NCBI GenBank assembly: GCA_963924565.1
Contig: OZ004615.1
Location: 20,522,001-20,586,000 of the forward strand
DNA from: Ascidiella aspersa
Lineage: Eukaryota
Direction: 5' to 3'
Length of the DNA stretch: 64,000 bases
Shown: positions 1 through 64,000 of the stretch, piece after piece
Layout of the letters: each line of letters begins with the position of its first letter
How positions within the stretch are numbered: the stretch's first letter is position 1
Position numbers and translations under genes: made by a program
The notes under the pieces: generated by a model
Told to the model about the DNA's origin: nothing
Databases searched by the model: none
Seen by the model: only the letters and a program-made list of their open reading frames with translations

Positions 1-3000
1 TTTTGGGTCGAATCGCTTCTCGTGTTCCGCTATCTCTTCTCTAATAACGTCTGCAAGAAGTCATATGTGAAGCCTGTAACAGTTTAACCTCTGTCTAACA
101 AGAAACGTTTTTAAATACATTTTGTTTACTGCATTCCAAAGCCATTGTAGGTCGTTAATACTTCAAAAAAGAAATTGGAGACAAATTCATTTTGAACCGT
201 ACTACAAATATAATTTCTCTTTATTTCGAAAGTTAAGGAACATCAGGGTGGCTAGGCAAATCAACGGTTGACTTAACTGATAGAAAGTTAGAATAAGTAA
301 AGGCAAAGTATATAGGTAATGGTTGTAGCTGTTTCTTTACATTGGCCGAAAGTGGTGGTGTCGGGGATGTCTGAACGACTCAGATACATAGGTAACCGAC
401 CTTTGGCGTCATTTACGGCATACGTTTATAATCGACAACCATCTACTGCAGCGGTTCTTAAAGTGGGCGACCGCCCCTTTTGGGCGAAAGAGATATAAAT
501 GAGGGATAAAACCTTGACCGGGGTGATAGGGGTGTGTGTGTGTGAGGGGGGAGTGCATATAAGTTTGACACTGGTCTATCACTTTGTGTTGGAACTATAT
601 AGAACTGTTAGTTGTAGCTGTTCCGAAATGCATCGAGACAGTTAAGGAACTACTTAACTATACTATATAGAAAGAGTGGGCAACTTACGGCTCGCGGGCC
701 AGATCCGGCCCGCCAACGCAAATCATCCGACCCGCGATCTATTTTACAAACTGGGCACGAGTCCTTTGTTCATATTTTTTGGCTATTTTAACCACGAAAA
801 AGCAAATATATTTTTGCGCTTTGTTAATCTTGTTCCTCCATCGGGTGTAAATTGAAAAATACCATAGTTTTATTGCTGGTGTTATAACAAGATGCGTAAC
901 TCTACACAGTTAACATCTGACAGCCCGCGGAGACCTTTTTAAGATTGGTTTTGGCCCGCGAATAGAAAATGTTGCCCCCCTGCTATATAGCATAAAAGGA
1001 TTTTTCGTTTTGCTTACCCATGATATAGCTCATCCTCTTGTTAGATAGGGATAACGCGCCGGAAAAAGGTGGGACGTTTGACAGGAAGCTAAACACGTTG
1101 ATCATGGCAAGTTTGTTTCCGTAAGCGGGATCTGAAAGCCTAAAGAAAGCAATTCCATGTATCAATATTAGGTTAATTACACGTGCTGATGGAACGTTAA
1201 ATTAGGCAGTGGATAATAATAACATGCAGACTATTTAATGTTTAACATTATTTTTGTTTAATAGCATGTCGAGTGAATTACGGTAGATTTATTTAGTCGT
1301 TCACCAGTACGGAACTTATTGCTTCTGTAGGCCTAATGATCTCAATAGAAAATGCTAAGATGAAACTGACGGCAAAAATGAGAACTTATGTAATTTGTAG
1401 TAAATGTTTGTTTACTTACACATTATACACGGCGTCTATAAGTTTGTTGAAGCTTTCGTCGCCATACTCGAATCTCCTTCCAAAAGCCGTTTGTGCCACT
1501 ATGTTCGCAGTTACACAATTGAGCGATTTCTAAAAAAATAGTTTTGGAAAAAATGTCAATTACTCATTAAACTGATGCCTTGACCCTGCATAAATATGTG
1601 TGATCAATAATTCAAAATTTCAAACTAATATTTATCTAGCGCCTATACCTTGAAGTCGATAGCTTCCCCGTTTGCACTTAGATCCTTAAGGTACGAAACA
1701 AATGTATCTCCTTCGTGGTTTACCAACGACTCCATTCTGGATTTGCCGAGCGTTTGTCTTAAGTAAAAATAAGAGAGCAATCAGCTGTTGAAATTCTAGT
1801 ACACCGAAAGGCCATCGCAGACTCACCGAATCTGTCCATCAATGATGCAAGCAAATCAGGCTAGAAAAACAACTGCAGTGAGATTCGAACTCACGACCTT
1901 CGACAATACCGGAATCGTCGCTCTACAAACGGAGCTACATAGGCTTAAAGGGGATCCATTTAAGAAACAATCATAGGCCAATGCTTGCTACATTCTGTTA
2001 GCACACGGAACTTCACATTGAAGGGGATCTACAGTACCATACCATAGCCAGTACCATACTATACCACACACACACACACATATATGTGTTCAACAATAGT
2101 AATTTAGCCCTTTCTAAAACTGTCTTCTAAATATTGACCAGCGATTACGGCTTACCTAAAGTTGGAATTATTTGTGTTTTTCTATGGTACGATTGTGTTT
2201 CGATATGGAGAAAATGAATTATATGTTTCAGTACGGTACGTTAATCTGTTAATGCAATGAGTTCCGCGATACAGTATGAAAGTGTCTTCACAGATAAGTC
2301 TAACCATTACCCAATGTATCAGATGCATAACAACGTTATGCGGCTTACAAAAATTATTTAAAACATAAGAGAATATTTGGTGTTGCGGTGATGTCGTCGA
2401 AGTGTTGAGCCTTCGAAGTTTTGAGACTTTAAACCTTTACTTACTCTTTGATAAATTTTAAGGCGAACGCCTTGTGTGCCTTGTACGCTTCGCCATATCG
2501 CTTGAAAATGATTCCGTCGTGTTTCGTCAGTGTGCAAAAGAGTGCGATCCAAGGACGGTCAGAAAACGTGGAGCCTTGCTTGACGAAAGCCTGAATAAGC
2601 AAATCGTATAAACCTGCTTATTTTGCAACGTAATTTTTTGTTAAGATCAACATGCAGTGCCCTAAAGTCCCAAACCTTCTCAAGTGGTTCGGACATAACT
2701 CGACTGATAAAAAATCGACTGGGTTATAAGATTACAGAATGCTTTAAAACAACTATCACCGGATTGAAAAGGAAGGAGAGAGTATGAACATTCGATTAAA
2801 AGCAAATGGTTGTACAGTCCTACATCATAAAAATTGTAGTTTTCAAGTTCTTATAGTTTAACTCTAACACATAGTTTTTGGCATCTGTATAACTTACCCT
2901 CTGCATATAATAGCTGGTCGTGCGAGGTTAAATGCTACCCAACTTTACATTAATAAAAAGCTAAGGAATAGTTTTGTTACAAATGCATTTTGCCAAAAAA

Positions 3001-3662
3001 GATAGATATCATAAATATGCCTGACAAGTTTTGGCTAATAAACATCACGCATACCACTTAAAGCAGGGGTTCTTAAACTTTTTTCATCGTGGACCCATAC
3101 AATTTTTTTTGGCCTCGAGTTGACCACATTAGGCAAAAAACTCAAAAATCATAAATTTACGTCACAATACAAATAGCTTTATAGTTCTACTAATTTTGGT
3201 CCACAAATGTGTAATGTAGTCTTACTGCATTCAGTGCAAAACCGTTTTATTTTTATTTAAACTGTTTTCTTTGATAAATTTATTACTTCCCCCAAGGGGT
3301 CCATGGACCCCAGTTTAGGGAAACCCTGGCTTAAGGCATAACTTAAAGTAAAAGATTTAGCTTCTCACGTTGTTGATGGCGTCGAACGTGTTAAGAATGA
3401 CCATATCGGTGAAACCCAACCGAACCGACATCACAGGACCGTACTGCGATAGGCTCCACTTCTTGAAATCTTTGTGCGGATAGTTGGACATCAGGGGTGC
3501 GATCCCGAAAACGGGAAGTCCCCTTGGGCCTGGAGGGAACCGCGGGTGGGGCCTGCGGCGCCAAATCAGGAACAGGAGCCCGGCGAAAACGCACAGCCAC
3601 GTCCAAAAGTTTATCACAGATATTTGACTGGCCACGTATTGCACTATTCCCCAGGTTACCAT
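1..3662 (-). CDS. Cytochrome P450, CYP2-clan-like, 5' part (exons 1-6; gene continues beyond the left edge)
   Basis: GT-AG exons that join in frame: 3662-3369 (N-terminal membrane anchor, PPGPRGLPVFG proline motif, YGPVMSVRLG), 2590-2445 (AFVKQGSTFSDRP), 1757-1649 (LGKSRMESLVNHE), 1529-1420 (TANIVAQTAFGRRFEYGD), 1139-1018, and 50-<1 (DVIREEIAEHEKRFDPK). The heme motif lies outside the window. Confidence 0.92.
671..982. mobile_element. hAT-type MITE (CGGCCCGC-rich family)
   Basis: 8-bp TSD CTATATAG and degenerate TIRs GGGCAAC/GTTGCCC. Confidence 0.7.
1873..1944 (-). mobile_element. tRNA-like head of a probable tRNA-derived SINE (or a tRNA pseudogene)
   Basis: Minus strand has an A-box-like TAGCTCCGTTTGTAG and a T-arm GTGAG-TTCGAAT-CTCAC (B box); the acceptor stem is poor. 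A decayed relative lies near 24378-24465. Confidence 0.6.
3064..3328. mobile_element. hAT-type MITE, CAGGGGTTCTTAAACT family (degenerate copy)
   Basis: TIRs and internal similarity to 7945-8288 and 10492-10797. Confidence 0.75.
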
Positions 3663-6600
3663 GTTCGATCAGTTTTAATACAATACTTTGCTGTTAAAGT
3701 GTTACAACTAAGCTAGGTCTGCCTAATGAGAACTGGACGGCACTGTTAGAAGACAAAAAAAGTTTTGGCGATGATGGCTTTTGGATCAGTTCATCTTAGC
3801 TATACCCACACATTTGGAAAGTTTTACGGTTGTAGTGAATGTGCATCTGCTTTTATCATGTACTTATATAACTAGACTTGGCGCCTACTCAGCAGCTGAA
3901 CACATACAATGCGCGCAAACCAAAATACAGCTTTTGTTTCAGCCAACTTTAATAAAGTCCGTTTGGTTTTCAACCTTGTGACTAAATTTCGGAATAGGCG
4001 GCGTTTTACACGATTTGAAGAAAAATTAAGTTGTCGAACGCGTTTATTGTTATTTGAAACAGTTAATAAGTTTTCTATTGTTCTTTTTTGTGCAAATAAA
4101 CACATTCCGTTTCACGTTTCGAGTAATCTGTTGACACATGACACCTGACAACTCAGAAGACGTGGTAAATCATGTATAAGTTAGCTATTCCGCATAGCAA
4201 ATTTAATCCTAACGCCTGTTAAGCTTATCAACATACCAAGCCAGTGAGTGGTTAACCAACCAGTTTTGTAAGATACCTTCATACAAATTGTTTACCTGCT
4301 GTTTGACATGCCATGCAAGTATAAACGACTATACACACAGGAAGACCACGCAATTCTTTACCGCAAATCCTACGAGTCACTTCCTATACGAAGCCAGGCA
4401 AACACACTTTTAGCATTTACCTTACCTGAAATCGTGCGAAACGTAGTCCTGGTAAAATTTCCGAGAACTCGCCTAAGTCACCACATCAGTCAACCAAAAC
4501 AAACTGCGTGACCTAGGGAAAGCCACGCGTCGGTAAAACAGCTACGGTGTTTTTTCTTTCGACGGTTTACCTGAATTTCCAAATATATATTGCCTGTACT
4601 CCTCTTACATATTAACCAATAAATGTTTCAAACGCTGTGTCAGTAAAAGCTTTTATTTTAAATACTTTTTTGCCATACAGTTTTTATCTAAATGTCTAAA
4701 TACACTTTGGTCATATTTGCTTGCAGGAAAGTATTAATGTTATTTGAATCTGTTTTCAAAAAAAGGTATATTGCCTCTGCACATTTACAGTTAGTTTCTC
4801 TGCTGGGCTCATGCTGGCAAAGAAACTCTAATTGTTAAAACGTAAACGCTCATTATAAGAAAATGATTGTTGTCACGACTGTCACGTACATTTTTGTGGC
4901 GCGTTAGTGGAGCATGTCGTACAGCACCAAAGTGTGAGCTAAAACGAACAATTATGAAATAAAAACAGTTAACACAAATAGCTTTTCAAATAGAAAAGGT
5001 AAAATATATATATATATATATATTGATATTCAGCGTTGCCTTGTGTGGAGTCTTCGACCTGTTATTCAACTATTTGCTCTGCTCAAAATCATTGCACTGG
5101 CTGTCCGGTTGCAACGCAAGATTTTCAGACCTGTTGTTATCGCAGATTTTGCCGACTTATTCCACTTGCTATAAGCATATGCCTTACAACAAATTGACAG
5201 CTCGTTCACCAGAGAAATGTTTATCCTATTGCACTTCCCTTACCTCAATTACAATATCACAGACATTTAATTTTTGAAAAATATTGTTTAAATCCTTTCT
5301 AATAAGAAGAAAGAAAAAATAATAAGACTTTAAAACGCCGACCATTAGGCCGTTCTAATATCTTATACTTGCCATGAACTTACATATTCCCAATTGATTT
5401 AAATACACTGAATTGCAAAACTAATCCTTTAACTTTGCTGGTTAGGTCTGTTGTCGCGTAACATTGCAGCATATGCCGCTCCTTTCCTTCCTACTTCAAC
5501 ACAACAGTGCACGAATTGCGTTTAGGGTAAAACCCACTCATTCACTTTGCACGCTGGTCGGTCGACAAAACAACCCCATTGTTATGAGCGCGTGTACATT
5601 CCGGTACATAAATCCTAAGTCATAATAAATCGAGCAAAGGCAAATCCGGCAAGTCATATTAAAAAAAATAAGCGGTGCGGCTGCGTTGCATTGGGCTGTT
5701 TTTTTCCAAGAGTTTCAAGTGCACGAAGTAACCTAGCTCACTTTCAGAGTTATCAGCTCCCTTGATTTACAACCCTGACATTTTTCTAACTTTCGTAGAT
5801 GTGAAATATATATGAAACACACGAAATAAAATACAACTAAATAAGCGAAACCGATCCAATCCCAGAACATTTAGATCGCCTTTATAGAATTCTACTCAAA
5901 TTCTATTTGAAATGCCACCATCATATGTTACGTTACCAATCGGTTCACCTATCTTCAACCAAGCCCATCAACGTGAAAAAGGCGATTTAAATGTTGCGTT
6001 TTAACCACCTTTAGTCTCCTGCTCTTGTGTAAGCAAACACTTATACTTCACCCTTCACCCCTTTACCAAGCATTGTTCGACTCTATTTGCCTTGGAAAAT
6101 GGATGTGTGTACTTTTCTCAGTTTGTTAAGCTTCGACAAAGCTGTAGCTAATCGACGTGGTGTCTTAACTGTGGTTGTATGGTCTGATAATGCTCTGTAA
6201 CTCGCCTTCTTGTCTTTACAGACTGGATTAATGATGTAATCAATCATTGTTATGCTAAAAGCAACGACGTAATGCTTGTTAGACAATAATTCGTGCATTC
6301 AAACCAGCAAAACGCATGACGTTAACTGCCAGGTTTTTGCCTTGTTGTAAGTTTTTTGAAAACGTTCCCAGGTTTTTTTTTGCAGAATAATTCTCACCGC
6401 TAAAACATGAAAACTGTTAGTACAACGAGTAGTCGCATTCCATTTGTCGCTTCCCGAGTAAAAACCTTCACGGGGCTTACTTCCATGGCTGTGTTTGTAA
6501 ACAAATATTTATACACGTGTCTTAGTCCACTGTCGTCATGACGAACCGACCCACTTTTAATTTGCCAATGACCAAACTGCAAAATTAAAACCGGTGACTA

Positions 6601-7026
6601 ATAAGTAGGAAAAGCAAAATGTTAGCCCATCATTTTACGTAAAAATTGAGGCTCATTCCAAGTTGGGATGAAATTAATTATGGCAAAGTTTAGTTGGGCA
6701 ACTTAGTAGTCTATTGGTCACGAAAAATTTTCCCAACTACTCGGGTCGCTTAAATACTCAATTACCATCATTTGTCGATTGACTTAAAATGATAAAAATT
6801 ATAAATAACAATCTATCTCGGTTTTATTTTTTTCTCCAAAAAACACGAGCTATGGATGCCCAGTAGCTTACAGCCAAATCGGCGGAGCTACGACCATGGT
6901 GGTGGCAAATAGGGCACTATCCATACAGCATATTGGTAATACCCCGCAGTTTACAAATATACCACTGAGCAAAACACCCTATAGTTACTCACTTAACGTT
7001 AAATTGTCTTACTTCTACGCCTATAG

Positions 7027-10000
7027 GTTCGGTCGGAAATCGACGATGGTGGTGTCAGCGGTTTGCACCTTTCTGGCTCTGTTTGGCTGCTGCTTTACGC
7101 ACAACTTATGGCTCTTCGTCACCTGCCGCTTTTCTGTGGCCTTCTTCGGCGCCGGGATCTACCTTGCCAACTTCGTCTACCGTAAGTGCTGTACATATGC
7201 TGTACACTTACTGTACACCTGCTGTACACCTACTGTACATCTAATCAGCCCCTGCTGTACATCTACCAGTGTTGTAATGACTTAAGTCAACTTGACTTAA
7301 AGTCAACTTGACTTAAGTCACTGTTTTTAAATGACTAGACTTAAGTCATTTGGGCAAAATGACTTGACTTGACTTACGTCTTTCGGACAAATGACTTGAC
7401 TTGAAATGAAGTGTTTTCTATAAGTCTTTCTTTTTATAAAACTGAGCTATTTAATCAAATGTTTTGACATAAAACAATTTGCTTCTTATATGTTATATTT
7501 TTCTTATTTTTTAGTTCAGTATTTTCTCATAATCGTACGAGTTTAAAAATTCCAAAATTTTATCGTTTTATTTTTACGACAAGGACGTGACTTGAAGTTG
7601 ACTTGCTCTAATTATGACTTGCACAACTGGTGACTTGGCTAGGACTTGACTTAGACTTAAGTTATTTTACAAATGACTTGACTGGGACTCAAGACGTTTC
7701 AAAATGACGTGTTTATAACACTGACATCTACTAGCCTCATTTGTACACCCACCGGCCTTTTTGCGAAGCGTTTTTCCGTTTCCCAGCGCCGCGCTCTGAC
7801 CTAGATTTTGTCGTAATCACTTAACAACCCAAAACAACTCGCCATTCATTTTACTTCTCCAGTTGTAAAGCCGCTGGCGGTTAAAGTCTTTTACACGTTC
7901 TGTATCGTTACGCGTGCAGCAAACTATTTAGGGAGCGTTTAACACAGGGGTTCTTAAACTGGGGTCCATGGACCCCTTGGGAGTCCGTGAACTAATTTTA
8001 GGGGGTCCATGAAGGCCTAATTAAAGAACTAGTGTACGGTATAATTAAAGTTATTAATTTTTAAAAGAAAACACTTTAATTAAAAATTAAACGTACTTAA
8101 TGTATAGAAATACTCCATTTAACTTTCACATTTTTCGGACCGAAATAACAGAGTCATGAAGTCTATTTGTATTGTGATTTGTGACGTCAATTCATGACGT
8201 CATTTTGGAGCATTTCTTGTCTACCGGGGTCCATGCAAAGCAAAAAAAAATGTAGGGGTCCGCGGTAAAAAAAGTTTAAGAACCCCTGGTTTAACAGCAA
8301 GGAATAATATAACATAAAGGTATCTGACGATTTATTAGGCACATGTGTTAACTGGGAAGCAACTAAAATGTTTTATAAAAAAACAGCGGATTAAGTGCAG
8401 GGATGCGCTTGTTTTACAGGCTTCAGCTGTTTTCGCGAAAGTGCCCGATTTTGGAATCGAAAACAAAGCATATCATAATTTTAATTTTATTTTTTTCACT
8501 GAGGATGTGTTTTATGTAGGTGGTAATAAACCAGCCTAATCTAGATCAAACTTTTTAGCGGTTACTCGCTGTCATTAGCTTTTCAAAAGCCCCAAAGGCA
8601 AATAACGTAAAACAGAACAAAATGACCAATTTACCTTAGTACCTGTCTGAGTGCTTTTTTACCTGCCTAATAAAAGAGTGTAACATAGACCAACTTTTGA
8701 TAACAAGAGTTGCCCTTTCCAACAATAACCAAATATAAGGAGCCATGGGCTGGTTACTGAAAGTACGGTACTAAAAAATTTGTCTTCGCGTTTATGTTTT
8801 CCCCCCCAACTTGGGTTAGGTCTTACTTGAATTCCGCACATTGCTTGTTGTATAGTTTCATGTTCACGTTATGAATCACAATCGACCTAATTTATTCTAC
8901 CTTCTATATGCGACGAAGTGGTGGAGATCACATCTAGCGAATGGCGAACCATGCTGGGAGTGAGCTTTCAAATGGGTTTCGCAATCGGGTACATGGTCTT
9001 GTCAGGATTTGCCTATCAGTGGCACGATTGGCACGAAATGCAGGTTTGTTATGTGTAGTTAATTGGAGGTCAACAGGGCGATGTGAATTTGTTGTATGCT
9101 GAGTTTTGAAAACCAGCAAAATGTGTTTGGGAGATTTGGATCTGATTCTAATACTCACGCTATATCAACGACATTATGTTAGCTAACGTATGACGTCCAA
9201 ATATTTACCTCGTTATGTCACTATAGGCCAGTGTTTCTTAACCTTTTTAGCGCTCGTACCCTTTGAGCTATCATGAAGTTTTCTCGTACCCCCTTGTCCA
9301 CAATAGCCGGCAAAAGTAAATCAAATTGTAATAATAGGAATTAAACTCAATGTATTCATACCTTACGTGTTGCATGCATTAAATACAGACTTGTAAGTTC
9401 AACAATATTCGCAACACACACACACACACACACAAGCAATCAGTCAATTTACTAATGGCGTTATGTTGATGCTTTTAGTAAACTACGCATTTTTCACAAA
9501 TATGCCTAAATAGTGCATAGTTTCGTACCACCAAGGGGTATAATAAACCCCTGATTGAGTACTCCAGCTATAGGCTTTTCTTTTGGACGTAACGTGTTTT
9601 TTGAAACGGTTTGTCAAATTCTTGAGGTTACCCTTCAAAGATATGCCTTTTTCCAAGCATGGTTACAATTTTTGTGGTACATTTTAGGCAATTTATATAC
9701 TAAAGGAAATCTTAGCAATGCTAAATAATTTTCAGGCCGGTAAGTGGTTTGACATCAGTTATTAAGTTATTGTTTCTACAGTCCTAATACCTAAACCTTA
9801 TGCTCGTATATTGGTATTAGATGTCAATAAATACCAATATAACGAATACGATATACCAAATTGCGTGGGTCGAACGAAGTATTTCCATGACGTTACTTAG
9901 TTTGCAATTCTTTCAGGGTACCTTAGTGATTGATTGACTGGGCACATCGTTGATTAAGTCAACGTGCCTTTTCTGAGTCTTTTTTATTTTATATGGATTT

Positions 10001-13000
10001 TTAGTTCGTCATGGCGATGTTCACTCTTCCGTACGCCCTGGCTCTTTTCTTGGTCCCGGAATCGCCTCGGTGGCTCTTCTCAAACGGAAGGAACGAAGAA
10101 GCCAAGAAGGTATTTTGATTAACTTTGGCCGGTTTCAAGCAACCTTTTCTTCCGTTCGTGTAACGCGCAGGGCAAAAATGTGTCTTGCATTTTGTATGCA
10201 ATATTTTTTCGACGACTAGTATTTATGTCTATGTTTGAGTGTTTTCGTGGATGCACCGGAAACGTTCGTGGCCGTGGGCATGATTAATTAAAGTCATAAC
10301 CTGGCTCCACGTTTTTTTTTCGATCTGTTTTCATTGGCCGTTTCTAGATCTATGTGGCTGATCACAGTTACAAATTTGTTTGTTTATAGTTATATAATTA
10401 TCATAGATAACGTGAAAATAGTTTTATGGAACGTTTTCGTTAATTAATTGAGACCATACACCACCTGTTTTTTTTGCGATATGGGTTAAACCAGGGGTTC
10501 TTAAACTTTTTTTACCGCGGACCCCTAAAATTATATTTTGCTTCACGTGGACCCCTGTAGGCAAGAAATGATTGAAATTGACGTCACAATCAAATAGCTT
10601 GTCAGAAATATGCTGATGATTTAAGTAAAAAGGAGTCTAACATTCAGTGGTAAAACGTTTTATTTTTAGTTAAATTCTTTTTTTTAATTTGATTACTTTT
10701 AAACGTACACTAATATTTAAAATTGGCCTTCATGGACCCCCTGAAATTAGTTCACGGACCCCCAAGGGTTTCATGGACCCCAGTTTAAGAACCCCTGGCT
10801 TAAACGTATATACAAACATTTATGTGGAGCAAATTAGAAACCGATTACGCGAGCGCTTTACCAAAGCGTTTCTTCTTAAACTACCGATGGTTTATTGATT
10901 TTTAATAAATAATCTACACAATATAGTTTTAGGAAAATAGAAATATTTTTTTTAAATGATCATCTACCTAAAGTGGCCAGCAGCAATCTGATATCACGCA
11001 GCCCGAAACCGAATGTTAAAGTTGAGTGTCACTTTTTTAATATAACTACTATATTTTATGGATAGCGTAATTCTGTAATGTTTTTTTACACAAATCGCGG
11101 TGGTTTAGTTTTTTACCAAAACGTTAACAACCATTGCATCCCGTTTTAGATAACACGAAGATTTGCAAAGATCAATAAAGTAGAATTGGATGAGAAAACG
11201 ATTTGGGATGAGGCTGAAAAGTCCGGCCTTTTAAAGGAGGTAGAGGGTTAAAAAATGTACCAAATGTTGACGAAAAATTTAATAAATATAAAGCCCCAGT
11301 AGAGTATTACTATATTTAAACCTTTTATGAGAACTTGTAAATATAATGTTCCGCTGAATGGCATATATTTTCAAATACATGACTGAAAAAGCATCTGCAT
11401 ATTTGAGTTATGAAAAATATGGTGAAAACGAACGAAATATTTCGCAATGCATTTTTATCAGATAGAGGAATCCAAGAAAGACACACGAACATACACCACT
11501 TTGGACCTTTTTAGGACTCCACGAACTAGGACGGTAACCTTTCTGGTCATATTTGCCTGGTAGGTTTTTTCGATAATTAGAAACAACCTTTATAAATATT
11601 CTTCGGAATGTTGTTTGGATAAGCGTTTACTTTATGTTTTAGCGCACACTAAAATATCGTATGTCGAACTTTTGTGATTCACACAATTAAATAAAAATTC
11701 ACTTTTCAACAGATTTAAAAAAATTGTCGCTATATCAGCAATACAAGTTATACCACATAACTGGTAGAATTATAGTACTTCAGTTTTATAATTGCACTTT
11801 AACTTTTCGAAATGTAATGTTTCTTTATTTTACGGAATAAAAGCCTAACATTGTACTATTGTTTGAAATTTTTTTTTTCGTCGGTAGCCATGTGTTATGG
11901 AAATGTAATGGATGATCGTCACCATTTACAAATTTTCTTGTATCATGATGAAATCACTTTCAACTGTTTTTTTGGCAATGAGTTATTTTACATTTCAGGC
12001 TCGTCAACGGTCTCGTGTATTACGGAATATCTCTCAACGTTGGATCTTTGGCTGGCGACATCTTTGTCAACAACGTTCTAGGTAAGGCTTTTATAACATT
12101 TAAGACTGTTACTTACACTATTGAACTTAAAACACTCTTTAGACGTTTAGGAACACTCTTTAGACGTCATGTTTAACACAACCACAATTGTACAAAAAAC
12201 TAAGGATTGCAACGCCCGGCAATACGCCCGTAATTCGTGCGGTGGTCGTTTTCATTCAATCTCGATAACACCGAGTGTTTGTTGACTTCAAATATCCTGA
12301 ACTAACCTTTAAGTAAATAGTACTTCTTATGTATATATTTGACACGCAGCCCTTATCGGGAGTTCCAGACGCCGAAAGCGTTTAACGTTTTTTCTTTATT
12401 TTCATCACGGCGCAGGCGGCGTGATGGAGATTGGCGCTTACATCTTCGTGATACTGCTCATGGACAGGATTGGCCGTCGCATGATTCTTGTGATCATGAT
12501 GGGCCTGGCCGGGGTCACGCTCATATGTGCAACCATTGTCAACTTGTATGCCGATGGCGATTCAGGTAATGTTCAACTTAGTTAATAACACTGATTAACT
12601 CTTTCGTGCGAGTGCGAACGTGCGTCAGTGGTTCATATACATTTGGTCTGGTGCACCCAACAGAATCAGAAATAGATGGAGATACGCATGCTAAATTCTT
12701 GCATTACCTTGTTTAAAAATCAATCGACTGCTTACGAGCAACCCAACTTTTTTAAAGTCTTTGGAAATACCTTAATGCATTTTATTTCTATAGTCCTCTG
12801 TTCTGTTTACTGATGCGTTAAAGGTTTCTAAACTTTAACCTGTCTTATGTTGGAGTATTTTAAAAAATATTTGATTTAGTTTTTGAGCAAGTAAACCTTA
12901 TTTTCTCATAATCCGGGGTTGTTAACTACTAAGTCGTTTTCTTCCAACCCATTGTCATCGCTATTGCTGCAATTGTGCCGAGTAAAACAAATTAGGCCCC

Positions 13001-15615
13001 GTTTAGACAGAAAGTGCATTACATTTTTCCCAGTTTTGTTATATAAAGCATCGCCACGTTTTATAATGGAGGCCGTTACAATATTTTTTACCAGCTTTAC
13101 CAGCTCTAGATTTGATATTGACACTAGAAAATTGTTGAATAGTTTTATGGCAGGCTACTAAGTTGTGACAGGCAATGTAGCAGTAAAGTTAGAAAACATT
13201 AATAAATAATGTTACACTGAATGACAATATTGGCAATAGTAAATTAACGGTGACGTTGTTGTTCGTTCAGTATTTTTGTTTTACGTTGAATTTATAGTCA
13301 AGTGTTAGTTTGCAACAAGTTAGGCCATCTCGACTTTTATGGCTTACGGCACCTCTCAAAAATAATAATCAGATTTTCGGCCCGACTGGAATTTTCGTTC
13401 AGTAGGTTATTGAAATGTCACTAAAAATACAACTGGAAAACATGTAGGAGAATGTCATTTGATATAATGGTCTCTAATATTCGTACACAAATAGTTGTAT
13501 CAAGAAGTTACCAATTGAGCAAAACTCAGATTCGTAAAAATTCTCAAATACCTTTCGGCACCTTTGAGCATTAGAAATGGCACATCAGGGCGCCGCGCGG
13601 CACCCTGGTTGAGAACCACTGTGTAAGGCGTTATGCTACATTATAAGCAATAAACATATCTAAGGCAATACAATGTTAACAAATTACTTCGCAGGCCTCT
13701 TGACTCTCGGAACTGTGTTTTCCTTGGCTGGCAAGGTCGGCATTTCTGGCTCCTACGCCGTGATCTACAACTTTACAATAGAGCTCTTCCCAACTGTAGT
13801 CAGGTGAGAAAACTTAACAACAACCGACAGTTTGTGTCAGTGTTGTAAACAAGTCATTTTGAAATGAGTTAAGTCCCAAATCAAGTGATTAGCAAAATAA
13901 CTTAAGTCCAAGTTAAGACTTTTCAAATAAACCAGGCCAAGTCCCAGTCATCGGTTGCTCACGTCAAGTCCCAGTCAAGTCTTAATTAGAGTAAGTCAAC
14001 TAGAAGTCAAGTCCTTGTTATAAAAATAAAACTTTAAACTATTACAACTGGTAAGTTCGTCCGATTATGAGCAATCACTCAAGTAAAAATCAAAATAAAC
14101 GCAACATATATAGCAAGCAAATTGTTTTATGTACAAAAATTACGATGAATAACCCAGTTGTATAAAAAATGCTTAATGAAAACATTTCATTTTTACCCAA
14201 GTAATTTGTCCAAAAAACTGTCCAAGTCAATTTATTTGTTTATACGACTTAAGTCGAGTCAAGTCAGTTTGCCCAAGCGACTTAAGCCAAGCCATTTGAA
14301 AATATTGGCTTAAATGAACTTATTTGAAAAATAGACTTAGAAGAACTGAAATCGAATTTAAATGTATCCATCTAACACAGGGGTCCTTCAACTTTTTATA
14401 CCGCGGATCCCTAAATTTTTTTTGGTTTGCGCGAACTACGGTAGGGAAGAAATTTTCAAAAATGAATTCATAAATTGACGTCACAATCAATAGACTTTCC
14501 GAAATATGCTAATGATTTAGTAAAAATGTACTCCAAATACATTCAGTGCTAAAAAAACGATTGAGTTTTAATTCAACTCTTTTCTCTAAAAAATTGATTA
14601 CTTCTTAAATATACACTAATATTTTAATTAGGCCTTCATGGACCTTCAAGTTAGTTCACGGGCCCCAAGGGGTTCATCGGCCACAGTTAAAGAACCCCCT
14701 GACTAACAGAAGAGTGATTTATGCCAAAAGATTAATCTCTTTGACTAAATCAGGGATGTTCAACCCGCGGCCCGCCAGATGTTTATGTGCGGCCCACCCT
14801 TACGTGTTTATGTGCGGCCAAACATATATATTCTTTTCTACTACATTGCCTTTATAGTCTTTTTTGGACAATTATTTCGACTATCACCAAAACGTGTAGA
14901 ACGCGCAGTATTTGATGTCATCTCATAGTTTTTGTTAGACTCTAATCAAGTCTACTGCTGTATTTAAAGGACAACTTACACTTGTGCACCCACCCCTGTT
15001 AAGCGAGAGTTTTAAATGTGTTTTTTGCTAACCTATTTAAGAAAATGTATCAGCCCAAAGGTGATGATACGGCATTTAAACTCTTTTTTTCTTTTTTTTC
15101 GCTTCGAGCGATGAGCCTGAGATTCGTTGGCATATTTGCGTATAAGTTCACTCACGAAGAGCGGGTGTTTATCGGCTTAGTTGTTTTATGACGTCACGAT
15201 AAGATGTAACTTGTGACGTCATCTTCCTCTAATTTAATATATTTTTTGGCAATGCGGCTCATTATGTTAAATGGTTGGACATCCCTGGACTAAATGTATA
15301 GTCATTTAATTATGATTTATGCCAATAGATTAGTCTAAGTTGACTAAATTTATCTTTTAAAAAAACTTGCACAGAATGAACGGCATTGCAGTTGCGTCGC
15401 TCGGAGCTCGTGTTGGGAGCATCTTGGCGCCCTTGTTAATCGCTCTTGAAGACTACATCCCGTGGCTCCCGAACGTGATTTTCGGAGTGGCATCTTTGCT
15501 GGCCGGAGGACTCTCCCTCTATCTTCCGGAAACCAACGGGATCGACATGCTTGAAAGCATCGAGGACGCTGAGCTCTTCTACAAGAACAGAAAGACTCCT
15601 CCCAGTAAAACGTGA
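7027..15615 (+). CDS. SLC22 family organic cation/anion transporter, paralogue A; exons 5-13 only
   Basis: Exons 7027-7181, 8919-9043, 10005-10109, 11150-11239, 11462-11559, 11999-12081, 12416-12565, 13695-13803, 15375-15615. All are GT-AG, in frame and the same length as in paralogue B. MFS/SLC22 motifs: FGRK, PESPRWL, DRIGRR, ELFPTVVR, LPET. Confidence 0.9.
7267..7723. mobile_element. hAT-type MITE, GACTT-rich family
   Basis: TIRs CAGTGTTGTAA / TTATAACACTG and a perfect 8-bp TSD ACATCTAC. Relatives lie near 13838-14340, 19815-20190, 22870-23128, 26590-26760 and 27870-28353. Confidence 0.85.
7945..8288. mobile_element. hAT-type MITE, CAGGGGTTCTTAAACT family
   Basis: Perfect 16-bp TIRs and a perfect 8-bp TSD GTTTAACA. 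Confidence 0.92.
9229..9567. mobile_element. hAT-type MITE
   Basis: 8-bp TSD CTATAGGC; left TIR CAGTGTTTCTTAACC. Confidence 0.75.
10492..10797. mobile_element. hAT-type MITE, CAGGGGTTCTTAAACT family (opposite orientation to 7945)
   Basis: Perfect TIRs; TSD GGTTAAAC/GCTTAAAC. Confidence 0.9.
14378..14701. mobile_element. hAT-type MITE, CAGGGGTTCTTAAACT family (degenerate copy)
   Basis: Colinear with 10492-10797. Confidence 0.75.
14751..15287. mobile_element. hAT-type MITE
   Basis: TIRs CAGGGATGTTCAACC / GGTTGGACATCCCTG and a perfect TSD GACTAAAT. Confidence 0.88.
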
Positions 15616-16028
15616 GTTTTGTTGCTGCATAATGCTGGAAAGTAGAGGAAAATAAGTCTTTGGTGGAAGGGAAGATTTTCGTGGTAGAAATGCCGCGGTC
15701 TCATCAAAGCCCAATTGTGAATACAAAACGCAAACAGGTCTGAACACAACGGATTATTTTAGATGTGTTTTCGCATATACAGTGACCAGGAGGCCTGTGC
15801 TATAGCAAGAGGTGACTTTTTTCAATACGCAAGTCAAGTCATTTAACGTCTAACATATGAGTCAAGTCAAGTAAGTAACTTTACTTCTGCTATTTGACTC
15901 TAGGTCAAGTTTGTAAGACTTTTGCACAAAATTACATATAATTGGGACAAAGTTTCTCAATTGTTTCAAGTGAAGCGTTAATTTAGGGCACTTGCCTTCA
16001 GACTTAAATAGACAAAGCGGGTTTGTAG

Positions 16029-16435
16029 CAGGGCTGCGGAGTTGGACGCGGGACACGAGTAAAACTATTATGTAAAATTACCCGAGTACCGAGTCCGACG
16101 TGTGCATACGCAATACGCATTACCAAGTTTAAAACTTTTAAGCAAACCGAACTTTCGAAACTGTTAAGCAATGGAAACTGCAAATTGTAAAAGTGTAATG
16201 GCAAATGGTGCAATATTTTCCAACCATGTATTGTGGTTAGATGAATTATACAACACTCCTTTGAGCGGATTGCTGAATATCCAACTTATTTTTGTACCGT
16301 AAATGGGAATCAAAGCCGGATTAGGGAGTCGACGAAATCGCACATTTAGCCGAAGCCGGACTCGGGATTTGGAATCGGTTTAATTTTCTGGACGGAGTCG
16401 GACTCGGAATAATTTTAATCGAACCCGCAGCCCTG
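16029..16435. mobile_element. MITE, CAGGGCTG/GGAGTCGGA family
   Basis: TIRs CAGGGCTGCGG / CCGCAGCCCTG. Homologous to the element in each GPCR intron 1. Confidence 0.8.
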
Positions 16436-18254
16436 ATTAGTAGTAAATGGGGATTTAACGAAGCCCTAATGCTGTGTGACAAGGAATTGAATTACGATTG
16501 GCAAAACTTTTGTGCTGTAGACTATGAGACATATGAAGTAAAAACAAAAATTCGTGCCGTAGGCTACGTTGGCGTATCCTGCCATTAGTGCATCAGTTAG
16601 GTGTTTTTCTTTACCAATTTTTTTCACATTTAAAGAAACCCCGCTGTTTCATGCAGGAAATATAACTTGCGGATGCCACTTTAGCTTTCAATATTGCAAA
16701 ACATCACATGACGCTTCTTGTCAAATGCTGTAAGATTATGTTTAAGCTGGGATATTAGGTAGAAATACAATAAAAAGTCAGATAATATGTCCAACGACGC
16801 AAATTAGTCTATTTAAATATGGTTAGATTAAATCATTTTTTCCTTAACAAAATTAAATCGATGCCAATGTGATAGAGATTGTCTGCTTTCGTCATATAAC
16901 CAAGTTGTAACATGCCTATATTATATTTCCCCCTAATTATACCTACCGGCAAGTATGGTATAGCAGCCTTTTGGGGCTTATAATACGTTACCAATTAGCG
17001 CTTACACAATGAAAGCACAAAATTGTAGAATCATGACATAGAGCAATATTTTTTAGGTCTGAAGCTTATGAAAACCCTGTATTCCACACCAAGTTGTGAA
17101 CGGTACCTTTCAAACAGCGATCTTTCTATTTAAAGAATTTATTTATAATTTATCGCTGTAGATATTTAAATGGTTTTATCATTTTTCTGTCGTACATTGT
17201 TGTTGCTTAGATCTGGCCAAAAGTATGGCCATTAATTTGTTTATTTTTATTTACAGCATTTGTGCAATATTTCTTTCAACTTTAATTCCCTGTAACGTAT
17301 AGTGGTGTAGTCAATGTGTTAGAAGAGGTTCTCAAACTGTGTGTCGCGACGCCCTGGTGTGTCGTATAAACTGGTCAAAGCGTCGCACAATAATTACGTT
17401 TGAAATCGAAACACCATCGTGGTAGGAAAATGCTTGTTAATATACTACCTAATCCCCGACATGCAAGTTCAAAACTGTTGTAATACTTTATCGTTTGATT
17501 TTGATGTTGATTTTCTGGTGCAAACAAATACATAAAAATTAGTAACATTTGTAAAGCTGGGTCCGTTGCACGTCCAATAAACATTTTAAAAGGCGTCGCA
17601 AGAAAAAAAGTTCGATAACCTCAGTCCTACAGGATTTAAATTGTTACACTAATCTTTCCTTGGGAATCTCGTATTTTTCGGACAAGTGGACATTTTTGTA
17701 TTCTTGAAAGTCTTAAATCTCTTTAAATACTGCCTTCTTGCGTTTGTAATTTAGGTAGGTATCCTTAATTAAATTTTAACCTTGATAAACTAGGAAAATA
17801 TCCGATCAGTTCGTTTTCAAAAATAGTCCATGAAAAAGCTAAAGGAAGTACGAACTTAAATGGTAAGAAAAGAAGCGCGCTACAAGGAAAAATGGAAAAA
17901 TACAAGAATGTTGCTATTTTGTGTTATTTGTTTTACGCTAATCGCACAGTAATGTGTTCATATAACCAATAAATTGCATCAAACAAACAAGATGTGAGGT
18001 AGTCAAATAGTTCTGGTGACATCCGGAAAGAAGAGTTTTGCGATCGATAGCTTATCAGAGTATACTTATCAGATTTTTTTTCCATAGCTTATCAGAGTAG
18101 AACTTGTCTATTGACCATCTCGCCTAATTAAAATATTTTAAATTGGGCTACACTCTAAGTATGTCGTTCTTTAACTTTTAACCAAACAAGTTGGATGCAA
18201 TTGTTAGCTTCTGTACAACAAAGACGGGTAATCCCCTGCTTTAGTTCTCTAATA

Positions 18255-18623
18255 CAGTGCTCTTCAACCGGTGTGAACGGTGCACCAAAATATGCATGGG
18301 GTGCACCAGTACGTAAAAGTATACAAGGGTGCATCACACATTTTTGATGATCACACATTTTTAATATTTAACACTGAATGCTGTTTTATGACATTCAATA
18401 AGTAGGCTACTCGCAAGCAGTCTGCAGCCATAATCGAACTCTCACCGACATTGTGTAAAACTTCGGCAGTTCCGCTAGGTTTATCTGACATCTTGATATT
18501 GATACACATAATGATTTTTAATAACGCTTTTTACCTCAGTTTACCTTTAAAGTAAATAGGGTGCATGAGTTCGTCACAACAACTTTAAGGGTTCACCAAA
18601 CCAAAAAAGGTTGAAGAGCACTG
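18255..18623. mobile_element. hAT-type MITE
   Basis: TIRs CAGTGCTCTTCAACC / GGTTGAAGAGCACTG. A partial relative starts near 25768. Confidence 0.8.
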
Positions 18624-19109
18624 CTCTATCGCATAAATTTAGATGGCTTCCACACAGAAAAAAATTAGCCTAGCGCATTGCGAGTTTAACGGATGCGGTG
18701 CAATGGTAAATCAGCTCTAACTTTTAGATTGGATAAAACATTCATACCGCCTTTATCTATTGGTCAAACAAAGTAATTTGTTTAAACGCTTTCTTTGAAT
18801 GGGAAATGTTTTCCGAGACTTGAATTGCTGTGGCATGTCGATTGCAAAATAATCTTACCTTCCAGAAAGATGATAGGCCTATATTTTAGGAGGACCAACG
18901 TTAAAACTCTATGACAGAAAATGACAATAAATACCCCTGTGATGATCGACCTACTGCAAACTCACTTAATGGCCATTTAGCAATAATTAACTTGCTGATA
19001 AAATTGTCCCTGTGTGAATTCTCGCGCTTTTAAAGTGTACGTTTCCAAAGGCAAAGATTTAATCTGCTGCAGAAAAGCTGGTGTAGAAAATAAGAAAAAT
19101 AGTAAAACA

Positions 19110-22100
19110 ATGATTGATTTCGACTTGATTCTCACCAAGATCGGTGGACTTGGCAGATTTCAGATATTCTTAGTTTGCATAACAGCTTATTCTAGCATAC
19201 CGGCAGGCTACAATTTGATTGCTCCGGTGTTCATGAACTACACTCCGGATTACAGGTAAGAAACGTATGCGAAAACAATACGTAAGAGAGTAGTCGTTTT
19301 AGTATAGTGGTGTGTTTGTATTAAGCAATCGTTTTGTTTTCTCAGGGTTTGTAAACCAATCAGTGTATACAAGCCGAAAATTGCGCCCTAAATTCTGGTT
19401 TGCTTTACAGCCAGCAGCAAGGTTGCATAATATTTGTTACGAGGTATTGTTTGTAGCGGCAAAACTATAGTTCCATTAAAAATAAATGGAACGGTACAGT
19501 TAGCTCTTAGGTTTGCTGTGTATAATGCAACCTAAGATATAAAAATGTTGATTAAGGAATAAGCTTGTTTCATACACACCTTTTATTCCCGTTCGACCAA
19601 ATTATATTTAAGATAAACAGGATACAAACAATTATTTAGAGTAAAAAACACTAAAATAGTTTATTAACTAAAAAAAGACAACGGAGTAAGTTATTTGTAT
19701 CTATGAAACCTTCAAATAGCATAATTTTGTCTGTTTGTTTACTATTTTTAGTTAGGCAAAAAACTGAAACGTTTTTGTATTTTAGGTTGGTAAGGTTGCT
19801 GTGGTGTATATGATAGTGTTGTAATGAATGACTTAACTTGAGTATTTTGACCTAAATGACTTGACTTGACTTAAGTTTTTTAGACAAATGACTTGACTTG
19901 AACTTCAACCATTGTGTCAAATAACTTGAGTCTAAATCACTAATTTCAATAAAATAGTGTTATTTGTCTTCGTTTTTTTTATTTTTATTTTTAGTAGAGG
20001 TATCGTTCATAAGCGGACGAGTTAAGCAAATCATAGTTAAACGTAAAATTTTAATGTCAATGGCATGACCTAAAGTTGACTTGCTTTCAAAATGACATGG
20101 GCATCTAATGACATAGACTGGGACTTAGGTTATTTTACAGGTGACTTGACTGGGACATAGGTCATGTAAAATGACTTGTTTATAACACTGCTAGCCTATA
20201 TGACTCAGCAGATATAGGCACATAAGCTAAAGCCACCAAATTTACTATATTGCCAGTCATCTAAATTGCCCCTATCGCAAAAGTAATAAATCGTTCAATA
20301 TTGAACAACTCGTTCAGTTCGACTATAAAGACACATCATTGAAACGATTAACGATTGACTTTGTTGATCCTGAAGGTGTAAAGTCCAGCAAAACTGCACG
20401 GAAGGTTTGAACGAATCAGAAATTCTTAACCTTACAACACCGACCAAGGAAGATGGGTCGTACGATTTTTGTAAACGGTAGGAAAATAAGTAATTTCGCT
20501 TGATGCGGCGTGAAAAGTAGTTTTTTCTAATTTTCAACAAACAATTTATGCAAGGCGATAATACAGCTTTCCTAATGGAACATCTATGGCAGGGATGGGC
20601 CACGGCAAAGTTTACGATTTATTGATTTACAGAGCGCTTAAATATCTCGAACTTCGCTTCTGTGTTTGTATTAGGCAACAAAGTTTGATCAGGCAATAAA
20701 CATCGATACCGGTATGTGAAGTTTAACCAATATCGGCATACACCCTGAAAAGCTCACAAACTTTAATAGTTCACCGGCAATCAGGAATGTAGTGAAACAC
20801 CTGATTTTTCAAACCTCAGAATCAAGTGTTTGGTAGATTGCAACCTAAGTAATAGTTAAACCGTGTTTTGTAAGGGAGGGGCATATTAGAAAACCGAAGG
20901 CCGATTCCTGTTAAGGGTTTACATTTGCTATGCACCAAAATAGTCTTGCTGCTTTGTGATGACATGCATGATAACCGCCGGCAATGTAATATTAAATTAC
21001 TCACAAACGCAGCTATGAGTGATATCTTATAATTCCTTTTACAAATTTGGTTAGCATACTCAAGAACAATACAATATTTGTGAAAAAACGGAAAATCCAT
21101 TCAATTTTATATTGATCTTACTCATTCTCTGAATTGTGTCAAGCCTGAAATGCCAAGTGCAACCGAAAGTCTAAAATCCATAGTCAAACCGGACTAGATC
21201 ATGTACAACGTCAGTCCTGACGTACAACACTTAGCTCAGGGGTGACCAATCCGTGACTTGGCTAGTTTTGATGCGCCCTAGTTAATGTGGTATTTTTTTT
21301 TAGGATTTGTCGCATGACTGCATGATGTGAATCGGATCCAATATTTTTTTTGTGCAATCAAGTCATAGGAGATAAAAAACGATGTGTTTAAGTTCAATTT
21401 GAGCACAACGATTTCCCGTAATATCATTATCACCATACCATGGCTAGTTACTATATTTTGAGAGTGACTATTCTATATCTAATTGGTTAAAAGTTGTAAG
21501 CAGAAAAAATATAAGGTTACCTTTTATTTAAAAATGAACATTTTCCCGGTGTGATACTAAACATTTATCACACTTAAGTAATACGTAAGTGTAATTAAAT
21601 TTTAACTGTTTCGCTTACAAAAAACAAACTTTTCCCTCATAGGTATCCCTACACCAATAAGAGTTCATGTTCGTCCGATGAGTGCGGGTGTTTCGACCAG
21701 GAAGCGGAACCAATCGGATGCGACGAAGGTTATTTCTACAACACTTACATTTTTATGGAAACAGTGATCACCGAGGTTCTATAATGTACTTTTATTGGGT
21801 CTTTACTGGTAATTATAACCTTACAGATAACATAAATGTAAAAACAATTGAATATAGCAATGATTCTCAGCCTTTTCCATCCGCAAACCGCCTAATGGTT
21901 TATATTCAAAACAAATAATTTCGCTCTAATTTATTTATGTTTAAAGCAAGAAAAAAAAAATAAAAGAGCGGTCACAGCTCGAATAGATTTGAATATACAG
22001 ATCGGTTTACTTCGACACAAAAAGTAATTTAACTTACGTCAGCTGCAAAAATATTACACTTGTAGTAATTTTTTAGACCTGAAAGTTTCTCGCGTTCAAC

Positions 22101-25100
22101 GTTAAAATCAACGGGAGGTTTGGTGTAGGACAAACGGACTTATGTTAAAACAGCGTGTTCTTTCACCGAATAACAACTAACTTCGTACCAGGTGTGCTAG
22201 AATACAATCCTTAGAACTGAAGTATATTGCTGTATAGAGAACACCCATAACACGAGTTTTCTATTTAGTTCGATCTGGTATGCGACCAAGCTTTTCTGGA
22301 CTCCCTCGCAATTGTTCTTTACATGGTTGGAGACCTCTGTGGGGCAATAACATTTGGCAACGTATCTGACAGGTCAGAACAAGGGTCGGGAACTTATTGC
22401 TCGCGAGGAAAAAAATCTTGCTTGCAGAAAAATCTAAGCTATCCTTTCTCAACATGAACTAAATAAAACTGCACTTGGCCATGGCCGCTTTCCTAACATT
22501 TTCGGCAATTCGTGTGACCCTATTACTATAAGGATTTTCAGGACTGTCAACCCGTTTGATAGAATTTCTTTACACCCAAATGGCCCTGATAAAGGGGTCT
22601 GTTCACATTACTATATTTTTTCCAACTATAACTATAGTTGTAATAAAAGTAATATGTGGCTCTCGTGGTAATACAACAAAGAATATTTGGCTTTTATGGC
22701 TCCCTTTGCTCAAAAGGTTCCCGACCCCTGGGTCAGAACGTTTTAAGCTGTGTTTTCGATTGATCGAGATGATCCGGTAGAATTGTAACATGAAGATCAA
22801 ATTAAAACAAAAGTTTAATTATTATATGGCTAAAGTATCAGTGAAGTAATGGTTACGTTAATAACTTCGCATGCACTTAAGTCAGTATTTTGACCGACTT
22901 GACCTGACTTAAGTTGTCGAGTCAAATAGTTTGGGTTAACACCAAGTTTTTTCATCATGTTTTATAAATTTGGGTTGTTTATTTACGTTTTGCCACATAA
23001 AGGCAACTGATTAGTTGAACTAGAACCTTGACTTGCTATTTTTTTTAAATAATTGACTGGTAATTTAGTTTTCACAAACGATTTGACTGGAATCTAAGTC
23101 AATTCAAAACGACTTGTTCCCAACACTGCTAACAATGCTATCGTTCTTGTATTTGTCTTATTCTAAGTAGGGTTACCCCAGGTTGCACTATATAAAAATA
23201 AATTGTATTGAAATCTTGACAAGCTTTGGCACAACACGCGTGCTTCATCAGGTCAAAGTAGAAATCAAAGCTAAAATGCAAGAAGTAGAAGCACAAGCGC
23301 AAGTAAAATTCGATAAGAATACTGAAGTCTAATATATCCACAGGCACTTCCACAGTCACATGCTTGCAAAAACGTATGTGTCTGACACAAACACTACAAA
23401 AACTAGAGGTCTGCGCTTCAAAGTATGCTATATAGGCTTACAAAAGCGTGCTATGAGGAGTAATGTGATATAAAACCCAAAAATACGCCCAACATTGATG
23501 GCATTGATCTTTTAACTACTCTTTGTTCAAACGTCAGCCTTGCTTGGGTGCCATTTCTCATTTTTTGATCACCAAAACTCAAAGGCCTTTTATACTGTAA
23601 AATCTTTTATTGGAATATTCGCGAGCAGGTTTATCCTTATGTCCATGCTATGTGTCACTTTTGTGACCATTTCTGCACTTTCTAATGGTTTGACCACTTT
23701 CCCCAATATAAATTGTTTGGGGTTATTTTACGCATGTTGGTGGTATCACAGTTGTTATTTCCGCCGACTTTAATTGGTCCTTTTAAAATGACTGCTGTTA
23801 ATAATAACGACTTTTCCCGCCAGGCAGTATGCCCTTTTGTTTTTCGTCTTTAAATTTTCTGGTGACGACTATTGACTGTGGACCAGTGGTTGTTAACCTT
23901 TTTTCTTTCGCGCCCCTTTGGTAGGTGCCCTGTGTCTTGCGCTCCCTTGAATATTAAATAATTATCATACTAAAAGCAATTCGTTTTTTTTGGATTACAT
24001 AGCAGTGAAACAACACGATAATACAAAACTGTTTGTTAATCGCGCGAAGCGTGAAACATTTTGTGTTTATTTTGTTTAAATTTGGTAAACTTTAATATAG
24101 GAGGCTTTGGACGCATTTGGGTACACAAATATTGCTTGTGATGAATATATTGGTCTTCATCAAAATGATTTTGACAAACCTGTTGTGATTACATTGACTT
24201 CACAGTTGTAAGGCAGCATGGGAACCACACTTAAAATGCGGCCAAAAGTGCAAAATTTAACATCGCGTTAATTGCGTTTTAAAAGGTGTGATGCGCCCAT
24301 CGAAGTCAATATTGTGTCTTTTGGAAGGTCGCTGAAGTTTTTAATTTTCCTCGTAAATAACACAGACAAGATAAGTTAGAAAACCAACTAGCCTGCAGTG
24401 AGGTTTGAACAAACGACCTCTGGCCGTCACTTCGATGTTCGTTCAACAACCTACTTACTATATGGTTTATATGGTTTAACAGCGATAAGGATACTTATGT
24501 ATATAAGAATACATCTAGGGAAATTTCCCTATGTTCTTTTGCTGAATTTGTATTTGCTTCACAACACGCCTATAGGTTCGGACGAAAATTAACAATGGCT
24601 GTGTCGGCGGCTTGTTCTTTTCTGGCGATGCTTGGCTGCAGCTTTACGCACACATTTTGGCTCTTCGTCACCTGTCGCTGGTTCGTGGCCTTCTTCGGCG
24701 CCGGAATCTACATCGCAAACTTCGTATACCGTAAGTGCTGTACACCTACTGGACACCTGCTGGCATTTTCTGTACAAATGCTGGCATCTATTGTATACCT
24801 GCTGGTATCTGCTATACACCTACTAACATCTGTTGTATACCTTCTACCTCCTGCTGTGCACTGATTGACCTTGAATAGCTCGTTGCTAGCCATCGGCAAT
24901 GCTCGTTTCCAAGCGCAGCCCAACCTCATTTTGCGAGTAAGTTAACCGGCAAAGCAATTGTGGCAAATTAAAAAAACAACCTGTCTGTTTTAACCTCGCC
25001 GATTGTAGAGTCGCTCTCGAATTTTACGCCCTTTGCACTATTACGTAAGTAGCACGTAATCTATTCAGCTTATAACAAACGAGTTATTACCACACGAGTG

Positions 25101-28100
25101 TACCGCTAGGCAGATGGCAACAAAAACAATTCATTTGTTTTGTCTCAGGTTGCCGATAAACGTATCGAAAGTTCCCGGGGAGTATAAATGCAGGGGCGTA
25201 ATTCCCGGGTACGCTAAAGTCTCAATCAATTCCTTTTTTTTAGTTTTCGAAAGGAAAACGTAATTAATTAATTTTTACTCAACATAAAATGGCCTTCTTT
25301 ACGGCTTTCTTTTAAAAGCTATAATCACCTTACATCGGTAACACATTTAAGGCTGGGAAAACTACTATATTGTGTCTGCCCAAGCTGTGATTTTCTTACC
25401 TGTTAATAACACAAATGAAACAACGAACTATTTTTGATAAGTTTATGGCACCAAAGACCCCCTTGGTTTGCTATTCAGTACACACCTAAAATCATAACTA
25501 AAGCAAGCAATTCTATTTGCCATACGCTACACAGTTCTGGAGATCACATCAAGCAAATGGCGAACCATGCTTGGAGTGGGCTATCAAATGGGTTTCGCGG
25601 TGGGAAACATGGTCCTCTCCGGGTTCGCCTACCAGTGGAAGGAATGGCACGATATGCAGGTTAGTTTTTGTGTACGTGAGATATCATCATGCCCACGTGT
25701 CCTAATTGTCCGCTGGGTTACAAAAACGGAACGTTTGCTAAGTTGGCCTGAAGATACTGTGTATAGCAGTGCTCTTCAACCTTGTTTTTGGTTGGTAAAC
25801 CCTTAAGGTTGTTGTGCCAAACTCATGTACCCTGTTTTACTTAAAAGGTAAACTAAGGCGAAAAGCGATATGAAAAATCATTATGCATGTCAATATCATC
25901 ATGTGGGTGCAAACTCAGTAGCATAATAGTTTGCCAAAATGTTGAGGCTATGCGCTTTATAAACGTTTGTATTTCATCAAACCCTGTTAAGTTTTTTGTT
26001 GCGACTTTCGTAATTGCTTAACTGAGAGGACTTTTAGCATTACTAAATGTTTTTAAATAGACTTCTGGTCAGGGAACAGATATTCCATGACTGACTTCTA
26101 CATACATAATTTCAATGTCGAATTGTTGGTTTATGCTTATGCTGTGATGATGGGGGACAACAAAAGGTTAAAATATGCCCGATTAAAAGACAAACCGCGT
26201 GGCTGTAGCAAAGCAAAAACTTAATTGAGGTTACTTTGCTAAGAATGTCACCTAGATTGCTGCGTGATTGGTGGTATTGCGGCTTTCACCGGTTGAGTTA
26301 ACGGGCCTTCAAAGCGTAAAGAAAAGTTAGATCCAAGTTATTACGTTTCATATGAATATGTAGTTCGTCATGGCGATTTTTATCCTTCCCTACGTCTTGG
26401 CTCTTTCCATGGTCCCGGAATCGCCTCGATGGCTCTTTGCAAATAAAAGGGACACAGAAGGCAAGAAGGTATTGTGATTAACTTTAAACAGTTTCAAGCA
26501 ATGTTTTCTGTCGTTATGGACGATGGCTAGAAATTTGTATCCTAAAGTTTAAACATTATATGGCTCAATGCCTAAGTAAATAACTTCACTTAAATGCACT
26601 TAAGTCAGTATTTTTAACTGGCTTGACCTGACTTAAGTTATTGAGTCAAAATACTTGGGTTGACACCAGGTTTTTTCATTAAATATTTTTATATAAATTG
26701 AGCCATTTATTTACGTTTTGGCACATAAAGGAAAGTGATGAGTTAAACTGGGACTTCTGTTATTACAAATAATTTGACAAAAATTTGTTATGCAATTGGA
26801 GTGCGTATATTTTTCGTCTTCTGTGTTATACTAGATAAAATGCCCAACGTTGCCCAGGTTAAATAGTTTCCAACCGGCTATGTAAATTACCTATACCTTC
26901 AATACGCGCGATAATTTGCCAAATCAACCTAAAATTTTCCTGGTTTAACAAAATGAAACAACCAATTATGCTGTGGGCTTTTTACCATTATTGCATATTA
27001 CGCTATTTTCGGGTAGGTTTAAAACAGAGGCAAGCGATGTTTATATATATCGCCATTAAAATAGGACTATATATACACGTTCCATAAAAAATGCAAACTT
27101 CACGTTTAATAAACTTTTGGTCGGTAACTATCATACTAAAAAAAAAGAAAAAAAAATGTACAACTCACGCTAAAGTTACGCTTCAACTCACGTTTGATAA
27201 GCTTCTGGCCGGTAACTTTAATACTCACAGCTCTACCAGAAGTTTTGCCCTTTAAATGCAGATTTTTTTGCTAATTAGAAAGTTTTAAGTTGTTTTTTCT
27301 TCCAAATGATTGGATTCTAGCTCAACATTCAAATCCAATATTGCTTTATTATAAATGTTCATAAATAATCGGCGAACGTTGTAACTACAGCAACTTCCTT
27401 CATAAGCCGTAAAGCAAACTTTGAGCACTTTTTATCCTATTCAATATAGTGGAAGAGCTTTCTTATTAGCTTTCGCTAGATAGGCTACTAGGTTTCATAG
27501 AGATCAGTTACTGTCACCCTCCTCCCCTCCCCCCCCCCCCAAAAAAAAACTAAATTGTTTTTTTAAACATTATTTCGTCGTGTGTTTTCAGGCGTAAATC
27601 GCGGTAGTATTGTTAAAAAAGTAATAACTATTGAAACCCTTTTTAGATAACACGAAGATTTGCAAAGTTCAATAAAGTAGAATTGGATGAGAAAACGATT
27701 TGGGATGATGCCGAAAAGTCAGGTTGTTTAAAGGAGGTAAAGAGCCGAAAACATTACACAGGGTAGACTAAATAGTTATAAAAATATAAAACCTTAGTTG
27801 AATATTCAAATGTTCAGGCTTTACAAAAAAATATTAATATTAACCGTGTTAGTATAGAAATATTGTTAGCAGTGTTTTAATAGCTTATGAGGCTTTTCAA
27901 GTGAAGTAGCTGTTTTCAAATGACTTGACTCATGTCTTTTAGGAAAAATGACTTGACTTTACTAAAATCCTAAAAAAATGCTTGACTTTACTTAAGACCA
28001 AATGACTCGGGACTTAACTCATTGCGCCAGACGACTTGGGTTAAAATCAAGTGTTTTTAATTAAACATTTCTTGATATAATTAAGTTATTTATTTCAAGT

Positions 28101-31100
28101 TTTGCAGATGAAATAATTTGCTCACTATTTATCACGTTTTTTGTTATTTGCTTGGAATCAGATGACTTTACCAATTTTAATAGTGGAAAGTTCTTTTTAC
28201 ATTAATAAATTGGCTTGGTATTAACTTGCTCCGGTAATGATTTGGACCGGGACTTGTAAAATTTTGCAAAAGTGTTGACTTTAACTCAAGCAATTTTAGA
28301 AAATGACTTGACTAGGGCTTGCGTCGTTTTAAAATGACTTGTTCACAACACTGCTTGTTTTTAAAATTACTTATATGTTGCTTAGTTAGGTTTCCAAACA
28401 CTCAGAAAACTGTTAACTAATAGCCTATACACAAAAGAAAAGTCTTAAAATGTCGCCCCAAGAAAAAAAACTAAAAGAAACTGAAACATTTTTGAATATT
28501 TTAAATATTTTGAACAGATGGAGGAATCAAAGACAGCGACACAAACTTACAACTCCTTGGACCTTTTTAAGACTCCAGGAATTCGGATGGTTAGTTTTCT
28601 GATAATGTTTACCTGGTGAGTTTTTTTCGTGAAATTAGCATTAAGGCAAACATTCCCGGAAGGTTATTTGGACAGTTTTTGGCTAAGTTGATAAAGAATC
28701 TCACCGTCAAAAAGCCGTTTCGATACGTAATTGTATAAACCGTTGGAACTTAAATTCGGAAGATTTTACAAAACTTTTAGAATATCAGTAATTAAAATTA
28801 TACCACATATATAGCAGGTTTGATTGATAAGATGTCTATGGTCGAAATATTTGAAGTCTGGAAGGCGTCATAACTTTTGGAAATGAAAGTTTTATTCTGC
28901 TATTACAATAATACGTTGGAAAAAGCAGCTTGACATTTCATATGGTTTTAAAATAAGGTTGATTTGATTTATTTGCGTGGTAGTACAGTTTCCATGAATG
29001 TGATGGATGATTGTCACAATTAACAAACTGCATAATGTTGTTATGAATATAGCTTAAACCTTAAATATGTAACACGGCTAGATGCATATTGACTAAATGA
29101 ACATCAACCCAAGGAAAACGTTACAATATATAACCGTAGGCCTACTATATCATCATCTAATAGGTTTGCAGGAAATTTGTATGTCAGCAAATCTGACTGC
29201 TGATGATAGCATTACGTATGGGGTCGTTTTGCTTAAAATGATGATTTTATCGACCGATTCGGTTTTATTATTCATATTAAAGCTATATTCCAGACCTGTA
29301 CGAGTGTACGTAGTGTACTCAAATAAATTTTTATTACAAATACATTTGTAGTTGTTTCATTTGCAATGAGTTATTTTACATTTCAGGCTCGTCAACGGTC
29401 TAGTGTATTTAGGAATATCACTCAACGTTGGATCTTTGGCTGGCGATATATTTGTCAACAACGTTCTAGGTACCCAAGGCTTTTATAACATGTTAGACTT
29501 CACTTGGTACTATTAAACCAAAGACTTTAAAAGAACGCCCTTTTGATGTTATGTCCAAACAAATGAGTTGATTGCCTGGAATATCGTTAGTTCGTGATTT
29601 GCCAATCTATAAAACTGAATAACTTTTTACTTCAACTACTGAACTAACGCCACCTTCAAGGAAGTAGGCCTATCATTATTTCTTCGGTGTGTCACATGAA
29701 AAACATTTTCGTTATTTTTGTCTGTCTTTAACTCAGGGTTTCTTAACCACCCCCAAGGTGCGCGAGAACTGTTTTAAGGGGTGTGGGGATGATGAATCAG
29801 ACACAGAAAACGTGATACTGTAATTCATCTCTTTGATCAGTTAAATGTAAAACTAACTTACATTTTGCTATTGTGTTATTTTTTTATCAGTTACTTCTTT
29901 AAGAATAAAATTACAATAGTTTTGTAATTTAAGAGTGCGAGAATGGGTTGGTGATTTGAAAGGGGTGCAGCAAGGAAAAGGGGTAAAGAACCACTGCTTT
30001 AACTTATCCGTTATCATCAATCCACAGGCGGCGTGTCGGAGATTGGCGCTTACATCTTCGTGATACTGCTCATGGACAGGATCGGCCGTCGCATGATTCT
30101 CGTGTTCATGATGGGCCTGGCCGGGGTCACGCTCATATGCACAACCATCGTTAACTTGTATTCCGATGACGATTCAGGTAAAAGATAGTTGATTGATACC
30201 AAATTATTTTTCCTGAGTGTGTGCGTGTATGGGTGTAAATACAACCAGTGTAATTTCATTGTTAGGTGCTCATGAACTTGTTTGTGTGTGCATTTTTTTG
30301 TTAGATTTAAATTTAGTCAGACCACGTTTAAAGAGCAAATGTATTTACATTTTAGTCTAAATATCCTTAAACTTAAAATACTTCACCAGTTATGGAATTC
30401 TACGAAATACTTTGTTGTATATTTGAAACCATTTAACCCATTGAAATAATACTTTGACTAGCAATAATCCTCCATCATTATAGGTTAAATATCCCACGAA
30501 AAAAGTCTAAAAAAGCCCTGCGATAACTACGTTGATTTCACAGGCCTCATGACCCTCGGAACAGTGTTTTCCTTGGCGGCCAAAGTCGGCATTTCTGGCT
30601 CCTACGCCGTCATTTACAACTTTACATCCGAACTGTTTCCAACTGTGATTAGGTAAATATGGATTGTCAACGTTTTGCGGCCCAAATTCAAAATGCTAAC
30701 GATTTACTTATTTAAAGAAAAATCAAAAGGTAGACCAATCACTGCACACAATGTGCTATAATATGCATGTTAGGTCTACATGAGGGCTAAGTAGATTAAA
30801 GATTTCCCTAAATGGGAAAAAAACACTATAAATAGAAAGCGCTACATAATTTTATACATAATCAAAGTTTGCGAAAGCATAGTTTCATAGCCTGGTGCTA
30901 AAACAGCTTCAACTGGATAGGGTTGCGGTTGTTGTATATTTTTCTAGGGGGATCCTTGTTATCATGGGTGGTTCAATATTTGGCTCATTTTATATAGGGT
31001 TGTTTACCAGGTTAAGTTTGTAATATTATACATCATACTAGGGATTATTGGTTTTACAGTATATATTAAGTTTTGTTTCCCTTGACTGTTTTCTGTAAGC

Positions 31101-34100
31101 AAAAACAGATGTGGACCGAAAAATGTGTGGCCTTCACCTATGTCGTTACAGAGGCAAAATCCAATTTGATAGACAAATGCACACCCCAAAACTTTTCCTT
31201 GATTTGTTTCTGCAAGCAAAAACATTGACCGAAAATTTCTCGCATTAACTTTTTTTTTCACTCTTTTCGCTTAGATGCAAAAGAGATAGTTTGCCAAGGG
31301 ATGTGTCGATCTTATCGTTAAGAAAAAGCATTTTTTGTAATTTGTTCGTAATTTTTACAAAAAACAACATATATTTAATTAATTTTTTTATTATATCCTA
31401 CATTAAAAAGTAAGCCTACTAACTTATTGGTAACTTTGCTTGGATTTCTACAAAAAATAGTTAGTGTTGTAATGCCCCCCACCCCCTCAAACCCCCCAAA
31501 AAAATCATAACAATTTATTTTATTTTCCTTAAATTCAAGCTTAATTTAACCTATACATTCAAAAGGATGATAACATTTATTGGTTTTTGTTTACATCAAC
31601 CAAATATTTCATATTTACAAACATAATATCCTCAAAATAGATTTGAAGCAAAACCACAAAAAATGAATAGTTAAACGATAAACAAAAATAAACATTCTCC
31701 ATCGGGAGTAAATATTGTTTTGTTAATGAAATTTTTTTCAATACCCCTCCAAAGAAATGCATACTCCCAACCTTTTGTCCCAAACGAAAAAAATAAATGT
31801 ACAATGTACTTTAACAATGCTTTTTTTGTCTAAATTCAAAATAAATACAACCAACAGTTTTTCTCCTAAATAAACTTTTTGCATTAGTTTGCCTCAAAAC
31901 CACCAGATTGTTCGATTTTAGTTATTATTTACTCCAAAAAACAAACAAGATATTCGTAGTATCATTTTGATGGTTTACTAGCGATTTGTTTTACATTGAA
32001 GCAAGTTGGTTAATTATGAGTTCTCATTAATGTCTTTACCTCGACCAATCACCTAACTTCTTCATAGGGCAGATTGTAGAAAATTGTTCTTTCAGCTAAT
32101 GTCTTATTCTGATATAAATTCACTCGGTTTTCGTTGGCTTAAAGCCAGCAAGCAAAGCAGCCAGCAACAACCGTTCTGTTTATTGACTAGACATGACTGG
32201 TGTATATTCATATAACGCTCTCGCATATACAAGTTGAGAATTTGCATGAAAAAGAAAGGCGATACGGAAAAGCGGAAATGTTTTATAACCCGAAGCCTTT
32301 TTGGCAGCCGGGAACTGTGACAGCAACGTGTTCACACAGGTGAAATACTTTTATCTGTAACGGAAATATGTGTCACACAAAAACATTTGTCATGTGTGAA
32401 AACAGCCGAAGCTTTGTTCTCAGAGTGACAGCGAAAGTTTTCAATAAAAGCGTGAAAAAGTATCAACATAATGCACACTCAATAAACATTTGAAATACTC
32501 AATTAAACAACTGAAATACCCAATTAAACATCTGAAATGACCCCAGATGCTACAACATAAATAGCATATTGGCGAACACTGCAAAAGAAGGATATATTGA
32601 ATTCTGTAGTTACTATTAACTAGACAAATGAAAATATTTTTCGTGAAATATTTTTTAGGTGCAATTTACCAAATTCGTCTTTTAAATACGACAATAAACA
32701 GGTATAAACATTAAAAATACATTTTCGCGCTTTGCGCAAAATCACTTAACTTAAGATGCTTGTTAGCGCACCGCTTCGCGTGGAAACAGCAAGTTTTTTA
32801 CAATTTAGAAACGTTGCGAGTCACAATGCTTTCCTGCGTTGTACGGTGGGTGAAACTTTATTACATGGCCTTGCCTCTATATTTATTACCGCGACAATAA
32901 ATTCAAATACGACGGTACGACGTATTTGGGGAACAAATACATTTGATAAATAGATTTTATGCAGATGATGCGTACGGCGATATTGTTAAATTTTGGCCAG
33001 CTAACATGTTTAAAAAGCAAATATAATTATTCTCTTTAAATGGTTTAACGCCTGTGGTACACTATACTTTTACCAATGTATTGCTAAGACGGGCCACTTC
33101 GCATAATAAACGTAGCGCGCGCGGGACAATAAAGCGCAGCACGATGCTAGCCGCTTTTTCGCTTGGCGAGCTAAACAAAGCAAGCGATAAGAACGATTTC
33201 TGTATGAAGTTTTTCTGCCGCTAGATAGGATTCGATTGCTACAAACAGCTAAAACGATGACGTCACAACATATTATGTTTTTTGCCCTCAATCAAAGGCC
33301 CCTAGGGGTGCAGCCTCATAAACCTCTAAATGCGCACTTACATACCACTCTACGTCATGTCTAAAAATTTAGAAGTACTGCAATGTACAGTTGTACACTT
33401 TTACTATAAAGCTTCGGACCAATAACATACCTAACACCAAAAAAAAATAACGGCAGTAACAAGAAAAAACACGAAAATAAATTTTCGGCACATATGACTA
33501 GAATTATCTAGTAGCCCAAGTCTTGATTAGGACACTATAGATTTTACAGCGAGAAATGTGATTTAATTTCTATGTTGATGACGTAACAATGCCACTGTTT
33601 TTCTTCCAATTACGCAAAATGTTGCTTACAAAAAGCACATGGCGCAAACTCGAATCTTAAGGTTTTTAACTGTAAATGGGTTCTTTCTGTGCTAAATATC
33701 TGTTGATTAGTCGGATTAGGAATTTGGGAGCTTATTAATACTACGGTTGTTTGTTTAGTCATTTATTGATAAACTTTAAACTGAAACTGAAATTTAGCCG
33801 TGCATGTTTATATCCAAGTTAATCCTGGATCCCTAACAAGTTTCTAAGTACAGTACATTAGTTTTGCGGTGGCCTAGACTTGGAAAACGACCGTGTTACG
33901 AACCGGCTTCCTGGATAAACACTGCGGCAAGCTTAAAAAAGTAAAATATTTTTTCAATTAGCAATTTTATTTATTTAACAGGGAAATTAGTGTAACCATT
34001 GTTTCTTCTATGTTAGAATTGCTTTACATAGCTTATTGTTAAAATTAAAAAAATAAATTTCTTTTTTTTTTTCTTAACATAAAACGACAAAGCTTCAACG

Positions 34101-37100
34101 TAAAAAATACATAAATCGTTAAGAAACCGGGGTTCAGTGGCCCCTAGCGATTTAGAATGGCCTAATTTTGCAACACAAATAGACCGACATAATTGTACAA
34201 CACTTACAATCGGGTCGTACGCGGAGCCGATTGGTTATTGACCGTCGGTGCCGTTGGCGCGTTCGAACTGCGCTTGCAGCAAGAACCGAGCTTACACAGA
34301 GCGCCGCTGATGGTGTCGGAATAAATCAAAGGGTTCAGGGCGCTGTTGGTCGGCAGTAGGATCCCGGCGCTTATAGCGTACACGACCGGGGGCAAATGCA
34401 CCCCCGACAGCTGCACAAAGGCCAGGGTGCAGAGCGGAACCCAGCAAGCAAAGTCGGTGAGAATAAGACGCGAAATGCGCGCCTGCATTTTCCTGGCCCG
34501 CTTGCTAACGGTGCCAGCCATTCGCACGCTGACGCGGTAGATGGCAAAGTAGCAGACGACCATGTAGAGGAAAAGCACAAAGTTGAGACTGATTAGGAAG
34601 CAGGAGAAAACCCAACCCGCCTCTCCGACGTTGACGAAAATTCGCGGCATGCAAACGCTCGTTTCGCCGTAGTAACCGATGTCGCCCTTGATGGGCAAGT
34701 AAGGGATCTTGCTTTCGATAAACTGCTTGGTCGCCATCCACGACGAAGCGTTGATTTGCCCCATTCTAAACGCGAGCGCGTTTAAGTCGGATTTTTTCAC
34801 TTGGTCCGATTTGTAAAAGTAATTGGGGAACCAGACCCCTGAAACAAAGTAGCCGGAAGTGGGGAACATTAGCGGAAAAGTGGCAATCAGGGCGGCCAAA
34901 ATCCAGGACGCAACAACCGCCATTCGTCCCCAAACAATTGTAAGAGTGGAAGTGACGAAAGGTCGTAGAATGGTGACGAGGCGAAACGTGGTCATGGACG
35001 TCATCACGAACACCGAGTTTTCTGTGGAAAGCACGACTAGGACTCCCAGAAGGGAGCAAAGCCGGCTCGTGCGCCAAGACTTATCGTGAAAGCAGTAAGA
35101 GCCCGAATACTGGTCGGCCTTGACGCAAACGGTGAGAAGGTAAATGCCCATGAGGAAATCCGAAATGGAGAGGTTGAGAACAAACAGCGAGTTGTACTGC
35201 ATCGGGATTGACATCGGCTCGGCTGCCAGGAAGCTCCTCGCCGTGGTGACGGACACCACAATGTTTCCGGCGATTGAAAGCAGCGCCATCATCCAGAAAA
35301 TGGCCAGGATTAATTTGTTGCCGATCAGTTCGTACTGGGACGAAAATACGTTGACTTTTTGGCTTTTGGGAGGACACTCGTCGCTGCCGTCAGAACAGTC
35401 CCACTTGCCATCCTCGACGTCGCTTATCGGCACCGAAAGCGGCTTTTTATCCAAACAGTAAAAGCGTTTGTCGGCGCAGCGGGCCTTGGACTCGTCGGCG
35501 CCGTTTTCGCAGTCGACTCTACCGTTGCACAACTCGTCCACGTCGATGCTCACCGACACGCCGTTGACGCAGTAAAAGCGCTCGGAGCAGTTCTTCTCCT
35601 CGAAGCCGAAGGGACAAGAAGCGTTTTTGATGACATAAGCGGCCGAGTCGTTCTGCCCGTTGCAGTAGCGATCCCCCATCGGGTAATACCAGCGACAGGG
35701 ATCGTCGCAGAACCACGGCCTGGTCGAGCAGTTCACACATTCGTCGGACATGTCGGCGCACTGAGGCCGCCCGTCGCACATCACGGCTTCGATCCAACCA
35801 GGCGCCGCCACGCAACGGATCGTAGCCCTGCCTTTGGTATCGACGCAGCCGACCGTGTTGGTCTTGTCGACGCACTGGTAGCTCCTGTTGCACAGCAGCT
35901 CTTCGCTTGGGAGGCAGCCAACAGTTTCGTCGCAGTAGAGTTGGTCTGGATGCTGACAGCGCGTCTTGGACACCCCCAGCACCTTGTCGCAGACTGTTTG
36001 ATCGGCGCAGAAACACTCGTCGGAAAGGTCGTAGCAGTCCACCACCCCGTCGCACACCTGCCTGGGCGCTATGATCAGCTTCTTGTCGAAGCATTGAAAG
36101 CAGCGCATCGCGCCGTCGACGAAGCACAAGTCCGAGCCGTCTGAGCACTGCGGCAAGTCGTCGTAGAGGTTGAGCTGCGGCAGACTGCAGGTGAAAGTCG
36201 AGTACTTGGTGGCGCATTTGAAACCTGGCCCGTAGTGCGTCTCATCGCTAAAGTCGCTGCACTGGCTGTTGCCGTCGCAGAACTGACGAATAATGAGCAC
36301 CTCCTTGTTTTTGCACAACACTGGCTTGATGCAGCCGGGCTGGCTGGCGGCGGGCGGCGAAGAAATACAGGCCCATTCCGGCGTCTGCTTCCCGATCGTG
36401 TTGTTTACGTAGGTCACGGTGAGCACCGGATGGCAGTGGGTCAGCGAGGCGTTCTCAAAATGCAGCATTGCGTTTTTTGCGTGCAAATCCGGACAGCTCA
36501 TGGCCTTGGTGCTCCAATTGTCGGCGCAGTCGTTCATTCCGACCACACAGGGCTCGTCATCGCCGCTGTAGCAGTCTATCATTCCGTTGTTGACGTCGGA
36601 AGTGGAAATACACCCCTTGTCCGAAGTGCAGTTCGAGCTTGCGTTAAATATGCAGCCGCACTTGACCTGGCCGATCAAACACGCACAGCCCTTCTCGTCG
36701 CTCCAGTCGCCGCACTCGTTCACGTCGTTACAGAGCTGCCAGGGAAGCACGCATCCGTTGCTGGTGTTGCACGTCTTTTCGACAGCCTCGTAACACGCGC
36801 AAGGCGTTTCGATGGGCAGGCAGGTGCAGCCGTATTCGTCGCTCCAGTCGCCGCAGTCGTTGTAGCCGTCGCATTGTTTACTTGCGCTTACGCAGCCGGG
36901 CGATCGGCCACAACCCGGGCGACTGCACCGGCACTGGAAGCTGTACTCCGGGCAGGTGCAGTTATTTTCGTCGCTCCAGTCGCCACAGTCGTTTACCAGG
37001 TTACAGCGCCTGACGCCGGCCACGCTTTCGGCTTTACAGGAAGACAGCACCGTCGGTCGAACGCTGCAAGCGCAGCGGAAAAAGGCGCAGTCGGTTTCGT

Positions 37101-40100
37101 CGCTGCCGTCGCCGCAGCCGTCAACGTGATTGCAAACGTAGCCTCCATTCACGGCCAGCGTCCGTCCCGGGCAGGATTCCCCGCATGCGCACACGAAAAG
37201 GCTTGCACCATATGTACAGTTGCGCTCGTCGCTACCATCTACACAGTCCTTGTATCCGTCGCACACCCAAGACGACCTAATGCACCAGGTATCCCCAGCG
37301 CAAAAGGTCGAATTCGGTTTGGCGCATTTGCAGCCAAAGTTGGGCGCCAGGCACTGACAGGAACGCTCGTCCGAGTGATCCGAGCACTGGTAGACGCCGT
37401 CGCAAACCTTGTACGCTGGCAACTTGACGATGTTATTCGTGCAGCTCCGGTTTCGAGAGCAAGCGCACGTGAACAAACTTGGTCGATCATCGCAGCCCGC
37501 TTCGTCGCTCCAATCCCCGCAGTCATTGAGCCCGTTGCATTGAGCTCTTTTGTCAACGCATCCCGCCGAAGTCTTGCAGCCCGACCAGTTACAATCGCAC
37601 GTAAACTGGCTAAAATGGCAAGGACATGCCACCTCGTCGCTCCAGTCGTGGCAGTCGTTTCTTTGGTTGCAAACCTCGACCCAAGCAACGCGTCGAGTAC
37701 TGGGCGTGACGCATGTGCCGTTCCGCGCGCATGCGCAGTAGAACTGGACCGCTACAAAGTCGCAGTAAAGCTCGTCGCTTCCGTCGGCGCAGTCGTCTCG
37801 GCCGTCGCACTTGTTGATCAGCGGAACGCAGCTGATCGGATCCGTGCACTTTCCGTTTGCGTAGCGGCAACCGCACGAAAACTGACCGGCGCATTGGCAG
37901 TCGGCCTCGTCGCTTCCGTCGGAACAATCGCTTTTGCCGTCGCAAGTCTGCCGCTGCAAAACGCACACCTCAGGGTAGACGCACGTGTTGTTGTCCTGAC
38001 ACGCGCAGCTAAAATACCCAGTATCACAAGTACATCCACGCTCGTCTGTCCCGTCCAAGCAATCCAGCACACCATCACAAATCTCTTTATCGCTGTAGCA
38101 TCCTCGACCGTAGTAGCAGTGGTATGTTCTTAGCGGGCAGCCGCACTGGTAAAGGCCAGGCGCGCAGAAGCAGTTCAGCTCGTCGAAACCCTTGAGACAG
38201 TCGCCCCCGCCGTCGCAAACCCAGTTCTTAGGGATGATTTCCGCTTTGTAGTTGCCCCTGACGCTGAAGTAGTAGCCGCTGAGGTATTTGGTCCGGGCCG
38301 GGCACATGCAGTTCACCATGCTGCTAGCTGGATCCAACCGCACGGCGTTGCACCATTCTGCAAACAAAGTGGTAACCCATTTGTGGAGTTGATTTTTTGT
38401 AATACTGCAGTTTATAGGATTGTTATGTGCGACCATTACGACGTATTCTCGTGGGTCGGAATCGGAACTCGGGACTCGAGTAAGACCACGTACAACTACC
38501 CGAGTCCCGAGTCCGACGTGCGTATGCGCAGTATCAATTTTTATAACTGTTAAGGCGGCAAAATGTAAGTTGTAAAAGTGTAATAGCATATGTGAACTAT
38601 TTTTAAACCATGTAATGCGTGTGGATCAATTATGACACCAATATGAGTCGATTGCAAAAAATCCACCTTAATTTAGTTGCGTAAATGGGTAAAATACAGG
38701 CTGTAGAGTCGGGCTGGACTCGGGACTCGACAAAATCTTACATTTGGCCGGAGTCGTACTCGGGTGTATTTTTTTGGCCGGAGTCGAACTCGGGAGTCGG
38801 ACTCGGGAGTCGAACTCGGGAGTCGGACTCGGGTTGTTTTTAACCGACTCCACAGCCCTGGTTTATATAAGCGTGACTCTTACAGGGGTGCTGTATTCAT
38901 TACTTGTGTTCTAATACGCCGTGGTGTTTAGCGTGCGGTTTTGCCCCACCAGTAGATATTACACTTTTTATACGCAAAGCTAAGGAACAGGAATACGTTA
39001 AAGTGAAGTTTTGCAATTAGGGACTTGCGATAAAGTTTTTTGTTATGCACGTACTCGAACTTTTGGTTTAAAGTTGTACGACTCTCCAAACTGAAACCCG
39101 TTGACATCATTACTTTGGTCAAGTAAATCAAATTAAAGAAATTGGAAAGTCCAATGGCAATATTTTCCAAGGTTTACGGTTTGTTAGGAGGCTTATTGAT
39201 CTTCGATTTATCTGCTCAAAATTGCTTTTTATACTCAAACTAGAAAACGTTGCTTCAAAACCATATCTCAAAATGTACCAATTAGTTTAGTATGGGATCG
39301 GTACCGATACTATAGTCTAATATCGAACGAGTAGCGATACTACCACTTGGTATCGGGTTTTGGTAAATTTGCAATAAGGAGTGTCCGATTTGATCGGAGC
39401 TAAATCGATATTTAATACCAAACGGAAAATATCGACAACTGGGTGGAATAATGTTGATTCGAAACGACATTGACAAAAGTATTTCAGCGATGTTTTTTTT
39501 ACGAAGCAACATTTTGTACTTGGAGATACAATTCTCTAAAAATTGATGGGAGATTAGGATTAACGTGTGTTTTTCTCCACTTTTAATATTGGTCTTACCG
39601 GTTACATAGAATCATATTCTTGTTTAGTCAGCAAACTTTTAATAAGCAGATAAAACGAATATATATGATATAAGTACGGTTCCGATATTAATATTACGTT
39701 CTGTTAGCATCTAGGTTGGAAAACGCCTTGTCGGGTGTAACTGACTGATGCCTAATCCAACCTAAAATGCTAATGATTATCACTTTTGATTTGGTTCAAT
39801 GTCAAGTACGCTCTCTATTTTTCTGTTTACGATACATGGTCAAACCCCTTAGGGCATAACTGCGGGTTAATATTTCATCCATCGAACTATTTATGTGCTT
39901 TGTTGGCAACGACTAATACAGAAAGTCGACACAATAGGCAAAATTATATTTCAAGGGGATGTTGTAACAACGGAAAACCGATTGAAATGACAATCAAAAA
40001 ACATGTAAATAGCCAAGAGAACGGCTAAAGGTAATATCAACCTACTGTAATATTCAATCCATCCAATTGGCTCACTTCCATCCACGGTAATTTTACTTTC

Positions 40101-43100
40101 CAACAATATTCCAAGAAGTAAAGCACGGCAAAACGATGGTAGATATTGCATGAACGAACTAAACGCCGCCTTTTGCATTCCTTTGGTTCAGTCTATTCAG
40201 TTTGCTGCATTACAGTTTTCCAAACCTGAAACTACTAATGAAAAGCTTAGGCGCACAGGGAATTTGATATTAAAGGCATTATCCTGTTCAAATAAATGTT
40301 ATGACATGTTTATGCCTACGGCACTCCAACGATTCCACTTAGGCGAAAAAATAAGCCATTATATAGTCGAATAAAACTCAAACTTTAATTTCTCATTACT
40401 TTGCCTACAAACATATGACACTTCTTTTTTTGTTCTAACATCTGTTGAACAATCCACTTGCTTGCTGCCAGTGCCTGTAGCTGCTATACTTCCACCGATG
40501 TGGTTCGTTTGGCCAATACAGTGAATTTCAACCTTTTGAGGTTTACGATACTCTCTATAAAATTTGTTTTACATTGAAGAAAGTTGGTTAATTACGAGTT
40601 CTCATTAATGTCTTTGCCTCGACCAATCATCTAACTTCTTTATAGGGGAGATTGTAGAAAATTGTTCTTTCAGCTAATGTCTTATTCTGATATAAATTCA
40701 CTCGGTTTTCGTTGGCTTAAAGCCAGCAAGCAAAGCAGCCAGCTACAACCGTTCTGTTTATTGATTAGACATGACTGGTGTATATTCATATAACGCTCTC
40801 GCATATACAAGTTGAGAATTTGCATGAAAAAGAAAGGCGATACGGAAAAGCGGAAATGTTTTATAACCCGAAGCCTTTTTTGGCAGCCTGTGACAGCAAC
40901 GTGTTCACACAGGTGAAATACTTTTATCTGTAACGGAAATATGTGTCACACAAAAACATTTGTCATGTGTGAAAACAGCCGAAGCTTTGTTCTCAGAGTG
41001 ACAGCGAAAGTTTTCAATAAAAGCGTGAAAAAGTATCAACATAATGCACACTCAATAAACATTTGAAATACTCAATTAAACATCTGAAATACTCAATTAA
41101 ACATCTGAAATGACCCCAGATGCTACAACATAAATAGCATATTGGCGAACACTGCAAAAGAAGGATATATTGAATTCTGTAGTTACTATTAACTATACAA
41201 ATGAAAATATTTTTCGTGAAATATTTTTTAGGTGCAATTTACCAAATTCGTCTTTTAAATACGACAATAAACAGGTATAAACATTTAAAATACATTTTCG
41301 CGCTTTGCGCAAAACCACTTAACTTAAGATGCTTGTTAGCGCACCGCTTCGCGTGGAAACAGCAAGTTTCTTTAGAATTTAGAAACGTTGCGAGTCGCAA
41401 TGCTTTCCTGCGTTGTACGGTGGGTGAAACTTTATTACATGGCCTTGCCTCTTTATTTATTACCGCGACAATAAATTCAAATACGACGGTACGACGTATT
41501 TGGGGAACGATCGACAAATAGATTTTATACAGATGATGCGTACGGCGATATTGTTAAATTTTGGCCAGCTAACATGTTTAAATAGCAAATATAATTATTC
41601 TCTTTAAACGGTTTAACGCCTGTGGTACACTATACTTCTGCCAATGTTTTACTAAGACGAGCCACTTCGCATAATGAACGTAGCGCGCGCGGGACAATAA
41701 AGCGCAGCACGATGCCAGCCGCTTTTTCGCTTGGCGAGCTAAACAAAGCAAGCGATAAGAACGAATTCTGTATTGAAGTTTTTCTGCCGCTAGATAGGAA
41801 TCGAAAGCTACAGATAGCTAAAACGATAACGTCACAACATTTTATGTTTTTTGCCCTCAATCAGAGGCCCCTAGGGGTGCAGCCTCATAAACCTCTAAAT
41901 GCGCACCTGCAAACCACTCTACGTCATGTCTAAAAATTTAGAAGTACTGCTTTGTACAGTTGTACACTTTTACTATAAAGCTTCGGACCAATAACATACC
42001 TAACATAAAAAAAATAACGGCAGTAACAAGAAATAACACGAAAATAAATTTTCGGCACATATGACTAGAATTATCTAGTAGCCCAAGTTTTGTTTGACAC
42101 TATAGATTTTACAGCTAGAAATGTGATTTAATTTCTATGTTGATGACGTAACAATGCCACTGTTTTCCTTCCTATTGCGCAAAATGTTGCTTACAAAAAG
42201 CACATGGCGAAAACTCGTATCTTAAAGTTTTTAACTGTAAATGGGTTCTTCCTGTGCTAAATATCTGTTGATTAGTCGGATTAGGAATTTGGGAGCTTAT
42301 TAATACTACGGTTGTTTGTTTAGTCATTTATTGATAAACTTTAAACTGAAACTGAAATTTAGCTGTGCATGTTTATATCCAAGTTAATCCTGGATCCCTA
42401 ACAAGTTTCTAAGTCCAGTACATTAGTTCTGCGGTGGCCTAGACTTTTAAAACGACCGTGTTACGCCCCGGCTTCCTGGATAAACACTGCGGCAAGCTTA
42501 AAAAAGTAAAATGTTTTTTCAATTAGCAATTTTACTCATTTAACAGGGAACTTAGTGTAACCATTGTTTCGTCTATTTAAGAATTGTTTTACGATAGTTT
42601 TCACGCTTTACATAGCTTATTATTAAAATTAAAAAAAAAATTCAATGTCTTTGTTTTATCTATCATAAACGACGAAGCTTTAACGTAAAAAAGCATAAAT
42701 ATTTATCAAAGCGGAGTTCGATAGTCCCTGGCGATTTAGAATGGCCTCATCTTGCGACACGAAAAGACCCACACAATTGTACAACACTTACAATCGGGTT
42801 GAATGCGAAGCCGATTGGTTATTGGCCGTCGGTGCCGTTGGCGCGTTCGAACTGCGCTTACAGCAAGAACCGATCTCACACAGAGCGCCGCTGATGGTTT
42901 CGGAGTAAATCAAAGGGTTCAGGGCGCTGTTGGTCGGCAGTAGGATCCCGGCGCTTATAGCGTACACGACCGGGGGCAAATGCACCCCCGACAGCTGCAC
43001 AAAGGCCAGGGTGCAGAGCGGAACCCAGCAAGCAAAGTCGGTGAGAATAAGACGCGAAATGCGCGCCTGCATTTTCCTGGCCCGCTTGCTAACGGTGCCA

Positions 43101-46100
43101 GCCATTCGCACGCTGACGCGGTAGATGGCAAAGTAGCAGACGACCATGTAGAGGAAAAGCACAAAGTTGAGGCTTATTAGGAAACAGGAGAAAACCCAGC
43201 CCGCCTCTCCGACGTTGACGAAAATTCGGGGCATGCAAACACTCGTTTCACCGTAGTAACCGATGTCGCCCTTGATGGGCAAGTAAGGGATCTTGCTTTC
43301 GATGAACTGCTTGGTCGCCATCCACGACGAAGCGTTGATTTGCCCCATTCTTAACGCGAGCGCATTCAAGTCGGCTTTTTTCACTTGGTCCGATTTGTAA
43401 AAGTAATTGGGGAACCAGACTCCGGACACAAAGTAGCCGGAAGTGGGGAACATTAGCGGAAAAGTGGCAATCAGGGCGGCCAAAATCCAGGACGCAACAA
43501 CCGCCATTCGTCCCCAAACAATTGTAAGAGTGGAAGTGACGAAAGGTCGTAGAATGGTGACGAGGCGAAACGTGGTCATGGACGTCATCACAAACACCGA
43601 GTTTTCTGTTGAAAGCACGACTAGGACTCCCAGAAGGGAGCAAAGCCGGCTCGTGCGCCAAGACTTATCGTGAAAGCAGTAAGAGCCCGAATATTGGGCG
43701 GCCTTGACGCAAACGGTGAGAAGGTAAACGCCCATGAGGAAATCCGAAATGGACAGGTTGAGAACAAACAGCGAGTTGTACTGCATCGGGATTGACATCG
43801 GCTCGGCTGCCAGGAAGCTCCTCGCCGTGGTGACGAACACCACAATGTTTCCGGCGATCGAAAGCAGCGCCATCAGCCAGAAAATGGCCAGGATTAATTT
43901 GTTGCCGATCAGTTCGTACTGGGACGAAAATACGGTGACTTTTTGGCTTTTGGGAGGACACTCGTCGCTGCCGTCAGAACAGTCCCACTTGCCATCCTCG
44001 ACGTCGCTTATCGGCACCGAAAGCGGCTTTTTATCCAAGCAGTAAAAGCGTTTGTCGGCGCAGCGGGCCTTGGACTCGTCGGCGCCGTTTTCGCAGTCGA
44101 CTCTACCGTTGCACAACTCGTCCACGTCGATGCTCACCGACACGCCGTTGACGCAGTAAAAGCGCTCGGAGCAGTTCTTCTCCTCGAAGCCGAAGGGACA
44201 AGAGGCGTTTTTGATGACATAAGCGGCCGAGTCGTTCTGCCCGTCGCAGTAGCGATCCCCCATCGGGTAATACCAGCGACAGGGATCGTCGCAGAACCAC
44301 GGCCTGGTCGAGCAGTTCACACATTCGTCGGACATGTCGGCGCACTGAGGCCGTCCGTCGCACATCACGGCTTCGATCCAACCAGGCGCCGCCACGCAAC
44401 GGATCGTAGCCCTGCCTTTGGTATCGACGCAGCCGACCGTGTTGGTCTTGTCGACGCACTGGTAGCTCCTGTTGCACAGCAGCTCTTCGCTTGGGAGGCA
44501 GCCAACAGTTTCGTTGCAGTAGAGTTGGTCAGGATGCTGACAGCGTGTCTTGGACGCCCCCAGCACCTTGTCGCAGATTGTTTGATCGGCACAAAAGCAC
44601 TCGTCGGAAAGGTCGTAGCAGTCCACCACCCCGTCGCACACCTGTCTGGGCGCTATTATCAGCTTCTTGTCGAAGCATTGGAAGCAGCGCATCGCGCCGT
44701 CGACGAAGCACAAGTCCGAGCCGTCTGAGCACTGCGGCAAGTCGTCGTAGAGGTTGAGCTGCGGCAGACTGCAGGTGAAAGTCGAGTACTTGGTGGCGCA
44801 TTTGAAACCTGGCCCGTAGTGCGTCTCATCGCTAAAGTCGCTGCACTGGCTGTTGCCGTCGCAGAACTGACGAATAATGAGCACGTCCTTGTTTTTGCAC
44901 AACACTGGCTTGATGCAGCCGGGCTGGCTGGCGGCGGGCGGCGAAGAAATACAGGCCCATTCCGGCGTCTGCTTCCCGATCGTGTTGTTTACGTAGGTCA
45001 CGGTGAGCACCGGATGGCAGTGGGTCAGCGAGGCGTTCTCAAAATGCAGCATTGCGTTTTTTGCGTGCAAATCCGGACAGCTCATGGCCTTGGTGCTCCA
45101 ATTGTCGGCACAGTCGTTCATTCCGACCACACAGGGCTCGTCATCGCCGCTGTAGCAGTCTATCTTTCCGTTGTTGACGTCGGAAGTGGAAATACACCCC
45201 TTGTCCGAAGTGCAGTTCGAGCTTGCGTTAAATATGCAGCCGCACTTGACCTGGCCGATCAAACACGCACAGCCCTTCTCGTCGCTCCAGTCGCCGCACT
45301 CGTTCACGTCGTTACAGAGCTGCCAGGGAAGCACGCATCCGTTGCTGGTGTTGCACGTCTTTTCGACAGCCTCGTAACACGCGCAAGGCGTTTCGATGGG
45401 CAGGCAGGTGCAGCCGTATTCGTCGCTCCAGTCGCCGCAGTCGTTGTAGCCGTCGCATTGTTTACTTGCGCTTACGCAGCCGGGCGATCGGCCACAACCC
45501 GGGCGACTGCACCGGCACTGGAAGCTGTACTCCGGGCAGGTGCAGTTATTTTCGTCGCTCCAGTCGCCACAGTCGTTTACCAGGTTACAGCGCCTGACGC
45601 CGGCCACGCTTTCGGCTTTACAGGAAGACAGCACCGTCGGTCGAACGCTGCAAGCGCAGCGGAAAAAGGCGCAGTCGGTTTCGTCGCTGCCGTCGCCGCA
45701 GCCGTCAACGTGATTGCAAACGTAGCCTCCATTCACGGCCAGCGTCCGTCCCGGGCAGGATTCCCCGCATGCGCACACGAAAAGGCTGGCACCATATGTA
45801 CAGTTGCGCTCGTCGCTACCATCTACACAGTCCTTGTATCCGTCGCACACCCAAGACGACCTAATGCACCAGGTATCCCCAGCGCAGAAGGTCGAATTCG
45901 GTTTGGCGCATTTGCAGCCAAAGTTGGGCGCCAGGCACTGACAGGAACGCTCGTCCGAGTGATCCGAGCACTGGTAGACGCCGTCGCAAACCTTGTACGC
46001 TGGCAACTTGACGATGTTATTCGTGCAGCTCCGGTTTCGAGAGCAAGCGCACGTGAACAAACTTGGTCGATCATCGCAGCCCGCTTCGTCGCTCCAATCC

Positions 46101-49100
46101 CCGCAGTCATTGAGCCCGTTGCATTGAGCTCTTTTGTCAACGCATCCCGCCGAAGTCTTGCAGCCCGACCAGTTACAATCGCACGTAAACTGGCTAAAAT
46201 CGCAAGGACATGCCACCTCGTCGCTCCAGTCGTGGCAGTCGTTTCTTTGGTTGCAAACCTCGACCCAAGCAACGCGTCGAGTACTGGGCGTGACGCATGT
46301 GCCGTTCCGCGCGCATGCGCAGTAGAACTGGACCGCTACAAAGTCGCAGTAAAGCTCGTCGCTTCCGTCGGCGCAGTCGTCCCGGCCGTCGCACTTGTTG
46401 ATCAGCGGAACGCAGCTGATCGGATCCGTGCACTTTCCGTTTGCGTAGCGGCAACCGCACGAAAACTGACCGGCGCATTGGCAGTCGGCCTCGTCGCTTC
46501 CGTCGGAACAATCGCTTTTGCCGTCGCAAGTCTGCCGCTGCAAAACGCACACCTCAGGATAGACGCACGTGTTGTTGTCCTGACACGCGCAGCTAAAATA
46601 CCCAGTATCACAAGTACATCCACGCTCGTCTGTCCCGTCCAAGCAATCCAGCACACCATCACAAATCTCTTTATCGCTGTAGCATCCTCGACCGTAGTAG
46701 CAGTGGTGTGTTCTTAGCGGGCAGCCGCACTGGTAAAGGCCAGGCGCGCAGAAGCAGTTCAGCTCGTCGAAACCCTTGAGACAGTCGCCCCCGCCGTCGC
46801 AAACCCAGTTCTTAGGGATGATTTCCGCTTTGTAGTTGCCCCTGACGCTGAAGTAGTAGCCGCTGAGGTATTTGGTCCGGGCCGGGCACATGCAGTTCAC
46901 CATGCTGCTAGCTGGATCCAACCGCACGGCGTTGCACCATTCTGCAAACAAAGTGGTAACCCATTTGTGGAGTTGATTTTTTGTAATACTGCAGTTTATA
47001 GGATTGTTATGTGCGACCATTACGACGTATTCTCGTGGGTCGGAATCGGAACTCGGGACTCGAGTAAGACCGCGTAAAACTACCCGAGTCCCGAGTCCGA
47101 CGTGCGTATGCGCAGTATCAATTTTTATAACTGTTAAGGCGGCAAAATGTAAGTTGTAAAAGTGTAATAGCATATGTGAAATATTTTTAAACCATGTAAT
47201 GCGTGTGGATCAATTATGACACCAATATGAGTCGATTGCAAAAAATCCACCTTAATTTAGTTGCATAAATGGGTAAAATACAGGCTGTAGAGTCGGGCTG
47301 GACTCGGGACTCGACAAAATCTTACATTTGGCCGGAGTCGTACTCGGGTGTATTTTTTTGGCCGGAGTCGAACTCGGGAGTCGGACTCGGGAGTCGAACT
47401 CGGGAGTCGGACTCGGGTTGTTTTTAACCGACTCCACAGCCCTGGTTTATATAAGCGTGACTCTTACAGGGGTGCTGTATTCATTACTTGTGTTCTAATA
47501 CGCCGTGGTGTTATGCGGTTTTGCCCCACCAGTAGATATTACACTTTTTATACGCAAAGCTAAGGAACAGGAATACGTTAAAGTGAAGTTTTGCAATTAG
47601 GGACTTGCGATAAAGTTTTTTGTTATGCACGTACTCGAACTTTTGGTTTAAAGGTATACGACTCTCCAAACTGAAACCAGTTGACATCATTACTTTGGTC
47701 AAGTAAATCAAATTTTTTTAGGAAAGTCCAATGGCAATATTTTCTAAGGTTTACGGTTTGTTAGGAGGCTTATTGATCTTCGATTTATCTGCTCAAAATT
47801 GCTTTTTATACTCAAACTAGAAAACGTTGCTTCAAAACCATATCTCAAAATGTACCAATTAGTTTAGTATGGGATCGGTACCGATACTATAGTCTAATAT
47901 CGAACGAGTAGCGATACTACCACTTGGTATCGGGTTTTGTTAAATTTGCAATAAGGAGTGTCCGATTTGATCGGAGCTAAATCGATATTTAATACCAAAC
48001 GGAAAATATCGACAACTGGGTGGAATAATGTTGATTCGAAACGACATTGACAAAAGTATTTCAGCGATGTTTTTTTTACGAAGCAACATTTTGTACTTGG
48101 AGATACAATTCTCTAAAAATTGATGGGAGATTAGGATTAACGTGTGTTTTTCTCCACTTTTAATATTGGTCTTACCGGTTACATAGAATCATATTCTTGT
48201 TTAGTCAGCAAACTTTTAATAAGCAGACAAAACGAATATATATGATATAATGACGGTTCCGATATTAATATTACGTTCAACGTTCTGTTAGCATCTAGGT
48301 TAAAAAACGCCTTGTCGGGTGTAACTGACTGATGCCTAATCCAACCTAAAATGCTAATGATTATCACTTTTGATTTGGTTCAATGTCAAGTACGCTCTCT
48401 ATTTTTCTGTTTACGATACATGGCTACAAGTCAAACCCCTTAGGGCATAACTGCGGGTTAATATTTCATCCATCGAACTATTTATGTGCTTTGTTGGCAA
48501 CGACTAATACAGAAAGTCGACACAATAGGCAAAATTATATTTCAAGGGGATGTTGTAACAACGGAAAACCGATTAAAATGACAATCAAAAAACATGTAAA
48601 TAGCCAAGAGAACGGCTAAAGGTAATATCAACCTACTGTAATATTCAATCCATCCAATTGGCTCACTTCCATCCACGGTAATTTTACTTTCCAACAATAT
48701 TCCAAGAAGTAAAGCACGGCAAAACGATGGTAGATATTGCCTGAACGAACTAAACGCCGCCTTTTGCATTCCTTTGGTTCAGTCTATTCAGTTTGCTGCA
48801 TTACAGTTTTCCAAACCTGAAACTACTAATGAAAAGCTTAGGCGCACAGGGAATTTGATATTAAAGGCATTATCCTGTTCAAATAAATGTTATGACATGT
48901 TTATGCCTACGGCACTCCAACGATTCCACTTAGGCGAAAAAATAAGCCATTATATAGTCGAATAAAACTCAAACTTTAATTTCTCATTACTTTGCCTACA
49001 AACATATGACACTTCTTTTTTTGTTCTAACATCTGTTGAACAATCCACTTGCTTGCTGCCAGTGCCTGTAGCTGCTATACTTCCACCGATGCGGTTCGTT

Positions 49101-52100
49101 TGGCCAATACAGTGAATTTCAACCTTTTGAGGTTTACGATACTCTCTATAAAATTTGTTTTACATTGAAGAAAGTTGGTTAATTACGAGTTCTCATTAAT
49201 GTCTTTGCCTCGACCAATCACCTAACTTCTTTATAGGGGAGATTGTAGAAAATTGTTCTTTCAGCTAATGTCTTATTCTGATATAAATTAACTCGGTTTT
49301 CGTTGGCTTAAAGCCAGCAAGCAAAGCAGCCAGCTACACCCGTTCTGCTTATTGATTAGACATGACTAATGTATATTCATATAACGCTCTCGCATATACA
49401 AGTTGAGAATTTGCATGAAAAAGAAAGGCGATACGGAAAAGCGGAAATGTTTTATAACCCGAAGCCTTTTTTGGCAGCCTGTGACAGCAACGTGTTCACA
49501 CAGGTGAAATACTTTTATCTGTAACAGAAATATGTGTCACACAAAAACATTTGTCATGTGTGAAAACAGCCCAAGCTTTGTTCTCAGAGTGACAGCGAAA
49601 GTTTTCAATAAAAGCGTGAAAAAGTATCAACATAATGCACACTCAATAAACATTTGAAATACTCAATTAAACATCTGAAATACTCAATTAAACATCTGAA
49701 ATGACCCCAGATGCTACAACATAAATAGCATATTGGCGAACACTGCAAAAGAAGGATATATTGAATTCTGTAGTTACTATTAACTATACAAATGAAAATA
49801 TTTTTCGTGAAATATTTTTTTAGGTGCAATTTACCAAATTCGTCTATTAAATACGACAATAAACAGGGATAAACATTAAAAATACATTTTCGCGCTTTGC
49901 GCAAAATCACTTAACTTAAGCTGCTTGTTAGCGCACCGCTTCGCGTGGAAACAGCAAGTTTCTTTACAATTTAGAAACGTTGCGAGTCACAATGCTTTCC
50001 TGCGTTGTACGGTGGGTGAAACTTTATTACATGGCCTTGCCTCTTTATTTATTACCGCGACAATAAATTCAAATACGACGGTACGACGTATTTGGGGAAC
50101 GATCGACAAATAGATTTTATACAGATGATGCGTACGGCGATATTGTTAAATTTTGGCCAGCTAACATGTTTAAAAAGCAAATGTAATTATTCTCTTTAAA
50201 TGGTTTAACGCCTGTGGTACACTATACTTCTGCCAATGTTTTACTAAGACGAGCCACTTCGCATAATGAACGTAGCGCGCGTGGGACAATAAAGCGCAGC
50301 ACGATGCTAGCCGCTTTTTCGCTTGGCGAGCTAAACAAAGCAAGCGATAAGAACGAATTCTGTATTGAAGTTTTTCTGCCGCTAGATAGGAATCGAAACC
50401 AACAAACAGCTAAAACGATAACGTCACAACATTTTATGTTTTTTGCCCTCAATCAGAGGCCCTAGGGGTGCAGCCTCATAAACCTCTAACCATAACACCA
50501 AACAAAATAACGGCAATAACAAGAAATGACCCGAAAATAAATTTTTGCCCAAGTCTTGTTAGGACACTATAGATTTTACAGCTAGAAATGTGATTTAATT
50601 TCTATGTTGATGACGTAACAAAAATGTTGCTTACAAAAAGCACATGGCGCAAACTCGTATCTTAAAGTTTTTGGTAAATGGGTTCTTCCTGTGCTAGATA
50701 TCTGTTGATTAGTCGGATTAGGAATTTGGGAGCTTATTAATATTACGGTTGTTTGTTTAGTCATTTATTGATAAACTTTAAACTGAAAGTGAAATTTAGC
50801 TGTGCATGTTTATATCCAAGTTAATCCTGGATCCCTAACAAGTTTCTAAGTCCAGTACATTAGTTCTGCGCTGGCCTAGACTTGGAAAACGACCGTGTTA
50901 CGCACCGGCTTCCTGGATAAACACTGCGGCAAGCTTAAAAAGTAAAATGTTTTTCAACTAGCAATTTTACTCATTTAACAGGGAACTTAGTGTAACCATT
51001 GTTTCGTCGCTTTACATAGCTTATTGTTAAAATTAAAAAACAAATTCAATGTCTTTATTTTATCCATCATAAACGACGAAGCTTTAACGTAAAAAAGCAT
51101 AAATATTTATCAAAGCGGAGTTCGATAGTCCCTGGCGATTTAGAATGGCCTAATCTTGCGACTCGAATAGACCCACACAATTGTATACAACACTTACAAT
51201 CGGGTTGAATGCGAAGCCGATTGGTTATTGGCCGTCGGTGCCGTTGGCGCGTTCGAACTGCGCTTACAGCAAGAACCGATCTTACACAGAGCGCCGCTGA
51301 TGGTTTCGGAGTAAATCAAAGGGTTCAGGGCGCTGTTGGTCGGCAGTAGGATCCCGGCGCTTATAGCGTACACGACCGGGGGCAAATGCACCCCCGACAG
51401 CTGCACAAAGGCCAGGGTGCAGAGCGGAACCCAGCAAGCAAAGTCGGTGAGAATAAGACGCGAAATGCGCGCCTGCATTTTCCTGGCCCGCTTGCTAACG
51501 GTGCCAGCCATTCGCACGCTGACGCGGTAGATGGCAAAGTAGCAGACGACCATGTAGAGGAAAAGCACAAAGTTGAGGCTTATTAGGAAGCAGGAGAAAA
51601 CCCAACCCGCCTCTCCGACGTTGACGAAAATTCGCGGCATGCAAAGACTCGTTTCGCCGTAGTAACCGATGTCGCCCTTGATGGGCAAATAGGGGATCTT
51701 GCTTTCGATAAACTGCTTGGTCGCCATCCACGACGAAGCGTTGATTTGCCCCATTCTTAACGCGAGCGCATTCAAGTCGGCTTTTTTCACTTGGTCCGAT
51801 TTGTAAAAGTAATTGGGGAACCAGACTCCTGACACAAAGTAGCCGGAAGTGGGGAACATTAGCGGAAAAGTGGCAATCAGGGCGGCCAAAATCCAGGACG
51901 CAACAACCGCCATTCGTCCCCAAACAATTGTAAGAGTGGAAGTGACGAAAGGTCGTAGAATGGTGACGAGGCGAAACGTGGTCATGGAGCAAAGCCGGCT
52001 CGTGCGCCAAGACTTATCGTGAAAGCAGTAAGAGCCCGAATATTGGGCGGCCTTGACGCAAACGGTGAGAAGGTAAACGCCCACGAGGAAATCCGAAATG

Positions 52101-55100
52101 GACAGGTTGAGAACAAACAGCGAGTTGTACTGCATCGGGATTGACATCGGCTCCGCTGCCAGGAAGCTCCTCGCCGTGGTGACGAACACCACAATGTTTC
52201 CGGCGATCGAAAGCAGCGCCATCAGCCAGAAAATGGCCAGGATTAATTTGTTGCCGATCAGTTCGTACTGGGACGAAAATACGGTGACTTTTTGGCTTTT
52301 GGGAGGACACTCGTCGCTGCCGTCAGAACAGTCCCACTTGCCATCCTCGACGTCGCTTATCGGCACCGAAAGCGGCTTTTTATCCAAGCAGTAAAAGCGT
52401 TTGTCGGCGCAGCGGGCCTTGGACTCGTCGGCGCCGTTTTCGCAGTCGACTCTACCGTTGCACAACTCGTCCACGTCGATGCTCACCGACACGCCGTTGA
52501 CGCAGTAAAAGCGCTCGGAGCAGTTCTTCTCCTCGAAGCCGAAGGGACAAGAGGCGTTTTTGATGACATAAGCGACCGAGTCGTTCTGTCCGTCGCAGTA
52601 GCGATCCCCCATCGGGTAATACAAGCGACAGGGATCGTCGCAGAACCACGGCCTGGTCGAGCAGTTCACACATTCGTCGGACATGTCGGCGCACTGAGGC
52701 CGTCCGTCGCACATCACGGCTTCGATCCAACCAGGCGCCGCCACGCAACGGATCGTAGCCCTGCCTTTGGTATCGACGCAGCCGACCGTGTTGGTTTTGT
52801 CGACGCACTGGTAGCTCCTGTTGCACAGCAGCTCTTCGCTTGGGAGGCAGCCAACAGTTTCGTTGCAGTAGAGTTGGTCAGGATGCTGACAGCGTGTCTT
52901 GGACGTCCCCAGCACCTTGTCACAGATTGTTTGATCGGCACAAAAGCACTCGTCGGAAAGGTCGTAGCAATCCACCACCCCGTCGCACACCTGTCTGGGC
53001 GCTATTATCAGCTTCTTGTCGAAGCATTGGAAGCAGCGCATCGCGCCGTCGACGAAGCACAAGTCCGAGCCGTCCGAGCACTGCGGCAAGTCGTCGTAGA
53101 GGTTGAGCTGCGGCAGGCTGCAGGTAAAAGTCGAGTACTTGGTGGCGCATTTGAAACCCGGCCCGTAGTGCGTCTCATCGCTAAAGTCGCTGCACTGGCT
53201 GTTGCCGTCGCAGAACTGACGAATAATGAGCACCTCCTTGTTTTTGCACAACACTGGCTTGATGCAGCCGGGCTGGCTGGCGGCGGGCGGCGAAGAAATA
53301 CAGGCCCATTCCGGCGTCTGCTTCCCGATCGTGTTGTTTACGTAGGTCACGGTGAGCACTCGATAGCAGTGGGTCAGGGAGGCGTTCTCAAAATGCAGCA
53401 TTGCGTTTTTTGCGTGCAAATCCGGACAGCTCATGGCCTTGGTGCTCCAATTGTCGGCGCAGTTGTTCATTCCGACCACACAGGGCTCGTCATCGCCGCT
53501 GTAGCAGTCTATCATTCCGTTGTTGACGTCGGAAGTGGAAATACACCCCTTGTCCGAAGTGCAGTTCGAGCTTGCGTCAAATATGCAGCCGCACTTGACC
53601 TGGCCGATCAAGCACGCACAGCCCTTTTCGTCGCTCCAGTCGCCGCACTCGTTCACGTCGTTACAGAGCTGCCAGGGAAGCATGCATCCGTTGCTGGTGT
53701 TGCACGTCTTTTCGACAGCCTCGTAACACGCGCAAGGCGTTTCGATGGGCAGGCAGGTGCAGCCGTATTCGTCGCTCCAGTCGCCGCAGTCATTGTAGCC
53801 GTCGCATTGTTTACTTGCGCTTACACAGCCGGGCGATTGACCGCAACCCGGGCGACTGCACCGGCACTGGAAGCTGTACGCCGGGCAGGTGCAGTTGTTT
53901 TCGTCGCTCCAGTCGCCACAGTCGTTTACCAGGTCACAGCGCCTGACGCCGGCCACGCTTTCGGCTTTACAGGAAGACAGCACCGCCGGTCGAACGCTGC
54001 AAGCGCAGCGGAAAAAGTCGCAGTCGGTTTCGTCGCTGCCGTCGCCGCAGCCGTCTACGTGATTGCAAACGTAGCCTTCATTCACGGCCAGCGTCCGTCC
54101 CGGGCAGGATTCCCCGCATGCGCACACGAAAAGGCTTGCACCATATGTACAGTTGCGCTCGTCGCTACCATCTACACAGTCCTTGTATCCGTCGCACACC
54201 CAAGACGACCTAATGCACCAGGTATCCCCAGCGCAAAAGGTCGAATTCGGTTTGGCGCATTTGCAGCCAAAGTTGGGCGCCAGGCACTGACAGGAACGCT
54301 CGTCCGAGTGATCCGAGCACTGGTAGACGCCGTCACAAACCTCGTACGCTGGCAACTTGATGATGTTATTCGTGCAGCTTCGGTTTCGAGAGCAAGTGCA
54401 CGTGAACAAACTTGGTCGATCATCGCAGCCCGCTTCGTCGCTCCAATCCCCGCAGTCATTGAGCCCGTTGCATTGAGCTCTTTTGTCAACGCATCCCGCC
54501 GAAGTCTTGCAGCCCGACCAGTTACAATCGCACGTAAACTGGCTCAAACCGCAAGGACATGCCACCTCGTCGCTCCAGTCGCCGCAGTCGTTTCTTTGGT
54601 TGCAAACCTCGACCCAAGCAACGCGTCGAGTACTGGGCGTGACGCATGTGCCGTTCCGCGCGCATGCGCAGTAGAACTGGACCGCAACAAAGTCGCAGTA
54701 AAGCTCGTCGCTTCCGTCGGCGCAGTCGTCCCGGCCGTCGCACTTGTTGATCAGCGGAACGCAGCTGATCGGATCCGTGCACTTTCCGTTTGCGTAGCGG
54801 CAACCGCACGAAAACTGACCGGCGCATTGGCAGTCGGCCTCATCGCTTCCGTCGGAACAATCGCTTTTGCCGTCGCAGGTCTGCCGCTGCAGAACGCACA
54901 CCTCAGGGTAGACGCACGTGTTGTTGTCCTGACACGCGCAGCTAAAATACCCAGTATCACAAGTACATCCACGCTCGTCTGTCCCGTCCAAGCAATCCAG
55001 CACACCATCACAAATCTCTTTATCGCTGTAGCATCCTCTACCGTAGTAGCAGTGCTGTGTTCTCAGCGGGCAGCCGCACTGGTAAAGGCCAGGCGCGCAG

Positions 55101-58100
55101 AAGCAGTTCAGCTCGTCGAAACCCTTGAGACAGTCGCCCCCGCCGTCGCAAACCCAGTTCTTAGGGATGTTTTCCGCTTTGTAGTTGCCCCTGACGCTGA
55201 AGTAGTAGCCGCTGAGGTATTTGGTCCGGGCCGGGCACATGCAGTTCACCATGCTGCTAGCTGGATCCAACCGCACGGCGTTGCACCATTCTGCAAACAA
55301 AGTGGTAACCCATTTGTGGAGTTGATTTTTTGTAATACTGCAGTTTATAGGATTGTTATGTGCGACCATTACGACGTATTCTCGTGGGTCGGAATCTGAA
55401 CTCGGGACTCGAGTAAGACCACGTAAAACTACCCGAGTCCCGAGTCCGACGTGCGTATGCGCAGTATCAATTTTTATAACTGTTAAGGCGGCAAAATGTA
55501 AGTTGTAAAAGTGTAATAGCATATGAGAAATATTTTCAATAATGACACCAATATGAGTGGATTGCAAAAAATCCACCTTAATTTAGTTGCGTAAATGGGT
55601 AAAATACAGGCTGTAGAGTCGGAACTGGACTCGGGACTCGACAAAATCTTACATTTGACCGGAGTCGGACTTGGGTGTATTTTTTTTGCCGGAGTCGGAC
55701 TAGGGAGTCGGACTCGGGTTGTTTTTAAGCGACTCCACCGCCCTGGTGTATATAAACGTGACTCTTACAGGGGTGCTGCATTCATTACTTGTGTTCTAAT
55801 ACGCCGTGGTGTTTAGCGTGCGATGCTGCCCCACCAGTAGATATTACACCTTTTACACGCAAAGCTACGGAACAGGAATTCGTTAAAGTGAAATTTTGCA
55901 ATTAGGGACTTGCGATAAAGTTTTTTGTTATGCACGTACTCGAACTTTTGGTTTAAAGGTATACGACTCTCCAAACTGAAACCAGTTGTCATCATTACTT
56001 TGGTCAAGTAAATCAAATTTTTTTAGGAAAGTCCAATGGCAATATTTTCTAAGGTTTACGGTTTGTTAGGAGGCTTATTGATCTTCGATTTATCTGTTAA
56101 ATTTTCCCCCAAAATTGCTTTTTATACTCAAACTAAAAAACGTTGCTTCAAAACCATATCTCAAAATGTACCAATTAGTTTAGTATGGGATCGGCACCGA
56201 TACTATAGTCTAATATCGAACGAGTAGCGATACTACCACTTGGTATCGGGTTTTGGAAAATTTGTAATAAGGAGTGTCTGATTTTATCGGAGCTAAATCG
56301 ATATTCAATACCAAATGGAAAATATCGACAAATGGGTGGAATAACGTTGATTCGATACGACATTGGCAAAGGTATTTCAGCAATGATTTTTTTTTTTTTT
56401 ACAAAGAAACATTTTGTACTTTGGAGATACAATTCTCTAAAAATTGATGGGAGATTAGGATTAACGTGTTTTTTTTTTGTTTTTTTTTCACTTTAATATT
56501 GGTCTTACTGGTTACATAGAATGATATTTTGTTAGTCAGCAAACTTTTAATAAGCAGATAAAACGAATATATATGATATAATTACGGTTCCTATATTAAT
56601 ATTACGTTCTGTTAGCATCTAGGTTGGAAAACGCCTTGTCAGGTGTGTGGGTTTTAAGCACAATGAAAGAATATTTATTGCAAATATAGAAACGACAATC
56701 AGTACTTACAGGTACAGTACTTACGATATACGTATAATAATTACCTCCGTAACGTACGCGATCTGGACTCCACAATGAACAGTAAGCACCGCTCAACTAA
56801 CGATTTACAACATTTCTTATATAGCCTACATCGGACAGATGTGAGTAATTACTAATTCGTTAGAAAACGCGACACACAACACCTTAGGAAGTCGGCCATA
56901 CGACCAACGAAATTACAATACGCGACGGGAAATTAGAGTGACAGCATGAGCGATTCCGCCGACAGGCTGTTTACAGGCGGCCAGAGTTGATGGGGTCACA
57001 GAGTTCCAAACAATCCGCTACAATTCACTCTCCCTGCCTTTAAGTCAAAAGGTCCGAACAAACTTCATCTTCGTGGTGTTCCTCCTGCATGTCATTGTTC
57101 ATTGGATAATAGTGTCCTCCTTGTCGGCCGGCTTCTTGTAGCACAAGTCAGGAGCGGTGGCGACCTCCGAAACATAGATGACTGTTGTCCAACGATGAAA
57201 AAGCTCGCTTCGTACAAAGAATACCTCCGTAATCGAGCTGGTACTTTGTTGCTAAACGATCTGTGTAAAAATACTTACACCGGCGTTTAACAAACATGCG
57301 AATACAAGAAATGTACAGCCTACAATGCAGAAATAGAGCCGTAAAAATTGTAATTTACTGTTCAAAGGAAAAACCGTCAGTCAAATGCCTATAGAACCTA
57401 TCGTTCTAGAATACCGAAATCAAGGAAGTTAAAGGTGCTAATCTTTGAAACTCGAAAACAAAATTAACGCCATGCCCATTTTAAAAGTAATCCCTAAATG
57501 ACAGACACTTTAACCTTGGCGTAAAGGTTAAACTAAAAAGTTACACTATTGCAAGCTTGTAACTATTGCAAGCTTGTAACCCAAATGGACATGCGACGGT
57601 ACCTCAGCCGTCAGTAAGGTAAAAAGGCATCACGTGGCCTTGAAAACATCGGGAACTATGCCCGGAATACAAACAAAACGGTCAGGTATTTTAGGTGTGA
57701 TATCTCTGATCAAACACCGTAAACCATATAGGACCAGACTGCAGGTTAGCTGCAAACGGAAATGGCACTTTAGAAGGCACAACTTCTGGAAGTGTAAGAG
57801 ATAAATTTATCTGTTCATAGGCTTAGAGAATAGTTTACGAGAGAAGAATATTCTCTTGCGTAAAGTTTCACCTTTAACTTAACAAAAAGAAACGTAATTT
57901 TGCAAATGACTGAACAACTATGCCGTAAATTTAGTTTAGCTCAAACTTGGTTTTAAATCTGCATTGATCGACCGATATGACAACATTAAAACGTGCTCAT
58001 AATTTAGCAACAACATACTTACAATGGCGGCGGCTTAGAGAGAAAAACAGGCGTGTTGCGTAAAAAATTAAACAAAGCATGTATCAATATCTGGCAATTC

Positions 58101-61100
58101 ATAGCGCGCACAAAAATTACGAATAAACTATAGCTGCCATCCTACGTAATGAACCTATTGGTATAAAACAATTTGATTGGTGTAAGGCCCATCCCTGCGT
58201 TAGCGATGACCTTAAGCAATATGCGCCAAAAATTACCCAAAAACGCTCACAAAACGTCTATCATAAAAACTAGCAAGAGGCTGAGAATAAGGGGAAACAA
58301 AGTTTAGGAAAGTCGAAGGTTAGAATAGTAATAGGCCGAATATAGATAAGGTAAAGTGAAGTTATGAAAGCTTACTAGATTATCATCAGGTGTAAACGTC
58401 GTAGGAAAGTGCTGCTTCCTTCGCAACAAATACGAACGGTTTTCTTGCAAGCAGTTAAGTCGGGCGGACGTTTCCAAGCACCGTAAAACTCAGCAACATC
58501 ATATGGTCGGCAAGAAATCCTGTCTGATAAGATTATAGATAAGCATAGGTGTAAAAGATAGGTTTCGAGTACCTTTAGAATAGAAATTGACGTAGAATTG
58601 CATGACGTCATAGATGTGTCGAATGTAGCAGATCGAATAAACTCGCGTTGTTGACGAGGCGTCGCATCTACAGTTGAAAGTTTGCTGCTGGGCGTTGCTG
58701 CAACAGACTGCAAAGATTTAAACGGAACAATAATAGGTTTTGCCGTGCTGCAAAACGACGAAGAAGCGGCTTCGAAAGTTGAATTTGGTTGGTCGTTGTC
58801 AAACTGCAGGTCAGCTGAAAGAGAAGCTGCAGGTTGAGAAACAGAATCGTTAGACGAGATTGGCACTGCAATCGGTGGAACAACTTGAACCGATGGCATT
58901 AGAATATCATTTTCTCTAGATTTCTTACGAAAAAACAAGTTTACGAAAAAGAAACGAAAAAACAAGTTTAGGAAGAGAGCTAATACCTATAGTTGCGGTC
59001 GACGAAGCTTGATAGAAACGTTCGAATTCATGCCCCTATCACCCGGAAAACTTTTACCTTTCTTAATATTACCTAGCATGGCAGCTAGACGCGTTGACGT
59101 TTTGTTGTTGCAAGCTTTAAGTTTGCTTGAAACCTTTGAAAAGAATGCAGAAAAATTATTCTTCGACATAACGATTTAAAAAAGAATAACACACGGAAAA
59201 TAAGACTAAAAAAGGGTGCAAAAGCGTAGGTTACAAATAGATTTAAATCAACACAATTGGTTAATATTAATTATTTTAGAATATTAGTTAGTCAGAAGGT
59301 ATATGCGTGTTCAGTACCACTAGGGCGTCTCCAATTTGTGGGGCGCAGCCACAATGGAATAATGTTTATTGCAAATATACAAACGACAATCAGTACTTAC
59401 AGGTACTTACGATATACGTACAATAATTACCTCCGTAACGTACGCGATCTGGACTCCACAATGAACAGTAAGCACCGCTCAACTAACGATTTACAACATT
59501 TCTTATATAGCCTACATCGGACAGATGTGAGTAATTACTAATTCGTTAGAAAACGCGACACACAACACCTTAGGAAGTGACAGCATGAGCGCTTCAGCCG
59601 ACAGGCTGTTTACAAGCGGCCAGAGTTGATGGGGTCACAGAGTTCCAAAGAATCCGCTACAGGTGTAACTGACTGATGCCTAATCCAACCTAAAATGCTA
59701 ATGATTATCACTTTTTTTTGGTTCAATGTATAATGCGCTCTATTTTTCTGTTTACGATACATGGCTTAAAGTCAAACCCCTTAGGGCATAACTGCGAGTT
59801 AATATTTCATCCATCGAACTATTTATGTGCTTTGTTGGCAACGACTAATACAGAAAGTCGACACAAAGGGCAAAACTATATTTCAAGGGGGTGTTGTAAC
59901 AACGGAAAACCGATTAAAATGACAACAAAACCATGTAAAAAGCCAAGTAAACGACTAAAGACAAATCCAACCTACTGTAATATTCAATCCATCCAATTGG
60001 CTCACTTCCATCCACGGTAATTCTACTTTCCAACAATATTCCAAGAAGTAAAGCACGGCAAAACGATGGTAGATATTGCCTGAACGAACTAAACGCCGCC
60101 TTTTGCATTCCTTTGGTTCAGTCTATTCAGTTTGCTGCATCACAGTTTTCCAAACCTGAAACTACAATTGAAAAGCTTAGGCGCACAGGGAATTGGATAT
60201 TAAAGGCTTTATCCTGTTCAAATAAATGTTATGACATATTTATGCCAACGGCACTACAACGATTCCACTTAGGCGAAAAAATAAGCCATTGTATATAGTC
60301 GAATAAAACTCAAACTTTTATTCCTCATTACTTTGCCTACAAACCTATGACATTTAGTTCTAACATTTGTTGAACATGAAGCATGCGGGTTTAATTACAA
60401 GTCTCATTAAACTAATTTGCCTCAATCAATCAACCTCGCTATTTCTTCAATAAGCATTGCTGTAGTCTGATTACAAATCCACACAGTTTGTGTTGGCTAT
60501 TATGGGCAAACCGGCAAATGCCGGCAAGCACAACCACTCACTGTATTGTCTAGACAAGACTGGATATATATTGATATAACGCGCTGCTTATAACAAGGTG
60601 AAAATTTGCATGACAAATTGCGACATTTTACAGCAGCTTACTTCTCAAAAAGGAGCGGAAGTTTTTACCTGGCGATTACTCACTGTGAAACGTGCCGAGA
60701 GACATTTCACAGGCGGCGAAAAGCGGAAATAATAAGTCATAATATACATTAGTCATATGTGAAAGAACCTGGACTCCCGGGTCTCAAGCGGCAGCAGATA
60801 CAGAGAATGCTTTTAGTAAAAGGCGAGCAAGAATGACAAAATCATAATCATAACATATTTGATAAATGCACAGATTCTATAAACGTTTAAAATATTCAAT
60901 TAACCTCTAAATTGACCCCTGTCGCTACAAACAATCCACTTGCTTGCTGCCAGTGCCTGTAGCTACTATACTTCCACCAATGTGGTTCGTTTGGCCAACA
61001 CAGTGAATTTCAACCTTTTGAGGTTTACGATACTCTTTATAAAACACAAACAGTTTGAGATATAACCTTACTGGCAATGTCGCTAAGTGGTTAACTGTAA

Positions 61101-62409
61101 TGTCACGATATAGGCTAATAACTTAATCGCATCAACTGTACACAAGATAAAAAAAACATTCTGGATTTGTTGCACTACAATTGTACATAAAACGATTGAA
61201 CCAAAAACCTCACTAGTAGAGAAAAATTGCAACCAAAATATTTCTCGGCACTCTTACGCGTTAGAAACACCACACTGATTTAAAAACATTGAGACAATTC
61301 ATTTAAAACAGCGTGAGGCGAAGTCTCATACAAAACCGCTTCACCGAAAAACTTCTTCACAACTACAAGGGAACAAAGTTCTACACTTTATCCCATCTGA
61401 TAAAGTTTCGGAATAGAGTATGCTAAACTCCCATATTAACCGCCTTTTCTCTACTATTGTTTTAAAATCAGGATACGGCCTAAAACGTGCTTTAAAGTTC
61501 TAAAACGCTGGTAGAGTGTTGGTTTAACGATGATTTGCTAAACGTCATAAGCGAAATTAAAAAGCCCGTCACACAATGCCATTTCGGCCCAATTCATTTA
61601 AGTCTGAAAAATGTACAGATGTACCCAGCGTAGCGGGCAAAAACTTTCAAATAATTTGCTAGGATTTTGCTAATTGGTTTTCTCTAATGTCTTGATAAAC
61701 TAACTTAAAACCATACACTTTAACTGTACACAAGGTAGAAAAAACATTCTGCTTTTTTGCACCACAATTGTACATAAAACTAATTGTATTAAAAACCTCA
61801 CCAATGTGCGATATAAAGAGCGCGATAACGTTAAAATTTTACTAGACGTGTGTGCGAAACAAACCACCCTGAAATGTAGGTAAAAACAACCCTTAAAGTC
61901 TGTAAAAAAACAATGCTGAAATGTCGGTAAAAAATGCTCTAAAATGTCGGTAAAAACAACCCTGAAATGTAGGTGAAAAACAATCCTGAAATGTAGGTAA
62001 CAAACAACCCTGAAATGTAGGTAAAACAACCCTGAAATGTAGGTAAAACTACCTTGAAATGTAGTCAAAACACCCCTAAAATGTCGGTAAACAACCCCGA
62101 AGTGTTTCGGAAAACCAACCTTGAAATGTCGGTGAAAAAACTACACTGAAGGCTTGAATCGTGCTCAGGATGAACGGCGTCGCATTTGCGTCGCTCGGAG
62201 CTCAGATCGGAAGCGTCTTGTCGCCATTGCTGATCGCTCTTGAAGACTACATCTCGTGGCTCCCGAACGTGATCTTCGGAGTGGCATCCTTGCTGGCCGG
62301 AGGACTCTCCCTCTGTCTTCCGGAAACCAACGGGATCGACATGCTTGAAAGCATTGAGGACGCTGAGCTCTTCTACAAGAACAGAAAGACACTTCCCAGT
62401 AAAACGTGA
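19110..62409 (+). CDS. SLC22 family organic cation/anion transporter, paralogue B, 13 exons, 546 aa
   Basis: Exons 19110-19255 (MIDFDLILTKIGGLGRFQ), 20376-20477, 21643-21775, 22269-22372 (FDLVCD), 24576-24730, 25535-25659, 26364-26468, 27647-27736, 28518-28615, 29387-29469, 30028-30177, 30544-30652 (ELFPT), 62169-62409. They total 1641 nt in one open frame, including the Cys-rich first extracellular loop typical of SLC22. Confidence 0.88.
22380..22730. mobile_element. hAT-type MITE inserted at the exon-4 splice donor of SLC22-B
   Basis: TIRs CAAGGGTCGGGAAC / GTTCCCGACCCCTG and a perfect TSD GGTCAGAA. Confidence 0.88.
24736..24862. repeat. 11-bp CTGCTGTACAC-like tandem repeat at the start of intron 5 (paralogous tract at 7187-7266)
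   Basis: The same degenerate repeat follows the exon-5 donor in both SLC22 genes. Confidence 0.7.
29734..29996. mobile_element. hAT-type MITE
   Basis: TSD CTTTAACT; TIRs CAGGGTTTCTTAACC / TAAAGAACCACTG. Confidence 0.8.
31997..32554. mobile_element. Solo LTR (unit 1)
   Basis: TGAAGC...GCTACA termini, 4-bp TSD ACAT on both sides, 558 bp. Confidence 0.75.
34204..38357 (-). CDS. LDLa-repeat GPCR copy 1 (RXFP/GRL101-like 7TM, no LRRs), main 4154-nt exon
   Basis: About 20 CDGxxDCxDxSDE-type modules, then a 7TM domain with LGR/RXFP motifs: NLSISDFLMGIYL, WRTSRLC, YYGETSVCMP, LTDFACWVP, LPTNSALNPLIY. Acceptor ccactttgtttgcAG at 38358-59. The ORF track extends the frame to 38589. Confidence 0.92.
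38452..38860. mobile_element. CAGGGCTG/GGAGTCGGA-family MITE in GPCR intron 1 (also about 47036-47444 and 55386-55746)
   Basis: Aligns with 16029-16435. The right TIR CAGCCCTG is present and the left one is eroded; GGAGTCGGACTC repeats. Confidence 0.75.
40046..40178 (-). CDS. Predicted signal-peptide exon 1 of LDLa-GPCR copy 1
   Basis: MQKAAFSSFMQYLPSFCRALLLGILLESKITVDGSEPIGWIEYY, then a|GTAGGT phase-1 donor matching the phase-1 acceptor at 38357. Conserved in all three units. Confidence 0.65.
40575..41127. mobile_element. Solo LTR (unit 2 copy)
   Basis: Duplicated with the unit; TSD ACAT. Confidence 0.75.
42788..46941 (-). CDS. LDLa-repeat GPCR copy 2, main exon
   Basis: Near-identical to copy 1 at an offset of 8584 bp, with an intact frame and the same acceptor at 46942-43. 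Confidence 0.92.
48637..48769 (-). CDS. Predicted signal-peptide exon 1 of LDLa-GPCR copy 2
   Basis: 133 nt, same sequence and GTAGGT donor as 40046-40178. Confidence 0.65.
49166..49718. mobile_element. Solo LTR (unit 3 copy)
   Basis: Duplicated with the unit; TSD ACAT. Confidence 0.75.
51194..55290 (-). CDS. LDLa-repeat GPCR copy 3, main exon, with an in-frame 57-nt deletion removing most of TM3 (possibly non-functional)
   Basis: Reads SRLCS|MTTFRL versus SRLCSLLGVLVVLSTENSVFVMTSMTTFRL in copies 1 and 2. Exon length is 4097 nt = 4154-57. Confidence 0.88.
56646..59661 (-). mobile_element. Non-autonomous LTR retroelement (LTRs 56646-57022 and 59337-59661; no gag/pol)
   Basis: TG...CA termini and a 4-bp TSD GGTG (56642-45, 59662-65). 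The empty site ttgtcgGGTGtaact is present in units 1 and 2. On the minus strand, a PBS-like TGGAGACGCCC follows the 5' LTR and a purine tract AAAGGCAGGGAGAGTGAA precedes the 3' LTR. Each LTR contains TATATAAG and AATAAA. Confidence 0.9.
59976..60108 (-). CDS. Predicted signal-peptide exon 1 of LDLa-GPCR copy 3
   Basis: 133 nt, conserved up to the GTAGGT donor; the sequence picks up indels immediately past the donor. Confidence 0.62.
60377..60929. mobile_element. Independent solo LTR, a diverged relative of 31997-32554
   Basis: TGAAGC...GCTACA termini and TSD AACA. The empty site gttgAACAatccac is seen in units 1 and 2. Colinear similarity to the unit-start LTR. Confidence 0.8.
61858..62150. 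repeat. About 21-bp minisatellite (AAACAACCCTGAAATGTAGGTA) immediately upstream of SLC22-B exon 13
   Basis: More than a dozen degenerate tandem units are visible. Confidence 0.9.
62169..62409 (+). CDS. Terminal coding exon (13) of SLC22 paralogue B
   Basis: Near-identical to 15375-15615. The phase-2 acceptor matches the exon-12 donor at 30652, and no other copy of this exon occurs between 30653 and 62168. Confidence 0.88.
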
Positions 62410-62523
62410 GCTGATTGTGTTTTGTTGTTATCACCACACTATACTCTTGTGCAGCTGGAAACATATGCTAACTGATCAACTTTACTTAATGGTGGAAGTT
62501 TGCAAATCAGCAACAGAGTTGGA

Positions 62524-62772
62524 TCAATTGTTGGTTAATTTGTAATTCAAATTGATGTTACAGGGTTTAATGTAATTGTAGTGTAATTGAGGCATTTTCA
62601 TTCTTTGTAATTCGAATTGTAATCGTAATTTGCTAAAATTTTGGTTTAATACATTAATATTGAGAAAATTAAGGTTTCAATTAATTGTAATTGTAATTGT
62701 AATTTAATATTAAACATTTAAGGAAGTAATTGCAATTTTAATTGCAATTCAAATCAATTAATGTAATTGAAC
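62524..62772. repeat. AATTGT-rich repeat (probably MITE-derived)
   Basis: Multiple TGTAAT/AATTG units. Confidence 0.55.
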
Positions 62773-64000
62773 CAACTTTGGTGTTAAATAATTGCTGCAG
62801 TTGCTTCTTAAGATTACACGAATTAGGACGCAATTTGCGACGAAAAAATTACGACGTAACTTGTTAAAATTAGTACATAACTTGTGACCAAACAAAATCC
62901 TATATATCGTTATAGAGGTGATCCCATATTGCCGACACCCAGCTACACAATTATTTACATATTTTAAACACAACAGGCTATATAAACGTGTATAGTTTCT
63001 TACGGCACAGAGGCATTATGAAGCAGATAATTCTTACAAAGGTTGTTCTCGAGTGAACTCGTGCGCAAATAAGCACATGAAATAAAAAGTGGGTTTGTTT
63101 GATTTTAAATGGCAAAGGTTTTACTAGAGAGAAATATTTTGCGCAGCAGTAGTTTAGCATATTGCTCAATATACAATGGTGTTAAATTTTTGAACAGGAA
63201 CCACGTAAAAAGTACTGGTTTAGAAGGTTTGCGAGGCTTTTTCTTTCTTTGGTACAATGGTTAAGTTCCACGGTATAGATCAGTTTTCCCAACCTTTTTG
63301 TACTAGCGCCGCCTTTGGCCGACAGCTTTTTGTAACGTCCCTCCTGATACAACAAACCCGGGGATTGATTTGCAATGCTTAATTGGGAGGTAGCATAAAA
63401 ACATCGAATTAAAATTCAGAAAACTACTGTCAACAAAATTCACGCGTATAGATTAAAAAATGCGTCTGTCTAGTTTAAACTGAGAAGCAAATTTTTACGA
63501 AAACGCTATATAAAACTCTTTTAAAGAACTAAAGCTAACTGTAACATATGTCACCAAAAGCCAATCAAGATTGGCACGAAGCCGAAAGTCCATTCACATT
63601 TAGTCTAAATTGGCAAAAATAGATTTTCTTTTTGACCGGTAGGAGCATGACCGGTAATTTATTATTGATGAATATTACGTTTTATTATATATCTTTCACA
63701 AACAAAGTGATAATTTAGAAGCTAACATATACTTATAGCAAAGTATTTCTGAGTCGTATAATTTTAACAAATCCTAAACAAATAATTTCAATCGAGTTTA
63801 AAAACATGCAGCTAATTTGTCGTTGACAAAGTGACATCAATTTTTTGCTCCATGTTATAGCTAAAGTATCACCTGGTTAGCCTATGAATCATTTCCCACT
63901 TACTTTTGATAACGTGCTAACAAAAAATCATCGCCAAAAAAATAAAAGTTTAAAAATATAGAATCGTGACACTAAGTTATATTTTCAGGTCCCAAGAGAC

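What the first reader, a model, noticed from the sequence alone, without database searches (positions are those of the whole stretch)
30653..62168. The whole GPCR array is nested antisense in the last intron of an intact SLC22 transporter
Exon 12 of SLC22-B ends at 30652 in phase 2, and the only matching exon 13 is at 62169, giving a 31.5-kb intron. The equivalent intron in paralogue A is 13804-15374 (1.57 kb) and holds no such gene. The receptor therefore probably entered this intron after the SLC22 duplication (or was lost from A) and then amplified in place. Three antisense transcription units inside one host intron could couple or interfere with host expression.
Basis: seen in the sequence. 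Interest (0 to 1): 0.75.

Follow-up and report, generated by a model that had tools for sequence, protein, structure and literature searches.

The report
Receptor gene array inside transporter intron
Three recently duplicated receptor genes sit backwards inside the 31.5-kb last intron of an apparently intact sea-squirt transporter gene, a clear example of the already well-known "nested gene" arrangement.

Summary
SLC22-B is a clean 13-exon, 546-codon gene. All its introns are GT-AG and no exon has a stop. Exon 12 ends at 30652 with two bases of a codon. The only fitting exon 13 in the genome, apart from paralogue A's own, starts at 62169, which gives a 31,516-base intron.

About 90% of that intron is a head-to-tail array of three units (31984-60376). 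Each unit carries one LDL-A-repeat/7TM receptor gene on the minus strand. These genes have two exons, not one: a signal-peptide exon and a 4.1-kb body. Copy 3 lacks 19 residues in the membrane part.

The copies differ by dS 0.04-0.06, so they amplified in place recently. An outgroup paralogue has a 634-base intron 12, which favours gain in B.

Paralogue A also has a giant intron: intron 4, about 69.9 kb, filled with an antisense cytochrome P450 array. No RNA run exists for this species, so splicing across the array is inferred from intact frames, dN/dS of about 0.26 and equal A/B rates.

Gene clusters nested in host introns are well known, so this is a new member of a known kind. Other windows of this scan had already noted the P450 array.

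The parts
19110..19255 (+). SLC22-B exon 1 (ATG at 19110)
   Evidence: tblastn of Ciona OCT-like P0121, residues 1-49. Frame and donor GT checked.
20376..30177 (+). SLC22-B exons 2-11: 20376-20477, 21643-21775, 22269-22372, 24576-24730, 25535-25659, 26364-26468, 27647-27736, 28518-28615, 29387-29469, 30028-30177
   Evidence: Collinear with P0121 and with paralogue A. All are AG...GT, phases match and there are no stops.
30544..30652 (+). SLC22-B exon 12, ending with 2 bases of a codon. Reading through the donor gives AGG TAA, an immediate stop.
30653..62168 (+). SLC22-B intron 12 (31,516 bases, GT...AG)
   Evidence: The other 11 introns of B are 366-2203 bases.
62169..62409 (+). SLC22-B exon 13 (79 codons plus TGA): the last membrane helix and the C-terminus
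   Evidence: It is 91% identical in DNA to A's exon 13. dN/dS is 0.26.
31984..40561 (-). Array unit 1 (8578 bases)
   Evidence: Self-blastn: 31984-41898 matches 40562-50489 at 97.3%. Junction alignment.
40562..49152 (-). Array unit 2 (8591 bases)
49153..60376 (-). Array unit 3 (11,224 bases, including a 3.0-kb insertion)
34204..38357 (-). Receptor G1 exon 2 (LDL-A repeats plus 7TM, through the stop)
   Evidence: ORF. Pfam Ldl_recept_a 9e-62 and 7tm_1 3.9e-12. Acceptor ...tttgtttgcag, and homology to the C7 paralogue begins there. 37% identical to Clavelina P0002 over 1304 residues.
40097..40178 (-). Receptor G1 exon 1 (ATG, 27-codon signal-peptide-like start, donor GTAAAA). Inferred, no RNA evidence.
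   Evidence: The ATG, the length and the donor position are conserved in the C7 paralogue.
42788..46941 (-). Receptor G2 exon 2
48688..48769 (-). Receptor G2 exon 1 (inferred)
51194..55290 (-). Receptor G3 exon 2. It has an in-frame 19-codon deletion in the membrane region.
   Evidence: No 7tm_1 match at E<=0.01.
60027..60108 (-). Receptor G3 exon 1 (inferred; donor GTAGAA)
56647..59661 (.). 3.0-kb insertion in intron 1 of G3, bounded by direct repeats 56659-57022 and 59350-59661 (83%). Probably a mobile element.
38480..38860 (.). Dispersed repeat copy inside intron 1 of G1 (the same element is present in G2). It supplies part of the false N-terminus of the long ORF.
   Evidence: 3972 first-look candidates genome-wide, of which 40 were scored; scored copies outside the array are 86-94% identical.
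31984..32300 (.). Dispersed repeat R at the start of each unit
   Evidence: 378 first-look candidates genome-wide, 40 scored.
60463..60617 (.). Diverged copy (73-74%) of repeat R, just right of the array
61861..62150 (.). 24-base minisatellite (12.5 copies) ending 18 bases before exon 13
7027..15615 (+). Paralogue SLC22-A exons 5-13: 7027-7181, 8919-9043, 10005-10109, 11150-11239, 11462-11559, 11999-12081, 12416-12565, 13695-13803, 15375-15615. Exons 1-4 lie at window coordinates -68608 to -62881.
3360..3668 (-). First exon of the last P450 gene of the array that fills SLC22-A intron 4
   Evidence: Pfam p450 1.5e-05, profile positions 1-58. Exon map.

Best explanation
This is a real nested-gene arrangement in an ascidian genome.

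SLC22-B is an organic-cation-transporter-like MFS carrier with 13 coding exons. Its last intron was short in the ancestor. It took in a roughly 6.7-kb DNA segment carrying a complete two-exon LDL-A-repeat GPCR gene. That gene belongs to the tunicate 'LDLRR-GPCR' family, and its nearest paralogue is on contig C7. It lies on the opposite strand to the host.

The segment, together with flanking mobile-element sequence, was then duplicated head to tail into three units. This most likely happened by unequal crossing-over, and it raised the intron to 31.5 kb.

The host is inferred to be still transcribed through the array and spliced from 30652 to 62169. Each receptor unit keeps its own start exon and presumably its own promoter, so the units are probably expressed independently of the host.

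Shown: the anatomy, the intact frames, purifying selection and the recent amplification.
Inferred: splicing across the array, independent expression of the receptors, and insertion as the way in.
For: Host gene:
- Model of 13 exons, 1641 bases, all GT-AG, phases consistent, no internal stop.
- 12 of 13 exons hit Ciona 'organic cation transporter protein-like' P0121 collinearly over residues 1-542. P0121 matches Pfam Sugar_tr at 4.7e-41.
- Exon 13 has only two close copies in the 308.6-Mb assembly.
- A versus B: dN/dS is 0.27 for exons 5-12 and 0.26 for exon 13.
- With paralogue C as outgroup there are 18 B-derived and 23 A-derived residue changes (p=0.53), and 1 versus 2 in exon 13.
- Homology between A and B stops within about 7 bases of exon 13 on both sides, so the exon is conserved while its flanks are not.

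Receptor array:
- Three units are 95-97% identical.
- Receptor dS is 0.042-0.064 and dN/dS is 0.16-0.22.
- Pfam gives LDL-A and 7tm_1. The best relatives are ascidian proteins at 37-40% identity.
- The C7 paralogue shares the body, about 600 bases of 3' flank, the start exon and the intron position. The copy therefore arose from DNA, not from mRNA.

Intron length:
- Paralogue C has a 634-base intron 12, and A has 1571 bases.

Assembly:
- Logan contigs of two DNA runs run from exon 11/12 to 31194-31214, and from 31189-31195 across the array's left edge (31984) to 32016-32026.
Against: - No RNA evidence. The run search listed 2 runs, neither on record as RNA. The 30652->62169 junction, the receptor start exons and any expression are therefore unverified.
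- Pairwise dN/dS averages over the whole time since the A/B split. If the array arrived recently, an orphaned exon 13 could still look intact.
- Reading through the exon-12 donor gives a stop at once, so a truncated product of about 467 residues is possible.
- The acceptor at 62168 follows a minisatellite and has a weak pyrimidine tract.
- The right edge of the array was not tested with reads.
- The two contigs on the left side only abut (X1) or overlap by 26 bases (X2) inside a repeat. No single contig spans exon 12 to the array.
- X2 also shows one weak joint, 31226->33002, with a side of 23 letters.
- The runs may come from the individual that was assembled.
Confidence: 0.7

Rival explanations
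1. The arrangement is real, but the host is no longer a working 12-helix transporter. The array has stranded exon 13. SLC22-B transcripts end in the intron (AGG TAA directly after exon 12) or are not made, and exon 13 only looks intact because the event is recent.
For: - An immediate stop follows on read-through of the donor.
- The intron is 14 to 86 times longer than B's other 11 introns, which are 366-2203 bases.
- The array units are very young, with dS 0.04-0.06.
- The acceptor context is weak and lies next to a minisatellite.
- There is no RNA evidence either way.
Against: - B shows no rate acceleration relative to A: 18 versus 23 derived changes overall, and 1 versus 2 in exon 13.
- Exon 13 has dN/dS 0.26 and an open frame with conserved AG and stop positions.
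- The receptor lineage split from its C7 paralogue at dS 0.41. If it has been in the intron since then, exon 13 has stayed intact for a long time.
- Paralogue A, with an even larger intron (69.9 kb), is equally intact.
Confidence: 0.2
2. The nest did not arise by insertion. The receptor was once the downstream, tail-to-tail neighbour of SLC22-B. A tandem duplication copied exon 13 together with the neighbour, and the proximal exon 13 was then lost. The host now reaches over the neighbour to a distal exon 13.
For: An apparent intermediate of exactly this kind exists at paralogue C. The order there is exons 1-13, then a minus-strand P450, then a second copy of exons 12-13 located 14,234 bases further on, with the same tblastn statistics as the first copy, and then a second P450 3' part. 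Paralogue A's P450-filled intron 4 could have arisen the same way.
Against: - No exon-13 relic was found anywhere in B's intron 12: scores were 11-13 against a shuffled mean of 13.3, and there was no tblastn hit.
- The 8.6-kb units contain no SLC22 sequence.
- No receptor copy lies within 11.6 kb downstream of exon 13.
- No P450 relic lies downstream of A's exon 13.
Confidence: 0.2
3. Assembly artefact: the array, or exon 13, has been misplaced, and the true intron 12 is short.
For: Tandem units that are 95-97% identical are hard to assemble. The right boundary was not tested, and no single contig bridges exon 12 to the array.
Against: - There are no N runs in the window.
- Both flanks are unique sequence.
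- Contigs from two runs tile from exon 11/12 over the left array edge with 0-1 differences.
- A unit-1-specific contig (34023-34271) is present at about single-copy depth in X1.
- Exon 13 has no other place in the assembly.
- A mis-join would have to create two clean junctions in unique sequence.
Confidence: 0.04

Closest known systems
TipE/Teh gene cluster nested in the last intron of CG18675 in insects (PMC3240667, passages read). The same paper cites the GMC oxidoreductase cluster in a large intron of flotillin-2.
   Same: Several paralogous genes of one family sit together inside a single intron of an unrelated host gene, and in the TipE case it is the last intron. The host spans tens of kb because of them. 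In that system the nested genes are regulated separately from the host.
   Different: The TipE nest is old and conserved across insects, and its members have mixed orientation. Here the three copies are near-identical (dS 0.04-0.06), all antisense, and found so far in one ascidian genome only. Expression is unknown here.
Human NF1 intron holding OMG, EVI2A and EVI2B on the opposite strand (PMC4394429, passages read)
   Same: [quoted passage not shown]
   Different: That paper presents the NF1 guests simply as three coding genes, not as copies of one another. Here the guests are tandem copies of one gene.
Ciona 'LDLRR-GPCR' family (Kamesh et al. 2008, PMC2396169, passages read)
   Same: The domain plan is the same: tandem LDL-A repeats, no leucine-rich repeats and a rhodopsin-type 7TM region. 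The best sequence relatives are ascidian proteins of this type.
   Different: The paper's text describes 14 such Ciona receptors with up to 10 LDL-A repeats (its table lists 15). This genome has at least 104 scored relatives of 317 first-look candidates, and the proteins are about 1400 residues long. The paper's additional files, which list members and domains, could not be seen.
SLC22 / organic cation transporter-like carriers (Ciona XP_009861187.2 = P0121)
   Same: Collinear over residues 1-542. P0121 carries Pfam Sugar_tr and MFS_1, and its source names it 'organic cation transporter protein-like'.
   Different: Exon 13 is only 56% identical to P0121. The substrate is unknown.

Membership tests
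Nested (intron-hosted) gene | All exons of the guest lie within one intron of the host | tested here: met
   Receptor coding exons span 34204-60108, inside intron 30653-62168. UTR ends are unknown.
Nested (intron-hosted) gene | Host exons on both sides are joined in one mature transcript | not testable with these tools
   No RNA run is served for this organism. Only indirect support exists: phase match, a unique exon 13, dN/dS of 0.26 and equal rates.
Nested (intron-hosted) gene | Guest has its own transcription unit (own start and end) | tested here: inconclusive
   A conserved ATG/signal-peptide exon with its donor is present in all 3 units and in the C7 paralogue. Poly(A)-signal hexamers lie 134-655 bases after the stops. 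There is no transcript evidence.
SLC22 / MFS sugar-transporter-type carrier (host) | Match to Pfam Sugar_tr (PF00083) or MFS_1 (PF07690) across the protein | tested here: inconclusive
   The search was done exon by exon only. 4 of 9 B exons tested gave hits at E 0.0012-0.032, all below the gathering score because the pieces are 35-51 residues long. Collinearity with P0121 (Sugar_tr 4.7e-41) covers 12 of 13 exons. The joined model was not searched.
SLC22 / MFS sugar-transporter-type carrier (host) | Complete open reading frame with canonical splice sites | tested here: met
   13 exons, 1641 bases, GT-AG throughout, no internal stop.
Tunicate LDLRR-GPCR (guest) | Tandem LDL-A repeats in the N-terminal part | tested here: met
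   Pfam Ldl_recept_a at 9e-62 with 9 stretches in copy 1, and at 1.4e-58 with 8 stretches in copy 3.
Tunicate LDLRR-GPCR (guest) | Rhodopsin-family 7TM region | tested here: met
   Copy 1 matches 7tm_1 at 3.9e-12, above the cut-off. Copy 3 has no match at E<=0.01 because of a 19-codon deletion. Copy 2 was not scanned, but it is the same length as copy 1 and differs from it at dN 0.007.
Tunicate LDLRR-GPCR (guest) | No leucine-rich repeats (unlike relaxin-type LGRs) | tested here: met
   No LRR family appears among the Pfam matches at E<=0.01 for copies 1 and 3.
Retrocopy (considered for the guest) | Homology to the parent limited to the mature mRNA, with introns lost | tested here: not met
   The C9 and C7 copies share an intron between the start exon and the body, at the same position, and share flanks.

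The most novel reading that the evidence does not exclude
The two tandem SLC22 paralogues have each, independently and in different introns, become hosts of an antisense tandem array. P450 genes fill A's intron 4, and LDL-A GPCRs fill B's intron 12. A third paralogue shows the process half-way: its 3' exons have been duplicated beyond a tail-to-tail P450 neighbour. On this reading, nesting here arises repeatedly when host 3' exons are duplicated together with a downstream neighbour. Transporter, P450s and chemoreceptor-like GPCRs would then form one co-regulated small-molecule-handling domain, not a chance pile-up.
Probability: 0.1. Interest if true: 0.6.

Novelty: new member of a known kind. 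Interest (0 to 1): 0.35.

Why it matters
It gives a clean, datable example of a compact-genome intron growing about 20- to 50-fold: 31.5 kb, against 1571 bases in A and 634 bases in C. The growth came from taking in a gene and then amplifying it in place.

A sister gene next door has done the same with a different gene family in a different intron, which gives a natural pair for comparison. If expression data become available, the locus offers a simple test of whether antisense guest genes interfere with a host.

It is also a practical warning for annotation. An automatic gene call could end SLC22-B at exon 12 and start SLC22-A at exon 5. It could also give the receptors a false N-terminus taken from a mobile element.

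Tried and rejected
1. A 'relic of the receptor next to paralogue A'. 16159-16407 matches 38545-38793 at 68%, and an ORF at 16004-16213 resembles the receptor ORF's N-terminus. I rejected this because the shared piece is a dispersed repeat with 3972 first-look candidates genome-wide, and it lies in the receptor's intron 1.

2. Horizontal transfer as the cause of the GC-rich (0.52-0.59) receptor blocks. Rejected: the best relatives are ascidian proteins. The C7 paralogue is equally GC-rich, and SLC22 exons reach GC 0.54.

3. A retrocopy origin. Rejected because the intron and flanks are shared with the C7 paralogue.

4. Paralogue A as a 5'-truncated copy. No exon 1-4 match was found within 27 kb upstream. 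I then found exons 1-4 at -68608 to -62881 with the same lengths and GT-AG sites, so A is complete with a 69.9-kb intron 4.

5. Leftover homology between A's intron 12 and the unique flanks of B's intron 12. None was found: the best match is 36 bases at E=0.001.

6. An exon-13 relic inside B's intron. None was found.

7. A host gene around the C7 paralogue. No convincing coding pieces appeared in 28 kb. No family scan was run on them.

8. RNA evidence. 

9. The orthologous locus in other tunicates.

10. Literature. Searches for nested genes with Ciona and for SLC22/nested/intron/tunicate listed no paper on an SLC22 host gene in tunicates. I saw only the listings, apart from the three papers cited by passage.
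Full report
WHAT IS THERE

The window is G000:C9:20522001-20586000 of a 308.6-Mb assembly in 75 contigs. The best relatives of its proteins are ascidian (Phallusia, Clavelina, Ciona), so the organism is a tunicate.

On the plus strand, exon 12 of the second transporter gene (SLC22-B) is 30544-30652. It is preceded by AG and followed by GTAAAT, and it ends with two bases (AG) of a codon. At 62169, directly after an AG, a stretch opens whose first base completes AGG. It then reads 79 codons to a TGA at 62407-62409.

To get a guide protein I searched the exon-13 peptide alone against the representative library. That gave 739 proteins at E<=0.001. The best is P0121 (581 residues, 56% identical), and the exon aligns to its residues 471-543. 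P0121 is named 'organic cation transporter protein-like [Ciona intestinalis]' by its source, and it matches Pfam Sugar_tr at 4.7e-41.

A tblastn of P0121 against the window hits 12 of B's 13 exons in order, over residues 1-542. The thirteenth, exon 8, is fixed by 92% DNA identity to paralogue A.

The resulting model is:
- 19110-19255
- 20376-20477
- 21643-21775
- 22269-22372
- 24576-24730
- 25535-25659
- 26364-26468
- 27647-27736
- 28518-28615
- 29387-29469
- 30028-30177
- 30544-30652
- 62169-62409

It has 1641 bases, GT-AG at all 12 introns, matching phases and no internal stop. Eleven introns are 366-2203 bases long and the twelfth is 31,516 bases. The spliced protein was not assembled or searched as a whole; each exon was handled apart.

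IS EXON 13 THE RIGHT PARTNER?

The exon-13 peptide has 17 matches in the whole assembly. Only B's own (100%) and A's (89%) are close, and the next is 51% identical and 4 Mb away. No relic of exon 13 lies in the intron: local alignment scored 11-13, against a mean of 13.3 and a maximum of 16 for 20 shuffles.

Paralogue A's exons 5-13 have the same lengths and splice sites. It consists largely of repeat fragments and holds no receptor.

THE GUESTS

Three GC-rich blocks (0.52-0.59, against 0.33-0.40 around them) hold minus-strand open frames of 1461, 1461 and 1460 codons. Pfam finds LDL-A repeats (9e-62, nine stretches) and a rhodopsin-type 7TM region (3.9e-12) in copy 1. In copy 3 it finds LDL-A only. 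Copy 3 lacks 19 codons in the membrane part.

The blocks belong to head-to-tail units: 31984-40561, 40562-49152 and 49153-60376. The units are 95-97% identical. The third carries a 3.0-kb insertion (56647-59661) bounded by direct repeats. The array is 28,393 bases, about 90% of the intron.

The long open frames overstate the genes at their 5' ends. 38480-38860 is a dispersed repeat, with 3972 first-look candidates of which 40 were scored; the scored copies outside the array are 86-94% identical. Homology to the nearest paralogue starts at the acceptor ...tttgtttgcag. That paralogue lies on contig C7 and is 91% identical in the 7TM part.

About 1.7 kb upstream, each unit has an ATG followed by 27 codons that read like a signal peptide, and then a GT donor. 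The ATG, the length and the donor position are kept in the C7 copy.

With this model G1 and G2 encode 1411 residues and G3 encodes 1392, all open. This exon-1 model is an inference, since there is no transcript evidence.

The family is the tunicate 'LDLRR-GPCR' group described for Ciona, where the text describes 14 members and the table lists 15 (PMC2396169, passages). In this genome, 104 of 317 first-look candidates were scored, and all 104 matched at about E<=1e-97.

AGE AND ORIGIN

Receptor copies differ by dS 0.042 (1 vs 2), 0.045 (2 vs 3) and 0.064 (1 vs 3), with dN/dS 0.16-0.22. Against the C7 copy, dS is 0.40-0.41. A versus B gives dS 0.39 for exons 5-12 and 0.21 for exon 13.

So amplification in place is recent. 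The arrival of the receptor and the A/B duplication cannot be ordered by clock.

An outgroup paralogue C (C9:16482890-16492379) has all 13 exons within 9.5 kb. Its intron 12 is 634 bases and its intron 4 is about 0.9 kb. Because both A and C have a short, empty intron 12, one gain in B is simpler than two losses.

The C7 and C9 copies share the start exon, the intron between the start exon and the body, and about 600 bases of 3' flank. The copy was therefore made from DNA, not from mRNA.

Each unit begins in a dispersed repeat (378 candidates). A 73-74% diverged copy of that repeat lies just right of the array. This fits unequal crossing-over between repeat copies but does not prove it.

IS THE HOST STILL A GENE?

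There is no RNA run for this organism: the search listed 2 runs, neither on record as RNA. The evidence is therefore indirect:
- Frames and splice sites are intact.
- dN/dS is 0.27 for exons 5-12 and 0.26 for exon 13.
- Exon 13 is conserved at 91% while its flanks cannot be aligned.
- With C as outgroup there are 18 B-derived and 23 A-derived residue changes (p=0.53), and 1 versus 2 in exon 13.

Several points count against this reading:
- These measures average over the whole time since the split.
- Read-through of the donor stops at once (AGG TAA).
- The acceptor follows a 290-base minisatellite.
- The intron is far longer than any other in the gene.

ASSEMBLY CHECK

Logan contigs of two DNA runs (two samples, one study, possibly the assembled individual) lie at 30110-31194 and 31195-32026 for X1, and at 30110-31214 and 31189-32016 for X2, with 0-1 differences. 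The second contig of each run crosses the array's left edge (31984) by 42 and 32 bases respectively.

The two contigs of a run only abut (X1) or overlap by 26 bases (X2) inside a repeat, so no single contig bridges exon 12 to the array.

X2 also has one weak joint, 31226->33002, with a side of 23 letters. The tool warns that such joints often come from repeats.

The right edge was not tested. The window has no N.

Paralogue A is not a simple control. No exon 1-4 match lies within 27 kb upstream of its exon 5. Exon 1 has a 92% identical copy at C9:20453392. Exons 1-4 lie at window coordinates -68608 to -62881, with B's exact lengths and GT-AG sites, and all of A's exons are open.

A's intron 4 is therefore 69,907 bases, against 2203 in B. 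It is filled with minus-strand cytochrome P450 genes. Six of six ORF pieces tested match Pfam p450. A tblastn map shows 8 haem-binding exons and 7 N-terminal exons plus one partial. The last P450's first exon is at 3360-3668 of this window.

Earlier notes of this scan on the preceding window describe the same P450 array.

At paralogue C, a minus-strand P450 lies tail to tail just downstream. A second copy of exons 12-13 lies 14,234 bases further on. This looks like a possible half-way stage towards nesting.

COMPARISON WITH WHAT IS KNOWN

Gene clusters inside one host intron are established:
- The TipE/Teh cluster lies in the last intron of CG18675, and the GMC oxidoreductase cluster lies in a flotillin-2 intron (PMC3240667, passages).
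- NF1 holds OMG, EVI2A and EVI2B on the opposite strand. About two thirds of human nested genes are antisense to their host (PMC4394429, passages).

The present case is a young, clean member of that kind. The unusual points are that it occurs in a compact tunicate genome and that the neighbouring paralogue shows a second, independent case.

My searches listed no paper on an SLC22 host gene in tunicates (listings only).

VERDICT

- It is a new member of a known kind, of moderate-to-low interest.

Noticed in passing
window coordinates -62880 to 7026 (C9:20459121-20529026); last P450 first exon at window 3360-3668 (-): SLC22-A's intron 4 is about 69.9 kb and is filled with a minus-strand cytochrome P450 array: 8 haem-binding exons and 7 N-terminal exons plus one partial. 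Both tandem SLC22 paralogues therefore host an antisense array, in different introns.
   Followed up: partly
L015-L017 (C9:16482890-16509811): Outgroup paralogue SLC22-C is compact (13 exons in 9.5 kb) and has a minus-strand P450 tail to tail downstream. Exons 12-13 and the P450 3' part recur 14,234 bases further on. This could be an intermediate on the way to a nested arrangement.
   Followed up: partly
whole genome: The LDL-A/7TM receptor family is very large in this genome. 104 of 317 first-look candidates were scored, and all 104 matched at about E<=1e-97, mostly with open frames of 730-1470 codons (range 444-1907) and often in tandem clusters (C2:35.3-36.7 Mb, C6:0.1-2.4 Mb, C8:5.27-5.34 Mb). 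Ciona is reported to have 14-15.
   Followed up: no
window 51194-55290 (-): Receptor copy 3 has an in-frame 19-codon deletion in the membrane region and loses the Pfam 7tm_1 match. Its dN/dS against the other copies is still about 0.2, so it may be a very young pseudogene.
   Followed up: partly
window 56647-59661: A 3.0-kb insertion specific to unit 3 is bounded by 310-360-base direct repeats (83% identical) and holds a 196-codon minus-strand ORF at 58375-58965. It is probably a terminal-repeat mobile element.
   Followed up: no
window 24576-30652 and 62169-62409 versus 7027-15615: dS between A and B is uneven along the gene: 0.58-0.65 in exons 5, 6 and 12, but 0.16-0.22 in exons 8, 10, 11 and 13. 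This suggests patches of gene conversion between the paralogues, including exon 13, whose two copies lie 47 kb apart.
   Followed up: no
window 62202-62204 (exon 13, codon 12): B has Gln where A and the Ciona relative have Arg, in the stretch ...GA(R/Q)(V/I)GS... Paralogue C has Ala there. From memory only, this may be the helix-11 position that carries the charge-selectivity residue in mammalian OAT/OCT carriers. No call checked this.
   Followed up: no
window 30941-31204: Contigs of both DNA runs also support a form that skips about 242-262 bases here, within a high-depth repeat. This may be a present/absent mobile-element allele in the left flank of the intron.
   Followed up: no
window 61861-62150: A 24-base minisatellite (12.5 copies, 74% matches) ends 18 bases upstream of the exon-13 acceptor.
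   Followed up: no

Follow-up and report, generated by a model that had tools for sequence, protein, structure and literature searches.

What would an LGR-type receptor sense, and how would it switch, if its seven-helix (7TM) domain were preceded by a long array of LDLa modules and no leucine-rich repeats (LRRs)? The question is raised by three adjacent genes in the 64,000-nucleotide stretch of the Ascidiella aspersa genome analysed here (the window). From their domains and 7TM phylogeny, we assign the genes to the tunicate-specific LDLRR-GPCR family. The reading that we favour, and consider somewhat better than an even bet, is that the three tandem paralogues are surface receptors with a ligand-binding LDLa array, an RXFP1-like hinge/ECL2 switch and coupling to G proteins. 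The family, its architecture and the ligand idea are already known; new are its size in this genome, the kept counterparts of the hinge switch residues and an ECL2 modeled as structured.

Gene models and history of the tandem array

A repeat search, together with blastn of unit 2 against the window, delimits three tandem copies of an 8.58-kb unit spanning 31984-60376 (units at 31984-40561, 40562-49152 and 49153-60376), the third being larger as it carries a 3.0-kb insertion. The blastn identity blocks are 97%, 98/92/96% and 94%, and they put the end of the array near 60376 rather than at 61044 as given in the initial annotation. Each unit holds one two-exon gene on the minus strand, with a first exon of 133 nt for the signal peptide and a second of 4.15 kb. 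Codons 1-77 of the minus-strand open frames (34204-38589, 42788-47173 and 51194-55576; 1461, 1461 and 1460 codons) are non-coding intron and repeat; the actual 5' end is the separate 133-nt exon (40178-40046 in copy 1), which is joined by a phase-1 splice to an acceptor at 38357. The predicted proteins of copies 1, 2 and 3 have 1428, 1428 and 1409 residues, so that the size of about 1430 residues first proposed for all three genes fits the spliced models of copies 1 and 2.

Exon 1 of copy 1 (40046..40178, minus strand) opens with ATG, and its length, phase and donor are kept in a paralogue on chromosome 7. It encodes a putative signal peptide, below textbook quality, with the hydrophobic core ALLLGILL, and ends in the phase-1 donor A/GTAGGT. 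The first exons of other paralogues, which end in W-x-x-Y-[YF], are homologous to it, and its frame was checked; exon 1 and its splice junction are a putative model, predicted without RNA support. Intron 1 (38358..40045, minus strand; 1688 nt, GT..AG) houses a very high-copy MITE-like element with terminal inverted repeats at ~38695-38860, and DNA word depth is 1e5 at 38400-38999. Exon 2 (34204..38357, minus strand; 4151 nt coding plus TAA) encodes the whole mature ectodomain and the 7TM domain. Conservation among paralogues begins exactly at its acceptor, tttgcag/AATGGTGC, and its GC content is 0.58 versus 0.36 in the flanks.

Copy 2, intact like copy 1 and also on the minus strand, has its exon 2 at 42788..46941 and its exon 1 at 48637..48769. 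In copy 3 (minus strand; exon 1 at 59976..60108, frame checked), intron 1 measures 4685 nt because of the insertion at 56647-59661. Its exon 2 (51194..55290) keeps an open frame but has lost 57 nt in frame at 51986-51988, where TCC microhomology borders the deletion; by alignment, the 19 residues lost are the core of TM3. Copy 3 has no Pfam 7tm_1 match, and the loss of most of TM3 has probably disabled it.

The three proteins are 97-98% identical to one another. Copy 2 has variants in common with copy 3 below a switch point at 44681-44726 and with copy 1 above it, as read from runs of informative sites, with which the patchy dS agrees. With a dS of 0.04-0.06 between the copies and a middle copy that combines the two outer ones, the amplification of the trio is recent, as had been proposed. 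Such a mosaic is the pattern expected from unequal crossover: the array grew by duplication, and a subsequent unequal crossover yielded the middle copy. By itself the locus is of modest value, as a clean, datable case of family growth: duplication, unequal crossover and one copy decaying.

The trio could also be recent duplicates that are silent and decaying into pseudogenes. The disabling deletion and the transposon-like 3-kb intron insertion of copy 3 would suit this, as would RNA coverage, which was essentially nil in the run examined. The RNA-seq check suggested in the initial annotation thus gave no convincing expression: depth was zero over most of exon 2, with 2.5-3.5x over 37400-37799 only, and the upstream reads belong to repeats. 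However, this sample is 6% of one run from one library of unknown tissue, all three copies keep an open 4.28-kb frame, and exon 1 and the splice sites are intact throughout. Moreover, synonymous changes per site outnumber non-synonymous ones five-fold (omega 0.16-0.21 among the copies). We regard silent decay of all three genes as improbable.

Ectodomain, hinge and seven-helix domain

The ectodomain was initially described as having about 20 LDLa-like modules, a fair estimate given the 17 separate stretches (12+5) matched by Pfam Ldl_recept_a (E 9e-62) and the 19 modules counted by a module HMM built from the gene. In copy 1, motif spacing and 12 Pfam stretches (E 3.8e-51) define an N-terminal array of 13 LDLa-type modules (36550..38355, minus strand) at a spacing of ~45 residues, with 8-Cys and 6-Cys variants and C6-x-C1 joins. 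Next to it is a membrane-proximal stalk of ~390 residues (35374..36549, minus strand), recognized from five Pfam stretches, motifs and alignment of homologues, in which six further LDLa-type modules alternate with other Cys-rich segments; this layout is also kept in the Ciona and Phallusia homologues. All four cage positions are present in 13 of ~18 acidic motifs of the modules, as read by eye. No LRR family was found by Pfam in the predicted protein, even at E<=10, and none is listed for any of 41 tunicate homologues, so the profile check asked for in the initial annotation agrees with its LRR-free ectodomain. Cys makes up 13.5% of the ectodomain, in which the longest stretch without Cys has 28 residues. 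Besides LDLa and 7tm_1, Pfam reports only a PRKCSH-like match below threshold, which falls on LDLa-like sequence.

The last LDLa module is linked to TM1 by a hinge segment, 20 residues in the overall domain layout, with the sequence VFSSQYELIGN (copy 1, 35317..35349, minus strand). The resemblance to the RXFP pre-TM1 segment seen earlier is real: it aligns with RXFP1 ..SSLENLLAS.. and with LHCGR FNPCEDIMGY. The hinge was found in all 30 sampled paralogues, and its F, S and I show at least 90% conservation across 64 tunicate sequences. When the phmmer alignment is read against the published RXFP1 analysis (bioRxiv 10.1101/2022.01.22.477343), F-S appear to be the counterparts of I396/S397, and L-I of L402/L403; these kept switch residues are new for the family.

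The seven-helix domain with helix 8 occupies 34264..35316 of copy 1 (minus strand), as delimited by the 7tm_1 match, phmmer against PDB, AF2 and Foldseek. That it is of LGR/RXFP type, as first read, is borne out by both sequence and structure. The leading phmmer matches in PDB are RXFP1 (3.7e-19), LHCGR (1.1e-18), TSHR (3.6e-17) and FSHR (1.2e-16), with non-LGR class A receptors beginning only at ~1e-6, and all of the first 35 Foldseek PDB matches to the AF2 model (pLDDT 84.4, pTM 0.82) are LGR-family receptors. The D/ERY motif of TM3 does read FRL (34978-34986, minus strand in copy 1, as for the motifs that follow); family members have F, Y or C at position 3.49, never D or E. By contrast, N1.50, D2.50, R3.50, W4.50, CWxP (CWVP, 34435-34446) and NPxxY (NPLIY, 34321-34335) are invariant in 64 family members.

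ECL2 (34615-34866, with CMPR at 34636-34656) is modeled as a structured loop of ~85 residues, which is new for the family. A C-phi-P-phi motif in ECL2 is stated for all LGRs (bioRxiv 10.1101/2022.01.22.477343). In this family the C and the P never vary, M or L stands at the first phi, and the second position holds R/K/H, then x-F. As the second hydrophobic position is thus basic here (CMPR/CMPK), the switch may operate in another way, or the receptor may signal constitutively.

In the latter case the 7TM domain, free of the LRRs that hold RXFP1 in check and of the acidic D/ERY residue, would signal constantly through its own ECL2 and the LDLa array would serve as an inhibitory cap, removed or reinforced by ligands, shedding or clustering. 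When its LRRs are deleted, RXFP1 is highly active at baseline, and this activity requires ECL2 F564 and hinge L402/L403 (bioRxiv 10.1101/2022.01.22.477343). The trio has no LRRs and retains the hinge pair, and the non-acidic position 3.49 also speaks for basal activity. However, the F-S equivalents of the inhibitory I396/S397 of RXFP1 are likewise conserved, and a ~1000-residue ectodomain under purifying selection is more than a cap needs. A constitutively active, ligand-silenced receptor is in our view unlikely.

Family size, selection and possible ligands

The census of the family found ~126 loci in this genome, three of them the window trio, versus ~30 in Ciona; they lie mostly in tandem clusters, nearly all with open frames. 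This genome-wide count, together with species-specific clades, supports the expanding family that the initial annotation had suspected, and the Ciona and Ascidiella expansions appear independent since the clades of the two species separate. The closest public proteins come from Ciona, Phallusia, Clavelina and Styela and carry only PF00057 and PF00001. The best matches are Ciona proteins with LDLa and 7tm_1, and 7TM identity to any public protein is at most 48%. In a quick IQ-TREE tree the tunicate clade has an SH-aLRT of 100 against LRR-bearing GRL101-like receptors; the trio falls among the tunicate LDLa-GPCRs, with GRL101-like receptors as the sister group, which answers the earlier call for a 7TM phylogeny. 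The genes thus have the features of LDLRR-GPCRs, namely LDL-A modules, no LRR and an INSL3/relaxin-receptor-like 7TM domain grouping with Ciona members. They share the LGR-type 7TM domain of type C LGRs but not the hormone-binding LRR ectodomain; nor do they have the LRRs that accompany LDLa modules before the 7TM domain in GRL101-type receptors.

Ciona LDLRR-GPCRs were described as orphan receptors with no LRR and an RXFP-like TM domain (Kamesh, Aradhyam and Manoj 2008, BMC Evol Biol 8:129; PMC2396169), and the hypothesis of lipoprotein or large-complex ligands for them dates from the same paper. No later papers on the family were found in the literature searched.

The dN/dS of the ectodomain had been proposed for comparison with that of the 7TM domain. 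Against the chromosome-7 paralogue, omega is 0.27 for the array, 0.13 for the stalk and 0.15 for the 7TM domain; among the window genes and other clusters it is 0.2-0.47 for the ectodomain and 0.1-0.3 for the 7TM domain. Since dN/dS is mostly 0.1-0.3, selection is purifying, not diversifying, and this includes the ectodomain.

In the mechanism that we favour, the LDLa array of a cell-surface receptor would bind protein or lipoprotein ligands in a Ca2+-dependent manner, with exposed basic residues making the contact as they do for LDLR and LRP; that it senses lipoprotein-like ligands is a plausible inference. Once bound, the ligand would change how the LDLa modules nearest the membrane sit relative to the hinge and to the enlarged ECL2. 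Activation would follow by an RXFP1-type switch formed by the hinge pairs and the C-M-P of ECL2, and the 7TM domain, with its invariant microswitch residues, would then couple to a G protein.

The same array might instead capture cargo for endocytosis, as in LDLR/LRP, with the 7TM domain acting mainly as an anchor and internalisation device and not as a G-protein switch. The number of modules, the complete cage in 13 of ~18 acidic motifs, the lost acidic residue of D/ERY and the name 'LDL receptor-related protein 1B-like' given to homologues by NCBI and UniRef would all agree with a scavenger. However, the G-protein microswitch residues are all invariant, the 7TM omega is low, and a Pfam search of the protein for an EGF or YWTD propeller found none. 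We therefore hold an endocytic role to be quite unlikely.

A true relaxin or insulin-like peptide receptor, equivalent in function to RXFP1/2, is most improbable. In its 7TM domain, its hinge and its ECL2 segment YYGxxxVC the trio is indeed closest to RXFP1, but it has no LRR domain, the part of RXFP1 to which relaxin binds, and the paralogues far exceed the few relaxin-like peptides. Kamesh et al. likewise decided against relaxin-receptor function for the Ciona family (PMC2396169).

If receptors of this kind signal, they would show an LGR working without its LRR hormone-binding domain and would test the RXFP1 hinge/ECL2 autoactivation switch as the ancestral core of LGR signalling. Mostly intact and separately expanded in different ascidians, the family is as large as a repertoire for chemosensation or immune recognition would be expected to be, and therefore offers a concrete candidate for the way in which these relatives of vertebrates detect many macromolecular ligands. 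Tentatively, ascidians may hold a tandemly amplified repertoire of variable-length LDLa arrays on an RXFP-type hinge/ECL2 switch, through which GPCRs, on blood cells for instance, would recognize many ligands, be they proteins, lipoproteins or non-self. Haemocyte expression of the family is suggested by Ciona ESTs alone. Such a repertoire would be the first GPCR family with LDLa modules, not LRRs, as the primary ligand sensor.

Comparison with known receptors

The Ciona LDLRR-GPCRs resemble the trio in their N-terminal tandem LDL-A modules, lack of LRRs, INSL3/relaxin-receptor-like 7TM domain and orphan, lineage-specific expansion within the same tunicate clade. They differ in scale: the window genes have 17-19 LDLa modules, versus 1-10 in the 2008 Ciona models (PMC2396169) and 4-9 in the current Ciona proteins counted, and the loci here compare with 14 confirmed and 14 'unclassified LGR-like' in Ciona (PMC2396169). 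Two Phallusia mammillata proteins, an 'LDL receptor-related protein 1B-like' (P0024, 1371 aa) and an unnamed one (P0025, 1477 aa), have the same giant architecture with 17 modules, as well as the conserved stalk, a hinge ending ..FSSxxEMI.., TM3 FRL and ECL2 CMP. However, their 7TM domains are just 43-44% identical to those of the trio, and P0024 has an additional Cys-rich segment at its N-terminal start, absent from the window genes.

RXFP1 and RXFP2 (LGR7/8, type C LGRs) share the LGR-type fold, RXFP1 being the top 7TM sequence match, with the ECL2 segment YYGxxxVC(F/M)P in common and counterparts of its inhibiting and activating hinge residues. The LDLa module takes part in RXFP1 activation (bioRxiv 10.1101/2022.01.22.477343). 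These receptors have one LDLa module and carry LRRs, whereas in the trio the last of many modules directly adjoins the hinge, ECL2 has a structured insertion according to the model, TM3 reads FRL versus E-R/K-Y, and ECL2 CMPR versus CFPL. GRL101 of Lymnaea and the GRL101-like receptors of molluscs, annelids and cnidarians are the nearest non-tunicate 7TM relatives (25-29% identity) and have multiple LDLa modules, but all carry LRRs (PF13855, PF12799), often with CUB or C-type lectin domains, and form a separate clade. LDLR/LRP endocytic receptors differ in crossing the membrane once and in having EGF/YWTD propellers and NPxY tails, features not found in the trio; what they share is the array of Ca2+-cage LDLa modules, likely the ligand-binding principle here as well.

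Gene models and history of the tandem array

The three receptor genes lie on the minus strand in head-to-tail repeats with a unit length of 8.58 kb, at 31984–40561 (unit 1), 40562–49152 (unit 2), and 49153–60376 (unit 3), the last being larger through a 3.0-kb insertion (56647–59661) that, of the three introns 1, is confined to that of copy 3. The insertion holds a 196-codon minus-strand ORF (58375–58965) without a significant Pfam match. Just past the end of the array there is a tandem repeat (61861–62150; period 24/47 nt, about 12 copies, 75% matches). The window has no N bases.

Open frames of 1461, 1461, and 1460 codons mark the genes (34204–38589, 42788–47173, and 51194–55576, minus strand), with a GC content of 0.53–0.59 versus 0.33–0.40 around them. 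We rejected the 1461-codon frame as a whole protein because its first 77 codons consist of intron and a high-copy MITE-like repeat, and conservation with paralogues starts at the acceptor. In copy 1 this is a canonical acceptor, ctttgtttgcag/AATGGTGC at 38358/38357; GC steps up at this point, which is also precisely where resemblance to diverged paralogues from other parts of the genome sets in. The long frames owe their false N-terminus to translation of the MITE-like element, which occurs in intron 1 of each copy (38695–38860, 47280–47445, and the equivalent place in unit 3) and has terminal inverted repeats CAGGGCTGTGGAGTCGG .. CCGACTCTACAGCCTG, TA flanks, and a 13-nt GGAGTCGAACTCG repeat in its interior. 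Over 38400–38999, the repeat upstream of exon 2, DNA word depth is about 1e5, which places the element among the commonest repeats of the genome.

The ATG exon lies in a 500-nt island of conservation with the chromosome-7 paralogue, about 1.7 kb further upstream. By homology to exon 1 of other paralogues, this exon is 133 nt long and ends A/GTAGGT; first exons of other subfamily members end W-x-x-Y-[YF] and have strong phase-1 donors. An 82-nt exon 1 ending A/GTAAAA was dropped, since the 133-nt end is homologous to the paralogue exon 1 and accounts for a conserved 60 nt once read as intron. The encoded N-terminus is hydrophobic (core ALLLGILL) and we take it for a putative signal peptide. The resulting minus-strand models of exon 1 plus exon 2 are copy 1 (40178–40046 and 38357–34204; 1428 aa), copy 2 (48769–48637 and 46941–42788; 1428 aa), and copy 3 (60108–59976 and 55290–51194; 1409 aa). 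These predicted sizes agree with the genes of about 1430 aa proposed in the initial annotation, while the 5′ end suggested by the open frames was overstated by intron and repeat. Exon 2 was the query of all searches; the joined exons were checked by script for frame only, and they join in frame and without a stop in all three copies.

Plus-strand ORFs of up to 1035 aa over the genes were not accepted as genes. These antisense open frames (36235–38133, 44819–46717, and 52292–55399; 632 to 1035 codons) are exactly codon-aligned with the receptor genes and are read as a by-product of a GC3 of 0.73, a codon usage that leaves few TTA, CTA, or TCA codons. The GC3 of 0.73 (34207–38357) compares with 0.37–0.53 in six other family members (loci L005–L027 elsewhere in the genome), and biased gene conversion or a local compositional effect could account for it.

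The three proteins are 97–98% identical (alignment A1, of the three copies). At informative sites of the aligned units, copy 2 carries the variants of copy 3 below about 44681 and those of copy 1 above 44726. This mosaic order (A, B-left/A-right, B) is the exact expectation for a middle unit born by unequal crossover of two older units. Together with a dS of 0.04–0.06 among the copies (Nei-Gojobori), it upholds the earlier view that the array was recently amplified. A 57-nt deletion between two TCC triplets, which postdates the crossover origin of the middle unit, removed 19 residues of TM3 from copy 3. No 7tm_1 match is found for copy 3 in Pfam at E≤0.01, and the copy is probably non-functional despite its open frame.

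In an index of RNA runs, none was listed as containing the sequence. In 6% of the reads of one RNA-seq run of the same species label, examined over 36800–42790, depth was zero over most of exon 2 and reached 2.5–3.5x only at 37400–37799, where the reads have the orientation that a standard stranded library would give for a minus-strand gene. Neither a splice joint nor convincing exon coverage was seen over that interval in this sample, the remaining reads being on repeats. An Rfam scan of the window gave no match, and Pfam searches with two stray ORFs gave none relevant to the receptor genes. An isolated 129-codon plus-strand ORF (6896–7282) has a sub-threshold MFS_1 match (E 2.4e-5) and probably represents one exon of a transporter gene that lies upstream of the receptor genes.

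An LDLa-only ectodomain on an LGR-type 7TM

Pfam identifies Ldl_recept_a (E 9e-62) and 7tm_1 in the protein. Split into two parts for the scan, the ectodomain gave 12 and 5 LDLa stretches and no LRR family at E≤10. An HMM derived from the modules of the gene itself gives 19 modules per protein; the "about 20" modules of the initial annotation thus become 17 or 19, depending on the method. The 1002 ectodomain residues include 13.5% Cys and 4.4% Leu, and the longest Cys-free stretch is 28 residues, a composition that does not fit an LRR solenoid. The proposal of an LDLa-only ectodomain without LRRs is therefore borne out by both the Pfam scan and the composition. Modules 1–13 form a regular array with a spacing of about 45 residues and single-residue links (C6-x-C1), and occur in two Cys-pattern variants, with 8 and 6 cysteines. 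The membrane-proximal stalk of about 390 residues has six further LDLa-type modules alternating with other Cys-rich segments, in a layout recognisable in homologues of Ciona, Phallusia, and others. Acidic motifs with all four side-chain positions of the LDLR Ca2+ cage, which we take to be those of module LA5, were read by eye in 13 of about 18 cases.

The last LDLa module (..SDGSDEC) is followed by about ten residues, the hinge VFSSQYELIGN, and TM1. A PDB sequence search with the 387-residue C-terminal part ranked RXFP1 (3.7e-19), LHCGR (1.1e-18), TSHR (3.6e-17), FSHR (1.2e-16), and C. elegans LGR (7e-14) highest, and unrelated class A receptors appeared only from about 1e-6. The last two LDLa modules and the 7TM were modeled by AlphaFold2 from a 64-sequence alignment (mean pLDDT 84.4, pTM 0.82). 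In a Foldseek search of the PDB with this model, all of the first 35 matches were LGR receptors, at E 4e-12 to 8e-9 (FSHR, TSHR, LGR4, LHCGR, RXFP1, and C. elegans LGR), and class A receptors of other kinds followed from 1e-7. By both rankings the 7TM is LGR-type, as had been claimed from the sequence.

The D/ERY motif of TM3 reads FRL, also as first described. In the public homologues and 30 sampled paralogues, position 3.49 is never acidic, the residue being F, Y, C, or Q, and R3.50 is invariant. Across 64 family members N1.50, D2.50, R3.50, W4.50, the Cys and Pro of ECL2, the W and P of CWxP, and the N and P of NPxxY are invariant. The predicted ECL2 of about 85 residues is confidently modeled as a hairpin and two helices. 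In the C-terminal tail (34207–34300), helix 8 is followed by a Cys cluster, GSCCK, and the final residues are -TRL, which fits a class I PDZ-binding motif and is kept in the chromosome-7 paralogue.

Family size and selection

The assembly of 308.6 Mb was searched in six frames with the 7TMs of a window gene and of two other subfamilies, giving 107, 112, and 115 matches (all E≤1e-104). The census converges: by comparison of the three tables, the second search contributed 17 further loci and the third another 2. There are about 126 distinct family loci, and almost all have a 7TM free of stops and lie in open frames of 440–1900 codons. They are mostly in tandem, with clusters on chromosome 2 at 35.36–36.69 Mb (at least 20 loci) and 38.3–39.2 Mb, chromosome 6 at 0.29–2.44 Mb (at least 16 loci), and chromosome 8 at 5.25–5.34 Mb (9 loci). 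In all 30 loci sampled, the sequence is rich in Cys and carries LDLa modules as far as TM1, and the hinge motif, a non-acidic residue at 3.49, and NPL[IL]Y are present. Thirteen loci, the window genes among them, make up a giant subfamily (at least 67% identity, 15–24 modules); module counts outside it were taken from 4-kb loci. Its member L034 (G000:C1:30690500-30700400) has a 1907-codon open frame and 24 LDLa-type modules, the highest count seen.

In a quick IQ-TREE tree, tunicate LDLa-only receptors are one clade (SH-aLRT 100) apart from LRR-bearing receptors; human RXFP and GPHR sequences were left out of this tree, the PDB sequence and fold rankings being used for those. The A. aspersa sequences group in clades of their own, apart from that of Ciona, so the expansions are species- or lineage-specific. 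The copy count and these clades sustain the suggestion of an expanding family.

There is no sign of domain-wide positive selection, omega being below 0.5 in every whole-domain comparison of the three copies, the chromosome-7 paralogue, and two other clusters. Values are 0.16–0.21 among the three copies (Nei-Gojobori). In comparison with the chromosome-7 paralogue (dS 0.40), the N-terminal array has 0.27, the stalk 0.13, and the 7TM 0.15. In the two other clusters, the ectodomain has 0.2–0.47 and the 7TM 0.12–0.3. Within clusters on chromosomes 6 and 2 (loci L014–L030), ectodomain dS is two to three times 7TM dS (for example, 0.36 vs 0.21 and 0.57 vs 0.18), which suggests either gene conversion homogenising the signalling half or module shuffling in the sensor half.

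Possible mechanism and relation to known receptors

Signalling by RXFP1 requires its LDLa module, its activation needs hinge residues L402 and L403, and its autoinhibition involves I396 and S397 of the hinge together with the LRRs; F564 and L566 of ECL2 (motif C-phi-P-phi) sit in the orthosteric pocket (bioRxiv 10.1101/2022.01.22.477343). A HMMER alignment places RXFP1 I-S-S-L-E-N-L-L over F-S-S-Q-Y-E-L-I of the window protein and gives both RXFP1 hinge pairs counterparts here, with RXFP1 chain numbering read at an offset of one, inferred from the ECL2 residues named in that study. The short hinge was rightly likened to the RXFP pre-TM1 segment, and its F, S, and I are at least 90% conserved across the tunicate family (64-sequence alignment). 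The ECL2 segment YYG-x-x-x-V-C-(F/M)-P is common to both receptors; the window protein is basic after the proline (CMPR; CMPK or CMPH in relatives), followed by x-F, and about 40 of its ECL2 residues have no RXFP1 counterpart. In the reading we favour, a ligand would be bound by the LDLa array, membrane-proximal LDLa modules would stand in for the LRRs against the hinge and ECL2, and an RXFP-type switch would then drive the 7TM. Alternatively, the receptor may be constitutively active, which is conceivable because the LRR brake and the acidic residue at 3.49 are both missing, or it may have a mainly endocytic role.

A HMMER scan of 1.8 billion representatives gave 239 clusters at E≤1e-30. The nearest public proteins, from Ciona intestinalis, Phallusia mammillata, Clavelina lepadiformis, and Styela clava, have only PF00057 and PF00001, with 7TM identity of at most 48%. 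The best non-tunicate matches are GRL101-like receptors (25–29% identity), which have LRRs as well as LDLa modules, whereas the window genes are without LRRs. By the gene-derived HMM, a Phallusia protein (1371 aa) and a second giant protein (1477 aa) have 17 modules each, Clavelina proteins 12–13, and the Ciona proteins counted 4–9. Giant members are not peculiar to the A. aspersa genome.

The window genes are members of the LDLRR-GPCR family, known but orphan (Kamesh et al. 2008, PMC2396169). In Ciona, 14 were confirmed, with 1–10 LDL-A repeats, no LRR, and a TM region like that of INSL3/relaxin receptors; their ESTs came chiefly from blood cells, and the authors explicitly speculated that lipoproteins or large protein complexes are the ligands (PMC2396169). 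Our literature search found no later paper on the family. The interpretation in the initial annotation was largely anticipated by the Ciona study (PMC2396169). What goes beyond the literature is the size of the family in this genome and its independent expansions, together with the conservation of RXFP-type hinge residues and the enlargement of ECL2.

What the first reader, a model, noticed from the sequence alone, without database searches (positions are those of the whole stretch)
36540..38240. Two non-canonical LDLa module types: an inserted CxC...C disulfide loop, and paired loss of C1/C3
Canonical LDLa has 6 Cys bonded C1-C3, C2-C5, C4-C6. Here the N-terminal modules carry two extra Cys between C2 and C3 (F-x-C-x-C-x3-9-C), giving 8-Cys modules such as CDTGYFSCACQDNNTCVYPEVCVLQRQTCDGKSDCSDGSDEADC (modules 2, 3, 4, 6, 8, 11, 12). 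Modules 5, 7, 9 and 10 keep the extra pair but lack both C1 and C3, e.g. DDRPSLFTCACSRNRSCTNNIVKLPAYKVCDGVYQCSDHSDERSC. Pairwise gain and loss implies a new disulfide-closed loop. That loop differs in sequence and length between modules, so it is a candidate specificity surface. The two types alternate over modules 4-9.
Basis: partly seen in the sequence, partly recalled or inferred. Interest (0 to 1): 0.7.

Follow-up and report, generated by a model that had tools for sequence, protein, structure and literature searches.

The report
Sea-squirt LDLa module with stapled loop
In a known family of sea-squirt orphan receptors, the small calcium-binding repeats carry an extra pair of cysteines around a short inserted loop, which likely forms a fourth disulfide bond and often a sugar-attachment site, a variant I did not find described or outside sea squirts.

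Summary
The modules lie in a two-exon LDLa-repeat, relaxin-receptor-like GPCR, a member of the ascidian LDLRR-GPCR family (Kamesh 2008); the window holds three tandem copies. Modules 2, 3, 4, 6, 8, 11, 12 have 8 Cys; 5, 7, 9, 10 keep the extra pair and lack C1/C3. Across the family, 211 of 213 distinct insert modules gain or lose cysteines in pairs. The insert occurs in Ciona, Phallusia and Clavelina, and in 0 of 3,463 modules from 306 non-family proteins. Paired C1/C3 loss alone is ordinary (29 of those 3,463). The predicted fold is LDLa plus about 9 residues; the spacing fits a duplication of the C1-C2 segment. The specificity idea is not supported: between close paralogues the 8-Cys loop is more conserved (14% different) than neighbouring segments (27-31%), and the loops are enriched about threefold in N-glycosylation sequons. 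Best reading: a disulfide-stapled, often glycosylated structural loop. Disulfides are inferred, not measured. The scan noted this receptor family before in another genome, but not this module.

The parts
40046..40178 (-). Predicted exon 1 (signal peptide, 44 codons + 1 nt, GT donor)
   Evidence: Hydrophobic ATG-started exon ending in W-x-x-Y-(Y/F), phase 1, found upstream of two window copies and five paralogues; blastn finds it for all three copies; no junction reads
34204..38357 (-). Exon 2: whole LDLa array, hinge and 7TM of copy 1
   Evidence: Open frame, AG acceptor at the same place in 9 of 9 genes checked, Pfam
38170..38352 (-). Module 1, N-cap type: C2-x-Cx with no Cy, extra upstream Cys, no C1/C3 here
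37762..38169 (-). Modules 2-4, 8-Cys type
37624..37761 (-). Module 5, 6-Cys type (insert, no C1/C3), sequon in loop
37492..37623 (-). Module 6, 8-Cys type, sequon in loop
37357..37491 (-). Module 7, 6-Cys type, sequon in loop; folded model pLDDT 76.5
37216..37356 (-). Module 8, 8-Cys type, sequon in loop; aromatic at C4-2 kept
36958..37215 (-). Modules 9 and 10, 6-Cys type
36685..36957 (-). Modules 11 and 12, 8-Cys type
36547..36684 (-). Module 13, junction type: insert present, C4 absent (7 Cys); widespread in the family
34318..35313 (-). Relaxin-receptor-like 7TM, preceded by an F-S-S-x-x-E-L-I hinge motif
42788..48769 (-). Copy 2 of the gene (exon 2 42788-46941, exon 1 48637-48769), same module pattern
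51194..60108 (-). Copy 3 (exon 2 about 51194-55290, exon 1 59976-60108), same module pattern, 19-residue in-frame gap in the 7TM

Best explanation
These are LDLa modules of an ascidian LDLRR-type orphan GPCR that carry a roughly 9-residue insert with two extra cysteines, which likely close a fourth, intramodule disulfide and likely serve as a structural, often glycosylated extension rather than a variable binding site. Inferred bonding is C1-C3, C2-C5, Cx-Cy, C4-C6. The insert likely arose once, before Ciona, Phallusia and Clavelina split, by tandem duplication of the 9-residue unit x-C1-x6-C2, which orphaned two cysteines that paired with each other. With the hairpin stapled by Cx-Cy, C1-C3 is inferred to be dispensable in some positions (6-Cys type). 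Most insert modules keep the acidic calcium cage but lack the lysine-binding aromatic, so they would act mainly as a stiff, glycan-coated stalk that presents a few binding modules; ligand capture would then be relayed through the hinge to the 7TM. Shown: patterns, co-variation, distribution, conservation, sequon excess. Predicted: the fold. Inferred: bonds, origin, glycosylation, role.
For: Pairing: of 213 distinct C-x-C/CC modules, 162 have C1, Cy and C3, 49 have neither C1 nor C3, 2 are exceptions. Where the insert decays, the Cys at the F-x-C2 position stays and Cx and Cy go together (L042 modules 3 and 11, L046 module 10, Phallusia P0019 module 7). Insert modules stand between ordinary modules, so they need no neighbour. 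Fold: module 3 model pLDDT 81.4; 36 of 45 residues align to a VLDLR LA module, rmsd 0.8, Z 5.8; module 7 model pLDDT 76.5, Z 4.3, rmsd 2.1 over 34. Origin: family canonical spacing is C1-x6-C2 (207 of 254) and C2-x5-C3 (239 of 254); 8-Cys spacing is C1-x6-C2 (108 of 131), Cx-Cy 4-7 with mode 6 (48 of 131), Cy-x5-C3 (113 of 131). Distribution: all insert-bearing rows in one 54-row clade, SH-aLRT 87. Role: loop 14% different, dN/dS 0.37, against 31% and 0.74 for C3-C4 and 27% and 0.61 for C1-C2 in four close pairs; 46 loop sequons against 15.1 in shuffles (0 of 5,000 reach it), and 20 against 8.1 in named other species; aromatic at C4-2 in 9 of 105 and 9 of 49 insert modules against 1,513 of 3,503 non-family.
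Against: No coordinates were returned, so no sulfur-sulfur distance was measured. Profile searches align ordinary C1 and C2 onto Cx and Cy, so another connectivity is not excluded. Cx-Cy spacing is 6 in only 48 of 131 modules and no aromatic relic stands before Cy, so the duplication is a fit of spacing only. Module 1 shows that Cx can take another partner. Sequons are in 44 of 111 loops, 0 of 6 Ciona 6-Cys loops and 2 of 24 unnamed 8-Cys loops; modules share ancestry, so the p-values are overstated. The 6-Cys loops are no more conserved than their neighbouring segment (20% each) and two small bins gave pN/pS near 1.6. The tree is a quick search with an outgroup that is not one clade. No ligand is known.
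Confidence: 0.6

Rival explanations
1. The Cx-Cy loop is the ligand-specificity surface: each module shows its own stapled loop, as in a knob or CDR-like insert.
For: Loops differ in length (3-9) and sequence between positions. Most insert modules lack the usual aromatic, so binding may use another face. Conservation at each position could mean a fixed ligand rather than structure. The family is greatly expanded (at least 117 7TM matches), and Kamesh 2008 reports most ESTs from blood cells.
Against: Between close paralogues the 8-Cys loop changes less than C3-C4 and C1-C2 (Fisher p 0.002 and 0.02 on counts rebuilt from rounded fractions). Sequons cover many loops. The most expanded clade dropped the insert from its arrays.
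Confidence: 0.2
2. The extra cysteines are real but bond differently inside the module: Cy takes the place of C2 (Cy-C5) or Cx does, with C2 bonded to the other.
For: Cy lies at the canonical C2 distance from C3 in 113 of 131 modules; HMM alignments map ordinary C1/C2 to Cx/Cy.
Against: The aromatic two before C2 is kept (F or Y in 108 of 131). Natural losses keep C2 and drop Cx with Cy. No canonical family module has the long C1-C2 gap that C2/Cx co-loss would leave (maximum 9). The module 7 model pairs strands 6-10 and 21-25 as in LDLa.
Confidence: 0.12
3. The extra cysteines link neighbouring modules or two receptor chains into a rigid rod or dimer.
For: Module 1 lacks Cy and has an upstream Cys in most lineages; module 13 has 7 Cys; another branch of the family has 5-Cys modules, so bonds between modules probably exist in this family.
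Against: Cx and Cy come and go together inside a module. Single insert modules stand among ordinary ones. A chain of Cx(n)-Cy(n-1) bonds fails at module 2 because module 1 has no Cy.
Confidence: 0.08

Closest known systems
LDLRR-GPCRs of Ciona intestinalis (Kamesh, Aradhyam, Manoj 2008, PMC2396169)
   Same: Tandem LDL-A repeats, no leucine-rich repeats, relaxin-receptor-like 7TM; Ciona proteins are the best 7TM hits (42-48% identity), and 9 of the 11 Ciona proteins in that list carry the 8-Cys module.
   Different: The paper says most repeats conform to the classical structure and does not describe the insert in the passages, section 14 or supplement 3 that I read. This genome has at least 117 7TM matches against 14 members in the paper.
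Canonical LDLa / complement-type repeat (Pfam PF00057; LDLR, VLDLR, LRP1, LRP2)
   Same: Same predicted fold (rmsd 0.8 over 36 residues); acidic motif after C5 kept.
   Different: About 9 extra residues and two extra Cys between C2 and C3; aromatic at C4-2 mostly absent; Trp at C5+3 in 43-67% of this genome's insert modules against 2% of non-family modules.
Type C LGRs: RXFP1/2 and GRL101
   Same: LDLa N-terminal to a related 7TM; hinge motif F/I-S-S-x-x-E/D-L just before TM1.
   Different: They have leucine-rich repeats; none of 11 GRL101- or relaxin-receptor-like proteins scanned has the insert.
4-Cys LDLa modules lacking C1 and C3 in ordinary LDLa proteins
   Same: Same paired loss; 29 of 3,463 non-family modules.
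   Different: They have no compensating extra pair.

Membership tests
LDLa module (PF00057) | Profile match above the curated cut-off | tested here: met
   205 bits against 24.1, 14 stretches
LDLa module (PF00057) | LDLa fold | tested here: met
   Predicted models of both types match only LDLa-type chains among the rows listed; prediction, modest Z on a 45-residue module
LDLa module (PF00057) | Exactly six Cys in three disulfides | tested here: not met
   8 Cys, or 6 in a different arrangement; hence a variant, not a canonical module
LDLa module (PF00057) | Acidic calcium cage | tested here: met
   D at C5+2 in 127 of 131; D/N at C4+1 in 131 of 131; D at C5-1 in 108 of 131 (the D-E anchor was part of the search pattern). 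Calcium binding itself untested
LDLa module (PF00057) | Aromatic residue of the lysine-binding pocket | tested here: not met
   9 of 105 and 9 of 49 at C4-2; 2 of 11 in window copy 1. The role is from PMC8239462 passages; the position is recalled
LDLa module (PF00057) | Disulfide connectivity | not testable with these tools
   No coordinates returned; inferred from co-variation
Ascidian LDLRR-GPCR | Tandem N-terminal LDL-A repeats | tested here: met
Ascidian LDLRR-GPCR | No leucine-rich repeats | tested here: met
   No LRR family at E 0.1; the last module runs into the hinge and TM1
Ascidian LDLRR-GPCR | Relaxin-receptor-like 7TM grouping with Ciona members | tested here: met
   Best hits Ciona E 7e-116; mollusc relaxin receptor 2-like E 5e-34; tree
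Type C LGR (RXFP/GRL101) | Leucine-rich repeat ectodomain | tested here: not met

The most novel reading that the evidence does not exclude
A 9-residue duplication created an ascidian-specific four-disulfide LDLa subtype that gave up the classical lysine pocket and uses a new face (stapled loop plus the Trp after C5) to bind ligands. Interchangeable 8-, 7- and 6-Cys versions then built a large, blood-cell GPCR repertoire for non-self sensing in sea squirts.
Probability: 0.15. Interest if true: 0.7.

Novelty: new variant of a known kind. Interest (0 to 1): 0.42.

Why it matters
LDLa is one of the most uniform extracellular modules, and none of 3,463 comparison modules had this extra pair. A lineage that added a fourth disulfide, then dropped C1-C3, C4 or the insert itself in different positions, is a natural series on how disulfides are gained and traded in a small fold. 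Single 45-residue modules are easy to express, so the bonding is directly testable. It also marks the ancestral state of an orphan receptor family that has expanded past 100 copies in this genome. It does not reveal the ligand.

Tried and rejected
Frame or assembly artefact: rejected, since the pattern is in three window copies, about 20 paralogues and other species. Hypervariable loop under positive selection: no pooled dN/dS above 1. C1/C3 loss as a new type: rejected. Loose patterns gave many false 8-Cys hits from EGF-LDLa and C6-x-C1 junctions; I dropped them by anchoring on module boundaries, and four remaining non-family hits (P0045, P0071, P0154, P0164) were read by eye and dropped. A single-module profile search gave 14,322 hits but showed only the best 150, mostly long ordinary arrays, so absence outside ascidians is not established. 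No PDB sequence hit showed the insert in the two alignments printed (one search printed none). Expression: no RNA holder listed; one RNA run laid gave depth 0-2 on exon 2 and no splice joint, so exon 1 rests on sequence alone. Literature: 10 searches found no description of the insert; most subscription papers are not covered, and supplements 1, 2 and 4 of PMC2396169 were not read. PMC13746493 has no LDL passages; PMC9974445 passages added nothing on the C2-C3 loop. No complex prediction was run, because no binding claim is made.
Full report
The gene. The finding lies in one long open frame on the - strand, 34204-38625, with LDLa repeats and a rhodopsin-type 7TM and no other convincing family. 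The frame is entered by a splice acceptor at 38357; a signal-peptide exon is predicted at 40046-40178 from its recurrence in paralogues. The window holds three tandem copies, 95-97% alike as DNA, with the same module order. The genome G000 has at least 117 matching 7TM regions (117 of 296 candidates scored). The best named relatives are Ciona intestinalis proteins. This is the LDLRR-GPCR family of Kamesh et al. 2008 (PMC2396169; I read passages, section 14 and supplement 3).

The observation. Two more types exist. Module 13 has the insert but lacks C4 and sits at the border with the conserved membrane-proximal part. Module 1 has Cx without Cy and an extra upstream Cys, as do the first modules of several Clavelina and Phallusia proteins.

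Pairing. I fetched 60 stretches of G000, 20 chosen for closeness and 40 spread over the other hits. With 22 family proteins from the databases they gave 213 distinct C-x-C or CC modules in tandem context that keep C4: 162 with C1, Cy and C3; 49 with Cy but neither C1 nor C3; 2 exceptions. Where the insert decays, the Cys at F-x-C2 stays while Cx and Cy vanish together. Insert modules also stand alone among ordinary modules. The simplest bonding is C1-C3, C2-C5, Cx-Cy, C4-C6. This is inference; no distance was measured.

Fold. AlphaFold2 on module 3 with 72 aligned modules gave pLDDT 81.4; 36 of 45 residues align to a VLDLR module at rmsd 0.8, Z 5.8. Module 7 with 31 modules gave pLDDT 76.5, strands 6-10 and 21-25 and a lone bridge at residue 18, which fits Cx and Cy facing each other; best match Z 4.3, rmsd 2.1 over 34.

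Origin. Ordinary family modules are spaced C1-x6-C2-x5-C3. The 8-Cys modules are spaced C1-x6-C2-x-Cx-x(4-7)-Cy-x5-C3 with mode 6. Duplicating the 9 residues x-C1-x6-C2 gives this pattern and the 9 unaligned residues. It is a fit of spacing; no sequence relic was found. In the largest G000 clade the array modules share their first residues with the junction module but lack the insert, L047 keeps it throughout, and some genes lost it from the junction too. On a quick 7TM tree of 63 rows all insert-bearing proteins fall in one 54-row clade (SH-aLRT 87), and the insert-poor G000 clade is nested inside (SH-aLRT 100). So the insert looks ancestral and secondarily lost. The outgroup was not one clade, and the Styela rows were not in the tree.

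Range. The 8-Cys module is in 9 of 11 Ciona proteins, 6 of 11 Clavelina representatives examined (a seventh has only the junction type), 1 of 2 Phallusia and 0 of 3 Styela proteins; the Styela proteins show other module patterns. It is in 0 of 3,463 distinct modules from 306 non-family proteins, of which 29 lack C1 and C3. Those 306 are only the displayed tops of lists of 2,647, 30, 14,322 and 122 hits.

What the loop does. In four close paralogue pairs the 8-Cys loop differs at 14% of 125 codons (dN/dS 0.37), the C3-C4 segment at 31% of 132 (0.74), C1-C2 at 27% of 128 (0.61), the acidic core at 9% (0.12) and the 7TM at 7% (0.15); the 6-Cys loop differs at 20%, like its neighbour. Two pairs come from one subclade, and small bins vary. 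Loops hold N-x-S/T sequons in 44 of 111 distinct G000 modules (46 against 15.1 in within-loop shuffles) and 19 of 51 from named species (20 against 8.1); 6 of 12 loops in window copy 1 have one. Insert modules keep the acidic residues but rarely the aromatic at C4-2, which in LRP1 doublets is needed for lysine-based binding (PMC8239462, passages; position recalled). Together this fits a stapled, often glycosylated structural loop better than a diversifying binding loop. How the receptor is switched on is inferred from the hinge motif shared with GRL101-like receptors and recalled knowledge of that class.

Verdict. A real and apparently undescribed LDLa variant, shared by several ascidian lineages, inside a known orphan receptor family.

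Noticed in passing
window 51197-55582, 7TM of copy 3: A 19-residue in-frame gap removes part of the third helix region relative to copy 1; this copy may not signal.
   Followed up: no
window 31984-50489 and 51986-56646: Three copies at about 8.5 kb spacing, 95-97% identical including non-coding DNA; recent tandem duplication, though an uncollapsed haplotype was not excluded.
   Followed up: partly
G000, loci L050-L090: A young clade of largely single-exon LDLa-GPCRs with near-identical tandem modules (up to 29 in L071) and Lys or Trp instead of Phe before C2; several members are broken by stops or frameshifts.
   Followed up: partly
L035, L036, L037, L038, L039 and L045; Clavelina P0012: A CC form of the insert in place of C-x-C (7 modules).
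   Followed up: no
Styela P0343, Phallusia P0350, Clavelina P0353: Another branch of the family has repeated 5-Cys and 4-Cys modules, suggesting bonds between modules.
   Followed up: no
window copy 1 ectodomain and first outer loop: The predicted mature ectodomain has an odd Cys count (135) and the first outer loop has a spare Cys; they may be bonded.
   Followed up: no
window 6809-7285 (+) and 24409-24864 (-): Two similar frames that look like exons of organic cation transporter-type carriers (label recalled, not searched).
   Followed up: no
window about 38460-38860: A very high-copy repeat with short tandem units sits in the intron next to exon 2 (depth).
   Followed up: no

Follow-up and report, generated by a model that had tools for sequence, protein, structure and literature searches.

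The middle gene of a tandem array of three LDL-A-repeat GPCR genes is a hybrid of its two neighbours, its left part following copy 3 and its right part copy 1. This middle gene is a recombinant. Misaligned copies on two different chromosomes most likely underwent an unequal (non-allelic homologous) crossover near 44.70 kb, a reading to which we give a probability of about three in four. Unequal crossover is a well-known way for gene clusters to grow.

Self-comparison of the window (the whole stretch of 64,000 nt that was analysed) reveals three head-to-tail 8.6-kb units on contig C9 of the 308.6-Mb genome, each with one minus-strand, two-exon LDL-A-repeat GPCR gene (Table 1). Each gene consists of a 133-bp exon 1, located 1.7 kb upstream in copy 2, and a 4.15-kb exon 2. 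Exon 1 and both splice sites are also conserved in a paralog on contig C7, and the splicing is a prediction read from this conservation, not from RNA. A 1473-aa stop-to-stop frame was rejected as the protein given the conserved first exon and the shared splice sites; its first 89 residues are intron. A genome search with an 801-bp probe returned the three array copies and a paralog on C7 (91%), and in addition 39 weaker matches, many of which lie in tandem clusters. The C7 gene (about 10.002–10.008 Mb) is a single close paralog, 84–87% identical to the window copies; its ectodomain has about 33 extra codons compared with them, an extra module that is also found in C1 paralogs, and it has a Pro-Ala-rich tail. 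Around the array, a 249-bp direct repeat (91%) lies on both sides (15368–15616 and 62162–62410), and a short tandem repeat lies directly past copy 3 (61858–62150). Two multi-exon paralogs of an MFS-type transporter occupy 6800–13800 and 24400–30650, with exons about 79–91% identical; one of their exon frames has a weak Pfam MFS_1 match (E = 3e-5, under the curated cut-off).

Table 1. Features of the receptor array, in positions of the window.
Feature	Position	Strand	Description
Unit 1, copy 1 (A)	31984..40561	-	Intact gene; exon 1 40178-40046, exon 2 38357-34204; 1428 aa
Unit 2, copy 2 (hybrid, X)	40562..49152	-	Intact gene; exon 1 48769-48637, intron 1695 bp, exon 2 46941-42788; 1428 aa
Unit 3, copy 3 (B)	49153..61044	-	Exon 1 60108-59976, exon 2 55290-51194; 1409 aa
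Copy-3-like part of copy 2	40562..44681	-	3′ flank, C terminus, 7TM, proximal ectodomain (from residue about 798)
Copy-1-like part of copy 2	44726..49152	-	Distal ectodomain, intron, exon 1, upstream region
Likeliest crossover interval	44681..44726		Residues about 783-798, mid cysteine-rich ectodomain; 44 bp of perfect identity between copies 1 and 3
Second tract shared by copies 2 and 3	47654..47745		Intron; 10 sites and a 3-bp indel at which copy 1 differs (two-state model); outside the outgroup alignment
Junction J1	40518..40608		Tail-to-head join, 1-2 bp microhomology
Junction J2	49109..49199		Same as J1 across the 90 bp compared
In-frame deletion in copy 3	51985..51986	-	57 bp; residues 1146-1164 lost, the third hydrophobic helix
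LTR-bounded insertion, copy-3 intron	56645..59660		3020 bp, TG...CA ends, 4-bp target duplication
Insertion upstream of copy 3	60376..60930		557 bp, about 270 bp upstream of the start codon; TG...CA ends, 4-bp target duplication

By Pfam, the copy 1 protein matches LDL-A (PF00057, E = 4e-61), with 14 LDL-A stretches at E ≤ 0.1 and 9 at E ≤ 0.01, and 7tm_1 (PF00001, E = 2.9e-13), and its hydrophobic segments agree with a 7TM fold. Matches of GPCR type in the PDB for the 7TM region are LHCGR, RXFP1, TSHR and FSHR chains (RXFP1 chain 7tmw_R, E = 1.7e-18). The best protein relatives are Ciona proteins with LDL-A and 7tm_1 (41–49% identity), and named relatives also come from Clavelina and Phallusia, which suggests that the animal is an ascidian; the named proteins among the best 27 of 31 matches are all ascidian LDL-A plus 7tm_1 proteins (E ≤ 4e-52), far above GRL101-like proteins (E about 1e-24 to 1e-25). 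Judged by this predicted architecture of tandem LDL-A modules, a rhodopsin-type 7TM and no leucine-rich repeats, the array genes are of the ascidian LDLRR-GPCR kind. According to the passages of Kamesh et al. 2008 (PMC2396169) that describe it, the Ciona family has 1–10 LDL-A modules and most of its Ciona ESTs come from blood cells. The array genes resemble that family (as described in those passages) in their tandem LDL-A modules, the absence of leucine-rich repeats, the 7TM related to relaxin and glycoprotein-hormone receptors and the lineage-specific expansion, but their protein is longer, at 1428 aa and 14 LDL-A stretches at E ≤ 0.1. Snail GRL101 and vertebrate RXFP1 (type C LGRs) likewise combine one or more LDL-A modules with a related 7TM; unlike the array receptor, in which the Pfam search found no LRR family at E ≤ 0.1, both have leucine-rich repeats in the ectodomain. 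For copy 2, the predicted product is a class A GPCR that bears many LDL-A modules and likely signals like its parents. An RNA run (X12, tissue unknown, 6% of reads used) gives 0–2.5× over coding bins.

The first-pass annotation had described copy 2 as a chimera, copy-3-like on the left and copy-1-like on the right, and had suggested a three-way alignment with a recombination test. This description is confirmed, and all the peptide and DNA markers that it quoted are present. The alignment over the copy 2 unit comprises 3870 ungapped columns left of 44681 and 4394 right of it. On the left, copy 2 agrees with copy 3 at 120 sites and with copy 1 at 43 (26 private to copy 2, 2 three-state); on the right, it agrees with copy 3 at 17 sites and with copy 1 at 135 (15 private to copy 2). 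The switch is highly significant (Fisher test, p = 4e-31), also in the coding frame alone (41:12 versus 4:44, p = 8e-13). A max-chi-square scan of 315 informative sites places the best break exactly at 44681|44726, with a value of 124.8 that none of 10,000 permutations reached (permutation maximum 23.2). As the annotation had also stated, copy 2 has no LTR insertions: those of 3020 bp and 557 bp are found in copy 3 only.

Such a switch might be only apparent if copy 1 had evolved fast on the left and copy 3 on the right. Copy 3 is probably decaying, and on the left its private changes do outnumber those of copy 2 (43 versus 26, p = 0.053). However, when states are polarised with the C7 paralog, aligned over the long frame, shared derived states flip from 16 (copies 2 and 3) versus 2 (copies 1 and 2) on the left to 1 versus 19 on the right. 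Private changes polarised in the same way are about equal (20 and 20), and a single fast copy therefore accounts for neither side. AU tests reject a single tree: on the left the tree joining copies 2 and 3 has 0.98 and both alternatives are rejected (p = 0.025 and 0.034), whereas on the right the tree joining copies 1 and 2 has 0.994 and both alternatives are rejected (p = 0.002 and 0.011). The distance between copies 1 and 3 is alike on the two sides (4.3% left, 3.5% right; non-coding 5.5% on both), which argues that copy 2 is the recombinant. Unequal rates are thus rejected as the source of the switch, barring a matching exchange of the C7 paralog with these copies, and we consider a history free of recombination scarcely credible. 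Near the stop codon and in the first 200 bp of the 3′ flank (34006–34224 versus 42571–42808), copy 1 differs from copies 2 and 3 by about 10% per 500-bp window, far over the unit average.

The crossover had been mapped in the annotation to about 45 bp. This is the best interval, with a change-point posterior of 68–73% in 44681–44725, but it is not a hard bound: a further 15–22% falls in 44726–44767, and the 97.5% bound lies at 44775–44831 depending on the span analysed, 50–105 bp further right. The interval holds only this share of the posterior because sites shared by copies 1 and 2 also occur on the left at a background rate. The 44-bp run of identity between copies 1 and 3 at the break is one of 57 runs of at least that length among 306, and a 200-bp run begins at 44811. 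The second tract in which copy 2 resembles copy 3, in the intron, is either a short conversion tract or a cluster of changes private to copy 1; with a laxer switch penalty, the two-state model adds a further tract at 41899–42053.

Five of 16 sequencing runs were examined as short reads and contigs (X1–X3, X11 and X12), none of which could be tied to the assembled animal. Depth over the array is about 2.8×, 3.1× and 4× single copy in X1, X11 and X2, three runs from two studies. In X11, raw DNA reads give a depth of 18.9 over 8 coding bins and 6.07 over 8 flank bins (ratio 3.1, bootstrap 2.6–3.7; the flank bins are 8 repeat-free ones chosen out of 16, the depth expected from the bases read is 6.27, and the final coding bin, a repeat, was excluded). 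The X11 bin in which copy 1 is most diverged has a depth of 7.1, about one copy. Contig depths, a poor measure of copy number and here from a single study, are 133–144 in the array versus 49–53 in the flank for X1 and 347–434 versus 91–106 for X2. Depth may be biased by GC content, which is 57% in the coding DNA versus 35% in the flank; in the flanking part of the unit with 28–48% GC, B-type contigs are also above single copy, at 80–134 in X1 (about 1.6–2×) and up to 295 in X2 (about 3×). The higher depth of X2 (about 4×, versus about 3× in X1 and X11) hints at copy-number variation.

These data bear on the possibility that the array is an assembly artefact, with two A-B haplotypes stitched at 44.7 kb and no chromosome carrying three copies or a hybrid. 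Stitching gives exactly the A-X-B order together with allelic-level differences between the duplicated halves, and no molecule among the short reads and contigs spans the array. The annotation had named halved depth as the sign of such stitching; depth is not halved, nor is it 2× in any of the three runs. At least one X11 read has, at 53075, the letter of copies 1 and 2 and departs from copy 3 at one other position, which makes it a junction-type read: among simulated full-length reads, those from copy 1 differ from copy 3 at 3 or more positions and those from copy 2 at 1–3. X11 reads at 36061–36097 with 2 other differences fit copy 2 (minimum 0–2) and not copy 3 (minimum 3–4). In X2, an 849-bp contig shows copy-3 states up to and including the left edge of the interval, and beyond it those of copy 1. 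The word length of Logan is 31; the contigs are probably unable to phase the 46-bp gap, and the X11 junction-type read could be clipped. Also counting against a simple A-X-B picture, an X1 contig has copy-1 letters at 52994 and 53006. Taken together, the depth and the junction-type read and contig make a stitching artefact unlikely, and we rate it as improbable.

X11 comes from a different animal than the assembled one, since it lacks assembly alleles at 52703 (0 of 22 reads), 52084 (0 of 14) and 52970 (0 of 20), and its junction-type read, coming from an animal without these private alleles of the assembly, counts against a stitching artefact. Right of the interval, copy-1/2 letters in X11 are near a quarter rather than two thirds at 53126 (3/12), 53378 (5/18) and 53464 (5/21), and stand at 5/10, 9/11 and 7/11 at 53075, 53117 and 53360. 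On the left, copy-1 letters make up 55 of 235 (23%) over 14 sites and 81 of 112 (72%) over 6 others. All these shares are taken from the variant rows with the best support (40 of 318 and 40 of 67), a selection that biases them. The X11 animal carries further mosaics and is not plain A-X-B. The left-hand shares would also suit a stitched assembly, as they fit four sequences in quarters; as a GC-independent test of copy number the allele shares were dropped, quarters and sixths both fitting. X11 also has alleles absent from all three assembled copies, at 35026 (17/19), 52961 (15/21) and 53184 (10/14).

The junctions between units point to how the array may have begun. The junction sequence occurs just twice in the whole genome assembly, as J1 and J2. 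Because of its 1–2 bp of microhomology and the identity of J1 with J2, we infer that one non-homologous duplication made A-B and that a later homologous unequal exchange copied the junction. In the history that we favour, a non-homologous tandem duplication of 8.6 kb would first have produced A-B with junction J, as its breakpoint sequence suggests, and A and B would then have drifted apart to about 3.5–4.3%. Next, the A copy of one chromosome would have aligned with a B-type copy on a second one, with a crossover inside exon 2; the switch itself is observed, and the mechanism is the probable one. The product would be A-[B-left/A-right]-B with two identical junctions, and any homologous unequal exchange in an A-B array leads to a middle copy of this form. 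The B-type donor may have come from a two-copy haplotype, as its B allele, or from a haplotype that already had three copies, as its middle one. On the assembled haplotype, copy 3 is observed to lack most of TM3 through a deletion and to hold two insertions.

The duplicated segment has diverged unevenly. The left part of copy 2 differs from that of copy 3 at 71 of 3870 positions (1.83%), and the right part of copy 1 from that of copy 2 at 32 of 4394 (0.73%; p = 6e-6, or p = 0.003 relative to the A–B distance). One event from identical chromosomes does not yield such an asymmetry, which calls for B alleles that differed, for a middle copy that was already distinct when it served as the B-type donor, or for conversion afterwards. 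The left flank is near-invariant in contigs of X1 (1 difference in 7749 bp) and X2 (5 in about 6200). This is hard to square with allelic differences of 0.7–1.8% within the array and speaks for a history that is older or had several steps. The annotation had proposed unequal crossover in a two-gene array, with two haplotypes involved. The geometry of a crossover is borne out by the outgroup, the AU tests, the identity of J1 and J2 and the depth of about 3×. By contrast, a two-gene starting point is not established, since the asymmetry and the X11 shares equally fit a crossover or long conversion in a pre-existing three-copy array; for the same reason, two haplotypes are compatible with the 1.83% versus 0.73% difference but an array already of three copies accounts for it equally well.

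Alternatively, an older array A-B1-B2 may have had the right half of its middle copy (about 4.5 kb, 44.7–49.15 kb) overwritten later from copy 1, through a long gene-conversion tract or two successive exchanges, with copy number unchanged at that step. The left parts of copies 2 and 3 are 2.5 times as diverged as the right parts of copies 1 and 2, as such a history would predict, and X11 has about three copies yet mostly copy-3-type letters at 53126, 53378 and 53464. The tract at 47654–47745 and a related cluster described below suggest that conversion happens, and conversion yields the same chimeric pattern without a change in copy number, as stated in the part of PMC4041002 that treats it. 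However, overwriting needs a 4.5-kb tract that ends at about the unit boundary, and the difference between copies 2 and 3 shows no drop in the first kilobase past the junction (1.6% and 1.4%). If a three-copy chromosome crossed over with a two-copy one, a single step accounts for the asymmetry, and the X2 depth of about 4× with its copy-2-like path fits a crossover-driven change in copy number. We therefore judge overwriting to be unlikely, and retain unequal crossover as the preferred origin of copy 2.

At the protein level, the exchange is modest. Among its 1428 residues, the hybrid sides with copy 1 at 18 distal positions and with copy 3 at 16 proximal ones. Overall, 23 residues separate it from copy 1, and 28 residues together with a 19-residue gap separate it from copy 3. 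The parent proteins are about 97% identical, and pN/pS is 0.14–0.26 in all four comparisons (small counts). These 34 discriminating residues (about 1% on each side) are mostly conservative and the protein is under purifying selection; a new role is unlikely. The proposal that the exchange offers a route to new receptor variants is thus true in form, but with parents this similar and such pN/pS values there is no sign of new function or expression.

Copy 3, by contrast with copies 1 and 2, has no Pfam 7tm_1 match at E ≤ 0.01, and its in-frame deletion removes most of TM3. With most of TM3 missing, a class A GPCR would not be expected to fold. As a result, the hybrid is the only intact carrier of a B-type 7TM on the assembled haplotype, and copy 3 is likely to be decaying. 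Only the undeleted form of this site is present among the variants listed for X11, X1, X2 and X3. The 3.0-kb insertion has terminal repeats of 360 and 310 bp that differ by a 47-bp gap, and its longest frame (203 aa) has no Pfam match; it is probably a non-autonomous LTR element. Both copy 3 insertions finish in the same 7 bases. A 23-bp deletion near 55535 in copy 3 is intronic.

A further cluster, on contig C8 (5.258–5.358 Mb, L007–L015), contains at least eight shorter LDL-A GPCR genes (about 1160–1200 aa) that are 84–97% identical and mosaic; they have no evident separate signal-peptide exon, and four are broken by stops or frameshifts. Across eight of these genes, the top 10 of 168 triplets were beaten by 0 of 2000 permutations (whole-gene spans, triplets not outgroup-polarised), and incompatibility of informative sites in near pairs is 0.29 versus 0.51 in permutations, nearby sites being more compatible than distant ones. 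The hybrid shows that LDL-A GPCR clusters of ascidians undergo recombination and that their copy number probably differs among animals, which matters for their annotation and for asking whether these receptors act in variable recognition. Going further, the array may be a segregating A-X(n)-B series in which the hybrid is the expanding unit (about 4 copies in X2) and parent B is decaying, which would make it a replacement of the anti-Lepore style in progress; similar shuffling across many clusters would then diversify an orphan, possibly blood-cell, ascidian receptor family in the way of vertebrate immune receptor clusters. We offer this extension tentatively and think it rather unlikely.

In the literature searched (supplements outside its scope), we found no report of hybrids among ascidian LDL-A GPCRs, and the passages of PMC2396169 used here contain no account of hybrids or array dynamics. 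The arrangement itself is of the anti-Lepore and FCGR2C type, a textbook process that can be mapped cleanly here, in an orphan receptor family that has received little study: real but ordinary, a fresh case of something well known. As in the anti-Lepore HBB/HBD chromosomes, in the account given in parts of PMC4041002, the order is parent-hybrid-parent in direct orientation, arising by unequal crossover of tandem paralogs; here each half of the hybrid matches the parent on its farther side, the intergenic junction is duplicated with the hybrid and copy number is raised (J1 identical to J2, depth about 3×). On anti-Lepore chromosomes the parental genes are typically inactivated or lost later, as copy 3 seems to be. 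However, the anti-Lepore parents differ in regulation and the role of their hybrid is known (same parts of PMC4041002), whereas the array parents are about 97% identical and the hybrid promoter is that of the intact copy 1. Human FCGR2C, as portrayed in the relevant passages of PMC6563257, is likewise a hybrid receptor gene that links two tandem modules through non-allelic homologous recombination, with later copy-number variation. There, an inhibitory-receptor ectodomain is joined to an activating tail, a functional swap; in the array, the exchange falls inside the ectodomain of nearly identical orphan GPCRs.
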